From the NCBI GenBank assembly GCA_020058285.1, contig JAGVEL010000017.1, positions 2,027 to 66,026 on the forward strand: a stretch of 64,000 bases of DNA, read 5' to 3'. The translations under genes and the position numbers were made by a program. The notes under the pieces are model-generated. The model did not search any database, was not told the origin of the DNA, and saw only the letters and a program-made list of their open reading frames with translations. Position 1 is the stretch's first letter; each line of letters opens with the position of its first letter. This DNA is from Candidatus Omnitrophota bacterium (GTDB taxonomy: Bacteria; Omnitrophota; Gorgyraeia; JAHJTE01). Shown here in pieces: positions 1 through 64,000 of this stretch.

Positions 1-342
1 GCCGCGATGACCAGCATCAGAGCCTTTTTGCCTAAACTTCAATTTAGATAAATCTAAATCCAGGCAGTCAGCAATAACTAAAGAATCATTTATTGCGATA
101 TTGCGCTTGAGCATGAAAGGGACAATAGACAAACCGCAGAGATTCATAAATCTCAAGGGCTTTAATAGGCTAATTTCTTGTCCGCGAATACGCCCCTGGG
201 CGACTTTCGCCTGAATACTTAAATCTGTTTTAAAATTTATTTTGTTTTCCTTGGCAATTTGCTCTACGACTCTCGCGCCAATGTTATGACGTGTAAATTT
301 ATATTTTAAGCCAGGATTACCCAGGCCGACGATTAATTTCAT
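1..342 (-). CDS. pth: Peptidyl-tRNA hydrolase, N-terminal 114 codons (gene continues past the window start)
   Basis: Reverse-strand translation from ATG at 342..340 gives MKLIVGLGNPGLKYKFTRHNIGARVV..., the canonical Pth N-terminus. The ATG overlaps the ctc stop (ATGA). The prs-ctc-pth synteny is conserved. Confidence 0.8.
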   Translation of the reverse strand, partial: MKLIVGLGNPGLKYKFTRHNIGARVVEQIAKENKINFKTDLSIQAKVAQGRIRGQEISLLKPLRFMNLCGLSIVPFMLKRNIAINDSLVIADCLDLDLSKLKFRQKGSDAGHRG

Positions 343-1070
343 TCCTTTGCTTTTTCTTTAGGCTTTTCTTTAGCCGCCTCGGGAGTTTCACCCTCTTTCT
401 CTTTCTTTTCTTTTATAACCTCGGGTTCTTGTTTCACAGACTCAGTAACCACTGCCTCTGCCTCAGCCGGCTTTGCCACCTCTTCTTTTGTCGGAGGCAC
501 AACAGACAGAACAACCATTTCTAAATCCTGCAATGCCACAACGCCCGCTGCTAGCTTTAAGTCCTTTATGCGTATATCATCATTGATCTTAAGATTCGAA
601 ACATCCACTTCAATTTTTTCCGGCAAATCCTTAGGCAAACACTTAACATCCAACTCCCAAACCTGATGACTAAGGACTCCGCCGTCCTGTTTAACGCCAA
701 TTGGTTCACCCTTAGCGATTAAGGGGACTTTAACCGTAATTTCCTTAGTCAGGGATATCTCATTAAAATCAACATGAATCACTGAGCCTTTCAAAGGATC
801 ATACTGGATATCTTTTATTAAAACAGGATGGTCTTTTTCTTTTGATTTTTTAGCGCTAGATGCCTCATCGGTAATCTTTAAGTTAATAATAATATTTTCT
901 GCTGCATGCGAACCCATAAGCCTCTGGAATTTAGTCTTATCTATACTAATCGGAAAATTAATCTTCTCTCCATAGACTACAGCCGGAATAATATTTGCAC
1001 GCCTCAAGGCCTTGGCCTTTGATTTACCTATCTGTTTACGCAACGTCACTTCCAAATTAATCTCTGCCAT
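339..1070 (-). CDS. rplY: 50S ribosomal protein L25 / general stress protein Ctc (long form with a Lys/Glu-rich C-terminal tail)
   Basis: The 243-aa ORF begins MAEINLEVTLRKQIGKSKAKALRRANIIPAVVYG..., matching the L25/Ctc family. It lies directly downstream of prs. Confidence 0.9.
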   Translation of the reverse strand: MAEINLEVTLRKQIGKSKAKALRRANIIPAVVYGEKINFPISIDKTKFQRLMGSHAAENIIINLKITDEASSAKKSKEKDHPVLIKDIQYDPLKGSVIHVDFNEISLTKEITVKVPLIAKGEPIGVKQDGGVLSHQVWELDVKCLPKDLPEKIEVDVSNLKINDDIRIKDLKLAAGVVALQDLEMVVLSVVPPTKEEVAKPAEAEAVVTESVKQEPEVIKEKKEKEGETPEAAKEKPKEKAKE

Positions 1071-1088
1071 TAAAACCCTCCAGTGAAT

Positions 1089-2048
1089 CTATGCCGAATC
1101 GTAAGGCTTCGCTTCATCAAATAAGCAGCTTACTGATTCCTCTTTATGAATTCTTTTTATTGCCTCGCCTAATAATGAGGCCACAGAAAGAACCTTTATT
1201 CTAGGGCATTCTTTCTTTCTTGTAAATGGAATTGTATCCGTAATCAAAAGTTCCCTTAGATTTGATTTTTCAATTAGCTTTAGGGCGTTACCGGAAAGCA
1301 CACCATGGACAACTGCAGCGTATATTTCCTTAGCTCCGGCTTTTTTTAATGCCTGTGCTGCTTCAACCATTGAGCTTCCGGTAGCAATCAAATCATCTAC
1401 GATTATACAGTTATGATTATTAACCTCGCCGAGTATATTCATTGCCTCGGTCTGCTCCGGAGAAATCCGGCGCTTATCCACAATGGCTAACTGCGCACTT
1501 AGGCGCTTTGCATATGCCCGGGCCATTTTTATTCCGCCGACATCAGGAGAAACCACAACAATATCCTTCAATTTTAATTTTGTAAAGTACTCCACAAAAA
1601 CATTAATTGCAAAAAGATGGTCCATGGGTATGTCGAAGAACCCTTGAATCTGGCCGGCATGTAAATCAACGGTTAAAATCCTGTCTGAGCCTGCGCTGGT
1701 TAGAAGATTTGCTACTAATTTCGCGGTTATCGGAACGCGCGGCTGGTCTTTTCTATCCTGGCGGGCATAACCATAATAAGGAATAACTGCTGTAATCCTG
1801 GCAGAGGATGCCCGTTTAAGCGCATCAATCATAATCAGGAGCTCTACGAGATTATCATTAGACGGCGGACAGGTCGGCTGGATTACAAAAACATCTTTGC
1901 CGCGTACGTTCTCGTTTATTTTAACCCGAATCTCTCCTTCGCTAAATCTTGAAACCAAAGCATCGCCTAATTGAACTTTCAAATATTTACAAATATCCTG
2001 CGCTAACTTTACATTAGCATTTCCAGTAAATATCGTCAGCTTATCCAT
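1089..2048 (-). CDS. prs: Ribose-phosphate pyrophosphokinase
   Basis: The 319-aa ORF has MDKLTIFTGNAN...VVSPDVGG...IVDDLIATGSS, the PRPP synthetase motifs. Confidence 0.95.
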   Translation of the reverse strand: MDKLTIFTGNANVKLAQDICKYLKVQLGDALVSRFSEGEIRVKINENVRGKDVFVIQPTCPPSNDNLVELLIMIDALKRASSARITAVIPYYGYARQDRKDQPRVPITAKLVANLLTSAGSDRILTVDLHAGQIQGFFDIPMDHLFAINVFVEYFTKLKLKDIVVVSPDVGGIKMARAYAKRLSAQLAIVDKRRISPEQTEAMNILGEVNNHNCIIVDDLIATGSSMVEAAQALKKAGAKEIYAAVVHGVLSGNALKLIEKSNLRELLITDTIPFTRKKECPRIKVLSVASLLGEAIKRIHKEESVSCLFDEAKPYDSA

Positions 2049-2050
2049 GC

Positions 2051-3367
2051 TTAACCCCTCTTATTAATAAATTTACTTGCTCTTCTTTTTTTGTTTGTTA
2101 TCCGAGCTGGCAAGCCTAAAGCAACTTTGCCGTCCGGAACATTTTTATTTTTAGTCAACACCGCGCCTGCGCCAGTTACTGCCTTCTTACCTACCCTAAC
2201 CGGAGCAATCAACACTGTGTCACAACCAATAAATGCTCCATCGGCGATATTTGTTATAAATTTGTTCTGTCCATCATAATTTGCCGTAACTGTTCCTGCG
2301 CCAATATTCGCATTTTGGCCAATGATGCAATCACCAAAATATCCAAAATGTTTCATAATCGTACCGTTGCCCACGCGTGTGCGAGAAAGTTCAATAAAAT
2401 TGCCTACTGTAATATTATTGCCTAGTCTTACGCCTTTTCTTAAACGGGCAAAGGGACCAATCGAACAATTATTACCAATCTTAACTCCGGCCTCTATATA
2501 GGTAAACGGATATATTATGCAATCTTGATTAATCTCAACATCGGCTTCGATATAAGTAGTTTGGGGGTCAATTATTTTTACGCCGAGATTTAAAAATTCA
2601 TTTATAATTTTTAAACTAAGAATCTTCTGCGCTTTGGCTAATTCTACAGCAGAATTTATTCCCAAAACATCCTCTACATGGTCTACGCAAATACTTTCAA
2701 TACGCTCTTCGCCCTCAAACTCTCTTGCTGATAGAATCTGGATACAATCGGTTAGATAAAATTCGTTTTTATTCGGCCGGCGGGTAACGGACTTTAACGC
2801 CTTGCGCAACTCATCTTTTTTAAAACAATATATTCCGCTATTAATCTCGGCTATCTGTTTTTCCTTGTCAGTTAAGTCAATTTCTTCGGTGATTCTTTCA
2901 ACCTGGCCAGCTTTGTTCCGGATAATCCTGCCGTAACCATAAGGGGAATCGGAGAAACCGCTAACTAAGGAAGCCACTCTGCCGCTTTGGATATGGGAAG
3001 AAATCAGTTTTTCAATATTATCCGGGCTAAATAAAACAACATCAGCGCTGATAATAAACACGTCGCTGATATTCTTTGATAATTTCGCAATACCTTGTTT
3101 CGCTGCATCAGCAGTGCCTAGCGGTTTTTGCTGGATAGTGATTCGTATTTTTTTGCTTTTTTTCTTGAGGCTTTTAGTTAAAAATAATAAATCTTTGTTT
3201 AAAACTAAAATTATTTCTTCAAAAGATTTAACCTCCAGTAAATTGTCAATGACCATCTCAAGCAAACTCTTGCCGCAGATTAAGCTTAAAACCTTTGGCT
3301 TGCTAGACTTCATCCTCACGCCCTTGCCTGCGGCAAGGACTATTGCGCTGATTTTTCTCTTTTGCAT
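2051..3367 (-). CDS. glmU: Bifunctional UDP-N-acetylglucosamine pyrophosphorylase / glucosamine-1-phosphate N-acetyltransferase
   Basis: 438 aa. The N-terminus LAAGKGVRMKS marks the nucleotidyltransferase. The C-terminal left-handed beta-helix hexapeptide repeats (IGxxxxIG...) follow. Position upstream of prs is conserved. Confidence 0.9.
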   Translation of the reverse strand: MQKRKISAIVLAAGKGVRMKSSKPKVLSLICGKSLLEMVIDNLLEVKSFEEIILVLNKDLLFLTKSLKKKSKKIRITIQQKPLGTADAAKQGIAKLSKNISDVFIISADVVLFSPDNIEKLISSHIQSGRVASLVSGFSDSPYGYGRIIRNKAGQVERITEEIDLTDKEKQIAEINSGIYCFKKDELRKALKSVTRRPNKNEFYLTDCIQILSAREFEGEERIESICVDHVEDVLGINSAVELAKAQKILSLKIINEFLNLGVKIIDPQTTYIEADVEINQDCIIYPFTYIEAGVKIGNNCSIGPFARLRKGVRLGNNITVGNFIELSRTRVGNGTIMKHFGYFGDCIIGQNANIGAGTVTANYDGQNKFITNIADGAFIGCDTVLIAPVRVGKKAVTGAGAVLTKNKNVPDGKVALGLPARITNKKRRASKFINKRG

Positions 3368-3385
3368 TTGGAAATTATAATGTTC

Positions 3386-3730
3386 TCAATAATTTATAAG
3401 CCCTGTCAGCATCTTGCAGATTTCGTCTAAATTCCCTTTTAAAGCCTGTGCTTTTTCTACTTTGATGAGCCCTTTTCGCTTACACAGCTCAATAATCGGT
3501 ATACATTCAAAAGCAGAACCGCGTGAAATTCTAAAGAAGTTTATTCTATCTGCTTTATGATATCTTCCATTTCCTTCGGCGATATTCGTAGCTATGGATA
3601 ACGCCGCTCGATTCAAATGATCAGTTAGGTAATAACTTCTTTTTGGGAAGTCTTCGATTAAATTCCCGATTTCTTCGGCTAGAGCAATAGCCTTTTTATA
3701 AACTTCAAGGTTTTCAAATAAAAATGCCAT
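3386..3730 (-). CDS. Four-helix-bundle protein ('23S rRNA-intervening-sequence protein' family, TIGR02436-like)
   Basis: The 114-aa protein MAFLFENLEVYKKAIALAEEIGNLIEDFPKRSYYLTDHLNRAALSIATNIAEGNGR is typical of this small family. It is inserted between the tRNA and glmU. Confidence 0.75.
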   Translation of the reverse strand: MAFLFENLEVYKKAIALAEEIGNLIEDFPKRSYYLTDHLNRAALSIATNIAEGNGRYHKADRINFFRISRGSAFECIPIIELCKRKGLIKVEKAQALKGNLDEICKMLTGLINY

Positions 3731-3744
3731 TTATTACTTCTTGA

Positions 3745-3830
3745 ACAATAGAACAATTGAACAATAGACCGCAATTGAGCTTTTGTTTGTCTATTGTCTA
3801 TTTTCTATTGCTCAATTGCTCTGCCAAATT
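3745..3830. repeat. Cluster of GAACAATAG / CTATTGTC direct and inverted short repeats (at least 6 copies) upstream of the four-helix-bundle gene
   Basis: Seen directly: gaacaatagaacaattgaacaatagac...gtctattgtctattttctattgctcaattgctc. These are candidate regulator iterons or an imperfect long inverted repeat. Confidence 0.5.
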
Positions 3831-3847
3831 TTTCTAGAGGAAAAATT

Positions 3848-3922
3848 TGGCTGGGACGTCTGGACTCGAACCAGAATAGCGAGACCCAAATTCTCGTGTC
3901 CTACCAATTAGACGACATCCCA
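3848..3922 (-). tRNA. tRNA-Gln (anticodon UUG), 75 nt, CCA encoded
   Basis: The reverse complement folds by hand as follows. Acceptor stem TGGGATG/CGTCCCA (U1:A72, one G-U pair). Anticodon stem CGAGA/TCTCG with loop ATTTGGG (U33, anticodon TTG). T-arm TCTGG-TTCGAGT-CCAGA. Then G73 and CCA. The 3' half is near-identical to E. coli tRNA-Gln (GGTTCGAGTCCAG..CCCAGCCA). Confidence 0.7.
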
Positions 3923-3937
3923 AGATTATTTAAAAGC

Positions 3938-4360
3938 TTAAAAAGATGTCTGTCCGCTTGGCCTTCTTTGAGCTACTTCGGGACCTTTGGCTTTTTCAGA
4001 CCCGTAAGCATCCAGCACCTTTTTCTGCAAATATTCGCGAAAACTTTGCGTTATGGGGTGGGCTATATCCCTGTGTTCAGATTGCGTTTTATCCGGAGAT
4101 TGGGGAACACCGCGTTCAAAATCAGGTAATGGACTAGCACACTGGTTACAAAATTTAGATTTAGCTTCGTTACGGAAAGAACATTTTTGGCACATATATT
4201 TAATCTTTCTGGAAGGCATGGCGATAAATAATCCGGAATTACCTTCAATGACTTTGATGTTGCGCACTACAAACGCATTGTCAAATGTTACTGTTGCATA
4301 CGCCTTGAGTTTCTTATCCGGACTTTCTCTCAAGAATATTCTAGTTTCAGTTATCTCCAT
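3938..4360 (-). CDS. spoVG: SpoVG-family protein with an inserted CxxC...CxxC zinc ribbon and a C-terminal extension
   Basis: MEITETRIFLRESPDKKLKAYATVTFDNAFVVRNIKVIEGNSGLFIAMPSRK...RDIAHPI is the SpoVG core. An approximately 40-aa insert KYMCQKCSFRNEAKSKFCNQCASPLP sits in the PDGEF loop position. Total length is 140 aa versus about 95 for typical SpoVG. Confidence 0.8.
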   Translation of the reverse strand: MEITETRIFLRESPDKKLKAYATVTFDNAFVVRNIKVIEGNSGLFIAMPSRKIKYMCQKCSFRNEAKSKFCNQCASPLPDFERGVPQSPDKTQSEHRDIAHPITQSFREYLQKKVLDAYGSEKAKGPEVAQRRPSGQTSF

Positions 4361-4381
4361 AGCAATTACCTCCTTAAACCT

Positions 4382-5269
4382 TTAGCAAGTTCTGACAATA
4401 AAAATGCGCCAATCCTTAAATTTACCCAGCCTTCTCCTGAAATGTTCTCCCTCCTTTCTGGAACGCAAAATTCCAAACACGCTGGAGCCGCTTCCAGACA
4501 TAGCCACTGCATTAATGCCCAGGGAATAAAGAGTCTGTTTTATCGTAAGTATCTGGGGCAGTAAAGTTATGGCTGCCTGTTCTAAATCGTTGTAAAGCCC
4601 TTTAGCAAACAGTTCAGATTGCTTTTCTTGGCTTGATTTTATGAGGGAAGCCATTATCTTAACATCCCCCTTAGGTTTTGTCAATCTTGATTCTCTTCTT
4701 TGCAGCCGATCAAACTGCTTATAAACCAAGGCAGTAGATAAATTATTCTTGGGTACAACTAAAATATGCCAGAGCTTTAATCCGGTCTTTATCCGGCTAA
4801 ATTTCTGCCTTGGTTGTTCGGCCAGGCAAAACTCGCTGTTAGTAATGAAAAATGGAACATCTGCGCCAATAGTAGCAGCTATATTTATAAGTTCTTTTTT
4901 ATCTAACCTTAACTGCCACAAATGGTTTAAGCCCAAAAGCGTAGCTGCTGCGTCAGAAGAACCTCCGCCTAAGCCTGCACCCGGAGGAATTGCTTTCTCT
5001 ATGAAAATTTGCAGCCCTTGCTTAATTGAAAACTTTTTTCTTAACGCATCCGCTGCTTTATAAACTAAATTATCTTTGCCTGTAGGTACGTGGGGACAAT
5101 CGCAGCAAATTTTAATTGCTTTGCCCTTGCTTTCCCTAAAAACTAATTTATCAAATAGGTTTATGCGTTCAAATACGGTCTGGATATCATGAAATCCATC
5201 AGGTCTTTTACCTAAAACGCGTAGATATAAATTCAGTTTTGCTGCAGCTTTAACATGAAGCCCAGGCAT
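4382..5269 (-). CDS. ispE: 4-diphosphocytidyl-2-C-methyl-D-erythritol kinase
   Basis: 295 aa. LNLYLRVLGKRPDGFHDI and PPGAGLGGGSSDAAA are GHMP kinase motifs. It sits upstream of spoVG as in Firmicutes. Confidence 0.9.
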   Translation of the reverse strand: MPGLHVKAAAKLNLYLRVLGKRPDGFHDIQTVFERINLFDKLVFRESKGKAIKICCDCPHVPTGKDNLVYKAADALRKKFSIKQGLQIFIEKAIPPGAGLGGGSSDAAATLLGLNHLWQLRLDKKELINIAATIGADVPFFITNSEFCLAEQPRQKFSRIKTGLKLWHILVVPKNNLSTALVYKQFDRLQRRESRLTKPKGDVKIMASLIKSSQEKQSELFAKGLYNDLEQAAITLLPQILTIKQTLYSLGINAVAMSGSGSSVFGILRSRKEGEHFRRRLGKFKDWRIFIVRTC

Positions 5270-5272
5270 TGT

Positions 5273-6211
5273 TTAATATCTATCCAGAATCTGCTTACAA
5301 GCTTTAATAATATCATTGGCTGTCAGGCCGTATTCAGCCATCAGCTCATCGCCTTCACCGGACTGGCCAAATCGTTCTTTTATCCCAACCCTGGCCATAA
5401 AAATCGGCTTATTAGCCAGCACAACATCATCAATTGCAGAACCTAAGCCGCCGTTTATAACATGCTCTTCACATACAACTATGCCCTTAGTCTCCTCTGC
5501 TGCCTTTATTATTGCCTGATTATCTAGCGGTCTTACCGTATGCATATTAATTACCCTAGCCTCAATTCCCTGCTTGGATAACTCAACACTAGCCTTAAGC
5601 GCCTGTTCAACCATTATCCCGCAGGCAATAATTGTTATATCCCTACCTTGACGTAACGAGCAAGATTTCCCAATTTGGAAATCGCCCTTTCCTTCAATTG
5701 TTGTAACTTTTGACCTGCCTAAGCGTATATACATCGGACCAGGAGTTTTAACTGCCGTATATATTGCCTGGGTTGTTTCGTGCGCATCGCATGGCACAAC
5801 TATCGTCATATTCGCCGGTATCGCGCGCATTAAGGCAATATCTTCAATCGCCTGATGGCTGCTGCCGTCAGGGCCAACAGTTAAACCGCTATGAGTAGCA
5901 ACTATTTTAACATCAAAATTATTAGAACAAATTGAATTGCGTACCTGATCCCACGCCCGGCCAACAGCAAACATGGCAAACGTAGAAGCGAATACAATTT
6001 TTCCACAACTAGCCAGGCCTGCTGCCGTAGCCATCATATTTTGCTCGGCCACGCCAAAATTAAAAAACCTTTTCGGAAATTCCTTAGCAAAAAGTGCAGT
6101 ACGCGTAGAGCCGGAAAGATCAGCATCTAAAACCACAATATTGGGGTTATCTTTACCTAACTTTACTAACGCCTGACCATAGGCATCTCTTGCATATAAT
6201 TTTTCTAGCAT
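5273..6211 (-). CDS. Transketolase, C-terminal subunit (split transketolase)
   Basis: 312 aa with pyrimidine-binding and C-terminal domains (GIAEQNMM, ATHSGLTVGPDGSSHQ). It is paired with the upstream N-terminal subunit. Confidence 0.9.
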   Translation of the reverse strand: MLEKLYARDAYGQALVKLGKDNPNIVVLDADLSGSTRTALFAKEFPKRFFNFGVAEQNMMATAAGLASCGKIVFASTFAMFAVGRAWDQVRNSICSNNFDVKIVATHSGLTVGPDGSSHQAIEDIALMRAIPANMTIVVPCDAHETTQAIYTAVKTPGPMYIRLGRSKVTTIEGKGDFQIGKSCSLRQGRDITIIACGIMVEQALKASVELSKQGIEARVINMHTVRPLDNQAIIKAAEETKGIVVCEEHVINGGLGSAIDDVVLANKPIFMARVGIKERFGQSGEGDELMAEYGLTANDIIKACKQILDRY

Positions 6212-6212
6212 A

Positions 6213-7034
6213 TTACTCTAATTCCTCTAGCGCTTGCTTGGTCTCGTCGTTATTCGGCGCGCGGCCATGAAAGTCCGCTACATGCTCCATGAATGAAACG
6301 CCCTTACCTTTTACGGTATTAGCAATGATAACTGATGGTCTATCCAAAACCATCGCCGCCTGCTCAAACGCTTTCAAAATCTCTTCCATTTTATGGCCAT
6401 CTATCGAAATAGTATTCCAGCCAAAAGCCTTCCATTTTTCGGCCAATGGCTCAATATTCATAATATCGTTGACTTTACCATCAATCTGAAAACCATTATG
6501 ATCAACAATCGCACAGAGATTTTCACATTTATAATGCGCACTGGCCATTGCTGCTTCCCAGACATTGCCTTCCTGTACCTCCCCGTCGCCTAAAAGTACG
6601 TAAACACGGTAATCTTTTTTATCAATCTTTGCAGCTAAAGCCATACCTAGCCCCACAGAAAGTCCCTGGCCTAAAGAACCACTTCCCACTTCTATGCCAG
6701 GCGTGCGCCTGTCAGGATGGCCCTGAAGCAGACTGCCTAATTTACGCAATTTTGTAAGTTCTTGTTTTGGGAAATATCCGCTTTCAGCCAAGGCAGCGTA
6801 AACAATCGGACAGGCATGGCCTTTAGAAAGATGAAACCTATCTCTCTCTGGCCAGGTAGGATTTTTAGGATCATGGCGCAACACGTGAAAATATAAAGCA
6901 CTAATAATATCTGCAGATGATAAAGAGCCTCCGGGATGGCCGCTGGCAGCAGTTGAGAGCATTTGAATTACTGATTTTCTTAAAATCTTTGCCTTGGCTT
7001 CTAATTGCTTTATTTTATCTTGGGGGGGCATCAT
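6213..7034 (-). CDS. Transketolase, N-terminal (thiamine-diphosphate-binding) subunit
   Basis: 273 aa with GHPGGSLS and the GDGEVQEG TPP-binding motifs. Confidence 0.9.
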   Translation of the reverse strand: MMPPQDKIKQLEAKAKILRKSVIQMLSTAASGHPGGSLSSADIISALYFHVLRHDPKNPTWPERDRFHLSKGHACPIVYAALAESGYFPKQELTKLRKLGSLLQGHPDRRTPGIEVGSGSLGQGLSVGLGMALAAKIDKKDYRVYVLLGDGEVQEGNVWEAAMASAHYKCENLCAIVDHNGFQIDGKVNDIMNIEPLAEKWKAFGWNTISIDGHKMEEILKAFEQAAMVLDRPSVIIANTVKGKGVSFMEHVADFHGRAPNNDETKQALEELE

Positions 7035-8014
7035 TATTCTGCGGTTTTGCGATTAATCTTTTCTTGAATGGTATTGCGTATCTTCTTATCCAGCTCTTTT
7101 GACTCAAGTACTTTCTGCCAAATTTCTTTTGCCTTTGCCTGATCGCCGAGAGCAGAATAAATATCTCCCAGATGGTCAAAAATTACCGGATCCTCCAGCA
7201 TATTTGCAGCCTGCTCTATTTTTTCCCGAGCTTCTTTTAGCTGACCTTTCTTGAAATAAACCCAGCCCAGACTATCAACATAGGCGCCGTTTTTGGGTTG
7301 CTGCTCTAACGCCCGGGAAATCAATTTTTCTGCTTCATCAAGGTTCTGATTCATCTCTGCATAAATATAACCCAGGGCATTTAAGGCATCGGCATTATCC
7401 GGACTTATTTCTAAAATCTCTTTAAATTCTTTTATTGCTTCAAGCCGCTTTTCCTGCTCATCATAAATCAGGCCAATAAATAATTTCGCCTCTATATATT
7501 TGGGGTCGGATTTTAATATAGACCTAAACTGCTCCAGGGCCTTATCAAAATTCTTTTTCTGAAAATAAAGCTGGCCTAGATAATTATGTATATCAAGATT
7601 GTCCGGCTCTTGTTCTGAAGCTTTCTTTAAGATAATTTCATATTGGTTTTGAGCTAGATCAAGCTGATTTTTAGAAGTGTATATTAGGGCAAGGATTGTG
7701 CGGGCGCCTAAATTTTCCGGATTTACCGCAAGTATTTTATTTAACTGCTCAATCCCCTCTGTAGTATGCCCTAGTTTTATATAATCAATAGCAATCCTTA
7801 AGGCGATTGAGTCAGAGTCTGGGTCAAAACGTCTTGCCTGCTCAAATTCCTTTAATGCTTCTTCGGTCTGGTCAAGGTTATCAAGAAATACGCCCATCAT
7901 ATAATGGGCGTAAGTTTGAGAGTTCTCTCCAGATTTTGCCTGTACTGCCGAAGTAGATAATAATAACCAGCTGCAGACAAAAATCAACGACAACAAAAAG
8001 CGAAACCTTAGCAT
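7034..8014 (-). CDS. Secreted tetratricopeptide-repeat protein
   Basis: 326 aa. It has a signal peptide (MLRFRFLLSLIFVCSWLLLSTSAVQA) followed by multiple TPR units (ALxxFxxALxxDP...). Its TAA stop overlaps the ATG of the downstream transketolase gene by 1 nt. Confidence 0.8.
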   Translation of the reverse strand: MLRFRFLLSLIFVCSWLLLSTSAVQAKSGENSQTYAHYMMGVFLDNLDQTEEALKEFEQARRFDPDSDSIALRIAIDYIKLGHTTEGIEQLNKILAVNPENLGARTILALIYTSKNQLDLAQNQYEIILKKASEQEPDNLDIHNYLGQLYFQKKNFDKALEQFRSILKSDPKYIEAKLFIGLIYDEQEKRLEAIKEFKEILEISPDNADALNALGYIYAEMNQNLDEAEKLISRALEQQPKNGAYVDSLGWVYFKKGQLKEAREKIEQAANMLEDPVIFDHLGDIYSALGDQAKAKEIWQKVLESKELDKKIRNTIQEKINRKTAE

Positions 8015-8065
8015 AGTAGTAGCCTAAACCTTCTGCCTATCCAAAAAATTCTTAAAAAATTCTCA

Positions 8066-8167
8066 TCAACCCCAAGCGCGTTTCTTCAAATGTCTGAGTC
8101 TACGACGCATCTTTTTTCTTTTATGGGTGCGGATCTTTCTACGTTTACGTTTTCTGCCACAAGGCAT
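8066..8167 (-). CDS. Tiny Arg/Lys-rich protein (33 aa), possibly a bS22/AURKAIP1-like small ribosomal protein
   Basis: Hand translation gives MPCGRKRKRRKIRTHKRKKMRRRLRHLKKRAWG. It resembles mycobacterial bS22 (..[24 protein letters not shown]..). It is below the ORF-track cutoff. Confidence 0.4.
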   Translation of the reverse strand: MPCGRKRKRRKIRTHKRKKMRRRLRHLKKRAWG

Positions 8168-8178
8168 AACTTCCTCCC

Positions 8179-9051
8179 CTATAATATTATCTTATTTAAC
8201 GGATATTCCACAATACCTGCTGCCCCGTTTTTCTTCAGTTGTGGAATAATCTCACGGACAATTGCCTCGTCAATAATTGTCTCGACTGCTACCCATCCTG
8301 AATCGCTAAGATTAGATATAGTTGGTTTTTTTAAAGCCGGTAAGGTCTGCAGGACTTTTTTTAAATTCTTGCAACTTACATTCATTTTAAGGCCAACCTT
8401 GCCTTCAGCAAGTATTGCTCCTTCAAGAAGCATGGCCAGTTCCGCAATCTTTGCCTTCTTCCATTCGTTTTTATAACTTTGCGGGTTTGCAATTAGCTTT
8501 GTTGTCGATTCGCAGACCGTATCAATTATCTTTAATTTATTAGCCCTTAATGAAGAGCCTGTTTCAGTTAATTCAACGATTGCATCAACTAAACCCTGGG
8601 CAACCTTGGCCTCAGTAGCGCCCCAACTAAATTCCACATAGGCATTTACTTTTTTGCGCTTCAGGAATTTGCGCGTGACATTAACTAATTCAGTGGCAAT
8701 CTGTTTTCCTTCTAAATCTTTAACCTTTCTTATTGATGAAGCCTCTGGCACAGCAATAACCCAGCGCACTGCAGCCATTGACTGCTTGGCATAGACTAAT
8801 TCCTTAACCCGGATAACCTTAGCATCGTTCTCTTGAATCCAGTCTTCTCCGGTAATGCCGCAATCCAGGTCTGTTTCCACATAGCGCGGAATTTCCTGGG
8901 CGCGCAAAAGAACCGGCTCAATTTCCGAATCATCAATGCTCGGAAAGTAAGAGCGCGTGCCCACATTCACTTTAAAACCTGCCTTCAGGAACATTTTAAA
9001 GGTTGCCTCTTGCAAGCTTCCTTTGGGCAGGCCTAATTTTAGCTTATTCAT
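8179..9051 (-). CDS. hisG: ATP phosphoribosyltransferase, long form with C-terminal regulatory domain
   Basis: 290 aa. The N-terminus [15 protein letters not shown]... matches HisG. The C-terminal approximately 80 aa is the regulatory domain. Confidence 0.9.
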
Positions 9052-9090
9052 TTAACCCAACCTGTCTTTTATTTAAATATATTTGAACTC

Positions 9091-9119
9091 ATTATACTTT
9101 TTTTTAATATTCTTGTAAA
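9091..9119 (-). promoter_or_regulatory. Putative sigma70 promoter of hisG (-35 TTTACA, 17-nt spacer, -10 TATAAT)
   Basis: On the minus strand: tttacaagaatattaaaaaaaagtataat, about 40 nt upstream of the hisG ATG. Confidence 0.5.
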
Positions 9120-9180
9120 GGCAAATTTACAACCGCAAAGAACGCAAAATTCACTTATTATAAACTTCTAAAATAAAACG

Positions 9181-9420
9181 CAAAGGCTGCAAAAAAATAA
9201 CGCAGTCCTGCCTACGGCAGAGAAGGATACGCCTCTTTGTTTATACTGTCCAGCGGGTGACTTGGCTTGATTCGAGCAGCATCTTGAAAATTCGAGCGGG
9301 CATGGTTCGCCTGCTAATACAGTTTGCGAGAGCAAGAATTTTCACGAAGCGCAGTCCCGCCTCGCTGGGGCGGAACAAGCGGTTCTGCGAGAACAAGACA
9401 AGACAGGACCCGCTGCCCAA
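9181..9420. ncRNA. GC-rich (about 50% vs about 37% background) non-coding island with paired hairpins and short direct repeats; candidate sRNA or structured regulatory element
   Basis: No ORF is present. It has two CGCAGTCC-YGCC-loop-GGCRG hairpins (9203-9225 and 9349-9375). It also has ATTCGAGC x2 and TGCGAGARCAAGA x2 repeats. On the minus strand it ends in a hairpin plus a T-run (plus coordinates about 9199-9225). Confidence 0.3.
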
Positions 9421-9466
9421 TAGAATTCACACATAACTGAGTATACTATCCTAAGGAAATTACAAA

Positions 9467-9494
9467 TTGACACTTTTCTAAAACCGTGTTAAAT
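9467..9494 (+). promoter_or_regulatory. Sigma70-type promoter for the Cys-rich secreted gene pair (-35 TTGACA, 16-nt spacer, -10 TTAAAT)
   Basis: The reading ttgacacttttctaaaaccgtgttaaat is followed by the RBS aaggagg (9511-9517) and a GTG start at 9524. Confidence 0.6.
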
Positions 9495-9523
9495 TAATTT
9501 AATAAGCCTTAAGGAGGTGTGCT

Positions 9524-10057
9524 GTGATTAAAAAAACAATAGTAGTAATGCTCTTTATTTTGTCTGGTTTTATTTGTTTTAATCTATGCAGTTTTGCCCA
9601 AACTACAGAACAACTTGATATTACTACTTATTACCCCAGTCCGACCGGGGTATACCAACAGCTGCGGCTTTTCCCTACAAATGTTGCTCCTGCCTGCAAT
9701 GCTAATAACGAAGGTGCGCTTTATTATAACACGAGTAAAACTCTGTTCGTATGTGATGGGACTAGCTGGCAAAAAACATATCCTGCTGACATTCCCTCTA
9801 AGACACCAGCTGGCTGGCTTCCAATAGTAACAAATTTAACTGACCCATTGGTAAATCCAGGTACAACATGCAATTTCAGTGGATACGTTGTTTGCCCGGA
9901 TGCTGGACGCATGTGTGAAGATACTGAAACTCCTCCAGGTAAATATCCTAACTTTCAATGGTGTACTGCTCATCCCGTGGACTCCTGGAAATGTAGTACT
10001 ACATCAGGACATTGTGTCGCTGATGCGCCTGGAAGAGTCCATTGTTGCACCCCATAA
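9524..10057 (+). CDS. Secreted cysteine-rich protein, paralog A
   Basis: 177 aa with a signal peptide. The mature N-terminus AQTTEQLDITTYYPSPTGVYQQLRLFP is shared with paralog B. There are 10 or more Cys in the C-terminal half. A good SD is present. Confidence 0.7.
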   Translation: MIKKTIVVMLFILSGFICFNLCSFAQTTEQLDITTYYPSPTGVYQQLRLFPTNVAPACNANNEGALYYNTSKTLFVCDGTSWQKTYPADIPSKTPAGWLPIVTNLTDPLVNPGTTCNFSGYVVCPDAGRMCEDTETPPGKYPNFQWCTAHPVDSWKCSTTSGHCVADAPGRVHCCTP

Positions 10058-10083
10058 ATATATTAATAACTAAGGAGAATACG

Positions 10084-10605
10084 ATGCATAACAACAAAAC
10101 AATTTTTATAGCATTAATTGTTTTTCTTGCAGTAGCGATGTTTAATCTACCCTGCTTTGCCCAAACTACAGAACAACTTGATATTACTACTTATTACCCC
10201 AGTCCGACCGGGGTTTATCAGCAATTGCGGCTTTTCCCTAAAGATTTTGATACTACTGCTATTTGCAATGGGAAGGAAGGAACTCTAGCTTTTCACGCTA
10301 CGGACAATGCCTTATACGTTTGCGATGGCACTGGTCAATGGAAAAGAGTAGACAGGCCAACAGCCTTACAGCCAGCAGGCTGGATTACTGTTGCTACAGG
10401 TCTCGGCGACCCACTAGTTCATCCCACCACTAATTGTACCTTGAATAGTTTAATCAGTTGCCCTGATAGTGGGGGGTTTAATTGCCAGGATTCGGATGGT
10501 GTTCGAGCTGCTTCCTTCCATTGGTGGCTCGCAGTTAGCAAATGGTATTGTGCTGGCGGCTCTGCTGTTCAACTAACCGACGTACATTGCTGTTTTCCGC
10601 CTTAA
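10084..10605 (+). CDS. Secreted cysteine-rich protein, paralog B
   Basis: The start is placed at MHNNKTIFIALIV... with SD aaggaga rather than the upstream ATG of the ORF track. It has the same 27-aa conserved mature N-terminus as paralog A and a divergent Cys-rich C-terminus. Confidence 0.65.
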   Translation: MHNNKTIFIALIVFLAVAMFNLPCFAQTTEQLDITTYYPSPTGVYQQLRLFPKDFDTTAICNGKEGTLAFHATDNALYVCDGTGQWKRVDRPTALQPAGWITVATGLGDPLVHPTTNCTLNSLISCPDSGGFNCQDSDGVRAASFHWWLAVSKWYCAGGSAVQLTDVHCCFPP

Positions 10606-10622
10606 TTATAAGATTTGCGCAC

Positions 10623-10685
10623 TGCAAGCTTTAACACAAACTCCGCAAATATACTGGCTTACCAAACCTTGCTTTTGAAATTCTT
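10623..10685. repeat. Direct repeat copy 1 (about 64 bp, about 92% identical to 11262-11324); a pseudo-3'-end of the 4Fe-4S gene, candidate att site
   Basis: Copy 1: tgcaagctttaacacaaactccgcaaatatactggcttaccaaaccttgcttttgaaattctt. Copy 2: tgcaagctttaacacataccccacaaatatactggcttaccacgccttgcttttgaaattctt. Confidence 0.8.
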
Positions 10686-10688
10686 TAT

Positions 10689-10925
10689 CTACCCTTTTGA
10701 ATATGCCATGGCATAGCGGTCAACTAGCTCACGAATCATTCTTTGATATTTAGTGTGGTGACGTTGCGCTTGATGTTTAAAAAATTCAATGCTTGATTTT
10801 TTTAAGGATATGGTAATTTTTTTACTCTCCCCCGGAATAGCCAACTCTGCTGGCGATGGAAGGAAATCTTTAACTCTAACTAATGTGCCGATAGGCATTT
10901 CTGAATTAATCGTCTTTTTTTTCAT
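10689..10925 (-). CDS. brnA: BrnA antitoxin (RHH/CopG-like, type II toxin-antitoxin)
   Basis: The C-terminus KITISLKKSSIEFFKHQAQRHHTKYQRMIRELVDRYAMAY is BrnA-like. The start is placed at the internal ATG preceded by a perfect SD aagggagg. It overlaps the brnT stop by 20 nt. Confidence 0.7.
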   Translation of the reverse strand: MKKKTINSEMPIGTLVRVKDFLPSPAELAIPGESKKITISLKKSSIEFFKHQAQRHHTKYQRMIRELVDRYAMAYSKG

Positions 10926-11193
10926 AATATTGCCTCCCTTTTCTCCAATTCCCTGCGCCGAATATTCTAATTTTTTTTCCACGATAAGTAAATCTAACAG
11001 TTAAAATTTTCCCTTCGACTTTTCCAATGCAGAAAAACCTCTGTTCTTTTTTAGTATGTTTTGAGTCAATAAAAATTTTTCTATTAGCATCGCTAAAAAC
11101 TTTTGCAGCCGTAGTGAAATCAACGTTGTGTTTACGAATATTAGTCCGCTCTTTAGCCGCATTCCAAACAAAACTTCCCAGCGCCCTATCCAT
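10906..11193 (-). CDS. brnT: BrnT toxin (DUF497 / RelE-fold ribonuclease)
   Basis: 95 aa: FVWNAAKERTNIRKHNVDFTTAAKVFSD...IGKVEGKILTVRFTYRGKKIRIFGAGNWRKGRQYYEK matches the BrnT family pattern (W..K...N..KHG..F....F.D......R...G......V.YT.R...IRIISAR). Confidence 0.75.
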   Translation of the reverse strand: MDRALGSFVWNAAKERTNIRKHNVDFTTAAKVFSDANRKIFIDSKHTKKEQRFFCIGKVEGKILTVRFTYRGKKIRIFGAGNWRKGRQYYEKKDD

Positions 11194-11250
11194 GATAGAA
11201 ATATAACATATATATTGCTAATTGTCAATATAATTATACATATAATGCTA

Positions 11251-11925
11251 CTAACTGCCGTTGCAAGCTTTAACACATACCCCACAAATATACTGGCTTA
11301 CCACGCCTTGCTTTTGAAATTCTTTTAATTTTTCAAAACACCTCTGGTGGTCAAAGTCTTTTTTATCTTGCTTAATCGCTTCCACAGGGCAAGCCTTAAT
11401 ACAAGCAAAGCAGCTCCCGCAAGAAATTTTGTCCGGCAAATCTCGCTTTAGCGGCATATCCGTAAGAATTGTCGTTAATCTAAATCTTGCTCCTAAGTTT
11501 TTATTAACCAACAAATTATTTCTGCCAATCCATCCTAAACCAGCAAGATAACCAATCCGCTTATGCGATAAATGCGCCCTCTGTTTTTCCCAGTCAACAA
11601 TTTGCGATGCGGGTATAGGTAAAGCGCAAAAACCCTTGCTTTCAATAAAATTTGAAAGCCTAAAACTAAGCTGGTCAAGAAACATATTCGCGCTACGATA
11701 ATGATGAAAATAAATTTTATTCGGCGCTTCTTCAAGCGTTTTAAATATGCCTGAACTTAAAGTCACGGCAATTACTACTGCGCTATTTAAAGTCTCTATT
11801 GATTTTCCGGGCAAATTAAAATTCTCTTTTTCTTCTAATATATCCGCAACGCCAAATAAATTTGCGCCTAAAAGCAATGCCTGATTCTTTAACAGGTTAT
11901 AATTTTTAATCTTTTCTTTCGTCAT
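11251..11925 (-). CDS. 4Fe-4S ferredoxin-domain protein, QueG/DUF1730-like (possible short epoxyqueuosine reductase homolog)
   Basis: 224 aa with a C-terminal CGSCFACIKACP Fe-S motif. Its last approximately 24 codons are encoded by direct-repeat copy 2. Confidence 0.5.
   Translation of the reverse strand: MTKEKIKNYNLLKNQALLLGANLFGVADILEEKENFNLPGKSIETLNSAVVIAVTLSSGIFKTLEEAPNKIYFHHYRSANMFLDQLSFRLSNFIESKGFCALPIPASQIVDWEKQRAHLSHKRIGYLAGLGWIGRNNLLVNKNLGARFRLTTILTDMPLKRDLPDKISCGSCFACIKACPVEAIKQDKKDFDHQRCFEKLKEFQKQGVVSQYICGVCVKACNGS
11262..11324. repeat. Direct repeat copy 2 (forms the functional 3' end of the 4Fe-4S gene)
   Basis: See copy 1. Differences between the copies are mostly synonymous in the coding frame (EFQKQGVVSQYICGVCVKAC vs EFQKQGLVSQYICGVCVKAC). 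Confidence 0.8.
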
Positions 11926-11970
11926 TTTGCAAATTTATTTTTTATTTTACAAACTACCAACTACAAACTA

Positions 11971-13845
11971 CTAATTACTAACTGCCTGCTTTCTGTCTTT
12001 TTCAAGCCAGGTCATTAAAATCGAAATGCTCGCCGGAGTAACTCCGCATATCCGCCAGGCACTGGCTAAAGTCAAGGGTTTAAATTTCTCAAGCTTTTCC
12101 TTAATCTCGCGCGATAATCCAGGTATATCTGAAAAATTAATATCCTTAGAGAGTTTGATCTTTTCTAAATGCCGGAATTTATCAATCTCCTCTTGCTGGC
12201 GCTTAATAAACGGCGCATATTTTATTTGACTATTGATTGCCTGAGCTAAATTGTCCGGTAAGGAAACCTGCTCGCTAAAAACGTTTAATTGTTCATAATT
12301 AATTTCCGGCCTTTGTAATAACTCTTCTAAGCTAATAGCTCTTTTTATCGGACTGCTTTTAAAAATTTTGAGAATTGCGTTGGTCTTTTCGTCAGGTTTA
12401 AGCTTAATTTTCTTTAAGCGGCTCAGTTCTGAGTCAATAATTCTTTTCTTTTCTAGAGTGGTTTCATAATCCTGTTTACTCACTAACCCCAGGGAAAAAC
12501 CAAGTTTGCCTAATCTCAAATCCGCATTATCCTCACGTAAAAGCAAACGATATTCAACGCGGGAGGTAAACATCCGGTATGGCTCATCAGTGCCCTTGGT
12601 TACCAAATCATCAATCAATACTCCGATATAGCTTGATGAGCGGTCTAAAATAAACGCTGCTCTTTTTGTTAGCTTCAGGCTGGCATTAATCCCTCCGATT
12701 AAACCTAGGCTTGCTGCTTCCTCATATCCGGTTGTACCATTAAGTTGTCCGGTCACAAAGAGATTCTCAATTAATTTTGTCTCTAAGGTTGGCTTTAGCT
12801 GTGTTGGGTCTATCATATCATGCTCAATGCCATAGCCCGGTCTGACAAATGCAGCATTTTCTAAGCCGTTTATTGACTGGATTATTTTTAGCTGCACATC
12901 CTCAGGAAGACTGGTAGATAGCCCGTTGGGATAATACTCAATAGGTTCTTGTGTCTCCGGCTCTAAGAATATTTGATGCCGGCGATGAAGAGGAAATTTA
13001 ACTATTTTATCTTCCACAGACGGACAATACCTGACCCCGCAGGCTTTGATTTTGCCTGTATAAAGCGGTGAAAGATTCAAAGAATCTCTTATTATTTTAT
13101 GAGTTTTATCATTCGTATAAGTTATAAAACAAGGAAGCTGTTTTAATCTACTTGGGTTACCATTAAATGAAAAAGCTGTTGGCTTGATATCCGGGGATTG
13201 ACTCTCTAATTTAGAAAAATCTATTGAAGAAGCCTTAATCCTGGCGCATGTTCCGGTTTTAAACCTCTTAACCTTAAAACCCAATTTAATTAAATTCTTT
13301 GATAAATTTATTGAGGCTGGCTCGTTAATCCTGCCTGCAGGAAAACTCTTCAGGCCGATATGGATAAGGCCGTTTAAAAAAGTACCACAGGCTAAAATTA
13401 CTGCTTTTGAATGAATATCTGCGTTTGCCAAAGTCCTAACGCCGACAGCCTTATTAGCCTTAGTCAGAATTTTAAGTACCTCGTCTTCTAAAATAGATAA
13501 GCCGGAAAGATTACTTAAAAAATCTATCATAAACTGGTTGTAAACTTTTCTATCAATCTGACAACGCGTAGACCAAACTGCCGGGCCTTTAGATAGATTT
13601 AGTGTACGATAACCAATTGCACAAGCGTCCGCTGCCTTAGCCATTAAACCACCCAGGGCATCAACTTCTTTAACCAGCTGGCCCTTGCCCACACCGCCGA
13701 TTGCCGGATTGCAACTCATCAAACCGATTGTCTCGCGTTTTAAGCAAATCAGCAAAGTTTTCAAACCCATCCGGCAGCAGGAAACGCTCGCCTCAATGCC
13801 CGCATGGCCTGCACCAACAACTATGATATCAAAATGGTCTTTCAT
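11971..13845 (-). CDS. mnmG: tRNA uridine 5-carboxymethylaminomethyl modification enzyme MnmG (GidA)
   Basis: 624 aa. MKDHFDIIVVGAGHAGIEAS is the FAD-binding motif. Family length and architecture match. Confidence 0.95.
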   Translation of the reverse strand: MKDHFDIIVVGAGHAGIEASVSCCRMGLKTLLICLKRETIGLMSCNPAIGGVGKGQLVKEVDALGGLMAKAADACAIGYRTLNLSKGPAVWSTRCQIDRKVYNQFMIDFLSNLSGLSILEDEVLKILTKANKAVGVRTLANADIHSKAVILACGTFLNGLIHIGLKSFPAGRINEPASINLSKNLIKLGFKVKRFKTGTCARIKASSIDFSKLESQSPDIKPTAFSFNGNPSRLKQLPCFITYTNDKTHKIIRDSLNLSPLYTGKIKACGVRYCPSVEDKIVKFPLHRRHQIFLEPETQEPIEYYPNGLSTSLPEDVQLKIIQSINGLENAAFVRPGYGIEHDMIDPTQLKPTLETKLIENLFVTGQLNGTTGYEEAASLGLIGGINASLKLTKRAAFILDRSSSYIGVLIDDLVTKGTDEPYRMFTSRVEYRLLLREDNADLRLGKLGFSLGLVSKQDYETTLEKKRIIDSELSRLKKIKLKPDEKTNAILKIFKSSPIKRAISLEELLQRPEINYEQLNVFSEQVSLPDNLAQAINSQIKYAPFIKRQQEEIDKFRHLEKIKLSKDINFSDIPGLSREIKEKLEKFKPLTLASAWRICGVTPASISILMTWLEKDRKQAVSN

Positions 13846-14003
13846 AACAATTTATATTATAACAGAAATTAGCTTCTGGGTAATCAGCAATAATAATTAA
13901 TGACAAATGACAAAATTCAAATGACAAAATAATTGTTTTGTTATTTGGTATTGGAGATTATTTTGAATTTTGTGCTTTGTTATTTTAATTTAATAAGGCG
14001 GGA

Positions 14004-15290
14004 TTATTCTCTTGCGTATTTTATCAACATACCCATCAGGTCTTTACCTAAGATGATGCCCAGGCTTCCTTCTGTGCAGCTTTTTTCTGAAAAACTTAAG
14101 GAGCCGTCGGGTTTGATCCCGAGGCCGGAAATTAATAACGGCACAGGATCTGCAGAGTGGGCCTTAATTAAGCAAACCGTGGAGTGATCCGCAGTCACGG
14201 CAATCAAGGTATCGGACAATAAATCCTTTTTCTTCAGGAGTTGCCCAAAAAAGAATTTATCAATTGCGCTAATCACTTCTTTTTTTGTTTTAAAATCTCC
14301 GTCGTGAGCCGGCTCATCCGGTCCTTTTATATGGATATAAAGTCCGTCAAATTCTTTAATTTTTTCTAAAGCAATCTTTGCCCAGACGCCAAAATCAACA
14401 TCATTGTGGCCAGTGTGCGACGGCACCTCAACGATTTCTAAGCCGGTTAACAGCGCAATACCCCGCTCCACCGGCATCTCAACAAACGAACCAAAGTTAA
14501 CTCCATACAATTCTTTTATTGTCGGAAACTTTGGTAATTTATCGCCAGCATCCCGGGAAAGAATTACGTTTGCCGGCGGTTTTTTTTCAGAGAGTCTTTT
14601 TTTATTAACTAGGGAATCCTGCAACACTTTATGTGATTTATGCGTAAATTCATTAATCAGCTTTGCTGCTTCCTGAGCTGCGCCTAAATCTAGCGCCTCA
14701 TTTAAAGCCTCTGCAGCCATAAGGCGCATTTCAAATTTCTCTTTAGCTATGCCAAATGCGCCTTGCTTTTCATAAGCCGGATCCGTATTGGTAATATCAG
14801 CACAAAGCCTGCCCCTTGCACTTCTTATTATAAGAATACCGCGGTGGCCAATAGTATTTTTGAATTCAAACGTAGCATTACTAAGAATAACTTTGGAATT
14901 AATTTCTTTGGCTAAGGCTGTTGCCTCTTCAGTAGACAAATTCCTTCCAACTCTGCGGTCTAAAATAGTCAGGCCGTCGTCAGCCACTGTAGCAAAATTC
15001 ACTCTGAATGCCAAATCTCCGTCATTAACCTTTAGGCCTTCGGCAAAAGACTCTAACGGCCCCCTTCCTGTATAGTATTTGTGAGCATCAAAGCCTAATA
15101 GGCTTATTACTGCAACATCAGACTCAGGAGCAATCCCCTCGCCTACGGTGTGCATTAGGCCGGTTACGCCCTGTTGAGCAAGTTTATCCATATTTGGGGT
15201 TAATGCTGCCTCGAGAGGAGTTTTATTCCCCAGCTCTTTTATCGGCTGATCTCCCAGGCCATCTAGAACTATGTATAGGATTTTTTTCAT
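14004..15290 (-). CDS. apgM: Cofactor-independent phosphoglycerate mutase, archaeal type (ApgM)
   Basis: 428 aa. MKKILYIVLDGLGDQP...TPNMD...ADHSTV are metalloenzyme (alkaline-phosphatase-fold) motifs typical of ApgM. Confidence 0.85.
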   Translation of the reverse strand: MKKILYIVLDGLGDQPIKELGNKTPLEAALTPNMDKLAQQGVTGLMHTVGEGIAPESDVAVISLLGFDAHKYYTGRGPLESFAEGLKVNDGDLAFRVNFATVADDGLTILDRRVGRNLSTEEATALAKEINSKVILSNATFEFKNTIGHRGILIIRSARGRLCADITNTDPAYEKQGAFGIAKEKFEMRLMAAEALNEALDLGAAQEAAKLINEFTHKSHKVLQDSLVNKKRLSEKKPPANVILSRDAGDKLPKFPTIKELYGVNFGSFVEMPVERGIALLTGLEIVEVPSHTGHNDVDFGVWAKIALEKIKEFDGLYIHIKGPDEPAHDGDFKTKKEVISAIDKFFFGQLLKKKDLLSDTLIAVTADHSTVCLIKAHSADPVPLLISGLGIKPDGSLSFSEKSCTEGSLGIILGKDLMGMLIKYARE

Positions 15291-15359
15291 ACCTTCTCAC
15301 ACAAAATCAAGTTTTAACCCCTTGCTTAAAACTTGCTAATATTTCTGTTAAGCTTCGGC

Positions 15360-15492
15360 CTTGCACAATTCGCACCCGCAAAGCGGGCAAGAATTGTTCA
15401 AGATTAGTCCTAATACAATCTTGGCTGTGCCAAGATTGTGTAGGAGATTAATTCCGGCAGACAATTTATGTTCATTACATTCCATAAATTGT
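15360..15492 (-). repeat. Structured intergenic repeat element, copy 1 (three hairpins; shares the conserved loop TTCATTACATTC and a GAGATTAATTCC box with the copies at 22857 and 33621)
   Basis: Hairpins cttgcacaattc..gaattgttcaag, acaatcttgg..ccaagattgt, and acaatttatg-ttcattacattc-cataaattgt lie immediately 3' of the nrdJ stop. Confidence 0.6.
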
Positions 15493-15499
15493 GCCGTCA

Positions 15500-17779
15500 T
15501 TAACACTTCGAATATCCACAGGAATGGCACTTGACGCAGCCTTCTTCGTGGCGTAAAGCACCGCCGCAATCAGGACAAACTCCGACGATGTTAGCGCTGT
15601 GCAGGCTATTTTCCACAACACTTTCTGCTTGAGCTAAAGTAGCCTCTGCTCCTGCGTTTTCCTCTATTGCATCCTTATCATTAACCAGGCGCTTCTCAAT
15701 AACCCGGGCAATAGCATCAGCACAAGAAAATATGCGCACACCCTTTTCCCAGGATGGCGACGGACATCTAATACCTCTTAATTGCTCAATGATTGATTTT
15801 AAGTCTAATTCAGAACGCAGAGACAAGGATACCAGGCGGCCAATTGCTTCAAGCTGGCTTGCTGCACACCCTCCGGCTTTGCCCATTTGAGTAAAAACTT
15901 CAAACGGCCTGCCTTGTTCATCGCAGTTTATCGTGACATAAAGATTGCCGCAGCCTGTTGCAACCTTTGTCGTCGTGCCGCATACAACCTCTGGCCTGGG
16001 CCGAGGCGTAATCTTTCCTTTTGGTATTGATATTTCCTTATCTTTTTCTGTTGATTTGCCTACATTTAAAACCTGTTCTTCGCGGCTGCCATCACGATAA
16101 ATCGTAACGCCTTTACATCCTAATTTAAAAGCTGACAAGTAAACTTGCCGCACATCATTCTCTGTAGCTGCTTTAGAAAAATTCACTGTTTTAGACACTG
16201 CGTTATCCGTATATTTTTGGAATGCAGCCTGCATCCGCGCATGCCAAATAGGCGAGATATCATGGGCAGTGACAAAAACCCTGCGCACATCCTCGGGGAT
16301 TTCTTTAATCTGGGCTAGCGAGTTCGTCTCAGCAACAGCCTCCATAAGTTTACGTGAATAAAAATTTCTTTCTTTAGCCACTTGTTCAAATATCGGATCA
16401 ACCTCAACCAGTTTATCATTATCCATAACGTTGCGATAATAAGAAATCGCAAATAACGGCTCTATCCCTGAAGAACATGGCCCGGCAATAATGCTAATCG
16501 TTCCCGTCGGAGCAATTGTAGTCAATGTCGCATTTCTCAAAGCTAAAGGAGGATTTAATTTAGCATATCTACTTTTATTAAACGCCGGAAAAGGCCCGCG
16601 TTTTTTGGCAATCTTCACAGAAGCCTTTTGCGATTCTTTTAAAATAAACGACATCAATTTTTCAGCTAAAATAAGCGCCTCTTCGCTATCATAAGGGATA
16701 TTTAATAAAAGAAGCAAGCTAGCCCAGCCCATTACTCCCAGGCCGATTTTCCTATTTCTCCGGGTATTTTCCTCAATCTGTTTAAGCGGGAATTTATTGA
16801 CATCAATTAGATTATCCAGGAAGTGTACGGCAAGATAAACTATCCTTTGTAACTTATCCCAATCTATCTCATATTTTAAATCCTGTTTCTTAACCATCTT
16901 ACAAAGATTAATTGAACCCAGGCAACAGCTTTCAAAAGGTAAAAGCGGCTGCTCACCGCAAGGGTTAGTGCTTTCAATCTCGCCCAGCTCCGGAGTAGGA
17001 TTATCTTTATTAACTCGGTCAATGAAGATAATTCCCGGCTCGCCGTTGTTATGAGCCATCTTCACAATCAAATCAAAGACCTCTTTTGTATTTAGTTCTC
17101 TGACTTTATTTTTTGTATGCGGGTCAATTAAATCGTAATTCTCGTTTTTTTCCAACCTTTTCATGAAATCATCAGTAACTGCTACGGAAATATTAAAATT
17201 GGATATTTGTTTGTCTTTGGCCTTACAGGTAATAAACTCCATTATATCCGGATGATCTACGCGTAATATCCCCATATTTGCCCCGCGCCGAGTACCGCCT
17301 TGTTTAACTGCCTCAGTTGCCGCGTCAAAAACCTTCATAAATGAAACCGGGCCTGAAGCTATGCCACCCGTAGAGCAAACCTGGCTATTTTTGGCTCGCA
17401 GCCGGGAAAAAGAAAAACCTGTACCTCCGCCGGTTTTATGAATGAGCGCTGTGGATTTTATCGCATCAAAAATACTCTCCATCGAATCATCAATCGGCAA
17501 AGTAAAACAAGCTGAGAGCTGGCCACCGGGTTTTCCTGCATTCATAAGACACGGGCTGTTGGGCATAAACTCTAGCTCAATCATCGCCTTATAAAAGCTC
17601 TCTGAAATTTGCTCAACTTCAAGATGGGTTGCTTTATAGAGTTTATCTGCGCTGGCTATCGCGCTGGCCACGCGCCTAAATAGCTGTTCCGGAGTCTCGA
17701 CAACCTTTCCTTCTGCATCTTTTTTAAGATAGCGCCTTTCCAAAACTTTTAAGGCATTTTCAGATAACTTAACGCTCAT
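15500..17779 (-). CDS. nrdJ: Class II (adenosylcobalamin-dependent) ribonucleotide reductase
   Basis: 759 aa. The N-terminus MSVKLSENALKVLERRYLKKD, the active-site region, and the C-terminal Cys cluster CPDCGGALRHEEGCVKCHSCGYSKC all fit NrdJ. Confidence 0.9.
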   Translation of the reverse strand: MSVKLSENALKVLERRYLKKDAEGKVVETPEQLFRRVASAIASADKLYKATHLEVEQISESFYKAMIELEFMPNSPCLMNAGKPGGQLSACFTLPIDDSMESIFDAIKSTALIHKTGGGTGFSFSRLRAKNSQVCSTGGIASGPVSFMKVFDAATEAVKQGGTRRGANMGILRVDHPDIMEFITCKAKDKQISNFNISVAVTDDFMKRLEKNENYDLIDPHTKNKVRELNTKEVFDLIVKMAHNNGEPGIIFIDRVNKDNPTPELGEIESTNPCGEQPLLPFESCCLGSINLCKMVKKQDLKYEIDWDKLQRIVYLAVHFLDNLIDVNKFPLKQIEENTRRNRKIGLGVMGWASLLLLLNIPYDSEEALILAEKLMSFILKESQKASVKIAKKRGPFPAFNKSRYAKLNPPLALRNATLTTIAPTGTISIIAGPCSSGIEPLFAISYYRNVMDNDKLVEVDPIFEQVAKERNFYSRKLMEAVAETNSLAQIKEIPEDVRRVFVTAHDISPIWHARMQAAFQKYTDNAVSKTVNFSKAATENDVRQVYLSAFKLGCKGVTIYRDGSREEQVLNVGKSTEKDKEISIPKGKITPRPRPEVVCGTTTKVATGCGNLYVTINCDEQGRPFEVFTQMGKAGGCAASQLEAIGRLVSLSLRSELDLKSIIEQLRGIRCPSPSWEKGVRIFSCADAIARVIEKRLVNDKDAIEENAGAEATLAQAESVVENSLHSANIVGVCPDCGGALRHEEGCVKCHSCGYSKC

Positions 17780-18015
17780 TTTACCACCCTTTTTTTAACG
17801 CTAAAACGCGAAAATTGGTTATTAAAATATTTATATCGCTAAACCACAAAGATTTTTTTGCGGCCTTAAGCGGTGTAATCTGTATTTTTTATTTGTATTT
17901 TTTGCGATTTTGCGGTGTAAAGAGTATAACTCTGATTTTTATGCCTGTCAAGGTAAAAATACTACATATAGTATGTGCTTAAAATTTAAACACAATAAGT
18001 GGTATTTACCCCGAC

Positions 18016-19020
18016 TTAACTTTTAGGCCTAAATGCAGTTACTGAATCGCGTATAACCAGTTGCGGTTTTAATGCTGCATTTTTCAAACTTACTGGTTTT
18101 CCGGCAATAAGGTAGAGGAGTGTTTCTAAGGCCTTTTCGCACATCTCATTTAAAGGCTGATGAACTGTAGTCAAGCGAATCTGGCCAAAAAGCCCTATTG
18201 GATCATCATCAAAACCGATTACAGAGATATCCTGGGGGACATTTATTCTTTTTTCAGCCAACGCTGAAATAGCCTCCATTGCCATATCATCGCTGGCCAC
18301 AAATATGGCTGTTGGCCTTTTGTCCGTCTTGATAATTGCCTCCACTGCCTTGCGGCTGGAATTACGTGAATAATCTGCCTTGAATATATATTTATCGCTT
18401 GCCAAAATTCCTTTATCAACAAGCGCCTTTTTATATCCGGCGAGCCGCTCGCTTGCAGCCTGGGTATTCAAGTCTCCGGAGATATGAGCGATAATCTTAT
18501 GGTTTAAACCAATCAGATAATTCACCGCCTCATATGCGCCGGCTTTGTTATCAATATAAACGCAGTTTACCTGGGATTGTTCAAAATTTCTATTTATGAC
18601 TACGCTGGGTATGCCTTGTTTTATTGCTTCGTCAACCTGGGCAACATTATCAATTATATCCGCAAACACAATACCATCAACCGCATTAAAATTAAGCACA
18701 GCGTTTCTGGTGCTTAAGTGTAAAAGTAAATCCATGCGCATCCGCTCACAAACAGCGCCAATAGCGCGGATAATCTCAATGGCATAAAATGAATGGAATA
18801 AGCCCGGATAAAAAGGTATAACCAGGCCGATAGTGTTGGTTTTTCCGCCGGCAAGGCGTTGTGCGCTTATATTTGGCTTAAACTTCAACTTGCGGATTGC
18901 TTCTTCGACCCGGAGGCGGTTTTTTGCAGTTACGGAAGGAGTTTTATTTATTACGCGCGAAACTGTAGTAATAGATACATTAGCTACTTTAGCTACATCT
19001 TGAATAGTAACTTTATTCAC
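18016..19020 (-). CDS. LacI/GalR-family transcriptional regulator
   Basis: 334 aa. The N-terminal HTH is VTIQDVAKVANVSITTVSRVIN, followed by a periplasmic-binding-protein-like sugar-binding domain. Confidence 0.9.
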   Translation of the reverse strand: MNKVTIQDVAKVANVSITTVSRVINKTPSVTAKNRLRVEEAIRKLKFKPNISAQRLAGGKTNTIGLVIPFYPGLFHSFYAIEIIRAIGAVCERMRMDLLLHLSTRNAVLNFNAVDGIVFADIIDNVAQVDEAIKQGIPSVVINRNFEQSQVNCVYIDNKAGAYEAVNYLIGLNHKIIAHISGDLNTQAASERLAGYKKALVDKGILASDKYIFKADYSRNSSRKAVEAIIKTDKRPTAIFVASDDMAMEAISALAEKRINVPQDISVIGFDDDPIGLFGQIRLTTVHQPLNEMCEKALETLLYLIAGKPVSLKNAALKPQLVIRDSVTAFRPKS

Positions 19021-19055
19021 TGTAATTTTAAAAAAAAGAAATATCTATTAATGAC

Positions 19056-19074
19056 AAGCTTTTTAAAAAAGCTT
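19056..19074. promoter_or_regulatory. Perfect 19-bp palindrome AAGCTTTTTAAAAAAGCTT in the LacI-gene 5' region (candidate autoregulatory operator, or an AT-rich terminator for the upstream gene)
   Basis: Seen directly in the 80-bp gap between the coiled-coil gene stop (19101) and the LacI gene start (19020). Confidence 0.4.
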
Positions 19075-19100
19075 AAAGGAAAGCTTCTTATTTTTTATTC

Positions 19101-20288
19101 TTAGCGTACTATATCGCCGATCTTCATTCTATGTTTAGCGTCAAAGCGAATTATGTCTGCTGCGCTTATATTTTTCCTGGCCTGAATTACTTCAACGCGG
19201 CCGATGGAAACATTATTGCGATAGATGTCAAATTTTCTTCCGAGCGTAACTGCGTGATTTTCTCCTAAATTTATTACCACAAAATTATTAGCCTCATTTA
19301 TCGCAATTATTTTACCAGAGATAATCTTTAAATCGTTAACCGGCTCGTTGTTTTGCCCCTTAACCACAATTGGCGGCAACTCAACTTCCTTGGCTTCTTT
19401 TTCGCTTTCTGTAGACGCCTTTACGCTTTCCCCGGAAGGTAGTGCCCTTATCTCCCTTGAAACCTTAGCCACCTCGTTAATTTTCTCATCAAGGCTGGCA
19501 TTAATCTGCTCAACCTTTTGATCTAATATCTGTCTCTCTGATTCAATTGACTGCATTTTAGTCTTTAGGGAAAGGTTTGTCCTATCTAGATCTTTTACCT
19601 TTGAGCGTAACGACAAATTCTCTTGTTTTATAAATGTAATCTGGTCTAATATTTCTTTTTTATCCTTCTGCTCACGCATTAAATCTGTAGATAGATTAGA
19701 TGCCAGCCTCTCGTTATAATCTGCACGCCGGCTTAGCTCTTTATTGTCCTGCTCAAATTTGGAAAGCTGTAAGGACAAATCACTTTTATCCTTACTCACC
19801 GTATCTAATCTTATCTGCAGGTCACCTACCACATCTTTTAAATCGGATAATTTTAATTCCAGATCAGCCTTATCTTTTAAAAGTTGCGCCCAATATTCGT
19901 CTGAGGCGCCGGTCGGTTGCTGCGGCTTTTCACTAACCTGCTGTGGCTCCTCTTTCTTTGTCGCGGCTAAACTTTTCAACCTTTCGACAAGTTCATCTTT
20001 TTCTTTTACTAACGTCTCGTATTTTGCCTGAACATTCTCCCGTTCCGCTTTTAAAGAATTTAAGTCTTTTTCGAGTTGGGGAATTTTGCTTTGCAGTTTT
20101 TCTTTTTCGTCTTTAAGGCTGGCTAATTGACTGGACCAGGTAGTGGTCTGAGTGTTTAGTTTATCTTTAATCTCATTGTAATTTTGCTGCAGTGATTGTC
20201 TTTCCTGGAATAGCTGCAATAAGAAGAAAACGCTTACTGATAACAAAATTAATAAGCCAATTATAATAAATTTTGAGCCTTTTCCCAT
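19101..20288 (-). CDS. Membrane-anchored coiled-coil protein with a conserved C-terminal approximately 90-aa globular domain
   Basis: 395 aa. An N-terminal TM helix (FIIIGLLILLSVSVFFLLQLF) is followed by a long heptad-rich Q/E/K/L region. The C-terminus reads GKIIAINEANNFVVINLG...IGDIVR. Confidence 0.7.
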   Translation of the reverse strand: MGKGSKFIIIGLLILLSVSVFFLLQLFQERQSLQQNYNEIKDKLNTQTTTWSSQLASLKDEKEKLQSKIPQLEKDLNSLKAERENVQAKYETLVKEKDELVERLKSLAATKKEEPQQVSEKPQQPTGASDEYWAQLLKDKADLELKLSDLKDVVGDLQIRLDTVSKDKSDLSLQLSKFEQDNKELSRRADYNERLASNLSTDLMREQKDKKEILDQITFIKQENLSLRSKVKDLDRTNLSLKTKMQSIESERQILDQKVEQINASLDEKINEVAKVSREIRALPSGESVKASTESEKEAKEVELPPIVVKGQNNEPVNDLKIISGKIIAINEANNFVVINLGENHAVTLGRKFDIYRNNVSIGRVEVIQARKNISAADIIRFDAKHRMKIGDIVR

Positions 20289-20302
20289 TTACCCCCCTTG
20301 TC

Positions 20303-21544
20303 TTACGCTTTAATGAACATATTGCGCACTACTAAACTTGCTGCACCTAAGGCTACTGCATTTTCTCCGAGTCGCGACGGCATTATTTTTACTGCCTGGG
20401 CCATTTCCTTGAAACACCAATCATTAACTGATTGACGTACAATATCAAGCAGAACATTACCCGCTTCCTCTAATCCGCCGCCGATTATTACTAATTGCGG
20501 ATTAAATACATTGACCAGGAATGCAATCTTTAAAGCCAACCTCCTTGAGACAGCGGCGATTAATTCTAGAGCTAATGAATCACGCTGTTTAGCAGCGTTA
20601 AAGATTATGTTTAAATTAATTTTTGATATATCCGCCGAGGCTAATTTAAAAATGAGCGAAGAATCTTTTAGCTCCGGAGAGTTTAAGAATCTATTTCTCG
20701 CTGCCTCCCGCAAACCTAAATCGGCTTCTATCCGTTTCAATAAACAAGGAGCGCCAAATTCACAATTAAAAAGCTCTTCATCTTTGGGACTTGATATTGA
20801 TAACTCTCCGGCTGCGCCGCTTGCGCCGCGATAGATTTGGCCATCAATCATTATCCCACAGCCAACACCGGAAAAAAAATAAAGTAAATGCTTTATTTCC
20901 GGATTTAGCGTCAACCACTGCTCGCCAAAACAGGCCAACGTGGCATCGTTATCAATAAACGCATTTAAACCAAATTCGCGTTCAATAATGTCTTTTAGCG
21001 GTAAATATACACTGGCGTAGTCAGTCTTATTCTCTGAAATTTTTTGCGGCCACAAAACTGTTTCGCCAAGTTTATCTACAATGCCAGCAATGCCTACGCC
21101 TACACCTTCAATATTTCTATTTTGTTTTTTTGCCTCAGTTACTAACCGAGTAGTAATTTTAACTATTGCCTGGACAATATCTTTTATATTTAATTCCGGC
21201 TTATCTTCCTTGACGCAATATAAAAGTTTTCCATTTAAATCCGTCATCACTCCTACCATATTCAGGAGATTGATGCCCACGCCAAGCGCCACACCTCTAG
21301 TTGAGTTTAAATCCAATAATAACGGCCTGCGGCCGCCGCCCGATACATCCAGGGCTTTTTCCATAACTATACTTTTTTCTAAGAATTCCTCAATATAATT
21401 AGAAACTGTGGCTACATTAAGACCGACAATTTTAGATATGTCGGTTTTGCTTATCGGGCCGCTACGCCTAATAGCTTCAAGTATAGCTAAGTTCCTTCGC
21501 GACCTCTCTGTTAAAATTTCATCTTCAAAAACTTCCGTTCTCAC
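20303..21544 (-). CDS. ROK-family transcriptional repressor (NagC/XylR-like)
   Basis: 413 aa. The N-terminal winged HTH (ILEAIRRSGPISKTDISKIVGLNVATVSNYIEEF) is followed by a ROK sugar-kinase-like domain with glycine-rich motifs. Confidence 0.85.
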   Translation of the reverse strand: MRTEVFEDEILTERSRRNLAILEAIRRSGPISKTDISKIVGLNVATVSNYIEEFLEKSIVMEKALDVSGGGRRPLLLDLNSTRGVALGVGINLLNMVGVMTDLNGKLLYCVKEDKPELNIKDIVQAIVKITTRLVTEAKKQNRNIEGVGVGIAGIVDKLGETVLWPQKISENKTDYASVYLPLKDIIEREFGLNAFIDNDATLACFGEQWLTLNPEIKHLLYFFSGVGCGIMIDGQIYRGASGAAGELSISSPKDEELFNCEFGAPCLLKRIEADLGLREAARNRFLNSPELKDSSLIFKLASADISKINLNIIFNAAKQRDSLALELIAAVSRRLALKIAFLVNVFNPQLVIIGGGLEEAGNVLLDIVRQSVNDWCFKEMAQAVKIMPSRLGENAVALGAASLVVRNMFIKA

Positions 21545-21630
21545 GGTTCACATCTCTTTTTTCTCCGTGGCTTTTTAATTAAATTAATCTTACTACATAA
21601 CTTAAATTAAGTCAATAGGTTATCAATAAA

Positions 21631-21669
21631 AATTTACCCCGTTAGTATTTTCTAACGGGGTAAATTTTT
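21631..21669 (-). terminator. Rho-independent terminator (bidirectional-looking) after the tandem-domain protein gene
   Basis: A 10-bp perfect stem accccgttag/ctaacggggt with a 7-nt loop is flanked by A/T runs. Confidence 0.6.
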
Positions 21670-21690
21670 GAACGTAATCCTTAAAAAGAA

Positions 21691-22839
21691 TTACTCATAT
21701 TTTATTTCATCAAGATAAAATACCGCTCCTTGAGGGTTCACATCAATATTCGTAGACCAGGCAAATCCGCCGCTTAAATAACTTAAATCTTTACCCTTAA
21801 GGTCTATTACATATTGTTTCCATTCCTTGGTTAATATCACTGGTCCAATGCCTGCGGAATCTGAATCCGGATATTCGCCCATAAGCCCGCCAATTTTTAA
21901 CTCTTCAATGCGCTCTGCGCCTTTTTCGCCTTTAGCCCAAAAAGTTATCTTTGTCGCTTTGGACAAATCATAACCGCCATCAACATTACCCCAGTTATTT
22001 GCCGGATTCTGCCAATAAATTCCTGCCCAGCGTGCACCGTTTGTAGCTTTCCCGGAATAACTTATCTTTATGCAACTGTCTCCAGACTGAGTATTTTCAG
22101 ACCAAGACTGATCCACAATTAAATCACCATAATCGCCCATCCAACCCGACAGGATAAAATGATTCTTTACCGAGATTCTGTCAGAATATACATAAAACGG
22201 CATAGTTTGTGCGGATTTTACTTCGGGCTTAACTGCATCATCCTTTTCAAATTTGATTTCATCAATATATATTGTTGCCCCCTTAGGATTAAGATCTGCA
22301 CTGGTTACAAAAGCAAACCCGCCGCTGATAGAGCTTAAATCCTCACCGGCAAGATTAATCGTATATTTTTCCCAGGTATTACTTAATTCAATTGGGCCAA
22401 AACTAACTTCAGTAGAGTCAAGATACGTACCTTTGATGCCGCCGACTTTAACCTTTTCAATTATCTCACCGCCAACTTTTCCTTTTGCCCAAAATGTAAG
22501 CTTAGTCATTCCTCTTAAATCAAATCCGCCTTGGACTGAACCCCAGTTATTTGCCGGGTTTTGCCAATACATTCCTGCCCAACCATATTTCTGGGAACGC
22601 GCTGCGCTATAGGTTATCTCTATACAGCTTGTGCCGCTATAAGGTTCCTTCATAGATTCTTCGTTTATTTTTAAATCCCCATAATCACCCATCCAGCCAC
22701 TGGGTATATAATGGTTTAATGGAGATCCTTTATCAGTATAAACAACAAATGTATCCTTGGCTGCTTCTTGAGCAAAACTAATAGTCGCTGCTGTCAACCC
22801 TAGTATTACTGTACTCAAAATTACTAAAACCCTTTTCAT
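21691..22839 (-). CDS. Secreted protein with two tandem approximately 180-aa homologous domains (probable carbohydrate-binding / CBM-like beta-sandwich)
   Basis: 382 aa with a signal peptide. Both internal repeats share SGWMGDYGDL...YWQNPANNWG..GG.DL...TK.TFWAKG....IE..K.GG..G.Y.DS....GP..L...W..Y.I.L.G.DLS...GGFA......NP.GA..Y.DEIK.E. Confidence 0.7.
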   Translation of the reverse strand: MKRVLVILSTVILGLTAATISFAQEAAKDTFVVYTDKGSPLNHYIPSGWMGDYGDLKINEESMKEPYSGTSCIEITYSAARSQKYGWAGMYWQNPANNWGSVQGGFDLRGMTKLTFWAKGKVGGEIIEKVKVGGIKGTYLDSTEVSFGPIELSNTWEKYTINLAGEDLSSISGGFAFVTSADLNPKGATIYIDEIKFEKDDAVKPEVKSAQTMPFYVYSDRISVKNHFILSGWMGDYGDLIVDQSWSENTQSGDSCIKISYSGKATNGARWAGIYWQNPANNWGNVDGGYDLSKATKITFWAKGEKGAERIEELKIGGLMGEYPDSDSAGIGPVILTKEWKQYVIDLKGKDLSYLSGGFAWSTNIDVNPQGAVFYLDEIKYE

Positions 22840-22856
22840 TCTGCCTCCTTAATGAG

Positions 22857-23012
22857 CGCATAACTTACGGAGCAGGAACTACGACGTAAGTTATTTGCGC
22901 GAATTAATCCCTCACCTTTTATCTATTCAAGTATTTAGGTATTTTTTGAATACCTAAAAAGGTGAGGGATAAGTTCAGCCAATAAAGTTATGTTCATTAC
23001 ATTCCATAACTT
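22857..23012 (-). repeat. Structured intergenic repeat element, copy 2 (hairpin A cataacttacg..cgtaagttat, box GCGAATTAATCC, hairpin B, hairpin C with loop TTCATTACATTC)
   Basis: Seen directly. It lies 3' of the glycoside hydrolase gene. Confidence 0.6.
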
Positions 23013-23168
23013 TAGGCTTCACTTAACTTCTTTTAATCTTTTTAAATCTATCTAGTTAACTTTTAAAGTATAATCTACGCGTATCTAAAAGTCAAGCGAA
23101 ATTTGGCCAGCTGGCGATTCAAATTTCACTTGTGCCGCAAAGGCTTTTGCGGCCAAGCAAGCAGAACC

Positions 23169-25481
23169 CTATCTCCAATATCGCTGTAATGTAAAGTAAC
23201 CCTTGCGTAACTGTCTCAAAAACGGACTCATTGCTCCATCGCCTTGAGATACCACGCCAAGCCATTCTTCGTACATAAACCCATCGGGAAATGGCCCTTT
23301 AAATAAGCCTTTTGTATCATGAATGCTCGGCTCATAAGCCTTCCACCATTCATCCAAATACTCAAAAACAATACCGCCCAAGGCATTGCCATAACCATCT
23401 TTGTTAAAGGCTGTGTTTGACATTATATCCTGCCAACAACCTTCTAAAAATTGCGCCTGGCCAAGTTCAGCTTGCTCTCTATCCAAATTATGGGCATAAG
23501 CCGGGCAACCAAATTCAGTAATAAACGCGGGCTTACCTGTTTCAAAGAATACTGACTGCCAAAGGTCAGCAAAACCAAATTCTCCCCGGTAAGCATTTGC
23601 AGCAAAGATATCCACATTGGCAGCATATTTTGCAAACTTATCCAGAAATAACGTATCACCATTGGCTAAAGCTATCGGATGAACATTATCTATTCTTTTA
23701 ATCTCCGCAGCTACCTTGTCGCAGAATTTATAAAAGGCATCGGGCTTTTTATCGGCATTACAAGCAACGCCGTAAACATTTTCATTGCCTAAAAGCCACA
23801 TCAAAATATAAGGCTCATCTTTAAATTCGTTTACCATTTTTGTAACTGAATCCAGCATATTTTTTTGATGTTCGGGATTTTCATAATCTGTCCCTTTATA
23901 CCAATCCGCGCTAGAGCCAATTGCATACTTACCTAAATAATCGCCCATAATAACCATTATTCCAAATTCCTCATAGAGCTGACGCAGAAGTTTTTTATTT
24001 TTTTCAGTCAAGGCAAATGGTTGATGATAAATCCTTATTGTATTTACCCCCATATTTTTCATAAGCTGAAAATCGCCAATCGGAAACTCATCCGCATCCT
24101 GTTTGTTATTAAAATTCTTATCCACAAATGCGTCAAACGGGCCATCGCACAAATTGTTTCGGTTATAATCGTAATCCATCCAGTTTAGCAGAGTGCCGTC
24201 GTCAGGGCTCTGGCCAACTTTTGTCGGCGAATATGTTATACCTTTAATTATATATGGTTTATTATCCACATATAGCCGCCAATGCCGGTTATCAAACTGG
24301 ACTAGTTTAATCCTTTCCCCGCCGATTTTCTTTGTCACTTTTACTCTAAGCTTCTGGCCAGATGGCAGAGTAGCAACCTTATCCAGTAAATTAGTATGCA
24401 CTAACTTGCCAGGATCAACGATAACCACATCATTGGTAATATCCTTGTCAAAACTATTAATTATGCGCACCTTGGCATTTTCAAGAGTTAAACCTAAATT
24501 AGGATTGCGAAAACATAAATATTTGATCTTGGCAATTGCTACCGGGCCGATATACCAAGGCGTCTGCCAATAAGTCCAGCCATAGCTTGCCGGAAAATGC
24601 ACAATAATTGCGTAATATGCCTTTATTGCCTGCTCAACGAATCCGGCTTTCTCTAAGGCAAAGGCTGTATAAAAAAGTTTCACACCTTCAGGCTCGCTGG
24701 CAGTTGCCCATCTGTAAAAGGCAGCTTCTAAATCCGGGCTGTTAACATAATCCCAATGATTACCTTTAAGCCTGCCTTCTTTCAGTGCCTTGCGGAAATT
24801 AGGATCCCAGCGCACACTGGTTGAATTTGGGTATATTCCTTCGCCAACTGCCTGAGCCAACCCTTCCTGATCAATGATTTCATATTTATAATCCTTGCTG
24901 CCAATGCCGCTGAATTTTCCAAATTTTTTATATTCAACCGGAAACTGGTTACCTGAATCATAAAGAGTTAATTTAGTCACAGGTCTTTCGGCAACTGGTT
25001 TCACATCGTTGCCATATGGTTTTTTGCCCTCAATTTTGTCCAGGATATTCTGGCTTTTTTCAGATACAGACCAAAACCAGCCGCGCGGATCCCAGGCTTG
25101 TGCAAAATGATAATTAACTACTGCCTCTTTCAAGGCCGACTTTGCTTCCTCAAATTTTCCAAGCTTGAACAATGCTTCTCCTCGGATAAAACAACAGGTA
25201 GCAACATCATTTAATGCGCTGTATCGGCCTGCCTTATCTTTAGACGCCAGCGCATTCAAGCTTCCCTGTTGTTTATGGGCTTCCTGCGCATAATTATCAA
25301 TGCATTCCTGGGTTATCTTCATCAGATTATCTAAATCCTCTTTACTTGATGCCTCCCAGGCCTTGCGCACGTATTCAGCGGAAGGCAGTGGCTCAGCGAA
25401 AACAGTCCATGGTCCATGGTCCATGGTCCATAGTAAAAATAAAATAGCTAAGCCAACAACTTTGTGATTTATTTTTCTCAT
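23169..25481 (-). CDS. Secreted glycoside hydrolase, clan GH-A TIM barrel (GH5-like) with an N-terminal accessory region
   Basis: 770 aa with a signal peptide. The acid/base motif is LLGNENVYG and the nucleophile motif is AFITEFGCPAY. The context is a beta-glucoside utilisation locus. Confidence 0.7.
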   Translation of the reverse strand: MRKINHKVVGLAILFLLWTMDHGPWTVFAEPLPSAEYVRKAWEASSKEDLDNLMKITQECIDNYAQEAHKQQGSLNALASKDKAGRYSALNDVATCCFIRGEALFKLGKFEEAKSALKEAVVNYHFAQAWDPRGWFWSVSEKSQNILDKIEGKKPYGNDVKPVAERPVTKLTLYDSGNQFPVEYKKFGKFSGIGSKDYKYEIIDQEGLAQAVGEGIYPNSTSVRWDPNFRKALKEGRLKGNHWDYVNSPDLEAAFYRWATASEPEGVKLFYTAFALEKAGFVEQAIKAYYAIIVHFPASYGWTYWQTPWYIGPVAIAKIKYLCFRNPNLGLTLENAKVRIINSFDKDITNDVVIVDPGKLVHTNLLDKVATLPSGQKLRVKVTKKIGGERIKLVQFDNRHWRLYVDNKPYIIKGITYSPTKVGQSPDDGTLLNWMDYDYNRNNLCDGPFDAFVDKNFNNKQDADEFPIGDFQLMKNMGVNTIRIYHQPFALTEKNKKLLRQLYEEFGIMVIMGDYLGKYAIGSSADWYKGTDYENPEHQKNMLDSVTKMVNEFKDEPYILMWLLGNENVYGVACNADKKPDAFYKFCDKVAAEIKRIDNVHPIALANGDTLFLDKFAKYAANVDIFAANAYRGEFGFADLWQSVFFETGKPAFITEFGCPAYAHNLDREQAELGQAQFLEGCWQDIMSNTAFNKDGYGNALGGIVFEYLDEWWKAYEPSIHDTKGLFKGPFPDGFMYEEWLGVVSQGDGAMSPFLRQLRKGYFTLQRYWR

Positions 25482-25507
25482 CCGACCAGCGCTCCCGCGG
25501 TAATACC

Positions 25508-27034
25508 CTAGTCCCGTCTTTCTACTCTGCGCCTTTCCTCTTCTGCTCGTCTTTCTACTCTGCGCCCTTCTTCTTCTGCTCGTCTTTCTCCTCTGCGCCG
25601 CTCGACCTGCCCACGAATTTCAAAGCACTTAGCTTCTGTGAGATCAAAACTCATAATAACAAAAATAGCGGCTAAAGAGGTCACAATCGGGATGCCGATA
25701 TCACACAGCCGCATATTCAATAAAGCTTGCGGTGTTTGGTTGAGGCCTAATGTAACTTTAAAGCCGGTCATATTCAGGAGAATTCCGGAAATAAGCGATG
25801 AAGCTGCGACTCCCACTTTTACCATCCACCAGTAAATAGCGCCAAACATACCTTCCCTACGTGTATCGGTTCGAAGTTCATCAAGGTCGCAGACATCAGC
25901 GACCATAGAGCTAACTAAGGTAAAGAGTGATCCCAGGCCAAATGCGATGAACGGAGCAGCGATCATCAGTAAGTACGGATGCTCAGGATTATACCCTACC
26001 CACTTCAAAGCGTAACCGATTATTGAAATAGGAATAGTGATAAAGAATGTGTTTCTCTTACCGAGTTTTCTGGATAGCCATGTGGTTACGTAAATGGCGC
26101 CCATAGTACAAAGAGCAGAAAACGTCCCATAGATACCGAGCAAAAGACCGCCGTTTGCATAGGCTTGATCAAGAACAGGAGCATTCTTAAAGACGTAGAA
26201 GAAAACAACATAGATGGTAAAAGCTGACGCGCACATGAATCCACCAAAGATCAGTAAGGTGAACATGCACAGCTTGAAAAATGGCTTACATTTAAGAGTA
26301 ACAAAACCCCCGCCAAAGAAGTCTTTCGTCACATTCCAAGCGCCCTTGACATCAGGTTTTGGTAAGTCGTGAAAGTATTCTTTATTAAAGATAGCCGGCA
26401 GGATTCCGAACCCAACGATAATCATACCGATGATGATTGCAAGAACTCTTCCGCCATAAACGATATCCGGAAACCAGTTCTGGTTGTGCATAATAAACCA
26501 GCACCAAGGAGCGATGAACCAGGGCAATTGACCGACAATATTGCTGGCCCCCTGCAAGCGTGTGCGCTCATGATAATCAGGGGTCATTTCATATCCCAGC
26601 GCTATCCAAGGGATGGAAAAACAGGTAAATCCAATAAAATAAAGGGCCTGAAACACCCCGAAATACAAGACATAGAAACCTTCGCTATGCCCCTTATAGA
26701 GTTGATACATCAATGCGTAACAAATCCCGCCGGTAACCGCGCCAAATAATATAAGCGGCCTACGGCGTCCCCAACGGGTCCGTAGATTATCAGAAAAGTA
26801 GCCGGTTATGGGATCAGATATGGCATCAATAATACGGGGAATGGCTCCGACCAAACCCACTAAAGCTGGATTTACGCCTAATCCGAGGTTTAAAACAATG
26901 ACCATCTGTCCGATAAAGGCGGCCTGAGCAGTATTCGCAAATGCCCCCATACTGTATATGAATTTTTGAAAAAAAGGAATGCGGTCTTGGGGGGCTGTAA
27001 CATGGTGTTTAAGTTGACCAACTGATTGTTCCAT
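25508..27034 (-). CDS. MFS transporter, glycoside-pentoside-hexuronide (GPH):cation symporter family, with an Arg/Glu-rich repetitive C-terminal tail
   Basis: 508 aa. It has the GPH signature D..G..SDNLRTRWGRRRP and 12 TM helices. The tail RGQVERRRGERRAEEEGRRVERRAEEERRRVERRD is encoded by 33-bp tandem repeats at 25509-25600. Confidence 0.8.
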   Translation of the reverse strand: MEQSVGQLKHHVTAPQDRIPFFQKFIYSMGAFANTAQAAFIGQMVIVLNLGLGVNPALVGLVGAIPRIIDAISDPITGYFSDNLRTRWGRRRPLILFGAVTGGICYALMYQLYKGHSEGFYVLYFGVFQALYFIGFTCFSIPWIALGYEMTPDYHERTRLQGASNIVGQLPWFIAPWCWFIMHNQNWFPDIVYGGRVLAIIIGMIIVGFGILPAIFNKEYFHDLPKPDVKGAWNVTKDFFGGGFVTLKCKPFFKLCMFTLLIFGGFMCASAFTIYVVFFYVFKNAPVLDQAYANGGLLLGIYGTFSALCTMGAIYVTTWLSRKLGKRNTFFITIPISIIGYALKWVGYNPEHPYLLMIAAPFIAFGLGSLFTLVSSMVADVCDLDELRTDTRREGMFGAIYWWMVKVGVAASSLISGILLNMTGFKVTLGLNQTPQALLNMRLCDIGIPIVTSLAAIFVIMSFDLTEAKCFEIRGQVERRRGERRAEEEGRRVERRAEEERRRVERRD

Positions 27035-27057
27035 TAATTGACCTCCGTTCTTTTTTC

Positions 27058-27897
27058 TTATTGAAATATCGCCTGAGAAATTACTCCCTTGACAATATAC
27101 TTCTGCATCAACAGGTATAAGATGATTATAGGTAGGGCCGCTATAGTAAGTCCTGCCATCAAAAGTGGGTAATTAGTCAGGAACTCTCCCCGGAACATCA
27201 TCACCCCCCGTTGAAGAGGCATCAGGTTTTTACTGTTAAATATTATCAAAGCCAGTACATATTCGTTCCAGACATTCAGGGCGTTAAAAATCACCACCAC
27301 CGCAAGCGCCGGCTTGACAAAGGGCAGAGCCACATGTCTATAAATCCCCAACCTGTTGCAGCCGTCTATCCTAGCGGCATCCTCTAACTCTTTAGGCATC
27401 TTATCGAAAAACGTCTTAAGTAAAAATATGCTAAAAGACAGCCCCACGTTAATAAGGCATAAAACATACCCCAGCCGCGTATTGACCAAATGAAGTTTCA
27501 CCATAAGCACATATAAAGGAACGAAACTACCCGGCAGCGGTATCATCATCGCGGCAAGAAGCATGATAAAGAATGCCTTTCTACCGGGAAATTCCAATCG
27601 CGAAAACGCAAATGCTGCCAGCGATGATACTAAAACTATGCCGAATACTACAGTAAAGGTATATATTAAGCTATTCAAGAAATACCTACCGAAACCCCCG
27701 TCTATCCAGGCCGTGACATAATTCTCGAAATGCGGCTGTTGAGGAATTATGCTCATGTCAGAAAAAACAGTTGCCTGCGTCTTTAAGGAAGAACCAAACA
27801 TCCATAATAGAGGGAAAAGACAGGCAATCGACACCGAAATCAATAAAAGATGGACTAGGATGTTTGTGAAGGTTTTCTTTACCCTATATATCTGCAT
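27058..27897 (-). CDS. ABC sugar transporter permease (CUT1 family, MalG-like)
   Basis: The EAA loop is DAARIDGCNRLGIYRHVALPFVKPAL. The start is assigned to the internal ATG that overlaps the upstream permease stop (ATGA). The ORF-track start at 27984 would overlap the upstream gene by 88 nt. Confidence 0.75.
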   Translation of the reverse strand: MQIYRVKKTFTNILVHLLLISVSIACLFPLLWMFGSSLKTQATVFSDMSIIPQQPHFENYVTAWIDGGFGRYFLNSLIYTFTVVFGIVLVSSLAAFAFSRLEFPGRKAFFIMLLAAMMIPLPGSFVPLYVLMVKLHLVNTRLGYVLCLINVGLSFSIFLLKTFFDKMPKELEDAARIDGCNRLGIYRHVALPFVKPALAVVVIFNALNVWNEYVLALIIFNSKNLMPLQRGVMMFRGEFLTNYPLLMAGLTIAALPIIILYLLMQKYIVKGVISQAIFQ

Positions 27898-28928
27898 TAT
27901 GCCTGCCTCATATTTTGCGAGATCCTCTTCTGTACAAAGGAAATTGCCAGGAGGATTGCGCCGAATATTATACTCTGTGCACAAGCATACCCAAATCTAG
28001 AAGAGCCTATCATAGAACTTAGTATTCTGGTCACCGGCACCTCGGTATGGAATCCCGGCCCACCGTCGGTCATAGTAAGTATCAAAATAAACGACTGCAT
28101 AGAGCCTAAAACCGTCAGTATCGCCACCAGCACGAATACTGGGATCATCAAAGGCGCGGTAATATTCTTAAATACCTGCCAACTAGTCGCTCCCTCAACA
28201 CGTGCAGCTTCATAAAGCTGTTTTGGTATAGTCTGTAATCCAGCAAGTAGAATAACAAATCCCCAGCCAAAACCTTTCCAGGAATGTACTATCGCCACAC
28301 AGGTTAATGCTGTATGAGGATCAGACAACCAGGCCTTAGTTAAATTATTAAAACCCAACGCAACCAGCCAATGATTCAATAGTCCGTAATTGCCATCATA
28401 TATCCACTGCCAAACCAAACCTACTACAACCTCGGATAATACCGGAGGTATAAAAAATATCATCCTGTAGAAATTCCCCGCCTTCATTTGTCTATCGCAG
28501 GCTAATGCCAGAATCAAAGCCAGGGCATTCTGGAAAGTTAATGCGATTAAAGTAATATAACCGGCATTAAACATCGACTGCCACCAGACTTTATCTTTTA
28601 TGACCTCTATAAAATTATATAAACCTACGAATTTCATTGTTGGCAGGATACCATCCCAACTGTAATGACCCAGTTGTAAAACTTTTATAAAAGGATAAAT
28701 ATAAAATATCGAAAAAATTGCTAAGGCAGGAACTATAAAAAGAAAACTTTTGAATTGCTTTGCTAAAATAATTTTAGTAACGAGGATAATAAGAAGTGCG
28801 ACTGCCAATAATATTATGATCGGAGATATGAATCTAAGGTTGTGGGATTTTTGATAAATTAATTCTGCTAAAATGAAACACAATATTACTATGATTGATT
28901 TTACATAGATATTTTTAAATATCCTCAT
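27897..28928 (-). CDS. ABC sugar transporter permease (CUT1 family, MalF-like)
   Basis: 343 aa with 6 TM helices and the EAA motif EAARVEGATSWQVFKNITAPLM. Confidence 0.85.
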   Translation of the reverse strand: MRIFKNIYVKSIIVILCFILAELIYQKSHNLRFISPIIILLAVALLIILVTKIILAKQFKSFLFIVPALAIFSIFYIYPFIKVLQLGHYSWDGILPTMKFVGLYNFIEVIKDKVWWQSMFNAGYITLIALTFQNALALILALACDRQMKAGNFYRMIFFIPPVLSEVVVGLVWQWIYDGNYGLLNHWLVALGFNNLTKAWLSDPHTALTCVAIVHSWKGFGWGFVILLAGLQTIPKQLYEAARVEGATSWQVFKNITAPLMIPVFVLVAILTVLGSMQSFILILTMTDGGPGFHTEVPVTRILSSMIGSSRFGYACAQSIIFGAILLAISFVQKRISQNMRQA

Positions 28929-28931
28929 CGT

Positions 28932-30263
28932 TTAATTAGAAACTATCCTGGATGACTCTTTCTCTTTTATAGCCTGCAATTCTTGCGCTAACTGCTCAGG
29001 AGTCTTTTCTTTAATCAATATTAACTGAATGCCTTTCCCCAGTGCCTCAATGACACCTGGGAACTCATTCACTGGCCAAATGCTGGGATGAGTAGCGCTA
29101 TCCATACCATCTGCAAACTGAGCCAAAATCTTGGGGATTTCTGCAAGCGCAAATTTGTTGGAAGGCAAGTTTTTAGTCTGACTCGATAAATATGCCTGTT
29201 GGTCTTTATCTGTTAACCACTTTAAAAACTTTATTGCCTCTAGTTTCTTACTAGATCTATCATTTACAAGAAATGAGAATGAAGAGCCTCCGCCCCAAAT
29301 ATACATAGGATTTTTTCTATTTACTTTTGGTGGCAAGAATACCCCATACTCTAAATGGGGATTCATGCCATCATAAACATTAATACACCATGAACCATTA
29401 AATGCAAATGCCGCTCTTTCATTAGCAAATGTCTGCTCAGCGACTTTATTTTTCATTATGACAACGCCGGATACTAAGGCATGTTTATCTACCAGTTCTT
29501 TAAATAATGAAAAGACTTTAATCCAATCAGGATCAGTATAAGGTACATCTCCTTTTAAAGTAGCGATAACCTTATCTTCTCCCATAATATTAAATGCATA
29601 ATTGGACGCAAAACAATCAATCATCCAAATCTCTCCCCACCCCGAGACCAAACCTGGCACACCCACTTTTTTTAATTTATTGATATTGTCAATAAATTCC
29701 TCCCAGTTTGAGGGTGGTCTCTCTGGATCAAGTCCTGCCTTCTTAAATAATTTTTTATTGTAAAGCATCTGGATATTCATTATATCAATAGGAGCACCAT
29801 AGATGCCTGGCAATATGGCATAGGTATTATTCTCCTTGAATTCCACCACCTCTAGAGCTTTAGAAAAGAAACATTCTTTCCAAACGCCATTTTCCTCATT
29901 CATAACCTCGCTTAAATCTGCTACATGGCCACTTTTTATAAATGCTGCAAAATCTCTCTTTTCACCCAGAAGTCCGTATATATCTGGTAAGGTTCTTCCT
30001 TGGGCAGCAGCGCGGACTTTTTGGGCATAGATATCAGAAGGGGCATAGAGTTCAAAATTAACTTTTATGCCGGTTTTGTCCTCGTAGCGTTTGGCCAATT
30101 CTTGAAAGGCTGCCTCGCGGTCAGTCATCCAGTGCCAGACATTAATTGTCGGCTTGGAAGAAAGTTTCTTAGACGAACAACCTGTTAAAGAAAATCCAAA
30201 TGCCAAAGCACAAATGACAAGATAATAACAAAATTTAAATTTCAAATGAAAAAATTTTGACAA
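28932..30263 (-). CDS. ABC transporter extracellular solute-binding lipoprotein (family 1, sugar)
   Basis: 443 aa. The lipobox is LTGCSS. It has a family-1 solute-binding fold and sits upstream of two permeases. No ATPase gene lies in the locus, as is typical for CUT1 systems. Confidence 0.85.
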   Translation of the reverse strand: MSKFFHLKFKFCYYLVICALAFGFSLTGCSSKKLSSKPTINVWHWMTDREAAFQELAKRYEDKTGIKVNFELYAPSDIYAQKVRAAAQGRTLPDIYGLLGEKRDFAAFIKSGHVADLSEVMNEENGVWKECFFSKALEVVEFKENNTYAILPGIYGAPIDIMNIQMLYNKKLFKKAGLDPERPPSNWEEFIDNINKLKKVGVPGLVSGWGEIWMIDCFASNYAFNIMGEDKVIATLKGDVPYTDPDWIKVFSLFKELVDKHALVSGVVIMKNKVAEQTFANERAAFAFNGSWCINVYDGMNPHLEYGVFLPPKVNRKNPMYIWGGGSSFSFLVNDRSSKKLEAIKFLKWLTDKDQQAYLSSQTKNLPSNKFALAEIPKILAQFADGMDSATHPSIWPVNEFPGVIEALGKGIQLILIKEKTPEQLAQELQAIKEKESSRIVSN

Positions 30264-30272
30264 CTTTTCTCC

Positions 30273-32693
30273 TTATCCTAAAACTACCCTTACTTTATAA
30301 GTTTTCCCGGGCTGCCTTGGCTTAATTACGTTGCCGTCTATAAGTTGATTATCCACAAAAACTGCCTTAACACCCTTGGATTTTCCTTTTGGGTTTTCAA
30401 TTTCTATCATATATATAGCGCCTCTAAACGGCCGGCGGATAGAGCATTTTTTCCAGTGACGAGGGATACACGGATCAACCCTCAGGCCTTCAAAATCTCG
30501 GCGCGCACCTAACAACCACTCTGTTGCAGCCATAAAAGTCCAACCAGCTGTTCCAGTAATCCAGGTAAATGCACCCTCACCATATAGGTAAGGATGCTGC
30601 GGCCCGACAAGATATTCTGACCAGGCATATGGCTCTGTTTTATATAATTCGTAATCCTTTTGAAGATTAGGCATAATCTTACGCATTGCCTCATAAGCAA
30701 AATCTCCGTAACCTTTAGATAACAAAGCCACAATCATGAATGTTGCAGCATGGCAAAAAACAGCTGCGTTTTCTTTTGTGCCTTGCGAGAACATGCTTAT
30801 TCTGCCTAATTTCGGATTAAATTCACTATAAGCCGGAGCAAATAATGCTAGCCCATGGTCACCGTCTAAATATTTTCTTGCCGAATCAACGATTTTTTCA
30901 GTCCGGCCCGCATCATCAGAAATGCCGGATAGGATTGCCCAAGACTGAGCATTGAGATGAATTTTGCCTTCCTTATTTACCTTGCTGCCGTAAACTGTGC
31001 CGTCATCAGTAAATCCGCGCTGATACCAGGCTCCATCCCAGCAAACTTCATTAACCCGCTCGCTCATTGTCTTTGCTTTATTTAAAAACTCTTCTTTCTT
31101 GGCTTTATCGCCTACAAGCGCACAAAGTTCGGCAAATAATTTTAAACTGCGCACTAATGCCTGGGCAAGCCAGACACTTTCGCCTTTGTGCTTAATGCCT
31201 GCGGCATCAATAGCATCATTCCAATCAGCATGGCCGATGTGCGGTAAGCCCCGCTCTCCAACGTCATTAAAACAGAAATTAAGGTTTCTCTCTAGATGCT
31301 CAAACAATGTTCCTTCTCCATCTGTCGTTGCCCCGCCGGAGAAATTCACATCAATATTCCAGCCTTTGAGCCACTTATCCTTTAGGTAACTTATATACTC
31401 AGACAAAATAGCCTTGTCCCCGGTTTCCCGGATATAAGCATGCACAGTTGCAGTAAGCCAGATTTGATGGTCTTTGTTCGGACGATGCCCAGCTGGACCG
31501 GTTGTATCGCCCCAACCCGAAGCACTGGTGCCGTCTTTTCTGATGAGTGAGGCAATGTGCATTATGCGCTTACGGGTAAATTCAGGATTTATCGAAACTA
31601 AACTTTCCGAATCTTGGCAGGAATCGCGGTAACCTCTACCACCTGAGCCTTCATGATAATAACTAGGAGAACGGCTCCAGAGATTACAGATATACAACTG
31701 GTATTTTACCCAGATATTCATCATAAAATCAAAATCCTTATCCGGGGTATTAACCCAGATATTATCCAATATTTTTTTCTGCCAAAAACCCTTAACATTA
31801 TCTAATTCTTTTTTGGTATTATTTAAATTGCGGTATTTAGTAAGTAAGTGGCTGATATTCGGCAGGCCTTGTGTCTGGCCGAGGATTATTACAAATTCTT
31901 TATTTTTCCCCGCAGCTAAATTTAATTTATGCTTAAAGCAGGCAATCGCGTCTTCGCCGGAACAAAAATCAATATTCTTGAACTTATCATCAAAAATCAT
32001 TTCCGGATGCTGGTCAGTGTTATACCTGCCTAAGAAAGGATATTTTCTTGTAACATATCCATCGGCTTTTAAGGAAGAGGCAAAAAATGCCTGATAGGAA
32101 AAATGTTGGATATTGAAATCGCCCCAGGCTGCGGTTTTTTTAGCAAAAATCGCTTCGTGCTGCTTATCGAACCAGACGCGGTTATATAAATTCATAATAT
32201 TGCGATAGCGCAATTCCAAATGATAATCACCAAGCAGCCATTCGCAGTAAGGAAATAACTCTAATTGTTTTGATTTTTTTGTTTCATTTTTAATAGAAAC
32301 CAGCCAGATTTCGCAATGATCATTAGTCGGAACAAAATAGGTAATTTCAGAAGATACACCATTGTATTTTGTTTTAATCTTGGTGTAACCCAAGCCGTGC
32401 CGGCATTCGTAAAAATCAGGCTTTTCTTTAACCGGCTGATAAGTAAGGGACCAAATTTTGGATTTTTCCTTTACGTAGATATATCTACCTGGCCGGTCGT
32501 CTTGCCAGCTTGAAGGAAGCCAGCGCAATATCCGGTCAGAGCGGCAATCCTTTAAGAAACTATAACCGCTGGCACAATGCGAGATAACTGCGCAATATTC
32601 TTCATTAGTTAAATAATTAATCCAGGGGCGGGGTGTGAGGGGGTCGGTTACAACAAATTCTAATCCGTCGTTAGTAAAATGGCCGTACTTCAT
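30273..32693 (-). CDS. GH94 glycoside phosphorylase (cellobiose / cellodextrin / chitobiose phosphorylase family)
   Basis: 806 aa. The N-terminus MKYGHFTNDGLEFVVTDPLTPRPWINYLTNEEY matches the conserved GH94 start (MKFGxFDDxxREYVITxPxTPxPWINYL). The length is typical. Confidence 0.8.
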   Translation of the reverse strand: MKYGHFTNDGLEFVVTDPLTPRPWINYLTNEEYCAVISHCASGYSFLKDCRSDRILRWLPSSWQDDRPGRYIYVKEKSKIWSLTYQPVKEKPDFYECRHGLGYTKIKTKYNGVSSEITYFVPTNDHCEIWLVSIKNETKKSKQLELFPYCEWLLGDYHLELRYRNIMNLYNRVWFDKQHEAIFAKKTAAWGDFNIQHFSYQAFFASSLKADGYVTRKYPFLGRYNTDQHPEMIFDDKFKNIDFCSGEDAIACFKHKLNLAAGKNKEFVIILGQTQGLPNISHLLTKYRNLNNTKKELDNVKGFWQKKILDNIWVNTPDKDFDFMMNIWVKYQLYICNLWSRSPSYYHEGSGGRGYRDSCQDSESLVSINPEFTRKRIMHIASLIRKDGTSASGWGDTTGPAGHRPNKDHQIWLTATVHAYIRETGDKAILSEYISYLKDKWLKGWNIDVNFSGGATTDGEGTLFEHLERNLNFCFNDVGERGLPHIGHADWNDAIDAAGIKHKGESVWLAQALVRSLKLFAELCALVGDKAKKEEFLNKAKTMSERVNEVCWDGAWYQRGFTDDGTVYGSKVNKEGKIHLNAQSWAILSGISDDAGRTEKIVDSARKYLDGDHGLALFAPAYSEFNPKLGRISMFSQGTKENAAVFCHAATFMIVALLSKGYGDFAYEAMRKIMPNLQKDYELYKTEPYAWSEYLVGPQHPYLYGEGAFTWITGTAGWTFMAATEWLLGARRDFEGLRVDPCIPRHWKKCSIRRPFRGAIYMIEIENPKGKSKGVKAVFVDNQLIDGNVIKPRQPGKTYKVRVVLG

Positions 32694-32739
32694 GCTTAAT
32701 TTCTCCTCTCCTTTTATATGATATTAAGCTGCTTACACA

Positions 32740-32774
32740 CCTGCCTGCCGGCAGGCAGGGATTTTTTAAAAAAG
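32740..32774 (+). terminator. GC-rich perfect palindrome cctgcctgcc/ggcaggcagg followed by GATTTTTT (hairpin/terminator-like; orientation ambiguous)
   Basis: Seen directly in the GH94 operon leader region. On the plus strand it looks like an intrinsic terminator. It could instead be an operator or leader structure. Confidence 0.35.
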
Positions 32775-32852
32775 ATTACACCGATTAAAGCATAAATCGA
32801 TAAAGCAAAACTTTACCACAAATCAATATGCGGGTCAAGAAATTTCGTTTGC

Positions 32853-33203
32853 CTAAACCCCAACAGTTTCATTGCTTCGTAAACACTTCTCCAAAAGCAC
32901 AGCAAAAGTCACCAGATTAACCGACTGTTCTCTTAAAACCACTCCCGCCCGCCAGCCATCGGGAAAATATTCCCTGGACCAGGCGATTTGGCCGGTTAAA
33001 TCAATCAACGGAAGCTCGCCGGGAATTTTAATCTGAATCTTAATCGGGCCTTGTTGAGGAATTTTGTTTTTAGAAAACAACCCTATCCCTTTTGCTGCCA
33101 AATCCCTACTTTCCGCGGATAACTCTAAATCCGGAGAATCTGTTTTAATACGCAATGGCAAGTTCAGTAATATTCTATCAAAATATCGGCGTTCATTTTC
33201 CAT
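32853..33203 (-). CDS. PilZ-domain protein (degenerate second motif)
   Basis: 116 aa. The RxxxR motif is RRYFDR. The beta-barrel PilZ-like fold is inferred. The D/NxSxGG motif is degenerate. Confidence 0.55.
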   Translation of the reverse strand: MENERRYFDRILLNLPLRIKTDSPDLELSAESRDLAAKGIGLFSKNKIPQQGPIKIQIKIPGELPLIDLTGQIAWSREYFPDGWRAGVVLREQSVNLVTFAVLLEKCLRSNETVGV

Positions 33204-33600
33204 CTTCCTTCACCTCCGTGGGTCGAAGGCCGGCCCACCATTTTTTATTCAATTCTTGGTTACAGAACTTAAATGCATAATGAAATATTCTTTCCTTGTC
33301 CCGGTCAACAAGATTGCTAAAACTTACACCCGTAGCAAGGGTTTGCCCCTCACGAACAATCGGTAAATCTTGCTGCCAGGCAACTCTGCCTTCGGTGAAT
33401 ACAAAACGCTGCTCGTCGGGCAATTCAATAATTACTTCTAAATCTGTCTGAGGAAGGTATTTCACGCGAGATTGAAACCTTATGCCGCCGCAACTGATAT
33501 CGCCTGCCTGAGTGTAAATTTCCGGTTCTTCATAATCTACTCTCTTGACGCTAACTGCGCCGTCAAAATTCCAGCGAATCGCTTTTCTTCTTTCTTCCAT
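33193..33600 (-). CDS. PilZ-domain c-di-GMP-binding protein
   Basis: 135 aa with RxxxR (RRKAIR) and DxSxGG (GDISCGGIRF) motifs. Confidence 0.7.
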   Translation of the reverse strand: MEERRKAIRWNFDGAVSVKRVDYEEPEIYTQAGDISCGGIRFQSRVKYLPQTDLEVIIELPDEQRFVFTEGRVAWQQDLPIVREGQTLATGVSFSNLVDRDKERIFHYAFKFCNQELNKKWWAGLRPTEVKEDGK

Positions 33601-33620
33601 ATCCGCCCTCCTTTAATAAG

Positions 33621-33776
33621 CACATAACTTACGGAGCAATTGATTATCTTTGGCGACGTAAGTTATAAGTGCGAATTAAATCCAGCACTTATTTTACTGC
33701 AAGGCTTATAATTAAAATAAGTGCTGGGTCAAATTCAGACATACAACTTATGTCGTTGAAAACTCCATAAGTTGTG
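33621..33776 (-). repeat. Structured intergenic repeat element, copy 3 (hairpin A cacataacttacg..cgtaagttat, box GCGAATTAAATCC, hairpin B ccagcacttatttt..aaaataagtgctgg, hairpin C acaacttatg..cataagttgt)
   Basis: Seen directly. It lies 3' of the PilZ-ROK gene stop. Confidence 0.6.
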
Positions 33777-33839
33777 TCTTTATTTGACCTCCTTTCTTTA
33801 TTATATCTCTAAACGCAAATATTGTCTCTTTCTAAAATA

Positions 33840-35147
33840 CTATCGGCATATACCGACAAAAATTTCCTTCATCACCAGGCTTATCGCGCCTAAGGCCACA
33901 ATTTTATCCTCGTCAATTTCAGAAATCAACACCTTAATTGCCTGTGTTTCTTTGATATTCGCCAGATTTAATCTTGCATTCAGCACTTTTTTAACTTCCG
34001 GGAATTCTTTATCAACTCTCTTAGAAATATAAACAATATCCGGGCCTAAAAATTCTATCAACGCCAAGGCCTTCTCCACTAAATCCATAGGAACCAATTC
34101 AATTTTACTTCCAATTTCTTTTTCCGGCTTAAAAATATCCCCTCCTAAGATTAAACTTGTTAAATGCCGAGAGTGCATATATAGAATGCTCTTATTAACC
34201 AATTCTCTCACTAGCCAGCTCTGCGCAAAAGACTCTAAATGAAAACCTTCTTCAACAACAACTGGCAAATCTAATGCTTTAGATATGTAATTTTCAAGCC
34301 CATCCGGAACTTGGCCGTTAGAAACACCAATACCAATGCCTAGTATCTGGCTGTTTTTGGCCTTAAGCTTAGTGATAATATCAGTTAAAAACGAACTAAG
34401 CGTAATGTTGATATCTTGTTTATTATCAATTAGTTTCTTCTCTTCTAAAATATTCCCTAATTCTAAGTTAGTTACCAATGCCAGCAAATAACTCTTTTCT
34501 AGGTTTACTTCAACGCCTAAAATCAAGCCAAAATCCCTATTTAGTTTAAACAACTGCGCCCTGCGGCCTCCGCTGGATAAGTCTAAGCCGCAATCAAAAA
34601 CTAATCCTGCTCTCAAGAATTCATCAATAAATTTCCCAGTGCTTACAGCATTTAAGTTAATTTCTTTGCATATATCTGCCTTAGAAACCGGGCCAAACCT
34701 GCGGATATAATCCAGAATCTGACAGCAGCGGCGCTCTTTATCTCCCAGTTTAAACAACGGCTGCCTTAAAAACTTAATCTTGTAAGCCTTTTTCTTTGGG
34801 CTAATCCGCTTATATATATAGGTAAGGTAAATTTCTTTGTTTTTTGGGTCAATCTGCAATATCTTTAAGCCTAGACCAATAATCACGCCTTGCTCTCTTT
34901 TTATCCAGGCAACTTGGCAGACAGCATGCAAAAATTTATTTTCTAATTGCAAATCAAGATGCACAACATCACCGATTAAATCCTGGGACAAATTACCACT
35001 GACAAATAGCCCTCCTTCGGAAATATTCTGCGTCTGCGCCTCTTGCCAGACAGAGTCCAACCTATCTGAGAACCTGAACCGTACCGGTAGCGTCTCGTTT
35101 ACGCGCTCAAATTTGCGCTTGTCGTTATAGGTGGATGTGTTTAACAT
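33840..35147 (-). CDS. PilZ-ROK fusion: an N-terminal PilZ c-di-GMP-binding domain fused to a ROK-family (HTH plus sugar-kinase-like) regulator
   Basis: 435 aa. The PilZ motifs are RKFER (RxxxR) and NISEGG (D/NxSxGG) in residues 10-110. A winged HTH (ILDYIRRFGPVSKADICKEINLNAVSTGKFIDEF) and a ROK domain follow. Confidence 0.7.
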   Translation of the reverse strand: MLNTSTYNDKRKFERVNETLPVRFRFSDRLDSVWQEAQTQNISEGGLFVSGNLSQDLIGDVVHLDLQLENKFLHAVCQVAWIKREQGVIIGLGLKILQIDPKNKEIYLTYIYKRISPKKKAYKIKFLRQPLFKLGDKERRCCQILDYIRRFGPVSKADICKEINLNAVSTGKFIDEFLRAGLVFDCGLDLSSGGRRAQLFKLNRDFGLILGVEVNLEKSYLLALVTNLELGNILEEKKLIDNKQDINITLSSFLTDIITKLKAKNSQILGIGIGVSNGQVPDGLENYISKALDLPVVVEEGFHLESFAQSWLVRELVNKSILYMHSRHLTSLILGGDIFKPEKEIGSKIELVPMDLVEKALALIEFLGPDIVYISKRVDKEFPEVKKVLNARLNLANIKETQAIKVLISEIDEDKIVALGAISLVMKEIFVGICR

Positions 35148-35238
35148 AATTTACTCTTTACGCAGATGAACACAGATGTAAATGCGGCAGATGATCGCAG
35201 ATATCTTTGTAAGCTAGATATAATCTGTGTAATCATTT

Positions 35239-38200
35239 TTATTTAAATACCTCTGGAAATTTCTTTTGCAACCATTCTAATATATAGTTACTAATTGCTC
35301 CTGCCTCAATAATTCTCTTTATTTTTTGTATCCCAAATGATTGTAGTTCTTTTAATATTTCTCCTCTATGGTAGGATACATCGCCATAATATTTTATATC
35401 CTCAATTACTTCAAACATTTCTTCTTCGGAAAGATGTCCACATATTGGCTCTACTTTTTCGTCACAGTTTAGAATAAAACCCACGATAATTTTCGAAACA
35501 TTATTGCCTTGTTTATATTCCTGTCCTCTATATTTATCTAATCGCAATTGGCCAAGGCAATAATGAATCATATCCACAGTTAAATCAATTGGCAATTTTG
35601 ATAAAATATAATCGAAGCTGCTCCTTTCTCTTCCAAGTAATGACAAGGCCTCATATATATTATATGGATCAAGATAATAATAAGCTATGAAGTCATCTTT
35701 TAAATCCTCGATGTAACCACTATCAAATCCATCTCTCTTGGAGAACAAATTGTATACCCATGTTGAAACATCCTTTTTAATTGCAGATTTCATTTTCTCT
35801 AAACTCGGCGCTCCCCACTTCCAGGGATTTTCTCTCCAGCGCGGATGCACATATCCTCCAAGCTCATCCTTATCAACAAGCTCCTGTAAGTTTGTCCTTC
35901 TTATATAGTATGTATCCAAGTATTCTTTCCATTCTTTATCGGTTCTATCATCAAAATCCATTAAGATATCTTTTAATGTGTTCCTTAAAAGATGATAAAT
36001 ATCCTCCTCTGGAGGCAATTTATATTCAAATACCAAATCATATAATCGCCCAATCCAGCTCTTATTTTTGAGTTCCCTATTGAAATATGTATATAAGGGC
36101 TTAGCATAACGAGTTATCTCTACATCATCTATATGCCCTGGCTCTACGTAGGTAATGCTATAATGTACAGTAACCTCATTAAAATCGTTTCCCCATCTTT
36201 CTCGGCCTGTTTCACATACAGCTATTATTATGAAACCGTCCTGCTCTAACTTCTTTTCTGCTTCGCGCTCTTGATCACATGGAACGCGTAAAAAGTGGCA
36301 ATCTCCCTTTATTTCCCGATATAATTCGAAACCTAAGAAATTAATCTCTAATCTTAATAATTTCCTTAATATATCTTCATTAGGGATTTCGTTCAAGGCT
36401 AGCTGCCACGTCTCTTTGAGTTTCTGATCGCTAAGTCCATTGTTTCTGGCTAATTTAAACCATTCAGAGGCTAATTCATTAATATCAAAAGTGCTGCTGA
36501 ATAAATCTTGAGTTAGTTTTAACCGATCCTCAGCCTTAAAATCTTCTGAGCCGAGCAAAGTTATCCATTCTGGAGATTTTAAACTAATCTCATCCAAGTT
36601 AGCTTGCCAATACAATACTTTTTGCCCATGCCTATGCTTCAAAGAGCCTTCTCTAACCAACCTAAACCCTAACTGCCTATAAAAATCCTTAACTAAAGCA
36701 TTCTTACTTGTAGGAATATATGTTCCTTGTAAAGTCGTAACGCCTTGCTCTCTAAGCTGATTTACTACATATGCCATAAATGCGTGTTCTACAGTTAAGC
36801 CAATTGCCCGGCAACTTAAACAAAATGTATCAATCTCCCACTCACAAATATTATAACCCCTGCCTAATCTCATTACACCGACTATGCCTGCATTCCCAAA
36901 CTTATCTATCAATTCTAAGGTAAATATTTTGGCCGTTAAAGAACCTACGCCTCTTACATCCCATTTCACCACTTCTTTAGAACGCTCTCCCGGAGTTAGA
37001 TTAAACTGATTTGTTCTTTGGGTTAATTGGAATATGCGTGATATATATGGCAGGTTTTCTTGGCCTTCCCGGATAATTATCTTCATATCTAAAGAACGAT
37101 AATATTCCTCTAAAGAAACAGCCTGTCCTTTTAATTCGTCCCTTTTGCTTTTAGCGAGATAGAGTTGGGTTCTACGCCTATCCTCCTCAGTGATTTTCCC
37201 CTCAGGAAATAGCCCCGAGCCAATTAATAATTGTATTCTTTCTATTGGCCTATCCGGAATATCTGGCGTGAAAACCTCGGGATAGCTTAATCTTATTAAC
37301 TCTCTTTCATGCGGACTGTCATCTATGAATACCAAACTATCCATACCAATATTTAACTCCTCGGCTATCTCCCTTAAATTTGTAGCCTTATCCTGCCAAT
37401 TGGCTTTAATAATCGTAAAGTCATCTTTTCTTAGAATCATCTCAGGATGTCTTTCTAATACCCCGATGACCTCTTCGGGATTATTCTTGCTGTTTATGGC
37501 TAAGATAATGTCTCTCTCTTTGAGTGCCCTTACTGTTTTTTGAAATTCCTTATGCTCTTCTGTTATCTTTATCCCGTTAAATCCGTCTTCTCCTACAATG
37601 CCAGACCACAATATACCGTCTGCATCCAGAACGAGGCATTTTTTGTTATTTTGCTGTACTGGCGAACTGACGGTTTCATCAAGATTTTCTATCGGCAACA
37701 CCCCAGCCGCAACTCCGATATCAGATTCGGCAGGAATAGCCTCGAATGTTTTAAATACCTCTGGAAAATTTTGCTTAAGCCAATCTAATATTTCTTGGTC
37801 TTCGCCAAAAATCTTTATAAGTCGCTCTTTGCCGATTGCCAACAATTCCTTCTGGATTGCACTTCTTATTGCTAACATTTCTTTGCGCCAGAGTTCTGAG
37901 GTGTAGTTTTTCTTAATAATTAATTCTACTAACAGATCGCTAAGATACTGACTCATTGACACCTGGCTAAATTCAGCCCTTGTTAGCCAGACAATAGGAA
38001 TATTCCCTTCAATCTTCCGGTCCCAACTTGGCTTTATGTTCATGGAATAATTAAACATATCAGCCGCTAAATCCGGTGCTAAGTACGAAGTAATCTGGCC
38101 GAATTTTTCAGAAATACCGAAAACATTTGAAAAGATTTTATAGGCATTTTCAGGGTCCATATAGTAATATGCTTTTAATATTTGGCTGGCATTTTGTGCT

Positions 38201-53200: not shown

Positions 53201-56200
53201 TTAGTTTCTTTTTCTGGATAACCGATTGGCGAAGAAGAAGTTTTGGTGGGCGTTGATGGCAAACCTTTTTCTTTTAAAATCTCTGTAATCTCACCATCAG
53301 CCGGCAACCTCTTGTTGCCATTTATCCTGATAAGCTTGCCTTGTTCGTTAAATTCCTCAAGTTCAGGAATAACAACATCACAAAGCGTTTTTGCTCTTCT
53401 ATCAAATATGCGTTCAGCTTGACGTCTATCAGCATATCTACGCCTTTTCAGCCATCTATTTTGAGCTATTGTGCGGTTAACGGAAATATAAATTACTGCC
53501 TGGATATTAAAACCCATATAATTAATAAAACTATATAATGTTTTCAAATTGTCGCTACTGGACGGTGAGACGTCTATGATCAATCCTTTAGAAATATCTA
53601 ATAAGTTTATTCCAGATCTTACTAAAACCCAATACAAGTACTTGTCCATTACTCTACTGGGTGTTCTATGAGCCAATAAGGCCTGTCTTGCATTAACTTC
53701 TTTACGCAATAATTCTCCTGTAGAAATAAATGGAATGCCTAATTTTTTGGACAATGATTGGCCTAAAGTAGTTTTGCCTGAAGCGGGCAAACCAAAAATT
53801 AACACTACTGGCGTCTTATTGTTAAAATTTATAGTAATTACTTTTCGAAATTTATAGATTAAATAAATGATATTGGCCTTAAGACATTCCCTTGTAAAAA
53901 TCTTCGCAATTATTTTTATCCATTTATTGTTTTTGACTCTAGCAAATATTGATATAGGCGAAGAAGAAGTTTGGGCTAGGGTGTTCCCTGGGGCGGTTTT
54001 TACTATTCTAAGAAAATACGCCTGGAATATGCTCATTTCAGTAACGATATAGTCCGGGATATCTGAAGTTACAAAAATTTGTTTTTCGCCTTTTATGCTA
54101 TTAAAATGCCCGGTTATCTCATCAGTATATTCAGCGTCCACAACTAATATCTGAATCTCGCCCCCCACTTTTAATCTATCAAAAAGCGCCTGGGCAAAAT
54201 CATTACCATAAGCCTCTTGTGGCGGAAACAACCGGAAACGCTCCAATGTTTTGCCTTCGCCAAACCAGGGAGAAATAATATAAATCTTTTCTAGTTGATC
54301 ACGCCTAAATAGTTGGCTAACTAGTTCTCTGACATCGCCATAGACTATCTTTATATTCTTAATTTTTTTCTTTTCTATCCTCGTCGGCAATTTTTCACCT
54401 GCCGAAGAAAATGGAGAACCGGGCGGTTGTTCAATACCAACAAATAATTTATCCGGATTTTGCCTAGCTTGTTGCACCAAAAATTTACCCCGGCCGTAAC
54501 CTATTTCTAAAACATTGGCTTCGTAAGTACGCCAAGGTTGCCCAACTACATTTCCAGATAAGGATTCATCAGGGAGTTTTGCAATTAGAGTCTTAGATAA
54601 ACGCTGGGCCGGTTCCGGATAATTTATTGACGAAGAAGAAGTTGTGGCTTTTGAAACATCTTCTAAATCTAAGGAACTATCTTTTAATGTCCTGACCGGT
54701 TCACCCTGAATCTCTCCACCTATCCTAAAACGAGGATTATCAAGATTGACCTCGTTATGGAGTTGGGATAAATCTTGAGCATGATGTCCTATATCGTCTC
54801 TGATCGCATCTTTTGAATCATTCCAGAAAAGACACAGGGACTCTCCAGATGTCACAAACAAAGCAGCGCTGTTTGTTACTAATAGATAAGTGATTTGATT
54901 TTTGTAAAGCGGGTAGATTCTTGCCGGCAATACAAAAATCTCAGTATCTGGACATTGGCTAACCTCATTCTCTAAATCAATTAGATATTTATTATCTTCG
55001 CTATTAGACTGTAAAAATATCCTTACTCTCTCTAAACCTAAATTATTCTTAAGATAATCAATTAATGACTTTACTGCCCAATAATTTTCTTTCAGGGCGC
55101 CGATTCTTTGACTAATGTGAGTAAGGCCAGTTATTATTTCACCTTGCCTTTCTCCTTGAAAGGCAACAGCTAAACAATTCCCAAAGGGATAGGTAGCAAT
55201 TACATCCTCATCTTTTAATACACCCCAGGCCATTTCGTTGTAATATGCATAGTAGAAATCTGAGATAAATCTATGCAGGCCTTCAAGCGGCTGGAATTTT
55301 AACTCTACGCTCAAAGGAGGATCAGACTTATGGCGTTTTTCAATCTTTATCAAATGCATCCTTTCAAAGCCTTTGGACGCTTGGAAAGGAGGTTCAGCAG
55401 GACTAAATAATCTTAAGAATTGTTCATATAACGCAAACATCCCCAAAAATCCAAGCCCAGCCAACATTGGTCCATGATCCATAGTCAATGGTCCACAGTT
55501 CCCTCCTTCGCTAAAGCCTAGGAGGGCAGGTATAGAAATCAGATGCCCAAGATATGGCATAAGACACAAAATTCCAATTCCCAAAAACACCCCGCCTAGA
55601 ATCTTCCAGGGGAATTTGTTAATTAAAGCCTTAAATAAACCCCAGCCTGTTTCCGGAGAAGTAATCGGCGAAGAAGAGATTTCGGCAGGAGTGGCGCTGA
55701 TTACATTCGGGTCGTGCTCTTCGGCCCTTTCTCTTGACTTTCTAAAAAGGGCTAAAAATCCAAATCCAGCCAATGTTAGTCCCTGCCTATCCGGCAGGCA
55801 GGCGTGGTCCATGGTCAATAGATTACAGATACTAGATATAAAACAGAAAATTCCAAAACCTAAAGCTAATATTATGATAACTCTTTCAAATCTATCCTCC
55901 CGACCTTTCCTATTTACAAAATCAGGGCCTGATTTCTTTTGTTTTCTATAAACAACCCAACCACTCCTGACATATGGCAACCTCTTAGTTTTAATCTTCG
56001 GTAATTCATCCTCTCCTTTGGGCACATCCGCCAGCGTTAAATCACAGATCCAATTTTGTTGAACTATTTTTGGCTCCTTCATTCCAAATTCTTTGGCGTC
56101 GATCCCCTCCAAACCACTTAAGGCATCATCCAATATATCTGTTCTTAAATACGATTTGTGGATGAATAGATAATCGCCTATTCTCATTAATCTGATTAAG

Positions 56201-59200
56201 TGACTATAAAAGGAAACAAAGAGAGATAGTGCCGAATTATCCCCTGGAACTTTGACAATATGAACCGTTGGTTTTCTAAAGGGAAGTGTTTTTAGCTGCG
56301 AGATTTGCCTTCCTTCAAGAATGATATTCAAAGGGTTTGAAGTCTCTTTTGAAATTACATGAAATCCATGAAAATGTTCTTTTTGGAGATGAAATTGCTC
56401 TTTTACTTTTTCAATCAATTCTTTAACTCTTCCGTACAGGAAACCCCACTGACTAGGAATCTTTTCGGGAGAGCCTATGTCTCTGCTAAAGGCTGGATCC
56501 TGTAAGTAAATTTGTTCAACATCAGGAAATCGTTGACTTAACTGCCTCACTGTTTCCACATCAATACCTGAAGCCCAATAATAAATCACCTTGACTTCTT
56601 GTCCTGTTTTAGGGAATCTATTTGCTTTGGTCATCCCCAAAAATCCAAAACCAGCCATTATTAGTCCCTGGTCAACAGTCCCCGCCTTCGCTAAAGCTAC
56701 GGCGGACAGGGATAGTCCATAGTTCAAAGATATAAGATACCAGAGATAAAACGCAAGACACAAAATCCCCACTCCCAAAACCGCCCCGCCGATGATTTTT
56801 AAGATTGCAGATATATAAACAGAAAAATTATACTTAAAGTGTATACAGCTGGCTGCTAACCATCCAGCAACCCATGAAAAATACGGACTAGTCCAGCGAA
56901 ATTTCTTCTCATATCTATAATAAACTTCATCTACTTTTCTTGAAAAAGCCCGAATTGAAGCTATATCATCATCAGTTGGCTCCACCCATTCCCCTAACCC
57001 TGGATCGTACATAAGACGATGTTTACAAACAAATTGCGAAGCGGCAAATCCATCTCCGAACTCCCTATCTAGCAGTCTCTCAAATTCTTCTATGGATACT
57101 GAAAGACAATTCAAAACTATACGACCGGTAAGACGTAAACCTAACCACATCTTTGCAACCCAGGAATTATTCCGTAAGCCGACAGCGATGAATCCAAATC
57201 CAGCCAAGAGTGGTCCATAGTCGATAGTCGATGGTCTATAGTTAATATCAAACCTAGCGAGAAGTGTTCCGCTTGGATTCAAACTCAAGAACGGCAACTG
57301 ATCAAGGAAACTCGGGGTGATGAATAAGAGATATAATAGAAGTAAGCAGGCGAAGGATAAACTGATAATGGCGAGTTTTCTATTTCCAAATAAATGATGC
57401 TGATTAAAATTATTATGCTCTTGCCGGCTAAATATACCGGGCCACTTATAGATAAGCCAAAGTAAAACAAGAGCAATGGCTGATTTTGGTTCAGCGTCTG
57501 CGCAACCAGTGAGGTAAAGTGTGTGGTTTTCTAAAATATATACAGCAATATTGCTGTATATAGCTACTGTCAAAAATAATGTTACAAGCGTAAAATAATA
57601 TAAATCTAATTTCTCCCTAAGTCGGTCATTAGTAAATATTTTGGTAATATTCTCAAGCCGTTTAATCTTAAATAAGCTTAAGTAAGAAATTAATGACAAT
57701 ATAACTGCAGGAAAGCCAATGAATAAACCGATATTTCTCCAGCTTAAATGATAATCATGATTGCCTCCAAGTTCAATTAACCGCTCTTTTGCGAATTCCG
57801 GCCAAATAAGGCTGATAGATATGAGCGCGACAATCGCGCCAACAATAACTAAGTGCGCTTTTTTGGTTTTTATGATACTCCTTAGCAGATTAATCGGCTT
57901 TTCAAGATGCAATTTGTCATATAAATTCAAAAATGGCCGGCCAAGATTCAGGCCCCAAATCATAACTGCCAATGAAGGAATGTTCATAAACTGTAAGAAT
58001 GTGAAAGCTACATTGTCAGGTAATGACTGGGCTATTGGGTATTTGAATAATAAAAGCGCCTCAACAGCCAAAATATCAATTATAATTTTTAAATCAACTT
58101 TACTTTCTGTCTTAAGCAGCCTTTGTTCAAACTTTTTATACACACAGTAAACGACAAAATTCACAGCTGCGGCTGACCAAAGCCCAAAACTTCTTGCCAA
58201 ACCATACTCTCCAGTTTTTGGAAAATAATTTTCAATGCCCAGCTGCATAATTCTAAATATCCAACCGTTCACTGCGCCTATTGCTAATTCCAAAGGTATT
58301 CTTAAAATATTATATGGGGTTGGATTAGTTCTTAAATATACGGTTATGAAATCAAATATTACCGTGATGATAGCTGAACCTAGAACTATAAACGCCAGAA
58401 TATTTACATTGCTCAGCGACCAATACCAGGAAAATGCTCCGCTGAAATATAAAATGCAGCTTAAGCCAGCTAAAACAATAGCCAGCCGGGCAAGCTTGCT
58501 GTTTTTAATTTTGGTAAATATTGATATCGGCGAGGAAACAAGGATTGGGCTGGAGGCTGATCTTTTTTGCTCCAATATCTTATTTAGTGCCAAATCTAAA
58601 GGCAAGCCCTGATGAAACTCTCTCTTAAGATATAAATCTCCGCTATCAATTACCACTGCTAAGGTATTATCAGAGGATACCAGGCACTGAGGAGTACATG
58701 ACAGGCCGTATTCTAATAGTCTTGTTTTAAGAATATTTACGCTGGCTCCTTCTGCGGATAATGCTTCTAGTTCGGACGCAGATAAAAATCTACCCCCCAC
58801 AGCTTGCATCACGTAAGCCAATTCATTATTTCCAAGACTGATTATATCGCAAAATTTCGGGCCAACTCCGATAATATCTGTAAATTGAGTCAGGTAAATT
58901 GCTTTTTTTATTGAATATTCCGAGGCCTGCCCAAGCTTTTCTACCACAACCGGCTTGCCTATCCCTTTAACAAAACCTAAATATACTCCGTTGTTATTAT
59001 TGCCTCTCTCACCATCTGTAAGTAGCCTGAATTTCAAATCGCCGTCCAATGAAAGCGGCCTGGCTAATAAGTCACCTAAGGAAACAATTTTCCTGACACC
59101 GTCATCCTGCCTTAATCTATCCATAACCCATAATCTCTTGGGGTCATATTCACCTGTTACTTCTAAATCTCTGGTATTAATGATATAATCTCCGGGATTT

Positions 59201-62200
59201 TTCCTATCTAATTTGATTGCTTCCGGAGATAAGCCAAAATCAATAAATCTACGTGCTGTTTGGTCATCTTTTAAATTATAAATAAAATAAGTCAATACTA
59301 ACGGCAGGATTGAAAGAAAGGTAAGTAATAATGGACTGTGGACTGTGGACTGTGGACTGACTGTCCCGAGCAATGTCGAGGCATGGGCTGAAGAAAAGCC
59401 GATTAAGGACAAAATAGTAAATATACCAGCTACAAGCAAGAAGTTAAATCTGGGCAGAGTGCCGCTTAAAGGCGAGCTGGATTCGGATTGTTTACCGGGT
59501 TCATATAATACTTCTACTCTAGACATCCATGCAGGAAATAGCTTGCCTGGAAATAGATCCATTAAAAATGTATTTCCATCGGGTTTAGCCCGTATTAGCC
59601 GCACTCTGATATCTCTAACGACAGCTCTTACCATATTAGATGACCGGAGATTATTAACCTCATCTATATGAGCTAGATAATATCGTATGCCTTGATCTTG
59701 GAGATATCTTAGGCTGACCTTGAACAGATTATATCCGATATTATTAGAAACATGCGTTGGGCTCCTAGCGATATCACCTTCGGCAAAGTCCTCAATTCTT
59801 ATATCTGGGGACAATATAGAGCAAAGTTCGTTAAACATAAATTTTCTAAGCATCATCAAAGTACGAAGGCCTACAATATTACCTCCGTCTCTGCTACGGA
59901 CAGCCCAAGCCTTGATCATATCTCTAATTCGGTCGGTTAAATCAAAATTTATAAGGTCAAAACTTATAACGGCACGAAAGTCAGATGCCGCACTTTCAGT
60001 TGACAATCTCAGAGCTTCTTCGGCAAACCGAGAATAATCTGAAGATTCTGCTGTCACAATCTCAAATTGCTCACCGATTGAGCCAGATTGACTACCCAAT
60101 GGTGAACTCTGCATTTCATTTAAAAACTCTAATACCCCCTCAGGGCCAGGGACTTTTGTATATGTAACCTTTTTGCCTAAGGCCGCAGATAGGTTTTGTT
60201 CAAAGCCAGCATAGATTGCGCTAACTTCAGGTAAAGCCAACATACTATGGTCGTTCAAACTATCGCCGAAGATTATTGTTTTCTTTAGGGGAATATTAAG
60301 CCGCTGAATTAAACTTAAGACAGCCTCGCCTTTAAGCACAACAGCAACATCAACCACTTCCGGAGTATAAAAGATATGTAATGTTTCATCTCTAATTTTC
60401 TCGTTTAATTTCTCAGCGATTTGCTTTGCATGTACACCTAACACTGAATCGGTAATCAATAGGCTGACCACGCTGTCTCTATTATCCAGTAATTTTAACC
60501 GACCATCCTCAAAATATTTCCGTAATCTAAGCTCATCAATTACATCCATCATCTGGCTTAGTATATGTCTCCTAGCCTCAGAGTCTATGATATTGCTGTT
60601 ATTATTATCAAATGTTAACTCCCCATTTCCGTCAAAATGCCAGGAACAGCCCCCGGTATCGGTAAAAAGGTGGATTTTATGAGCGTATTTTATTCTGGTC
60701 TGCTTATCAATATACTTAACTAACAATTCATCTAAACCAGGTATGCCGTTGACATTATGCATGCTTCTGCCGGTAATAATTGCTATATCCTTGCCTAATT
60801 TTAGTAATAATAACAAAGCCAACATTGGCTTAGAAATAGCTGTCCTGAATTTTCCTAAGGTGTCATCATAATCAAATATGAACAGCTTAAATTGCGATAA
60901 TTTTAACTTGTTATTTATTAACGAGAGAACGCTCAGTAATCTCTTAAGTTGGAGTAGAATGTTGTGGCTGCTGGAATCAGATTGACTAATTAATGGCGAG
61001 CTGGGTAAATTTTTCCTCGCCGCAAGATAATACATATTGCAAAGTCCTTCCGAAACAATTACTGGCTCGTCTTGGCCTACCTCAACTCTAAATTTCATTA
61101 TGGACTCCGCCTCTAAGCCTGCCAGCCTACATTCCTTTGCAACATATTCAGGCGGAGCTCCGCGTATATGAAACCTGCCAATTAATTTTTCAGGCCACAA
61201 ATAATCTAAAATAACCACCATACCATTGTTGTTTAAGACCTGGCTGACTTTAGATAAAATCTGACTAACCTCTCTCATATTGCACATAGATTCCTGAAAA
61301 AGCACAATATCAAATTTTTCAGTATCAGTGTTAACTTCTAATACTTCGAGTAAGTCAGCGGCATTTCCAACATAAGCTTTTATCCCAGCCTCTTTAGCTA
61401 TCTGCACCATCTGCTCAGCTATATCAATACCTACAATATCGTGTCCATCTTTAACTAATTCTGCTTCAACCGGCGCCTTACCCATTCCCAGAGATAGAAT
61501 CCTGCTGGGTTTATTTTCACCAATACCATTTATTTTTTCTTTTACCCATCTTCTAAACCCGATATTAAGCGTAATATATGTTCCTAAAATTGCCCATCTA
61601 AAACCAGACTTATCATAAACTAAATCCATCTGGTATTTATAAGCATTCTCAATTGCCTGTTCTGAGTCTGTTGTTCCAAGCAAAGCATTGATAAAATCCT
61701 GATTAAATCTAAACAATAATTGCCCGGTTACGCCAGCGACTTCAACTAATAACGAAAAATTTAAACGCTCTGGGTTATAAAAGTCTCTTATATAAGCATC
61801 TAAAAAGATTAAAAATCTGATTAATTCTTCTTCGGACATGGGGCAACGCCTGATTGCAAACATATTTATTTTTAATATTACTAATGTCTTATTATCTAAC
61901 TTATGAAACGGCTCGCTTTTTAAAATTTCTTCACAAAGATTATTTTCGCCATGCAAAACATTCCAACTATCTATATAAGAGTTATCCAATAAATATAAAA
62001 GTTGCGTTAGTAAGGTGTTTTTGTTTTGCGCTAAGTCAACTACGTTTATCGGCGAAGAAGAAATGAGCAGAGTTTTTGTTTTAGGGGTATTTTCAGGTTG
62101 TAATTGTTGTTTCAGTGCACTAGGTTTCGGGTAAGTGACTTGGATTGGTGATGAGGAAAGGAAGGAATTTTGACTATAGACTATTGACCATGGACTATTG

Positions 62201-64000
62201 ACTGATTCCGGCGGCGCCTGAGCAACCTGTGACCATGCCTGGATATAGGCAATAATCTGCTCTTTGTAGGTTAGGAAGTAATTCAAGAATAAAAGCGCAA
62301 AGAAAAACGCAAGAGCAATATTGCCGTCATTAATAACAAGTCCGGCACCTGGCACAAAATATACTACATTGTTCTGACCTTCAGAATGTTGTTGGCCAAT
62401 CAACTCTCTAGTTTTATAATCTGGCGAAAGGCCAAATCTAGTGAGAAGTTCTTCTGCCCTTTTAGCTTCCTGAGTCTCAAAAAGTTCTGGTCTTTTCTCG
62501 TTAAATCTCAATATCTTGTTTACTAAATCATCATAAGCGCCCTGCTCTAACTCAATAATCGATATATATAATGAATGACTCTCGCAACTACACCTTAAAA
62601 TTACCCGATTAACAGTAAAGTAATGTTCGACGAACTTAAGCCAATCAAAATCATAGGTGTTTATTTCTGTTTGCGATATGAAAGCCTTAAATGAATCCTG
62701 GATAATACTGCGTTCATTCTCGGCTATATGTGATATTTTTTGATCTTTAAAATTATAAGCAATGTCCAAATCTGAAGTTGCCAAAAAGCCATTGTAAGTA
62801 TTAAGCAGCATACTCAAGGCTTGGCTGCCAAATATACAAAAATCTAAAGATGAATCTATCTTTTCCTCAATAAGTTTTAGAGCCTCGACAAAAAGCGGGT
62901 GTATGGTAATTGTGTGCATTAATCCCATACCCTCAACCGGACATTGTAGATGATAACAATTATTTTTTGGATCAAGCTGCAAAGAGTCTTTAAAAGGAGT
63001 AAGTGTATGGCCTATATCTTTATCATAAAAATCTGCCTGGAACTCAAAATCAATCTTTCGTTCATTAACTAAAAACGCCGTAATCATTTTGGCTATTCTG
63101 TTACAATCGCTCCTGGTTAAAGAAAATCCTGTAATGAATTCTTCGCTGTCTAAAGAAACATCTTTAAAATCGCTCTTTAAATGAAGTAATTTACTGCGCA
63201 AGCTAAGAAGTGCGCTATCGCATAAAATATCAGGCTGATTTTTATAAAGCTCAGCTAATAATGCAACGCCTCGTTTATGATTATGGTTTATTAGTAGCCC
63301 GATTACATAACTCTCGCGGATTGTTCTAGTTAGAAGCGTATCGTCTTCTTTAAAAAGCGCACCCTGTAAAGTCCGTAAAAGATAATGAGGAGATGGGAGC
63401 CATATCTTTATCTTATCTATCTGCGCTAATACCACAATACTCTCTATCGCAACATAGAATTTTCTGGCTCCTATCTCAAGATTTAGTATCTGGTCAAAGA
63501 AATTGCCTACCTCATCATATTTTAAATTCAATTCTTTGCTCAATATCAAATATTCAGCTATTTCGTGGAATATTGCTATGGGCTGATTAAGAAGCGATTT
63601 ATGGAGGGCAACTAGGTTGGGATTGGCAAAACCAAACAAGTCTTGGAAAGGTGTTAAATAGGCATAAAATTCGGGTGGAGAATCTTCCAAGGCCTCTAAA
63701 AATGCTTCTAATAGCTGTTTATGAGCAGGAAAATCTACGCTTAACCTATGCAGCGCGTCAGCTAAAAGTTTATTATCTATTTTCTCCAATTCTAATTCAC
63801 CTAAAAAGCTGTTATTCTCTGTTGAAACAACCTGAGCAAATTTTTTCCCACCTCTATCTATTATCTCGCTTACCTTTGCGCGTTTTCCTATCTGTGGCAG
63901 GTCGTTATTTAAGTAATCCCCAATTTTCCTGAGTAACTCCAAAGCTGCAATATCTCTAGCCTCGCTAGCCGCATTTTTCTTCGAACTTCTTGCTATCTGC
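35239..64000 (-). CDS. Giant multidomain membrane-associated protein; over 9,580 codons in the window, 5' end beyond the window edge
   Basis: A single uninterrupted minus-strand ORF runs 35239..64000; hand translation past the TTG at 63942 shows no stop up to position 64000. Recognisable modules are listed as separate features. Confidence 0.85.
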   Translation of the reverse strand, partial: QIARSSKKNAASEARDIAALELLRKIGDYLNNDLPQIGKRAKVSEIIDRGGKKFAQVVSTENNSFLGELELEKIDNKLLADALHRLSVDFPAHKQLLEAFLEALEDSPPEFYAYLTPFQDLFGFANPNLVALHKSLLNQPIAIFHEIAEYLILSKELNLKYDEVGNFFDQILNLEIGARKFYVAIESIVVLAQIDKIKIWLPSPHYLLRTLQGALFKEDDTLLTRTIRESYVIGLLINHNHKRGVALLAELYKNQPDILCDSALLSLRSKLLHLKSDFKDVSLDSEEFITGFSLTRSDCNRIAKMITAFLVNERKIDFEFQADFYDKDIGHTLTPFKDSLQLDPKNNCYHLQCPVEGMGLMHTITIHPLFVEALKLIEEKIDSSLDFCIFGSQALSMLLNTYNGFLATSDLDIAYNFKDQKISHIAENERSIIQDSFKAFISQTEINTYDFDWLKFVEHYFTVNRVILRCSCESHSLYISIIELEQGAYDDLVNKILRFNEKRPELFETQEAKRAEELLTRFGLSPDYKTRELIGQQHSEGQNNVVYFVPGAGLVINDGNIALAFFFALLFLNYFLTYKEQIIAYIQAWSQVAQAPPESVNSPWSIVYSQNSFLSSSPIQVTYPKPSALKQQLQPENTPKTKTLLISSSPINVVDLAQNKNTLLTQLLYLLDNSYIDSWNVLHGENNLCEEILKSEPFHKLDNKTLVILKINMFAIRRCPMSEEELIRFLIFLDAYIRDFYNPERLNFSLLVEVAGVTGQLLFRFNQDFINALLGTTDSEQAIENAYKYQMDLVYDKSGFRWAILGTYITLNIGFRRWVKEKINGIGENKPSRILSLGMGKAPVEAELVKDGHDIVGIDIAEQMVQIAKEAGIKAYVGNAADLLEVLEVNTDTEKFDIVLFQESMCNMREVSQILSKVSQVLNNNGMVVILDYLWPEKLIGRFHIRGAPPEYVAKECRLAGLEAESIMKFRVEVGQDEPVIVSEGLCNMYYLAARKNLPSSPLISQSDSSSHNILLQLKRLLSVLSLINNKLKLSQFKLFIFDYDDTLGKFRTAISKPMLALLLLLKLGKDIAIITGRSMHNVNGIPGLDELLVKYIDKQTRIKYAHKIHLFTDTGGCSWHFDGNGELTFDNNNSNIIDSEARRHILSQMMDVIDELRLRKYFEDGRLKLLDNRDSVVSLLITDSVLGVHAKQIAEKLNEKIRDETLHIFYTPEVVDVAVVLKGEAVLSLIQRLNIPLKKTIIFGDSLNDHSMLALPEVSAIYAGFEQNLSAALGKKVTYTKVPGPEGVLEFLNEMQSSPLGSQSGSIGEQFEIVTAESSDYSRFAEEALRLSTESAASDFRAVISFDLINFDLTDRIRDMIKAWAVRSRDGGNIVGLRTLMMLRKFMFNELCSILSPDIRIEDFAEGDIARSPTHVSNNIGYNLFKVSLRYLQDQGIRYYLAHIDEVNNLRSSNMVRAVVRDIRVRLIRAKPDGNTFLMDLFPGKLFPAWMSRVEVLYEPGKQSESSSPLSGTLPRFNFLLVAGIFTILSLIGFSSAHASTLLGTVSPQSTVHSPLLLTFLSILPLVLTYFIYNLKDDQTARRFIDFGLSPEAIKLDRKNPGDYIINTRDLEVTGEYDPKRLWVMDRLRQDDGVRKIVSLGDLLARPLSLDGDLKFRLLTDGERGNNNNGVYLGFVKGIGKPVVVEKLGQASEYSIKKAIYLTQFTDIIGVGPKFCDIISLGNNELAYVMQAVGGRFLSASELEALSAEGASVNILKTRLLEYGLSCTPQCLVSSDNTLAVVIDSGDLYLKREFHQGLPLDLALNKILEQKRSASSPILVSSPISIFTKIKNSKLARLAIVLAGLSCILYFSGAFSWYWSLSNVNILAFIVLGSAIITVIFDFITVYLRTNPTPYNILRIPLELAIGAVNGWIFRIMQLGIENYFPKTGEYGLARSFGLWSAAAVNFVVYCVYKKFEQRLLKTESKVDLKIIIDILAVEALLLFKYPIAQSLPDNVAFTFLQFMNIPSLAVMIWGLNLGRPFLNLYDKLHLEKPINLLRSIIKTKKAHLVIVGAIVALISISLIWPEFAKERLIELGGNHDYHLSWRNIGLFIGFPAVILSLISYLSLFKIKRLENITKIFTNDRLREKLDLYYFTLVTLFLTVAIYSNIAVYILENHTLYLTGCADAEPKSAIALVLLWLIYKWPGIFSRQEHNNFNQHHLFGNRKLAIISLSFACLLLLYLLFITPSFLDQLPFLSLNPSGTLLARFDINYRPSTIDYGPLLAGFGFIAVGLRNNSWVAKMWLGLRLTGRIVLNCLSVSIEEFERLLDREFGDGFAASQFVCKHRLMYDPGLGEWVEPTDDDIASIRAFSRKVDEVYYRYEKKFRWTSPYFSWVAGWLAASCIHFKYNFSVYISAILKIIGGAVLGVGILCLAFYLWYLISLNYGLSLSAVALAKAGTVDQGLIMAGFGFLGMTKANRFPKTGQEVKVIYYWASGIDVETVRQLSQRFPDVEQIYLQDPAFSRDIGSPEKIPSQWGFLYGRVKELIEKVKEQFHLQKEHFHGFHVISKETSNPLNIILEGRQISQLKTLPFRKPTVHIVKVPGDNSALSLFVSFYSHLIRLMRIGDYLFIHKSYLRTDILDDALSGLEGIDAKEFGMKEPKIVQQNWICDLTLADVPKGEDELPKIKTKRLPYVRSGWVVYRKQKKSGPDFVNRKGREDRFERVIIILALGFGIFCFISSICNLLTMDHACLPDRQGLTLAGFGFLALFRKSRERAEEHDPNVISATPAEISSSPITSPETGWGLFKALINKFPWKILGGVFLGIGILCLMPYLGHLISIPALLGFSEGGNCGPLTMDHGPMLAGLGFLGMFALYEQFLRLFSPAEPPFQASKGFERMHLIKIEKRHKSDPPLSVELKFQPLEGLHRFISDFYYAYYNEMAWGVLKDEDVIATYPFGNCLAVAFQGERQGEIITGLTHISQRIGALKENYWAVKSLIDYLKNNLGLERVRIFLQSNSEDNKYLIDLENEVSQCPDTEIFVLPARIYPLYKNQITYLLVTNSAALFVTSGESLCLFWNDSKDAIRDDIGHHAQDLSQLHNEVNLDNPRFRIGGEIQGEPVRTLKDSSLDLEDVSKATTSSSSINYPEPAQRLSKTLIAKLPDESLSGNVVGQPWRTYEANVLEIGYGRGKFLVQQARQNPDKLFVGIEQPPGSPFSSAGEKLPTRIEKKKIKNIKIVYGDVRELVSQLFRRDQLEKIYIISPWFGEGKTLERFRLFPPQEAYGNDFAQALFDRLKVGGEIQILVVDAEYTDEITGHFNSIKGEKQIFVTSDIPDYIVTEMSIFQAYFLRIVKTAPGNTLAQTSSSPISIFARVKNNKWIKIIAKIFTRECLKANIIYLIYKFRKVITINFNNKTPVVLIFGLPASGKTTLGQSLSKKLGIPFISTGELLRKEVNARQALLAHRTPSRVMDKYLYWVLVRSGINLLDISKGLIIDVSPSSSDNLKTLYSFINYMGFNIQAVIYISVNRTIAQNRWLKRRRYADRRQAERIFDRRAKTLCDVVIPELEEFNEQGKLIRINGNKRLPADGEITEILKEKGLPSTPTKTSSSPIGYPEKETKDLVGQGNDYLSVLERLTCLADSQYTTEINQSLKKLILKAKEGAKINNRTEEFINILKLYLDGTNYEIVEFVRKQLISLRSILKQELTHSYAKPKTRIELLRQHRASLDKDIVLFIDPAEDIILYRIGKDDKGKTPVNLINETAEKIMDSENHKSLLIVGLPSAKDGRLPRIFDRKLYVPFAFAKTAVLVTKTPYGQKVFRKVSVLEDRRYIERALKVIDDLKGREIDWRELEGYGIMLRSLFGVRRVSGTIKVDKCGNVTRENKSISFSELPDELLKYIEEERIYPELFDKHGKLLCTFSDSSSLADDLEENIAVLTSHERGKYRFGRSLHFIGGSYDVVISFNKTIWPLQAICAGDIDNFNEKINKFIQVELQRDIGENDDFLFTCSPTAIDKVLAREFKDIADGSILRVKYLRVLSNRKLNFNGEHPVDTKFVQPGDYVVAWFIKDGVKPLLLQYMKIEDYEAQEFLKAAVAESSKVYDGRGNLRMTFCHHRSTLEEIRKITSADGQGAAKLIWSTDGDGCWRFRIDTKNKKSRQYLRYRIGVKNQPLVVWTNPVTGYPELAITLEDLRNLTTSSIVYKLSNNNSRGSKNTELVSRLNSELKQNEKLLQEISGYPLEKIFAKYPHLTRAVLYRRDNSTNTLCGNFTGKFRKVSAHQLRSDNRKNSATSRKIMQIIYSVLSKVGIRPADLEAALEDRRNSINWLMVRYTQPDTIQAARLAILYLICNADATPIDVEQDVINGWIDEWREKYTNIETVLTDFAELERKLRELEEDVGAKPVVNSIVHTEKRTIILDILSEIWRYIPKTRIERMLDFPRVLIGKFEQEKQRRAQLCIWARLDEPCREDSDVDYKILALTLKEKLVGIISDDCLEAERLSGQEDSASVFSARRIMSELTAVLELDKKLGTGFISKELRTEITTMTSHVAGVLSTRRAERVEKDTQNRNNHDSNGSIDLTHSRNNFHHSLPNPWESEIGSLEGRNSRNLRRYNQRFEQGNNILSASSPLRPGGELFGFSLVAKETNPDWQVRQISSSSPVDAEGPENPEFKVFYTSEESPKDNPFKAQIEELLDKARNNIIQSLDDFPGSKEEPYLVPVLQGGNFTHPHWQEVFKPIFEHLDLLNGFDLVGSLNKTLKDMTEFIKQDLNIILVGGPRYIHFHKNNQFVIAYLDIEQKTLYISLKFFNSRYLLRHTSLVLQFIAEAVSRIKFSSRENIPPEIKQLITMLDLPDSLIKTINYYLYQQYDYDDKALRDLRTQTQVAQTAGYLQRCNLSPTQLFLDKFREGARFLSIVFAPLSSELYLLLKDIASAIPDLSQQGKLTHLVFYYHEEIAKIQKAVNRYIEADKDEIDKRRKELLSLIDETLKYRTGFLKISLPAEFEQYEQEYNKDAEDLRQKASRAYMDVFDKVRRANRTNNKHPIKIIFIDGDSSAQVAAKKLRRIIFNHNPKACILIHGNAYHLLKGPIFEEHFGASRPIKRINKQGLLKYQLQDIIGTSGFQTIFYTTLQRTLSDSANPEDSLTSAARDWHFGSFALDRIENSPVAEELVAYWLWQMKYGEVADGVIFALDRRDDGGEPETVWTGITSDSDKQPKPVPVSTPIASEIPANITHIFNEKGYRIASSPITSSTIKDLAEAINEYTSKAAVSVDLSQQGKVRLISGDVELAEITITNEHPFYLVANRLNIRVINFSREVEQWIVEKLFMTLQNEHRQGVSRPKRRYSDLSPKWTAARKQAGTGFAYDVLINPEEKDYGSPEWDAKEVELEIQIIKYRFLSVLKDDTHFYKRDIDALLRPEGTQLKPKSLFRIVNAFNDWFGKIWDPVFCKHLAWEHYEKNRLILIDYIKGLLPYLEAYDNEHKTDLTTFAKISLSLLERLGKSRISESEYEEFIRKAKALSMPESSSPIEPPDSRQGGGKNHRANGNRRKTRRYHFEDFLYIDSRKFLEIYPLIIEAIRGKALSEDEMKWLKGFARLFDETGKMSVTSKHQDALTFADLRWVLEYGLDYRQDESLEEEKDFRFPYICQYTLFGVSEICARNSIAHKWLTTNEPGEKNWHNFPVIKILGVEFILDVAYEQFYDLYWQNQLNCKIVLLPYALVKQGLFKDRSYMYTDWPEITRINLSPTGAVESYEIRDRHKDGRVLLRGDYLTGSEFILSLVSGGESTIYLQGDSHDSAITIKDDYEGNLAFIVGKNLVGSNKINTEGIERIEIWRATDDRCSLCIIRKTNKKDLPPLNPRQGGAVSSPVESRSISCYLLTKYLLVNLETRMAYFGLSDELKERVRNILGDIKSLGVFRDGEYVYNPLLLNLFRKLKIDMPLAYLYAQAYALAKTTPHLNDLDEAAVDDCIEKILKLKPRFIRSLFCEYFPYLVKLEDKITVDSEFIATHVGKENFIRQLIGSFFTQNLEFTNSASTNFTLLITGYKDEIKKLQKIINQFFSELGQKDYLDELLKQARELRHNKKGILGFSGRLTDLETSFEEQLGVLGVKTVEDKFKKQELESLAEAIERLPLYKERAAKLNSYEDVAIKVFLTDPDEAVQQCSETQKQKLSTAITATSLELISYWQVAYAVILANLAHFDQETFKFFKERVPILLPQDQHKGKKKGERRDLRPILIGRNGLARVINEYFVFGVDPNDIYLDGWGASVEKEDCRRVGVNEPYLKSLDQSIDFFNEYRETEAYKKFGLGPRIINSIFPIIEAFRKIDQREQGRAKCVDFALLYAALLVALDIVSQDKIFIIGNAGHLFVYIDEDDGYLVSNKLIFDKEMIASGDRRAEEALRTCTGSAVSNIFTFKGFYDAYRGMNNENNGFSSIPGQELKRILEKIDTFFGFPLRKYNLSDVKYVDSPAIMPDLKQFINPERLDNGAIKLGEFRVEEFKQEMYRLAQQYRETQPDSPLCFLAYAARDLLNVEYPEVFAIANNRDWLVREAAEKIATSIDDAIKYAREGLKLGKAFLARLKIPRPDEVIRFGTNEPAHLVPVLYGLIYHSPHISQAEKQEMYYVYADDDSFVYVNGKFISTKTFEVTNEIPKNITHIFNEKGHYESIASSPVPEKSSYSQRDEGLSQQGCIVKATISTAAGFLEVIYSQDGAENNFYELWLNGERIDQNNYGHPGIFYDNPAGFCFIVREDTRGGILEVPYLSLESQYQWLGIGSALVSWLSQQASEKDINTLLSGKTKNINAIKIFLGALEEGSRKFEIEVLTIFGHTFWRRISYRKLLSLFEKEPYKNFMRISGRPRTSSPVTQTAVAALFANLKLFLKGQSYLKEVPKTIKAIIFIGVIVTSVAFAFVSIWIDTLSQSAWFLFFIQFLPYAASALILCAAASLFGQWRKGAVATWQLIKNYTIVQFGIEAYWYCIFVGLSLTYDKLSIDRPLHISFSVLTIVIFNLINASLTSSLIEVLNYPANLLEFFLRKHVYKLTLEQSRREKKENLWKLTWFSLKWWWVVGLVIFSDVNITFFDTTIHLKPTEWVFVVVIATSILEFLFSKKKANILDGRLIQQNNEVYSKMPVIGCDVASMPQQIHYQQDDGQGNDLSTSSPLKSKGSFEHYMGNKVINSFSSQQGYFTLEKISSTGYQTILKIEAKLLAVALDVIQRKRIAMTGEGNLLFLAGILRGDYHTNIYSVLEYSFKARQMLEQDKWWQVEDISDIEIVNLHRMPKVNLCKIFGFLESMAAKGLTWFDFIREYPIEVLKLTDDTFFILDGSHRLETAILLGERKIRAKVYSIKQGSEIGSRVIEFAAKRRQELNKQYQFDTAQRRFTDDADKIIKISFGTRQLESPKLCQYLWSTDQPKEIAIFYFPEIFYKAGYIKPGRINTHSPAFAYFKAFILACLGSGSIEDDILVSVIKDIRRKQKTVSSPVRQLNNSGQRHYHRENADPWSGVFESEDLEEDWLGYHHKSRNSSRARHYQQGKQSRRSARAKGKSQQETQFDMVAVTGTLASLLRHGAIFYDFSLDEFGFVSLETVLPILQQEYNGLEKKDLIDLAENDPDGRFEIKQNRIRARYGHSIKVLPVGEPIEPPEFLYHGTPTANTQAVLCSGLKSMRRQFVHFSLDPDKALSIALRRARNVTALKIKAREAHESGVKFYREADVFLAGFIPGNFIVATELTAARSAADIQHGCVNLNESAIIRRFAKEDGYVVLDTQMANKQTLLRIDERLFRVIHAAEYCLSQEMAVPIEANLLIMTDMFREIPIGDLRIAGPDYIVKARHLTEDQKWWQEVGLKEIPIAEIQRMHSSHLFRYLRFLDYLCDNKLFWEDFIDSYPIDVFQLPWGSYFTLDGMHRLDLACLVGAQTITSRIYHNKIDDPNGHLMSGWMVGYAKELEKEYRFSNFKERFIHQLYALTPLLNAFPQFSSYEHKGDRLTMTFNFPALPAIPLLPIENNIEFIYLVSLAQNITGMGSERFVNRLLEEWRKINKQIQGSSPIGNDDTNPKSSSAKRFWPGSGDLKSPQSTVNGPRLTETRQHSPSARCGLSGICRDEPQRADGSEFGLGRVAHYRHNTSEENPRVGNNELVRQEQSILEELKNQLGKAHVSASLVSSLFDRLKSDKKVTEKAVILSALIKNLLIRFTRRRRYQNFEAEDISKPIYIAEALIASPDIIERAGELLSLTSKLKMTKGVRRELGESIKKAEEGKGGRFKRSVFDMICIDAKNHKANIGKAFVVDCINDYYVLLSCGHLSKSARTGILKINEKAKKTVGRTFIVMDNESDDISVLLMHKRDVNRKVFKDGKLVPIKLLLTPPARRFAWVIKGSNHDVSVGHLVLTGDKVVLLGANTYRGDSGAPYLIRIGKGYFVIAVHGYPGPVGRRLTHKIFAEMNIALQGKESNFSLVVSNDSFIETIREFLQKQLQNDKGVKCATLHSNSLSLGDGVRKHIHPHGKEKGRGGKAYCQNPKGEQGFGEFNNPRTTVAHSLTNRVFGRDEPQRADGSEFGLDRVAHWPGNYQSSSPLADDDVTKYMHPYWEEKGWKWEKPSLTDIRFITIRFLDPIQFVYSCWPRTPSEEGELHPKRAQNASQILKAYYYMDPENAYKIFSNVFGISEKFGQITSYLAPDLAADMFNYSMNIKPSWDRKIEGNIPIVWLTRAEFSQVSMSQYLSDLLVELIIKKNYTSELWRKEMLAIRSAIQKELLAIGKERLIKIFGEDQEILDWLKQNFPEVFKTFEAIPAESDIGVAAGVLPIENLDETVSSPVQQNNKKCLVLDADGILWSGIVGEDGFNGIKITEEHKEFQKTVRALKERDIILAINSKNNPEEVIGVLERHPEMILRKDDFTIIKANWQDKATNLREIAEELNIGMDSLVFIDDSPHERELIRLSYPEVFTPDIPDRPIERIQLLIGSGLFPEGKITEEDRRRTQLYLAKSKRDELKGQAVSLEEYYRSLDMKIIIREGQENLPYISRIFQLTQRTNQFNLTPGERSKEVVKWDVRGVGSLTAKIFTLELIDKFGNAGIVGVMRLGRGYNICEWEIDTFCLSCRAIGLTVEHAFMAYVVNQLREQGVTTLQGTYIPTSKNALVKDFYRQLGFRLVREGSLKHRHGQKVLYWQANLDEISLKSPEWITLLGSEDFKAEDRLKLTQDLFSSTFDINELASEWFKLARNNGLSDQKLKETWQLALNEIPNEDILRKLLRLEINFLGFELYREIKGDCHFLRVPCDQEREAEKKLEQDGFIIIAVCETGRERWGNDFNEVTVHYSITYVEPGHIDDVEITRYAKPLYTYFNRELKNKSWIGRLYDLVFEYKLPPEEDIYHLLRNTLKDILMDFDDRTDKEWKEYLDTYYIRRTNLQELVDKDELGGYVHPRWRENPWKWGAPSLEKMKSAIKKDVSTWVYNLFSKRDGFDSGYIEDLKDDFIAYYYLDPYNIYEALSLLGRERSSFDYILSKLPIDLTVDMIHYCLGQLRLDKYRGQEYKQGNNVSKIIVGFILNCDEKVEPICGHLSEEEMFEVIEDIKYYGDVSYHRGEILKELQSFGIQKIKRIIEAGAISNYILEWLQKKFPEVFK
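36500..36950 (-). other. Giant ORF module: GNAT-like acyltransferase fold following the FkbH-like domain
   Basis: The HAD-IIIC plus GNAT arrangement is typical of FkbH-like proteins. The segment is GNAGIVGVMRLGRGYNICEWEIDTFCLSCRAIGLTVEHAF. Confidence 0.35.
37100..37650 (-). other. Giant ORF module: HAD-IIIC (FkbH-like) domain
   Basis: LVLDADGILWSGIVGEDG (FkbH signature xLDxDxTLWxGvxGEDG)...AINSKNN...FIDDSPHE. Confidence 0.55.
38411..38475. repeat. Intragenic direct repeat, copy 1 (encodes RDEPQRADGSEFGL); 40 nt identical to 39732-39795
   Basis: ctaagccaaattcagaaccatctgctctctgcggttcatc is identical in both copies. The copies flank the protease module. Confidence 0.8.
38790..39400 (-). other. 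Giant ORF module: chymotrypsin-fold serine protease (GDSGAP catalytic-Ser motif)
   Basis: CGHLSKS (candidate His), ESDDISVLLM (candidate Asp), and TYRGDSGAPYLIRIGKGYFVIAVHGYPG (GDSG motif at about 38876-38893). Confidence 0.5.
39732..39795. repeat. Intragenic direct repeat, copy 2
   Basis: See copy 1. Confidence 0.8.
40250..40650 (-). other. Giant ORF module: ParB/sulfiredoxin-like domain 2 (DGxHR motif)
   Basis: YFTLDGMHRLDLACLVG at about 40370. It is homologous to the module at 42000-42400. Confidence 0.4.
40900..41440 (-). other. Giant ORF module: Tpt1/KptA RNA 2'-phosphotransferase domain
   Basis: LASLLRHGA...IRARYGHS...FLYHGTPTANTQAVLCSGLKSMRRQFVHFSLDPDKALSIALRR...KFYREADVFL matches the KptA signature (LRH..., RA.QGHS, HGT, R..VHLS). 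Confidence 0.6.
42000..42400 (-). other. Giant ORF module: ParB/sulfiredoxin-like domain 1 (DGxHR motif)
   Basis: FFILDGSHRLETAILLGE, at about 42100. Confidence 0.4.
42700..43500 (-). other. Giant ORF: third transmembrane cluster
   Basis: AIIFIGVIVTSVAFAFVSIWI...WWWVVGLVIFSDV hydrophobic helices. Confidence 0.5.
53250..53800 (-). other. Giant ORF module: P-loop NMP-kinase-like domain (Walker A GLPASGKTT)
   Basis: VVLIFGLPASGKTTLGQSLSKKLGIPFISTGELLRKE, with downstream lid-like and Arg-rich segments. Confidence 0.55.
54000..54560 (-). other. Giant ORF module: TrmB-like (m7G-type) SAM methyltransferase fold
   Basis: VLEIGYGRGKFLVQQARQNPDKLFVGIEQ...KIVYGDVRELV...KIYIISP. Confidence 0.45.
55400..59500 (-). 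other. Giant ORF: two polytopic transmembrane regions containing repeated (T/S)(M/I)D(H/Y)GP(M/L)LAG(F/L)GF(L/I) helix motifs
   Basis: There are long runs of hydrophobic segments. The motif recurs at about 57211, 55801 and 55471. Confidence 0.5.
60170..60900 (-). other. Giant ORF module: HAD-superfamily phosphatase (Cof/IIB-like)
   Basis: Motif I FIFDYDDTLG, motif II IITGRS, motif IV GDSLNDHSM. Confidence 0.6.
61050..61520 (-). other. Giant ORF module: class I SAM-dependent methyltransferase domain
   Basis: Motif I ILSLGMGKAP, then VGIDIAEQMVQIA, then FDIVLFQESMCNM, then NGMVVI. Confidence 0.55.

What the first reader, a model, noticed from the sequence alone, without database searches (positions are those of the whole stretch)
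35239..64000. ORF over 28.7 kb encoding a membrane-anchored mosaic of enzymatic modules (giant gene, 5' end outside the window)
The open reading frame runs uninterrupted from 35239 to the window edge (over 9,580 codons) on the minus strand. In AT-rich DNA, a frame that long without stops is essentially impossible by chance. It carries at least 12 recognisable catalytic modules plus three polytopic membrane regions. The modules are two SAM methyltransferases, two HAD phosphatases, an FkbH-GNAT pair, a P-loop kinase, Tpt1, two ParB/Srx-like domains and a serine protease. Genes of this size are rare and are mostly reported from Omnitrophota and a few other lineages. Their functions are essentially uncharacterised.
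Basis: partly seen in the sequence, partly recalled or inferred. Interest (0 to 1): 0.85.

Follow-up and report, generated by a model that had tools for sequence, protein, structure and literature searches.

The report
Giant multi-enzyme membrane gene, Omnitrophota
This is a real, very long bacterial gene (over 9,586 codons, start not in view) from an Omnitrophota chromosome that strings at least nine enzyme modules and about 14 membrane helices onto mostly unrecognisable sequence; it is a new example of an already described class of giant genes whose function is still unknown.

Summary
The minus-strand frame is stop-free for 9,586 codons (35242-63999, stop at 35239-35241), and its codon usage looks coding in every 1,000-codon tile.

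They are a class I SAM methyltransferase, a Cof-type HAD phosphatase, a TrmB-like methyltransferase, an adenylate-kinase-like P-loop domain, a ParB/Srx-Tpt1-ParB/Srx triad, a trypsin/3C-like serine protease with an intact His-Asp-Ser triad, and FkbH. These modules cover about 19% of the residues. The N-terminal 800 aa and a central 3,571 aa have no detectable relative in 5.8 billion proteins.

Gene order shared with Omnitrophota MAGs places the window in that phylum, where such genes are common and documented.

One new point emerged. In 14 of 48 independently assembled relatives, an open frame of at least 1,200 codons sits at the same place, upstream of a PilZ-GH94-sugar-transporter cluster. 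Thirteen of these frames were compared with the window's protein. None shows any similarity to it, and they carry different enzyme sets.

Verdict: a genuine new member of a known kind. Its function is unresolved; most likely it is a membrane-tethered enzyme array, possibly self-cleaving.

The parts
35239..64000 (-). Giant ORF. The stop codon is at 35239-35241, followed upstream by 9,586 sense codons that are still open at the window edge. The 5' end is not in view.
61555..63999 (-). aa 1-815. Orphan N-terminal part of the visible fragment, with no domain match and no homolog.
61168..61554 (-). aa 816-944. Class I SAM-dependent methyltransferase (Methyltransf_11/25/31; CpaM/UbiE-like).
60190..60882 (-). 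aa 1040-1270. Cof-type HAD-IIB phosphatase, with motif I (FDYDDT) and motif IV (GDSLND) intact.
55438..59442 (-). aa 1520-2854. Main membrane region with 11-12 hydrophobic helices: 1520 and 1555; then 1839, 1867, a weak one at 1972, 2048, 2092, 2138 and 2209; then 2399, 2707 and 2800. It includes a duplicated 56-aa unit that contains a helix, and a weak FtsX-like hit at aa 2051-2115.
54025..54522 (-). aa 3160-3325. TrmB-like methyltransferase (Methyltransf_4), with motif I VLEIGYGRG.
53302..53808 (-). aa 3398-3566. Adenylate/NMP-kinase-like P-loop domain (GLPASGKT).
43420..53292 (-). aa 3570-6860. Orphan central region with no domain match and no homolog. The AlphaFold model of aa 3570-4569 was unusable.
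43027..43401 (-). aa 6867-6991. Second membrane region with three strong helices, plus a weak one at aa 7061.
41944..42561 (-). aa 7147-7352. ParB/Srx-like module A, with the DGSHR motif starting at aa 7295.
40906..41421 (-). aa 7527-7698. Tpt1/KptA RNA 2'-phosphotransferase domain, with the Arg-His-Arg-Arg motif contexts present.
40216..40839 (-). aa 7721-7928. ParB/Srx-like module B, a paralogue of A at 32-34% identity, with the DGMHR motif starting at aa 7871.
38680..39324 (-). aa 8226-8440. Trypsin/3C-like serine protease with His8269, Asp8302 and Ser8372 (GDSGAP). It is flanked by a duplicated ~90-aa element (aa 8023-8115 and 8483-8555).
36658..37644 (-). aa 8786-9114. FkbH domain (HAD-IIIC half plus GNAT-like half).
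35242..36657 (-). aa 9115-9586. C-terminal region. aa 9115-9367 is 46% identical to the 1,489-aa Omnitrophota protein P0151. aa 9378-9586 is a paralogue of aa 8543-8750, so this ~210-aa module flanks FkbH on both sides.
23169..35147 (-). Conserved downstream neighbourhood on the same strand: three PilZ-domain genes (33840-35147, 33193-33600, 32853-33203), a GH94 phosphorylase (30273-32693), a sugar ABC transporter (27058-30263), a GPH symporter (25508-27034) and a GH2-like/TPR protein (23169-25481). This block is collinear with relatives that carry a different long ORF upstream.

Best explanation
This is a genuine giant gene on an Omnitrophota chromosome. Its visible 9,586 codons encode one polypeptide that belongs to the documented class of membrane-anchored, multi-enzyme giant proteins of that phylum.

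Shown:
- The frame is open and looks coding along its whole length.
- It carries nine recognisable enzyme modules, all with their catalytic motifs intact.
- It has about 14 strong hydrophobic helices in three regions.
- About 80% of it has no recognisable domain. The two long orphan stretches that were searched (the N-terminal 800 aa and a central 3,571 aa, together 46% of the fragment) have no detectable relative.
- The modules that do have relatives are shared one at a time with other long Omnitrophota proteins, or with ordinary-sized genes. They are never shared collinearly.
- Relatives carry an equally long but unrelated ORF at the same chromosomal position.

Inferred mechanism:
- The protein is inserted in the inner membrane through its helix clusters.
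- It holds a set of cofactor-dependent enzymes at the cytoplasmic face. These use SAM, ATP and NAD+, which are available only inside a cell. One group appears to act on nucleotides or RNA (TrmB-like methyltransferase, NMP kinase, Tpt1, ParB/Srx-type phosphotransferases or nucleases). The other appears to act on phosphorylated metabolites (Cof-HAD, FkbH).
- The embedded trypsin/3C-like protease may cut the chain into separate products.
- The gene grows and changes by gain, duplication and replacement of whole modules.

The physiological role is not known. Because the content turns over so quickly between relatives, an interaction function (with a host, prey or phage) looks more likely than housekeeping metabolism.
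For: - **Open frame and coding signal:**
- **Domains above curated cut-offs:** Methyltransf_11, Hydrolase_3, Methyltransf_4, ADK, PTS_2-RNA and FkbH TIGR01686 at 274.6 bits against a cut-off of 146.65. PDB sequence matches to adenylate kinases, Tpt1 and the HAD protein BF1531.
- **Catalytic motifs intact:** P-loop, DxDxT/GDxxND, DGxHR twice, the Tpt1 Arg-His-Arg-Arg contexts, and the protease His/Asp/Ser.
- **ParB/Srx:** the two best PDB profile hits are SbnI and sulfiredoxin.
- **Protease:** nearly all PDB profile hits are chymotrypsin-fold proteases, including calicivirus 3C-like enzymes.
- **Membrane helices:**. The positive-inside rule favours a cytoplasmic N-terminal enzyme block.
- **Omnitrophota origin:** the best MnmG match is an Omnitrophota MAG, and a nine-gene collinear block is shared with Omnitrophota MAGs.
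- **Sharing is module by module:**. P0010 and P0012 are whole-contig fragments from Omnitrophota MAGs. FkbH plus its extension occurs in an ordinary 1,489-aa gene in another Omnitrophota genome.
- **Internal duplications:**
- **Positional counterparts:** 14 of 48 related loci have an open frame of at least 1,200 codons upstream of PilZ/GH94. The 13 that were extracted show no similarity to this protein by BLASTP or phmmer. The four that were scanned carry different domain sets or none.
- **Homology breakpoint:** nucleotide homology with the nearest relative ends at the ORF's 3' boundary.
- **The class is described in the literature:** PMC10066038; 10.1101/2023.11.21.568195; 10.64898/2026.06.07.730766.
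Against: - There is no evidence of transcription or translation for this gene.
- The start of the gene, and therefore any signal peptide, SecA-like domain or C39 domain, is not visible.
- Topology is unresolved. The best-scoring helix model puts the TrmB-like and kinase modules outside the cell, and only models that include two weak helices keep all enzymes inside.
- About 80% of the residues have no annotation. Both AlphaFold models were unusable, with pLDDT 33.7 and 34.7.
- The ParB/Srx and protease assignments rest on motifs and marginal profile E-values (0.015 to 0.043, and about 1e-3).
- Nothing shows that the protease acts on its own chain.
- An in-frame assembly misjoin cannot be excluded without reads.
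Confidence: 0.7

Rival explanations
1. It is a self-processing polyprotein. The giant chain is a precursor, and the embedded trypsin/3C-like serine protease cuts it at linkers. This would release individual enzymes and membrane pieces, as viral polyproteins do. This is compatible with the best explanation. It is a rival only on whether the working form is one chain or many.
For: - The His8269-Asp8302-Ser8372 triad is intact and sits in the canonical motifs.
- The profile matches calicivirus 3C-like polyprotein proteases. They share the GDxGxPY...V(I/A)xVH signature, including the histidine that in 3C-type enzymes recognises the residue before the cut.
- The same module occurs twice in another long Omnitrophota ORF fragment, P0010.
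- West-Roberts et al. proposed that peptidase domains may cleave giant proteins.
Against: - E-values are marginal, at about 1e-3.
- No recurring cleavage-site motif was identified.
- The structure model failed.
- The protease could act on other substrates.
Confidence: 0.3
2. It is a host- or prey-directed effector carrier. The variable enzyme modules are cargo that acts in or on another cell, as in polymorphic toxin systems where a conserved delivery part carries a replaceable C-terminal part. Tpt1 (an ADP-ribosyltransferase-fold enzyme), the ParB/Srx nuclease- or kinase-like domains and the protease would be the active cargo.
For: - The long ORF is wholly replaced between relatives whose flanking genes are up to 91% identical at the protein level, and homology breaks at the ORF boundary.
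- Different enzyme sets occupy the same position.
- Omnitrophota are thought to be episymbionts or predators, and peptides from the V. archaeovorus giant protein rise on attachment to other cells (PMC10066038).
- Cofactors for these enzymes would also be available inside a target cell.
Against: - There are no RHS/YD, haemagglutinin or other known delivery repeats, and no known toxin family, in the Pfam or PADLOC scans.
- The downstream genes are PilZ and sugar-uptake genes, not an immunity gene.
- NMP kinase, Cof-HAD, FkbH and TrmB-like methyltransferase are not typical toxins.
- No secretion or pilus genes lie in the 35 kb downstream.
- Whether the N-terminal parts are conserved between relatives is unknown.
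Confidence: 0.2
3. It is an extracellular coat, adhesion or cell-wall-degradation protein, as proposed for Archaeovorin-type giant proteins. Most of the chain would lie outside the cell.
For: - The best-scoring helix model places the region after aa 2818 outside the cell.
- The neighbourhood contains GH94, GH2-like and sugar import genes, an association reported for giant genes.
- About 80% of the protein is unannotated and could hold adhesive folds.
Against: - No glycoside hydrolase, glycosyltransferase, lectin, dockerin, HEAT or other adhesion domain was found in 9,586 aa.
- The modules that are found need SAM, ATP or NAD+, which are not available outside a cell.
- GH94 enzymes are cytoplasmic phosphorylases (established knowledge of the family).
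Confidence: 0.1
4. It is an assembly or sequencing artefact. Several ordinary genes, or sequences from different genomes, would have been joined into one apparent ORF.
For: No reads or independent assembly of this organism were available, and the source contig was not found.
Against: - Sequencing errors break frames rather than remove every stop over 28.7 kb.
- Composition and codon usage are uniform.
- Any single misjoin would still leave multi-kilobase ORFs on each side.
- Twelve independent metagenome assemblies show open frames of 1,304 to 3,149 codons running to the edge of the retrieved sequence at the same chromosomal position.
- Giant ORFs in this phylum have been confirmed in complete long-read genomes (10.64898/2026.06.07.730766).
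Confidence: 0.03

Closest known systems
Multi-enzyme giant proteins of Omnitrophota (architectural class 1 and Pfam co-occurrence 'Module 1' of Nielsen & Lui 2026, bioRxiv 10.64898/2026.06.07.730766)
   Same: - Omnitrophota host.
- Very long single ORF.
- Many different enzyme families, with none dominating.
- Methyltransferase (PF08241), HAD and GNAT-type content.
- Transmembrane helices at about 2-3% of residues.
- A GH2-type neighbour.
- Unique sequence. In that catalogue, 80% of proteins of 10,000 aa or more are singletons at 30% identity.
   Different: - Only 9,586 aa are visible, just under that study's 10,000-aa threshold, and the full length is unknown.
- Tpt1, FkbH and ParB are not mentioned in that paper's main text.
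- No histidine-kinase ATPase domain was found in the fragment.
- No secretion or pilus genes lie in the visible flank.
Archaeovorin-type giant proteins (West-Roberts et al. 2023, bioRxiv 10.1101/2023.11.21.568195); type protein is the 39,678-aa protein of Velamenicoccus archaeovorus LiM
   Same: - Omnitrophota.
- Numerous transmembrane helices.
- SAM methyltransferases and a peptidase.
- Mostly unannotated sequence.
- A carbohydrate import system nearby.
   Different: - No glycosyltransferase, glycoside hydrolase, NUDIX, HEAT/TPR or SecA-DEAD domain was found in the visible 9,586 aa.
- The N-terminal region, where SecA-like and C39 domains usually sit, is outside the window.
- The recognisable content is centred on nucleotides, RNA and phospho-metabolites, not on carbohydrates.
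Stand-alone Tpt1/KptA RNA 2'-phosphotransferases (PF01885)
   Same: 35-42% identity to hundreds of ~180-aa Tpt1 proteins, a full-length match to the family model, and the catalytic motif contexts present.
   Different: Here it is an internal domain of a giant membrane protein, flanked on both sides by paralogous ParB/Srx-like modules. This arrangement was not found in the papers searched, and the other proteins that carry the ParB-like module lack Tpt1.
Viral polyproteins with 3C/3C-like chymotrypsin-fold proteases
   Same: A chymotrypsin-fold protease module is embedded in a very long multi-enzyme chain, with the shared GDxGxPY...VH signature.
   Different: The nucleophile is serine, not cysteine. 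The context is a cellular chromosome. Self-cleavage has not been shown, and the similarity is marginal (E about 1e-3).
Polymorphic toxin / Rhs-type loci with replaceable C-terminal cargo
   Same: The chromosomal position is conserved, but the C-terminal sequence is unrelated between relatives, with a sharp homology breakpoint at the gene's 3' end.
   Different: There are no Rhs/YD or haemagglutinin repeats, no recognised toxin family and no adjacent immunity-type gene. The variable part is thousands of residues long rather than 100-300.

Membership tests
Omnitrophota giant multi-enzyme membrane proteins (Nielsen & Lui 2026, class 1) | Encoded in an Omnitrophota genome | tested here: met
   The best MnmG match is an Omnitrophota MAG at 58% identity, and nine of the 80 loci returned are titled Omnitrophota. 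A nine-gene collinear block is shared with Omnitrophota MAG loci L010, L014 and L016 at 28-64% amino-acid identity, mostly 48-64%. No rRNA or marker-set classification was possible.
Omnitrophota giant multi-enzyme membrane proteins (Nielsen & Lui 2026, class 1) | Single ORF of at least 10,000 aa | tested here: inconclusive
   9,586 codons are visible and the frame is open at the window edge. The full length is unknown because the source contig could not be retrieved.
Omnitrophota giant multi-enzyme membrane proteins (Nielsen & Lui 2026, class 1) | Many distinct enzyme families along the chain, none dominating by copy number | tested here: met
   Nine modules from eight families; only the ParB/Srx-like module occurs twice.
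Omnitrophota giant multi-enzyme membrane proteins (Nielsen & Lui 2026, class 1) | [quoted passage not shown] | tested here: met
   About 14 helices with Kyte-Doolittle means of 1.86-2.77 and at most one charged residue. This rests on hydropathy only, no dedicated predictor was available, and the N-terminus is not visible.
Archaeovorin-type giant proteins (West-Roberts et al. 2023) | Glycosyltransferase, glycoside hydrolase, NUDIX and HEAT content together with methyltransferases and peptidases | tested here: not met
   Methyltransferases and a peptidase are present. No GT, GH, NUDIX or HEAT match was found in the visible 9,586 aa, even at E up to 2. The unseen 5' part could change this.
Archaeovorin-type giant proteins (West-Roberts et al. 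2023) | Divergent SecA-DEAD domain | tested here: inconclusive
   Not found in the fragment. Much of the gene, including its N-terminus, lies outside the window.
Tpt1/KptA (PF01885) | Match to the family model above the curated cut-off, with the catalytic Arg-His-Arg-Arg residues | tested here: met
   Pfam 90.2 bits against a cut-off of 26. The NCBIfam match has E = 1e-40 but is below the whole-protein equivalog cut-off, as expected for a domain. The contexts LRHG, RARYGHS and RRQFVHFS are present. Activity was not tested.
FkbH domain (TIGR01686) | Full-length match above the curated cut-off, with the HAD motif I aspartates | tested here: met
   274.6 bits against a cut-off of 146.65, covering model positions 3-321 of 323. 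LDADG is present. 46-53% identity to FkbH-type proteins.
ParB/Srx superfamily | DGxHR-type motif in a ParB/Srx fold | tested here: inconclusive
   The motif is present in both copies and is invariant across seven homologues. The best PDB profile hits are SbnI (E = 0.015) and sulfiredoxin (E = 0.043), aligned over the motif. The Pfam GmrSD_N hit is weak at E = 0.024. The fold was not modelled: the two structure jobs went to other regions and both gave unusable models.
Chymotrypsin-fold (PA clan) serine proteases | His, Asp and Ser in that order in the TxxH, DIxLL and GDSGxP contexts | tested here: met
   His8269, Asp8302 and Ser8372 are conserved with two homologous copies in P0010. The profile hits factor Xa and 3C-like proteases at about 1e-3, and there is a weak Trypsin_2 hit in the homologue. 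The fold itself was not confirmed.
Type I PKS / NRPS megasynthases (considered because FkbH is PKS-associated) | Carrier-protein, ketosynthase/acyltransferase or adenylation/condensation domains | tested here: not met
   None was found in Pfam or NCBIfam scans of all ten tiles.
Polymorphic toxin systems (Rhs/CDI type) | Delivery repeats (RHS/YD or haemagglutinin), a short C-terminal toxin domain and an adjacent immunity gene | tested here: not met
   No such repeats or toxin families were found. The downstream genes are PilZ-domain proteins.

The most novel reading that the evidence does not exclude
The site upstream of the PilZ-GH94-sugar-transporter cluster is a conserved 'slot' in Omnitrophota chromosomes. 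It always holds a very long ORF, but the enzyme cargo is replaced wholesale even between fairly close relatives. The giant protein would then be a diversifying, host- or prey-directed (or phage-directed) delivery platform, analogous to polymorphic toxin loci but with thousands of residues of swappable enzymes, and an embedded 3C-like protease would release the modules.
Probability: 0.2. Interest if true: 0.7.

Novelty: new member of a known kind. Interest (0 to 1): 0.45.

Why it matters
Giant genes of Omnitrophota are among the largest genes known, and nobody knows what they do. This example adds little to the fact that they exist, but it offers three concrete handles.

1. **Testable activities.** Its recognisable modules all have intact catalytic motifs and well-understood chemistries, so they can be expressed and assayed one at a time. 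The ParB/Srx-Tpt1-ParB/Srx triad does not appear in the papers searched.
2. **A test of self-cleavage.** The embedded serine protease has an intact catalytic triad, so a point mutation could show whether such proteins act as one chain or as a self-cleaving precursor.
3. **A place to study how they evolve.** The same chromosomal position holds unrelated long ORFs in relatives whose neighbouring genes are up to 91% identical. That gives a defined locus for asking how these genes change, and whether their content is under diversifying selection.

Tried and rejected
**Finding the source contig, to reach the 5' end.** Exact-protein look-ups of three neighbouring genes found nothing. Scans of GTDB genomes and JGI metagenomes with the N-terminal 800 aa found no relative.

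**Homologs of the unannotated parts.** The N-terminal 800 aa and the central 3,571 aa each gave no hit among 5.8 billion proteins. That tool requires shared 5-residue words, so very distant relatives may have been missed.

**Structure prediction.**
- Single-sequence AlphaFold2 on aa 7990-8790 and aa 3570-4569 gave mean pLDDT 33.7 and 34.7.
- Fold searches were therefore not run.

**Defence-system reading.** PADLOC gave only generic methyltransferase and P-loop matches.

**A recurring adapter or linker domain.** Iterative HMM searches from each internal repeat, and from a small element shared with P0151, found no further full copies. The only extra hit was a partial third copy of the helix-containing unit.

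**PKS/NRPS megasynthase.** Rejected, because there are no carrier, KS, AT, A or C domains.

**RNA genes and repeats inside the ORF.** No Rfam match was found in the ORF and no significant tandem repeats.

**Topology.** The positive-inside rule favours a cytoplasmic N-terminal block. It does not settle which side the later modules are on.

**Terminators and promoters.** The scan between the ORF and the first PilZ gene was uninformative in this AT-rich DNA.
Full report
**1. The observation**

On the minus strand there is no stop codon from 63999 down to 35242. That is 9,586 codons, ending at a stop at 35239-35241, and the frame is still open at the window edge. The next longest open frame in the window is 816 codons.

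With the local base composition, a stop is expected at about 7.2% of codons, so the chance of such a run is about 1e-309. The frame looks coding everywhere:
- Scored with the codon usage of the 23 neighbouring genes, the real frame is positive and the other two negative in all ten 1,000-codon tiles.
- Codon frequencies correlate with the neighbours at r = 0.92.
- GC at the three codon positions is similar to the neighbours.

GC content and skew are uniform. There are no notable tandem repeats, and there are no Rfam matches inside the ORF. The first in-frame start codon inside the window is a TTG at 63942. Because the frame is open to the edge, the true start is probably outside the window.

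**2. What the protein contains**

Pfam, NCBIfam and PDB sequence searches on overlapping 1,000-aa tiles give the following order, in residues of the visible fragment:

| Residues | Content |
|---|---|
| 1-815 | orphan |
| 816-944 | class I SAM methyltransferase |
| 1040-1270 | Cof-type HAD-IIB phosphatase (FDYDDT and GDSLND motifs) |
| 1520-2818 | 11-12 hydrophobic helices, including a duplicated 56-aa unit that contains a helix and a weak FtsX-like hit (E = 0.012) |
| 3160-3325 | TrmB-like methyltransferase |
| 3398-3566 | adenylate-kinase-like domain (P-loop GLPASGKT) |
| 3570-6860 | orphan |
| 6867-6991 | three helices |
| 7147-7352 | ParB/Srx-like module A |
| 7527-7698 | Tpt1/KptA (Pfam 90.2 bits; NCBIfam E = 1e-40) |
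| 7721-7928 | ParB/Srx-like module B |
| 8226-8440 | serine protease |
| 8786-9114 | FkbH (274.6 bits, cut-off 146.65) |
| 9115-9586 | C-terminal region |

Internal paralogy links three pairs of segments:
- The two ParB/Srx-like modules, at 32-34% identity.
- A ~90-aa element on either side of the protease.
- A ~210-aa module on either side of FkbH.

The recognisable enzyme modules cover about 19% of the residues.

**3. The two assignments that Pfam did not make directly**

*ParB/Srx.*
- Both copies carry DGxHR in the context (I/T)LDG(S/M)HRL(E/D)xAxLxG.
- One copy gives a weak GmrSD_N hit (E = 0.024).
- An alignment with five homologues keeps G, H and R invariant.
- A profile of that alignment finds SbnI (E = 0.015) and sulfiredoxin (E = 0.043) as the two best PDB sequences, both aligned over the motif.
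- Both of those are ParB/Srx-fold phosphotransferases, so a kinase-type activity is as plausible as a nuclease.

*Protease.*
- The single GDSGAP (aa 8370-8375) aligns with two copies of a homologous module in P0010.
- His8269 (YYVxxxxxH), Asp8302 (DIxxLL) and Ser8372 are all conserved, in the canonical order.
- One P0010 copy gives a weak Trypsin_2 hit.
- The profile hits almost nothing but chymotrypsin-fold proteases in the PDB, namely factor Xa and calicivirus 3C-like proteases, at E about 1e-3. It shares the GDxGxPY...V(I/A)xVH signature with them.

However, its 'second HAD' and 'GNAT' are the two halves of the FkbH domain, so the count is nine, not twelve.

**4. Organism and neighbourhood**

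The rest of the window is ordinary chromosome, almost all on the same strand. It encodes L25, PRPP synthase, GlmU, tRNA-Gln, a GHMP kinase, a split transketolase, HisG, MnmG, phosphoglycerate mutase, NrdJ, LacI and ROK regulators. Directly downstream of the giant ORF lie three PilZ-domain genes, a GH94 phosphorylase, a sugar ABC transporter, a GPH symporter and a GH2-like/TPR protein.

The best MnmG match among GTDB species representatives is an Omnitrophota MAG at only 58% identity. Several Omnitrophota MAG loci share a collinear nine-gene block with the window at 28-64% amino-acid identity, mostly 48-64%. I therefore place the window in a divergent Omnitrophota lineage. The source genome itself is absent from all collections searched.

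**5. Relatives of the protein**

The N-terminal 800 aa and the central 3,571 aa have no detectable relative among 5.8 billion proteins.

An exhaustive HMMER search with aa 7230-8429 found three kinds of hit:
- Thousands of ordinary ~180-aa Tpt1 proteins at 35-42% identity.
- A handful of proteins sharing only the ParB-like module. These are P0001 (7,631 aa), P0006 (2,233 aa), and P0002 and P0012, where the module sits next to a methyltransferase.
- P0010 (2,767 aa), which shares only the protease module.

P0006, P0010 and P0012 fill their whole contigs. P0010 and P0012 come from Omnitrophota MAGs.

The C-terminal 1,200 aa hit many FkbH proteins. The best is a 1,489-aa Omnitrophota protein, 46% identical over FkbH plus the following 270 aa. 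It is an ordinary gene next to rpsB-tsf-pyrH-frr. No retrieved protein shares more than one module with the giant.

The protein is thus a mosaic. Its modules exist elsewhere, in long or ordinary genes, mostly in the same phylum. The combination and the intervening sequence are unique.

**6. A conserved position with unrelated content**

A metagenome scan with the GH94 gene returned 48 loci. The closest, L082, has the same GC content as the window (39.6%). Its collinear flanks have the following protein identities to the window: ABC permeases 85% and 91%, binding protein 88%, symporter 83%, GH94 76%, GH2-like 72%, and the PilZ genes 65%, 43% and 54%. Nucleotide homology of 68-84% runs from window position 21687 to 35126 and stops at the 3' boundary of the giant ORF.

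In 14 of the 48 loci, a same-strand open frame of at least 1,200 codons lies directly upstream of the PilZ/GH94 genes:
- In 12 of them the frame runs to the edge of the retrieved 10-kb flank, with 1,304 to 3,149 codons visible.
- In L085 and L119 it is complete, at 1,619 and 2,081 aa.
- More distant loci have ordinary genes there.

I extracted 13 of these counterparts. None has any similarity to any part of the 9,586-aa fragment by BLASTP (E up to 1e-3) or by phmmer at maximum sensitivity (best E = 0.29). They share only a few modules with each other.

Their domain content differs:
- L082: LOG/SLOG domains.
- L083: radical SAM, Methyltransf_4, a class I methyltransferase and an HATPase.
- L091: HD, RelA/SpoT, LarA, alanine dehydrogenase and Methyltransf_28.
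- L084: nothing recognisable.

So independent assemblies confirm that a very long ORF belongs at this position, which argues against an artefact. They also show that its content turns over completely between relatives. One caveat is that a counterpart's C-terminus could be homologous to the unseen 5' part of the window's gene.

**7. How it most likely works**

*Shown:* the anatomy described above.

*Inferred:*
- SAM, ATP and NAD+ are available only inside a cell. The positive-inside rule favours a cytoplasmic N-terminal enzyme block in every helix model.
- The simplest reading is therefore an inner-membrane-tethered array of enzymes on the cytoplasmic face. This corresponds to the 'TM-only' architecture that makes up 46% of the Nielsen & Lui catalogue.
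- This is not secure. The best-scoring helix model has an odd number of helices and puts the later modules outside. Only models that include two weak helices keep everything inside.
- The embedded protease makes self-processing plausible but unproven.
- The module set suggests chemistry on nucleotides or RNA ends (TrmB-like methyltransferase, NMP kinase, Tpt1, ParB/Srx) and on phosphorylated metabolites (Cof-HAD, FkbH). No pathway can be assembled from them.
- The rapid replacement of content at a fixed locus fits an interaction function better than core metabolism. That is an inference.

**8. Comparison with what is known**

Giant ORFs over 20 kb are reported in most Velamenicoccia and Omnitrophia genomes. 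They are described as poorly conserved, with few annotated domains (PMC10066038). West-Roberts et al. describe Archaeovorin and dockerin types, their many transmembrane helices, and nearby carbohydrate import genes. Nielsen & Lui catalogue 916 long proteins, with these features:
- A 'multi-enzyme' class.
- A co-occurrence module of methyltransferase, HATPase, GNAT and HAD domains.
- 80% singletons at 30% identity.

The present gene fits the multi-enzyme class. It does not meet the Archaeovorin domain signature within the visible part.

Neither paper's main text mentions Tpt1, FkbH or ParB. No paper in the library describes a ParB/Srx-Tpt1 fusion. Synteny of giant-gene loci is not analysed in the 2026 preprint.

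**9. Verdict**

The finding is real and was correctly interpreted. It is a new member of a known kind. Its interest is moderate and rests on three features:
- The unusual ParB/Srx-Tpt1-ParB/Srx triad.
- The embedded protease with an intact catalytic triad.
- The conserved position with unrelated content across relatives.

**10. What failed**

Both AlphaFold models were unusable, so no fold searches were run. The 5' end could not be reached. PADLOC gave nothing specific. No recurring linker domain was found.

Noticed in passing
window 9524-10057 (+) and 10042-10605 (+): These are the only plausible plus-strand genes in the window. They are tandem paralogues of about 180 aa, each with a signal-peptide-like start, a shared motif (FAQTTEQLDITTYYPSPTGVYQQLRLFP) and a cysteine-rich C-terminal half. 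Neither has a Pfam match.
   Followed up: partly
window 10689-10982 (-) and 10906-11193 (-): A small overlapping gene pair (97 and 95 aa) lies in an otherwise gene-poor 2.2-kb gap. From memory it resembles a BrnT/BrnA-type toxin-antitoxin pair; this was not tested.
   Followed up: no
window 32853-35147 (-): Three consecutive PilZ-domain genes lie directly downstream of the giant ORF. The first (435 aa) also has a ROK/NagC-like region. PilZ genes recur between the long ORF and GH94 in many related loci. This hints at c-di-GMP control of this locus.
   Followed up: partly
L082 7045-10000, compared with window 32694-32852: The nearest relative has about 2.9 kb between the third PilZ gene and GH94 that has no counterpart in the window. 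Protein identity of the flanking genes falls from about 90% at the ABC transporter to 43-65% at the PilZ genes and then to nothing at the long ORF. In other words, divergence increases toward the giant gene.
   Followed up: no
window 21691-22839 (-): This 382-aa protein has no Pfam match, and its two halves both align to the same segment in relatives, so it is an internal duplication. It is conserved next to the GH2-like/TPR gene in nearly all related loci.
   Followed up: no
window 57655-57849 (-), aa 2051-2115 of the giant fragment: There is a weak FtsX-like permease hit (E = 0.012). The helix pattern fits a MacB/FtsX-type module: one helix, a ~160-aa loop, then three helices (aa 1867, 2048, 2092, 2138). 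The hit is below the curated threshold and was not pursued.
   Followed up: no
L081 (GCA_041650805.1, contig JBAZKM010000005.1) 10001-14470: In another Omnitrophota MAG, the FkbH module and its C-terminal extension sit in an ordinary 1,489-aa gene next to rpsB-tsf-pyrH-frr. The same small element...CD...L...G..I..V.E.GRE..., occurs twice in that protein but only once in the giant.
   Followed up: partly

What the first reader, a model, noticed from the sequence alone, without database searches (positions are those of the whole stretch)
35239..63000. About 20 recurrent SSSP(I/V) linker motifs between modules of the giant protein (DNA motif GGCGAAGAAGAAG on the plus strand)
The peptide (T/S)SSSP(I/V/L) recurs at module boundaries. 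Examples are QSSPLGS, ESSSPLSG, SASSPILVSSPISIF, ISSSPITSP, QTSSSPISIF, KTSSSPIGYPE, ISSSSPVDAE, IASSPITSS, ESSSPIEPP, AVSSPVESR, IASSPVPEK, RTSSPVTQT, TVSSPVRQL, GSSPIGNDD, QSSSPLADDD and TVSSPVQQN. The corresponding plus-strand DNA (A)TYGGCGAAGAAGAAG is seen near 42601, 43491, 44061, 53230, 53950, 54640, 55668, 62055 and elsewhere. These could be inter-domain hinges, O-glycosylation or lipidation sites, or cleavage sites for the embedded protease. The last reading would mean polyprotein-like maturation.
Basis: seen in the sequence. Interest (0 to 1): 0.7.

Follow-up and report, generated by a model that had tools for sequence, protein, structure and literature searches.

The report
Repeated cut-site-like motif in giant protein
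A giant (over 9,500 amino acid) bacterial protein made of many unrelated enzymes carries the same five-residue tag, (S/A)-S-S-P-(I/L/V), at 22 module borders, plus its own chymotrypsin-type protease. It therefore looks like a virus-style polyprotein that may be cut into separate enzymes, which gives a concrete test for how these giant proteins mature.

Summary
**Observation confirmed.** The ORF at 35239-63942 (minus strand, at least 9,567 aa, still open at the window edge) contains 22 SSP[ILV] motifs against 0.47 expected. Every one of its 22 "SSP" tripeptides is followed by I, L or V. The quoted 13-mer DNA motif is exact only twice. The signal is at the peptide level.

**Where the motifs lie.**
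- They lie between recognised domains, never inside one.
- They sit in short segments that are poor in hydrophobic residues.
- They are spaced at protein-like distances (about 200-1000 aa).

**The motif recurs in other giant proteins.** Relatives with almost entirely different modules carry the same motif. Their closest FkbH matches are Candidatus Omnitrophota MAGs. In total, 119 of 127 SSP tripeptides in nine giant ORFs are followed by I/L/V/M.

**The embedded protease is real.** Residues 8205-8420 have an invariant His/Asp/Ser triad and a GDSG motif. The AlphaFold2 model has pLDDT 91.7 and matches HtrA/DegP, SplB and viral polyprotein proteases. Relatives of this protease sit in other giants, which carry either the same motif or a different recurrent delimiter.

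**Best reading (about 0.5).** These are polyprotein cleavage sites, cut after I/L/V with Pro at P2. No cleavage has been shown. Giant Omnitrophota genes are known, but I found no report of delimiter motifs in the papers checked.

The parts
35239..63942 (-). Giant ORF, at least 9,567 aa. It is a multi-enzyme protein and is open at the window edge, with no in-frame stop in 63943-64000.
   Evidence: In-frame Pfam/PDB domain hits occur all along it.
62143..62154 (-). SSPI site, aa 597 (first of a doublet with aa 629)
62047..62058 (-). SSPI site, aa 629
60991..61002 (-). SSPL site, aa 981. It lies between the methyltransferase and HAD modules.
60097..60108 (-). SSPL site, aa 1279. It lies 31 aa after the end of the HAD module.
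59467..59478 (-). SSPL site, aa 1489. A TM-like helix starts 8 aa later.
58543..58554 (-). SSPI site, aa 1797 (doublet with aa 1803)
58525..58536 (-). SSPI site, aa 1803. It is followed by a multi-TM module.
55663..55674 (-). SSPI site, aa 2757
54625..54636 (-). SSSI variant without proline, aa 3103. It lies 37 aa before the TrmB-like methyltransferase and is a possible extra delimiter.
53953..53964 (-). SSPI site, aa 3327. It lies between the Methyltransf_4 and adenylate-kinase-like modules.
53224..53235 (-). SSPI site, aa 3570. It lies 24 aa after the kinase-like module.
52285..52296 (-). SSSL-ADD variant, aa 3883. It resembles the SSSPLADD site at aa 8518.
50182..50193 (-). SSPL site, aa 4584 (doublet with aa 4615)
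50089..50100 (-). SSPV site, aa 4615
48331..48342 (-). SSPI site, aa 5201
47494..47505 (-). SSPI site, aa 5480
46474..46485 (-). SSPV site, aa 5820
44068..44079 (-). SSPV site, aa 6622
43492..43503 (-). SSPV site, aa 6814
42601..42612 (-). SSPL site, aa 7111
41641..41652 (-). SSPV site, aa 7431. It lies 73 aa before the Tpt1/KptA module.
39949..39960 (-). SSPI site, aa 7995. It is the N-terminal border of the protease-containing segment.
38683..39330 (-). Embedded chymotrypsin-fold serine protease module, aa 8205-8420. Catalytic residues are His8250, Asp8283 and Ser8353 (GDSGAP).
38380..38391 (-). SSPL site, aa 8518. It is the C-terminal border of the protease-containing segment (aa 7999-8521, 523 aa).
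37657..37668 (-). SSPV site, aa 8759. The FkbH-like module starts 5 aa later.
36574..37641 (-). FkbH-like HAD module, aa 8768-9123. It is the only module shared with the syntenic relative P0001.

Best explanation
**What it is.** The ORF encodes a giant multi-enzyme polyprotein of the kind described in Candidatus Omnitrophota. (S/A/V/G/T)-S-S-P-(I/L/V) is a short recognition motif that marks the borders between protein-sized modules.

**Most likely mechanism.** It is a site-specific proteolytic cleavage site, read on the non-prime side:
- P5 is a small residue.
- P4 and P3 are Ser.
- P2 is Pro.
- P1 is an aliphatic residue.
- The cut falls after I/L/V, and a small residue is preferred at P1'.

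The prime candidate enzyme is the chymotrypsin-fold serine protease embedded in the same polypeptide (aa 8205-8420, His8250/Asp8283/Ser8353). It is itself bracketed by two motifs. Processing would release about 20 separate enzymes and membrane proteins from one translation product, as in RNA-virus polyproteins.

**Shown here**
- The motif is strongly enriched and strictly defined.
- It sits at module borders.
- It recurs in other giant proteins whose modules are non-homologous.
- The protease has the expected fold and catalytic triad.
- The protease family co-occurs with recurrent delimiter motifs.

**Inferred, not shown**
- That the sites are cut at all.
- That the cut falls after I/L/V.
- That the embedded protease does the cutting.
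For: **Enrichment and strictness**
- The window has 22 sites against 0.47 expected, and 22 of 22 SSP are followed by I/L/V.
- Across nine giant ORFs (48,788 aa), 119 of 127 SSP are followed by I/L/V/M.

**Not a repeat artefact**
- Self-BLAST finds only a few internal repeats.
- P0001 shares only the FkbH module with the window protein, yet 17 of its 17 SSP are followed by I/L/V.
- L012 has 20/20, L009 6/6, P0009 19/19 and P0005 6/6.

**Selection acts on the peptide**
- Ser is encoded by TCN codons in the window but by AGY codons in relatives.

**Position at module borders**
- None of 78 motifs lies inside any of 26 domains, P about 6e-7.
- Domains start 3-12 aa after a motif, as at a native N-terminus. 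Examples are FkbH in the window, PFK in P0001, Metallophos in L012 and the receiver domain in P0009.
- The hydrophobic fraction within 8 aa either side of the motif is 0.27 against 0.37 background, p = 6e-14.
- Inter-motif lengths are mostly 200-1000 aa.

**Asymmetric information content**
- Information drops from about 2 bits at the I/L/V position to 0.3 bits immediately after it. G, S, A and N are enriched at the next position, p = 4e-5. This is what non-prime-side protease recognition produces.

**The protease**
- It has 36 relatives. His, Asp and G-D-S-G are invariant.
- A profile search against PDB finds Spl proteases at E = 1.7e-7, and also V8 protease, factor Xa and norovirus 3CL protease.
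- 19 of 22 members match Pfam Trypsin_2.
- The AF2 model has pLDDT 91.7. Foldseek matches DegP/HtrA, Deg2/Deg9, the sobemovirus protease, arterivirus nsp4 and SplB at probability 1.00.
- From general knowledge, HtrA/DegP enzymes prefer Val/Ile at P1, and S1 proteases commonly accept Pro at P2, as in AAPV/AAPL substrates.

**Co-occurrence with delimiters**
- Protease relatives lie inside giants that carry the SSP-type motif: P0005, P0009, L054 and L056.
- Others lie inside giants with different recurrent delimiters at module-like spacing. These are L[TV]S[KR]SGGH in P0018 and P0025, and EGR[SG][LM]PNP in P0019.

**Size of the protease segment**
- The motif-bounded protease segment is 523 aa. 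This matches the size and layout of free-standing homologues of 486-714 aa.
Against: - There is no direct evidence of cleavage. No proteomics or N-termini are available.
- P0001 is complete (7,387 aa, 17 motifs). Neither it nor the 3,340 aa seen of its upstream giant neighbour has a detectable copy of this protease. The protease would then have to act in trans, lie in the unseen 1,650 aa, or be a different enzyme.
- Some protease-bearing giants show no obvious delimiter: L052, P0017, P0027 and P0030.
- Not every domain junction carries a motif. For example, HATPase_c and the kinase in L012 have none between them.
- The window's own protease sequence does not reach Pfam thresholds.
- Motif-specific codon bias within one genome hints at a DNA-level history that the cleavage model does not explain.
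Confidence: 0.5

Rival explanations
1. The motif is an uncleaved inter-module signature. It could be a short conserved hinge, or a docking or post-translational modification site. Options include a proline-directed Ser phosphorylation or O-glycosylation sequon, or a motif bound by a chaperone or scaffold. It would organise or regulate a giant protein that stays in one piece. The embedded protease would then act on other substrates, such as prey or host proteins, or serve in quality control like HtrA.
For: - The motifs lie in hydrophobic-poor segments between domains.
- The motif is Ser-rich with an S-P core, as many kinase and glycosylation sequons are (general knowledge).
- P0001 has 17 motifs and no detectable protease of this family.
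- The best structural matches include the HtrA/DegP quality-control proteases.
Against: - Passive linkers are normally variable in sequence and length. Here five positions are nearly fixed, and they are maintained across giants with unrelated modules.
- Other lineages replace the motif with quite different, equally strict delimiters (SKSGGH, EGRSLPNP) at the same spacing. That fits a co-evolving enzyme and site pair better than a physical hinge.
- No kinase or glycosyltransferase partner was identified.
- Domains begin 3-12 aa after the motif, as at native N-termini.
Confidence: 0.27
2. The motif is cleaved, but by a different enzyme than the embedded S1-like protease. Candidates are a trans-acting housekeeping or dedicated protease elsewhere in the genome, or a host or prey protease after delivery.
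For: - P0001 lacks the protease.
- Free-standing 486-714 aa members of the same protease family exist and could act in trans.
- Other peptidase types occur in such giants. M23 is present in P0001. C39 and S8 were reported by West-Roberts et al. 2023.
Against: - SSP-type delimiters and this protease family co-occur in at least five independent giants: the window, P0005, P0009, L054 and L056.
- The motif brackets the protease module itself.
Confidence: 0.13
3. The recurrent sequence is mainly a DNA-level feature. It could be a junction or scar left by the recombination process that assembles and swaps modules. It could instead be a genome-wide oriented motif of the Chi, KOPS or uptake-sequence type that happens to translate as SSP.
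For: - There is motif-specific codon bias in the window. TCG is used 13 times of 22, against 9% of all Ser codons and 6 of 33 in other Ser-Pro pairs.
- Module content turns over rapidly between syntenic loci.
Against: - The 8-mer TCTTCGCC is absent from the other 35 kb on the same strand, so it is not genome-wide.
- The exact 13-mer occurs only twice.
- Relatives encode the same peptide with different codon families, AGY versus TCN.
- The fourth position is degenerate only at the amino-acid class level, with 12 different codons used.
Confidence: 0.07
4. The recurrence is a chance or compositional artefact of a Ser-rich protein.
For: Serine is fairly common in the protein (6.9%).
Against: - There are 22 sites observed against 0.47 expected, with a maximum of 3 in 1000 shuffles.
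- Only 1 SSPI occurs in 9,668 aa of neighbouring proteins.
- All 22 SSP are followed by I/L/V.
Confidence: 0.01

Closest known systems
Giant 'multi-enzyme metabolic cluster' proteins of Candidatus Omnitrophota (bioRxiv 10.64898/2026.06.07.730766; West-Roberts et al. 2023, bioRxiv 10.1101/2023.11.21.568195; Seymour et al. 2023, PMC10066038)
   Same: - It is a very long ORF tiled by many unrelated Pfam domains. These include methyltransferases, HAD, GNAT, kinases and HATPase_c, with ROK in relatives.
- The sequence is poorly conserved.
- The closest relatives of its FkbH module lie inside giant ORFs of Omnitrophota MAGs.
   Different: - The papers read here do not describe any recurrent delimiter or cleavage motif, nor a trypsin-like protease.
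[quoted passage not shown]
- They proposed C39 and S8 peptidases. Neither was found here.
RNA-virus polyproteins processed by chymotrypsin-fold proteases (picornavirus and calicivirus 3C/3CL, arterivirus nsp4, sobemovirus serine protease)
   Same: - Many functional units are encoded in one ORF.
- A chymotrypsin-fold protease is embedded in the polypeptide.
- A short conserved motif sits at unit borders.
- The motif differs between lineages.
- The structural and sequence matches include these enzymes.
   Different: - This is a cellular, chromosomal gene flanked by housekeeping and sugar-utilisation genes.
- The modules are metabolic or modification enzymes and membrane proteins.
- The putative P1 is aliphatic with Pro at P2, rather than Gln/Glu.
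- Cleavage has not been demonstrated.
MARTX toxins (Vibrio RtxA), which are multi-effector proteins autoprocessed by a cysteine protease domain
   Same: It would work in a similar way. A large bacterial protein carries an array of unrelated enzymatic modules that are released by an internal protease cutting in inter-module linkers after Leu (general knowledge).
   Different: - No RTX/MARTX repeats and no C80 cysteine protease domain were detected by Pfam.
- The protease here is a His/Asp/Ser chymotrypsin-fold enzyme.
- The site is a strict five-residue motif.
Staphylococcus aureus Spl proteases and the HtrA/DegP family (PA clan, S1B/S1C)
   Same: - These are the best sequence-profile matches (Spl, E = 1.7e-7) and the best structural matches (DegP, Deg2/9, SplB).
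- Spl enzymes are site-specific, with 3-4 residue recognition motifs. HtrA enzymes prefer aliphatic P1 residues (general knowledge).
   Different: - Those are free-standing secreted or periplasmic enzymes.
- They are not modules of a polyprotein.
- They have no known recurrent substrate motif encoded in cis.

Membership tests
Omnitrophota giant multi-enzyme proteins | Single ORF of roughly 10,000 aa or more | tested here: met
   The ORF is 9,567 aa inside the window and is still open at the window edge. The 2026 preprint uses a threshold of 10 kAA or more.
Omnitrophota giant multi-enzyme proteins | Many distinct Pfam families tile the polypeptide, and none dominates | tested here: met
   Methyltransf_11, Hydrolase_3, Methyltransf_4, AAA_17/ADK, weak GNAT, PTS_2-RNA, an FkbH-like HAD and an S1-like protease are present.
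Omnitrophota giant multi-enzyme proteins | Encoded by a member of phylum Omnitrophota | tested here: inconclusive
   - The best relatives of the FkbH module (44-60% identity) lie in giant ORFs of MAGs. These are titled Candidatus Omnitrophota or 'uncultured Planctomycetia/Planctomycetales'.
- There is a syntenic locus in MAG GCA_030153545.1, whose taxon is not shown.
- No marker-gene phylogeny was done.
PA-clan (chymotrypsin-fold, S1-like) serine proteases | Catalytic triad in the order His, Asp, Ser, with a GDSG-type nucleophile motif | tested here: met
   H46, D79 and S149 of the module are invariant in 22 sequences. They correspond to aa 8250, 8283 and 8353. The window has GDSGAP.
PA-clan (chymotrypsin-fold, S1-like) serine proteases | Double beta-barrel chymotrypsin fold | tested here: met
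   - The AF2 model has pLDDT 91.7 and pTM 0.90.
- Foldseek against PDB gives 372 matches with E of 0.001 or less.
- The 50 top-ranked matches shown are all chymotrypsin-fold proteases, including DegP, Deg2/9, SplB, uPA, nsp4 and the sobemovirus protease.
PA-clan (chymotrypsin-fold, S1-like) serine proteases | Significant match to family profiles (Pfam Trypsin_2 / Trypsin) | tested here: inconclusive
   - The window sequence itself has no Pfam hit.
- 19 of its 22 aligned relatives match Trypsin_2, best E = 1e-8.
- The family profile hits Spl proteases at 1.7e-7.
PA-clan (chymotrypsin-fold, S1-like) serine proteases | Proteolytic activity | not testable with these tools
   This needs an enzyme assay.
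Virus-type self-processing polyprotein | Several functional units and the protease lie in one translation product | tested here: met
Virus-type self-processing polyprotein | A conserved short motif sits at the borders of the units | tested here: met
Virus-type self-processing polyprotein | The motif is actually cleaved by the embedded protease | not testable with these tools
   This requires proteomics or in vitro cleavage.
MARTX toxins | RTX/MARTX glycine-rich repeat regions and a C80 cysteine protease domain | tested here: not met
   No such Pfam families were found at E of 0.01 or less in two overlapping tilings of the whole protein.
Archaeovorin / dockerin-type Omnitrophota giants | Dockerin, TSP3, C39 peptidase or SecA-like domains | tested here: not met
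   None was detected by Pfam. For the definition.

The most novel reading that the evidence does not exclude
A large class of giant bacterial proteins, apparently from Omnitrophota, are true cellular polyproteins. Each lineage has a chymotrypsin-fold protease and a matching short delimiter (SSP[ILV], SKSGGH, EGRSLPNP and others) that co-evolve. One translation product is cut into dozens of enzymes and membrane proteins. Modules are gained and lost at the delimiters.

This would be a gene-expression strategy so far known only from viruses, and in miniature from MARTX toxins. It might serve stoichiometric expression in tiny genomes, or delivery of an effector cocktail into prey.
Probability: 0.35. 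Interest if true: 0.9.

Novelty: new variant of a known kind. Interest (0 to 1): 0.75.

Why it matters
The open question for bacterial giant genes is whether their products act as single molecules or are cut up. West-Roberts et al. (2023) state this explicitly and note that cleavage points are unknown.

A strict delimiter motif that is conserved across genomes, paired with an embedded site-specific-looking protease, turns that question into a concrete experiment. It supplies predicted scissile bonds, a predicted enzyme and a catalytic-serine control.

It also gives a practical rule for splitting such giants into units for annotation and structure prediction. If confirmed, it would establish polyprotein processing as a cellular strategy for expressing ordinary enzymes, not only a viral one.

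Tried and rejected
- **Genome-wide DNA motif (Chi, KOPS or uptake-sequence type).** Rejected. TCTTCGCC occurs 9 times in the giant gene and never in the other 35 kb on that strand. The exact 13-mer occurs only twice.
- **Recurrence through duplicated modules.** Rejected. Self-BLAST finds only five repeat pairs, and only one or two of them involve motif flanks.
- **Word-index homologue searches.** These were largely unproductive.
  - The C-terminal 5,000 aa gave only 3 hits.
  - The protease module gave none.
  - The methyltransferase-plus-kinase segment gave none at E of 1e-5 or less. I therefore could not build an alignment for a multi-module AlphaFold model showing linker disorder.
- **Single-sequence AF2 of the protease.** It gave pLDDT 44.8, and the Foldseek matches were meaningless. 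It was superseded by the 22-sequence alignment model.
- **Pfam on the protease segment alone.** No hit.
- **Metagenome scan with the full 22-sequence alignment.** A 6-sequence alignment worked. Its search pattern, GDSG[SA]PYL[IV], biases those hits toward 'PY' proteases.
- **Search for the protease in P0001, its upstream neighbour and the FkbH-derived loci.** Nothing was found.
- **Covariation of protease residues with delimiter type.** SSP-type hosts have GDSGxP-Y, while SGGH- and EGRSLP-type hosts have S, I or L at that position. The sample is too small and partly biased, so I treat this as a lead only.
- **Literature searches for a prior description of the motif or of bacterial polyproteins of this type.** None was found.
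Full report
**1. The observation**

The region is one ORF on the minus strand, 35239-63942, 9,567 aa. There is no in-frame stop up to the window edge, so the N-terminus probably lies outside the window.

SSP[ILV] occurs 22 times. The mean over 1000 composition-preserving shuffles is 0.47 and the maximum is 3. SSSP[ILV] occurs 9 times against 0.03 expected.

Every one of the 22 SSP tripeptides is followed by I, L or V. No other xyP[ILV] or SSx[ILV] combination is enriched. The position before the motif is S, A, V or T in 19 of 22 cases (P, Q and G once each). The motif is therefore (S/A/V/T)-S-S-P-(I/L/V).

Five sites were missed. Two proline-less variants (SSSI at aa 3103, SSSL at aa 3883) may be additional sites. 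The 23 other ORFs of the window (9,668 aa) contain a single SSPI.

**2. Peptide or DNA?**

Its core, TCTTCGCC on the coding strand, occurs nine times. Eight are in the SSP frame, all are inside this gene, and none is in the remaining 35 kb on that strand. A genome-wide oriented DNA motif is therefore excluded.

The window does show a motif-specific codon preference. The second Ser is TCG in 13 of 22 sites. TCG makes up 9% of all Ser codons and 6 of 33 in other Ser-Pro pairs.

Relatives encode the same peptide with other codons: AGY-TCN, AGC-AGC, or mixed. Selection is therefore on the peptide. The within-genome codon similarity remains unexplained. It may reflect how linkers or modules spread.

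**3. What the protein is**

Two overlapping Pfam tilings and PDB sequence searches find unrelated enzyme modules:

| Module | Residues (aa) |
|---|---|
| SAM methyltransferase | 791-915 |
| Cof-type HAD phosphatase | 1019-1247 |
| TrmB-like methyltransferase | 3143-3290 |
| Adenylate-kinase-like P-loop | 3380-3545 |
| Weak GNAT | about 6677-6760 |
| Tpt1/KptA RNA 2'-phosphotransferase | 7508-7676 |
| FkbH-like HAD | 8768-9123 |

There are also about 17 TM-like helices, in aa 535-2800, at aa 6289 and in aa 6848-6954. Internal repeats are few.

The FkbH module's closest relatives (44-60% identity) lie inside giant ORFs of MAGs. These are labelled Candidatus Omnitrophota or, for some bins, 'uncultured Planctomycetia/Planctomycetales'. 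In other phyla the same module is a free-standing 400-860 aa protein.

Giant genes are a known hallmark of Omnitrophota. This one fits the 'multi-enzyme metabolic cluster' class.

**4. The motif recurs in other giant proteins and is independent of module identity**

P0001 is a 7,387 aa protein encoded in a syntenic locus, with PilZ, a sugar ABC transporter and GH2 downstream. It shares only the FkbH module with the window protein. Its other modules are HATPase_c, ROK, HD, two M23 peptidases and PFK. All 17 of its SSP tripeptides are nonetheless followed by I/L/V.

Counts in the other giants:

| Protein or locus | SSP followed by I/L/V/M |
|---|---|
| P0001's upstream giant neighbour | 8/8 |
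| L012 | 20/20 |
| L009 | 6/6 |
| P0009 | 19/19 |
| P0005 | 6/6 |
| L054 | 14/20; the other six are SSPA (5) and SSPP (1) |

L056 has 12 [SG]SP[LV] sites. Pooled over nine giants (48,788 aa), 119 of 127 SSP are followed by I/L/V/M.

Some relatives use a relaxed form, SSS[VLI] (L006, L005). Others show no such motif (L013, L014, L008).

**5. Position relative to folded domains**

In four giants, none of 78 motifs lies inside any of 26 recognised domains. Those domains cover 11-21% of the sequences. The combined P is about 6e-7.

Several domains begin 3-12 aa after a motif, at profile position 1-2, as at a native N-terminus:
- FkbH in the window.
- PFK in P0001.
- Metallophos in L012.
- The receiver domain in P0009.

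HATPase_c ends 9 aa before a motif.

The 16 residues flanking the motifs are depleted in hydrophobic residues (0.27 against 0.37, p = 6e-14). Inter-motif distances are mostly 200-1000 aa. There are occasional doublets 6-46 aa apart.

**6. The embedded protease**

Residues 8205-8420 contain SCGH...DDISVLL...GDSGAP.
- phmmer against PDB gave only weak hits, almost all to calicivirus 3C-like proteases around the nucleophile.
- A full HMMER search of 1.84 billion representatives found 36 relatives, best E = 5.5e-34.
- Their alignment has invariant His, Asp and Gly-Asp-Ser-Gly.
- The family profile matches S. aureus Spl proteases (E = 1.7e-7), V8 protease, factor Xa, HhoA and norovirus 3CL.
- 19 of 22 members match Pfam Trypsin_2.
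- AF2 with this alignment gives pLDDT 91.7 and pTM 0.90.
- Foldseek finds DegP/HtrA, Deg2/9, the sobemovirus protease, arterivirus nsp4, SplB and uPA, all at probability 1.00.

The module is therefore a chymotrypsin-fold serine protease with triad His8250/Asp8283/Ser8353.

It lies in a segment bounded by two motifs (aa 7999-8521, 523 aa). That segment has the size and layout of the free-standing 486-714 aa homologues.

**7. Link between the protease and the delimiters**

Among longer proteins that carry this protease family:
- P0005, P0009, L054, L056 and the window have SSP-type motifs.
- P0018 and P0025 instead have L[TV]S[KR]SGGH, 10 and 6 times.
- P0019 has EGR[SG][LM]PNP 8 times.

In each case the spacing is module-like.

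Different strict delimiters in different giants, each accompanied by a member of one protease family, is the pattern seen in viral polyproteins.

The information profile of the motif is asymmetric. It holds about 16 bits over five positions. It then falls to 0.3 bits, with G/S/A/N enriched at the next residue. This fits non-prime-side recognition with cleavage after I/L/V: P1 aliphatic, P2 Pro, P3 and P4 Ser.

That P1 preference is typical of HtrA-type enzymes, and P2 Pro is widely accepted by S1 proteases. Both statements rest on general knowledge and were not tested here.

**8. Caveats**

- Cleavage is not shown.
- P0001 has motifs but no detectable protease in the 10.7 kaa available.
- Some protease-bearing giants show no obvious delimiter.
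- Some domain junctions lack a motif.
- The metagenome hits were retrieved with a pattern that biases toward 'GDSGxPYL' proteases.
- The apparent covariation of the residue after GDSGxP with delimiter type is only a lead.

**9. Comparison and novelty**

The gene belongs to a known kind, the Omnitrophota giant multi-enzyme genes. It is not a MARTX toxin or an Archaeovorin. The defining domains of both were searched for and not found.

It would work most like an RNA-virus polyprotein, or like MARTX autoprocessing.

The papers on these giants available here do not mention delimiter motifs or a trypsin-like protease. One of them states that cleavage points are unknown.

I rate it a new variant of a known kind. 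Confidence is about 0.5 that the motifs are cleavage sites. Interest is 0.75, because it makes a stated open question directly testable.

Noticed in passing
window 63943-64000: The giant ORF has no in-frame stop up to the window edge. The listed TTG start is therefore probably not the true start, and the protein is probably longer than 9,567 aa.
   Followed up: partly
L001-L004 (MAG GCA_030153545.1 and JGI contigs), 1-32164: This syntenic locus has two adjacent giant genes (at least 4,991 aa and 7,387 aa, overlapping by 22 nt). Their module content is almost entirely different, and only the FkbH-like module is shared at 48% identity. The downstream PilZ, sugar ABC transporter and GH2 genes are conserved. 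This implies rapid module turnover inside a stable locus.
   Followed up: partly
P0018, P0025, P0019 (proteins found with the protease module): Other giants that carry the same protease family have different recurrent delimiters at module-like spacing. These are L[TV]S[KR]SGGH (10 and 6 copies) and EGR[SG][LM]PNP followed by an acidic GG(D/E)E(V)TEPAP tail (8 copies).
   Followed up: partly
window, the 22 motif sites (e.g. 53953-53964, 55663-55674): The motif has a genome-specific codon preference, TCT-TCG-CCR here. Relatives prefer other codon sets. This suggests the sites within one genome are related at DNA level.
   Followed up: partly
window 59467-59478, 58525-58536, 55663-55674, 43492-43503: TM-like helices begin 8-30 aa after these four motifs. 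After cleavage they would be N-terminal membrane anchors. The protein mixes membrane modules (aa about 1500-2800 and 6850-6970) with soluble enzymes.
   Followed up: no
window 62047-62154, 58525-58554, 50089-50193: Motif doublets lie 6-32 aa apart (aa 597/629, 1797/1803, 4584/4615). Similar doublets occur in relatives. If both sites are cut, short spacer peptides would be released.
   Followed up: no
window about 38330-39930 (aa 8004-8096 versus 8464-8536); aa 7128-7333 versus 7702-7909; aa 8524-8731 versus 9359-9567: There are internal repeats. A 'DEPQRADGSEFGL(G/D)RVAH' segment flanks the protease module on both sides. Two further module-sized repeat pairs have 27-32% identity.
   Followed up: no
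window 40915-41421: A Tpt1/KptA RNA 2'-phosphotransferase domain (E = 1.8e-25; PDB matches at 1e-27) is embedded in the giant protein. This is an unusual context for the enzyme, which belongs to an ADP-ribosyltransferase-like superfamily.
   Followed up: no
L005-L016, L019 versus L017-L046: The FkbH-like module lies inside giant ORFs that run off 20-kb loci in the 13 closest loci, which are Omnitrophota or Planctomycetia-labelled MAGs. In the other-phylum loci that were checked it is a free-standing 400-860 aa protein.
   Followed up: partly
window 1-35147: All listed neighbouring genes but two short ORFs (9524-10605) lie on the same strand, and GC skew is steadily negative. They include:
- a PilZ protein (33840-35147);
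- a GH94 phosphorylase (30273-32693);
- a sugar ABC transporter;
- a GPH symporter;
- a GH2-like protein;
- ROK and LacI regulators;
- a ribonucleotide reductase with a TSCPD domain (15500-17779);
- MnmG;
- HisG.
   Followed up: partly
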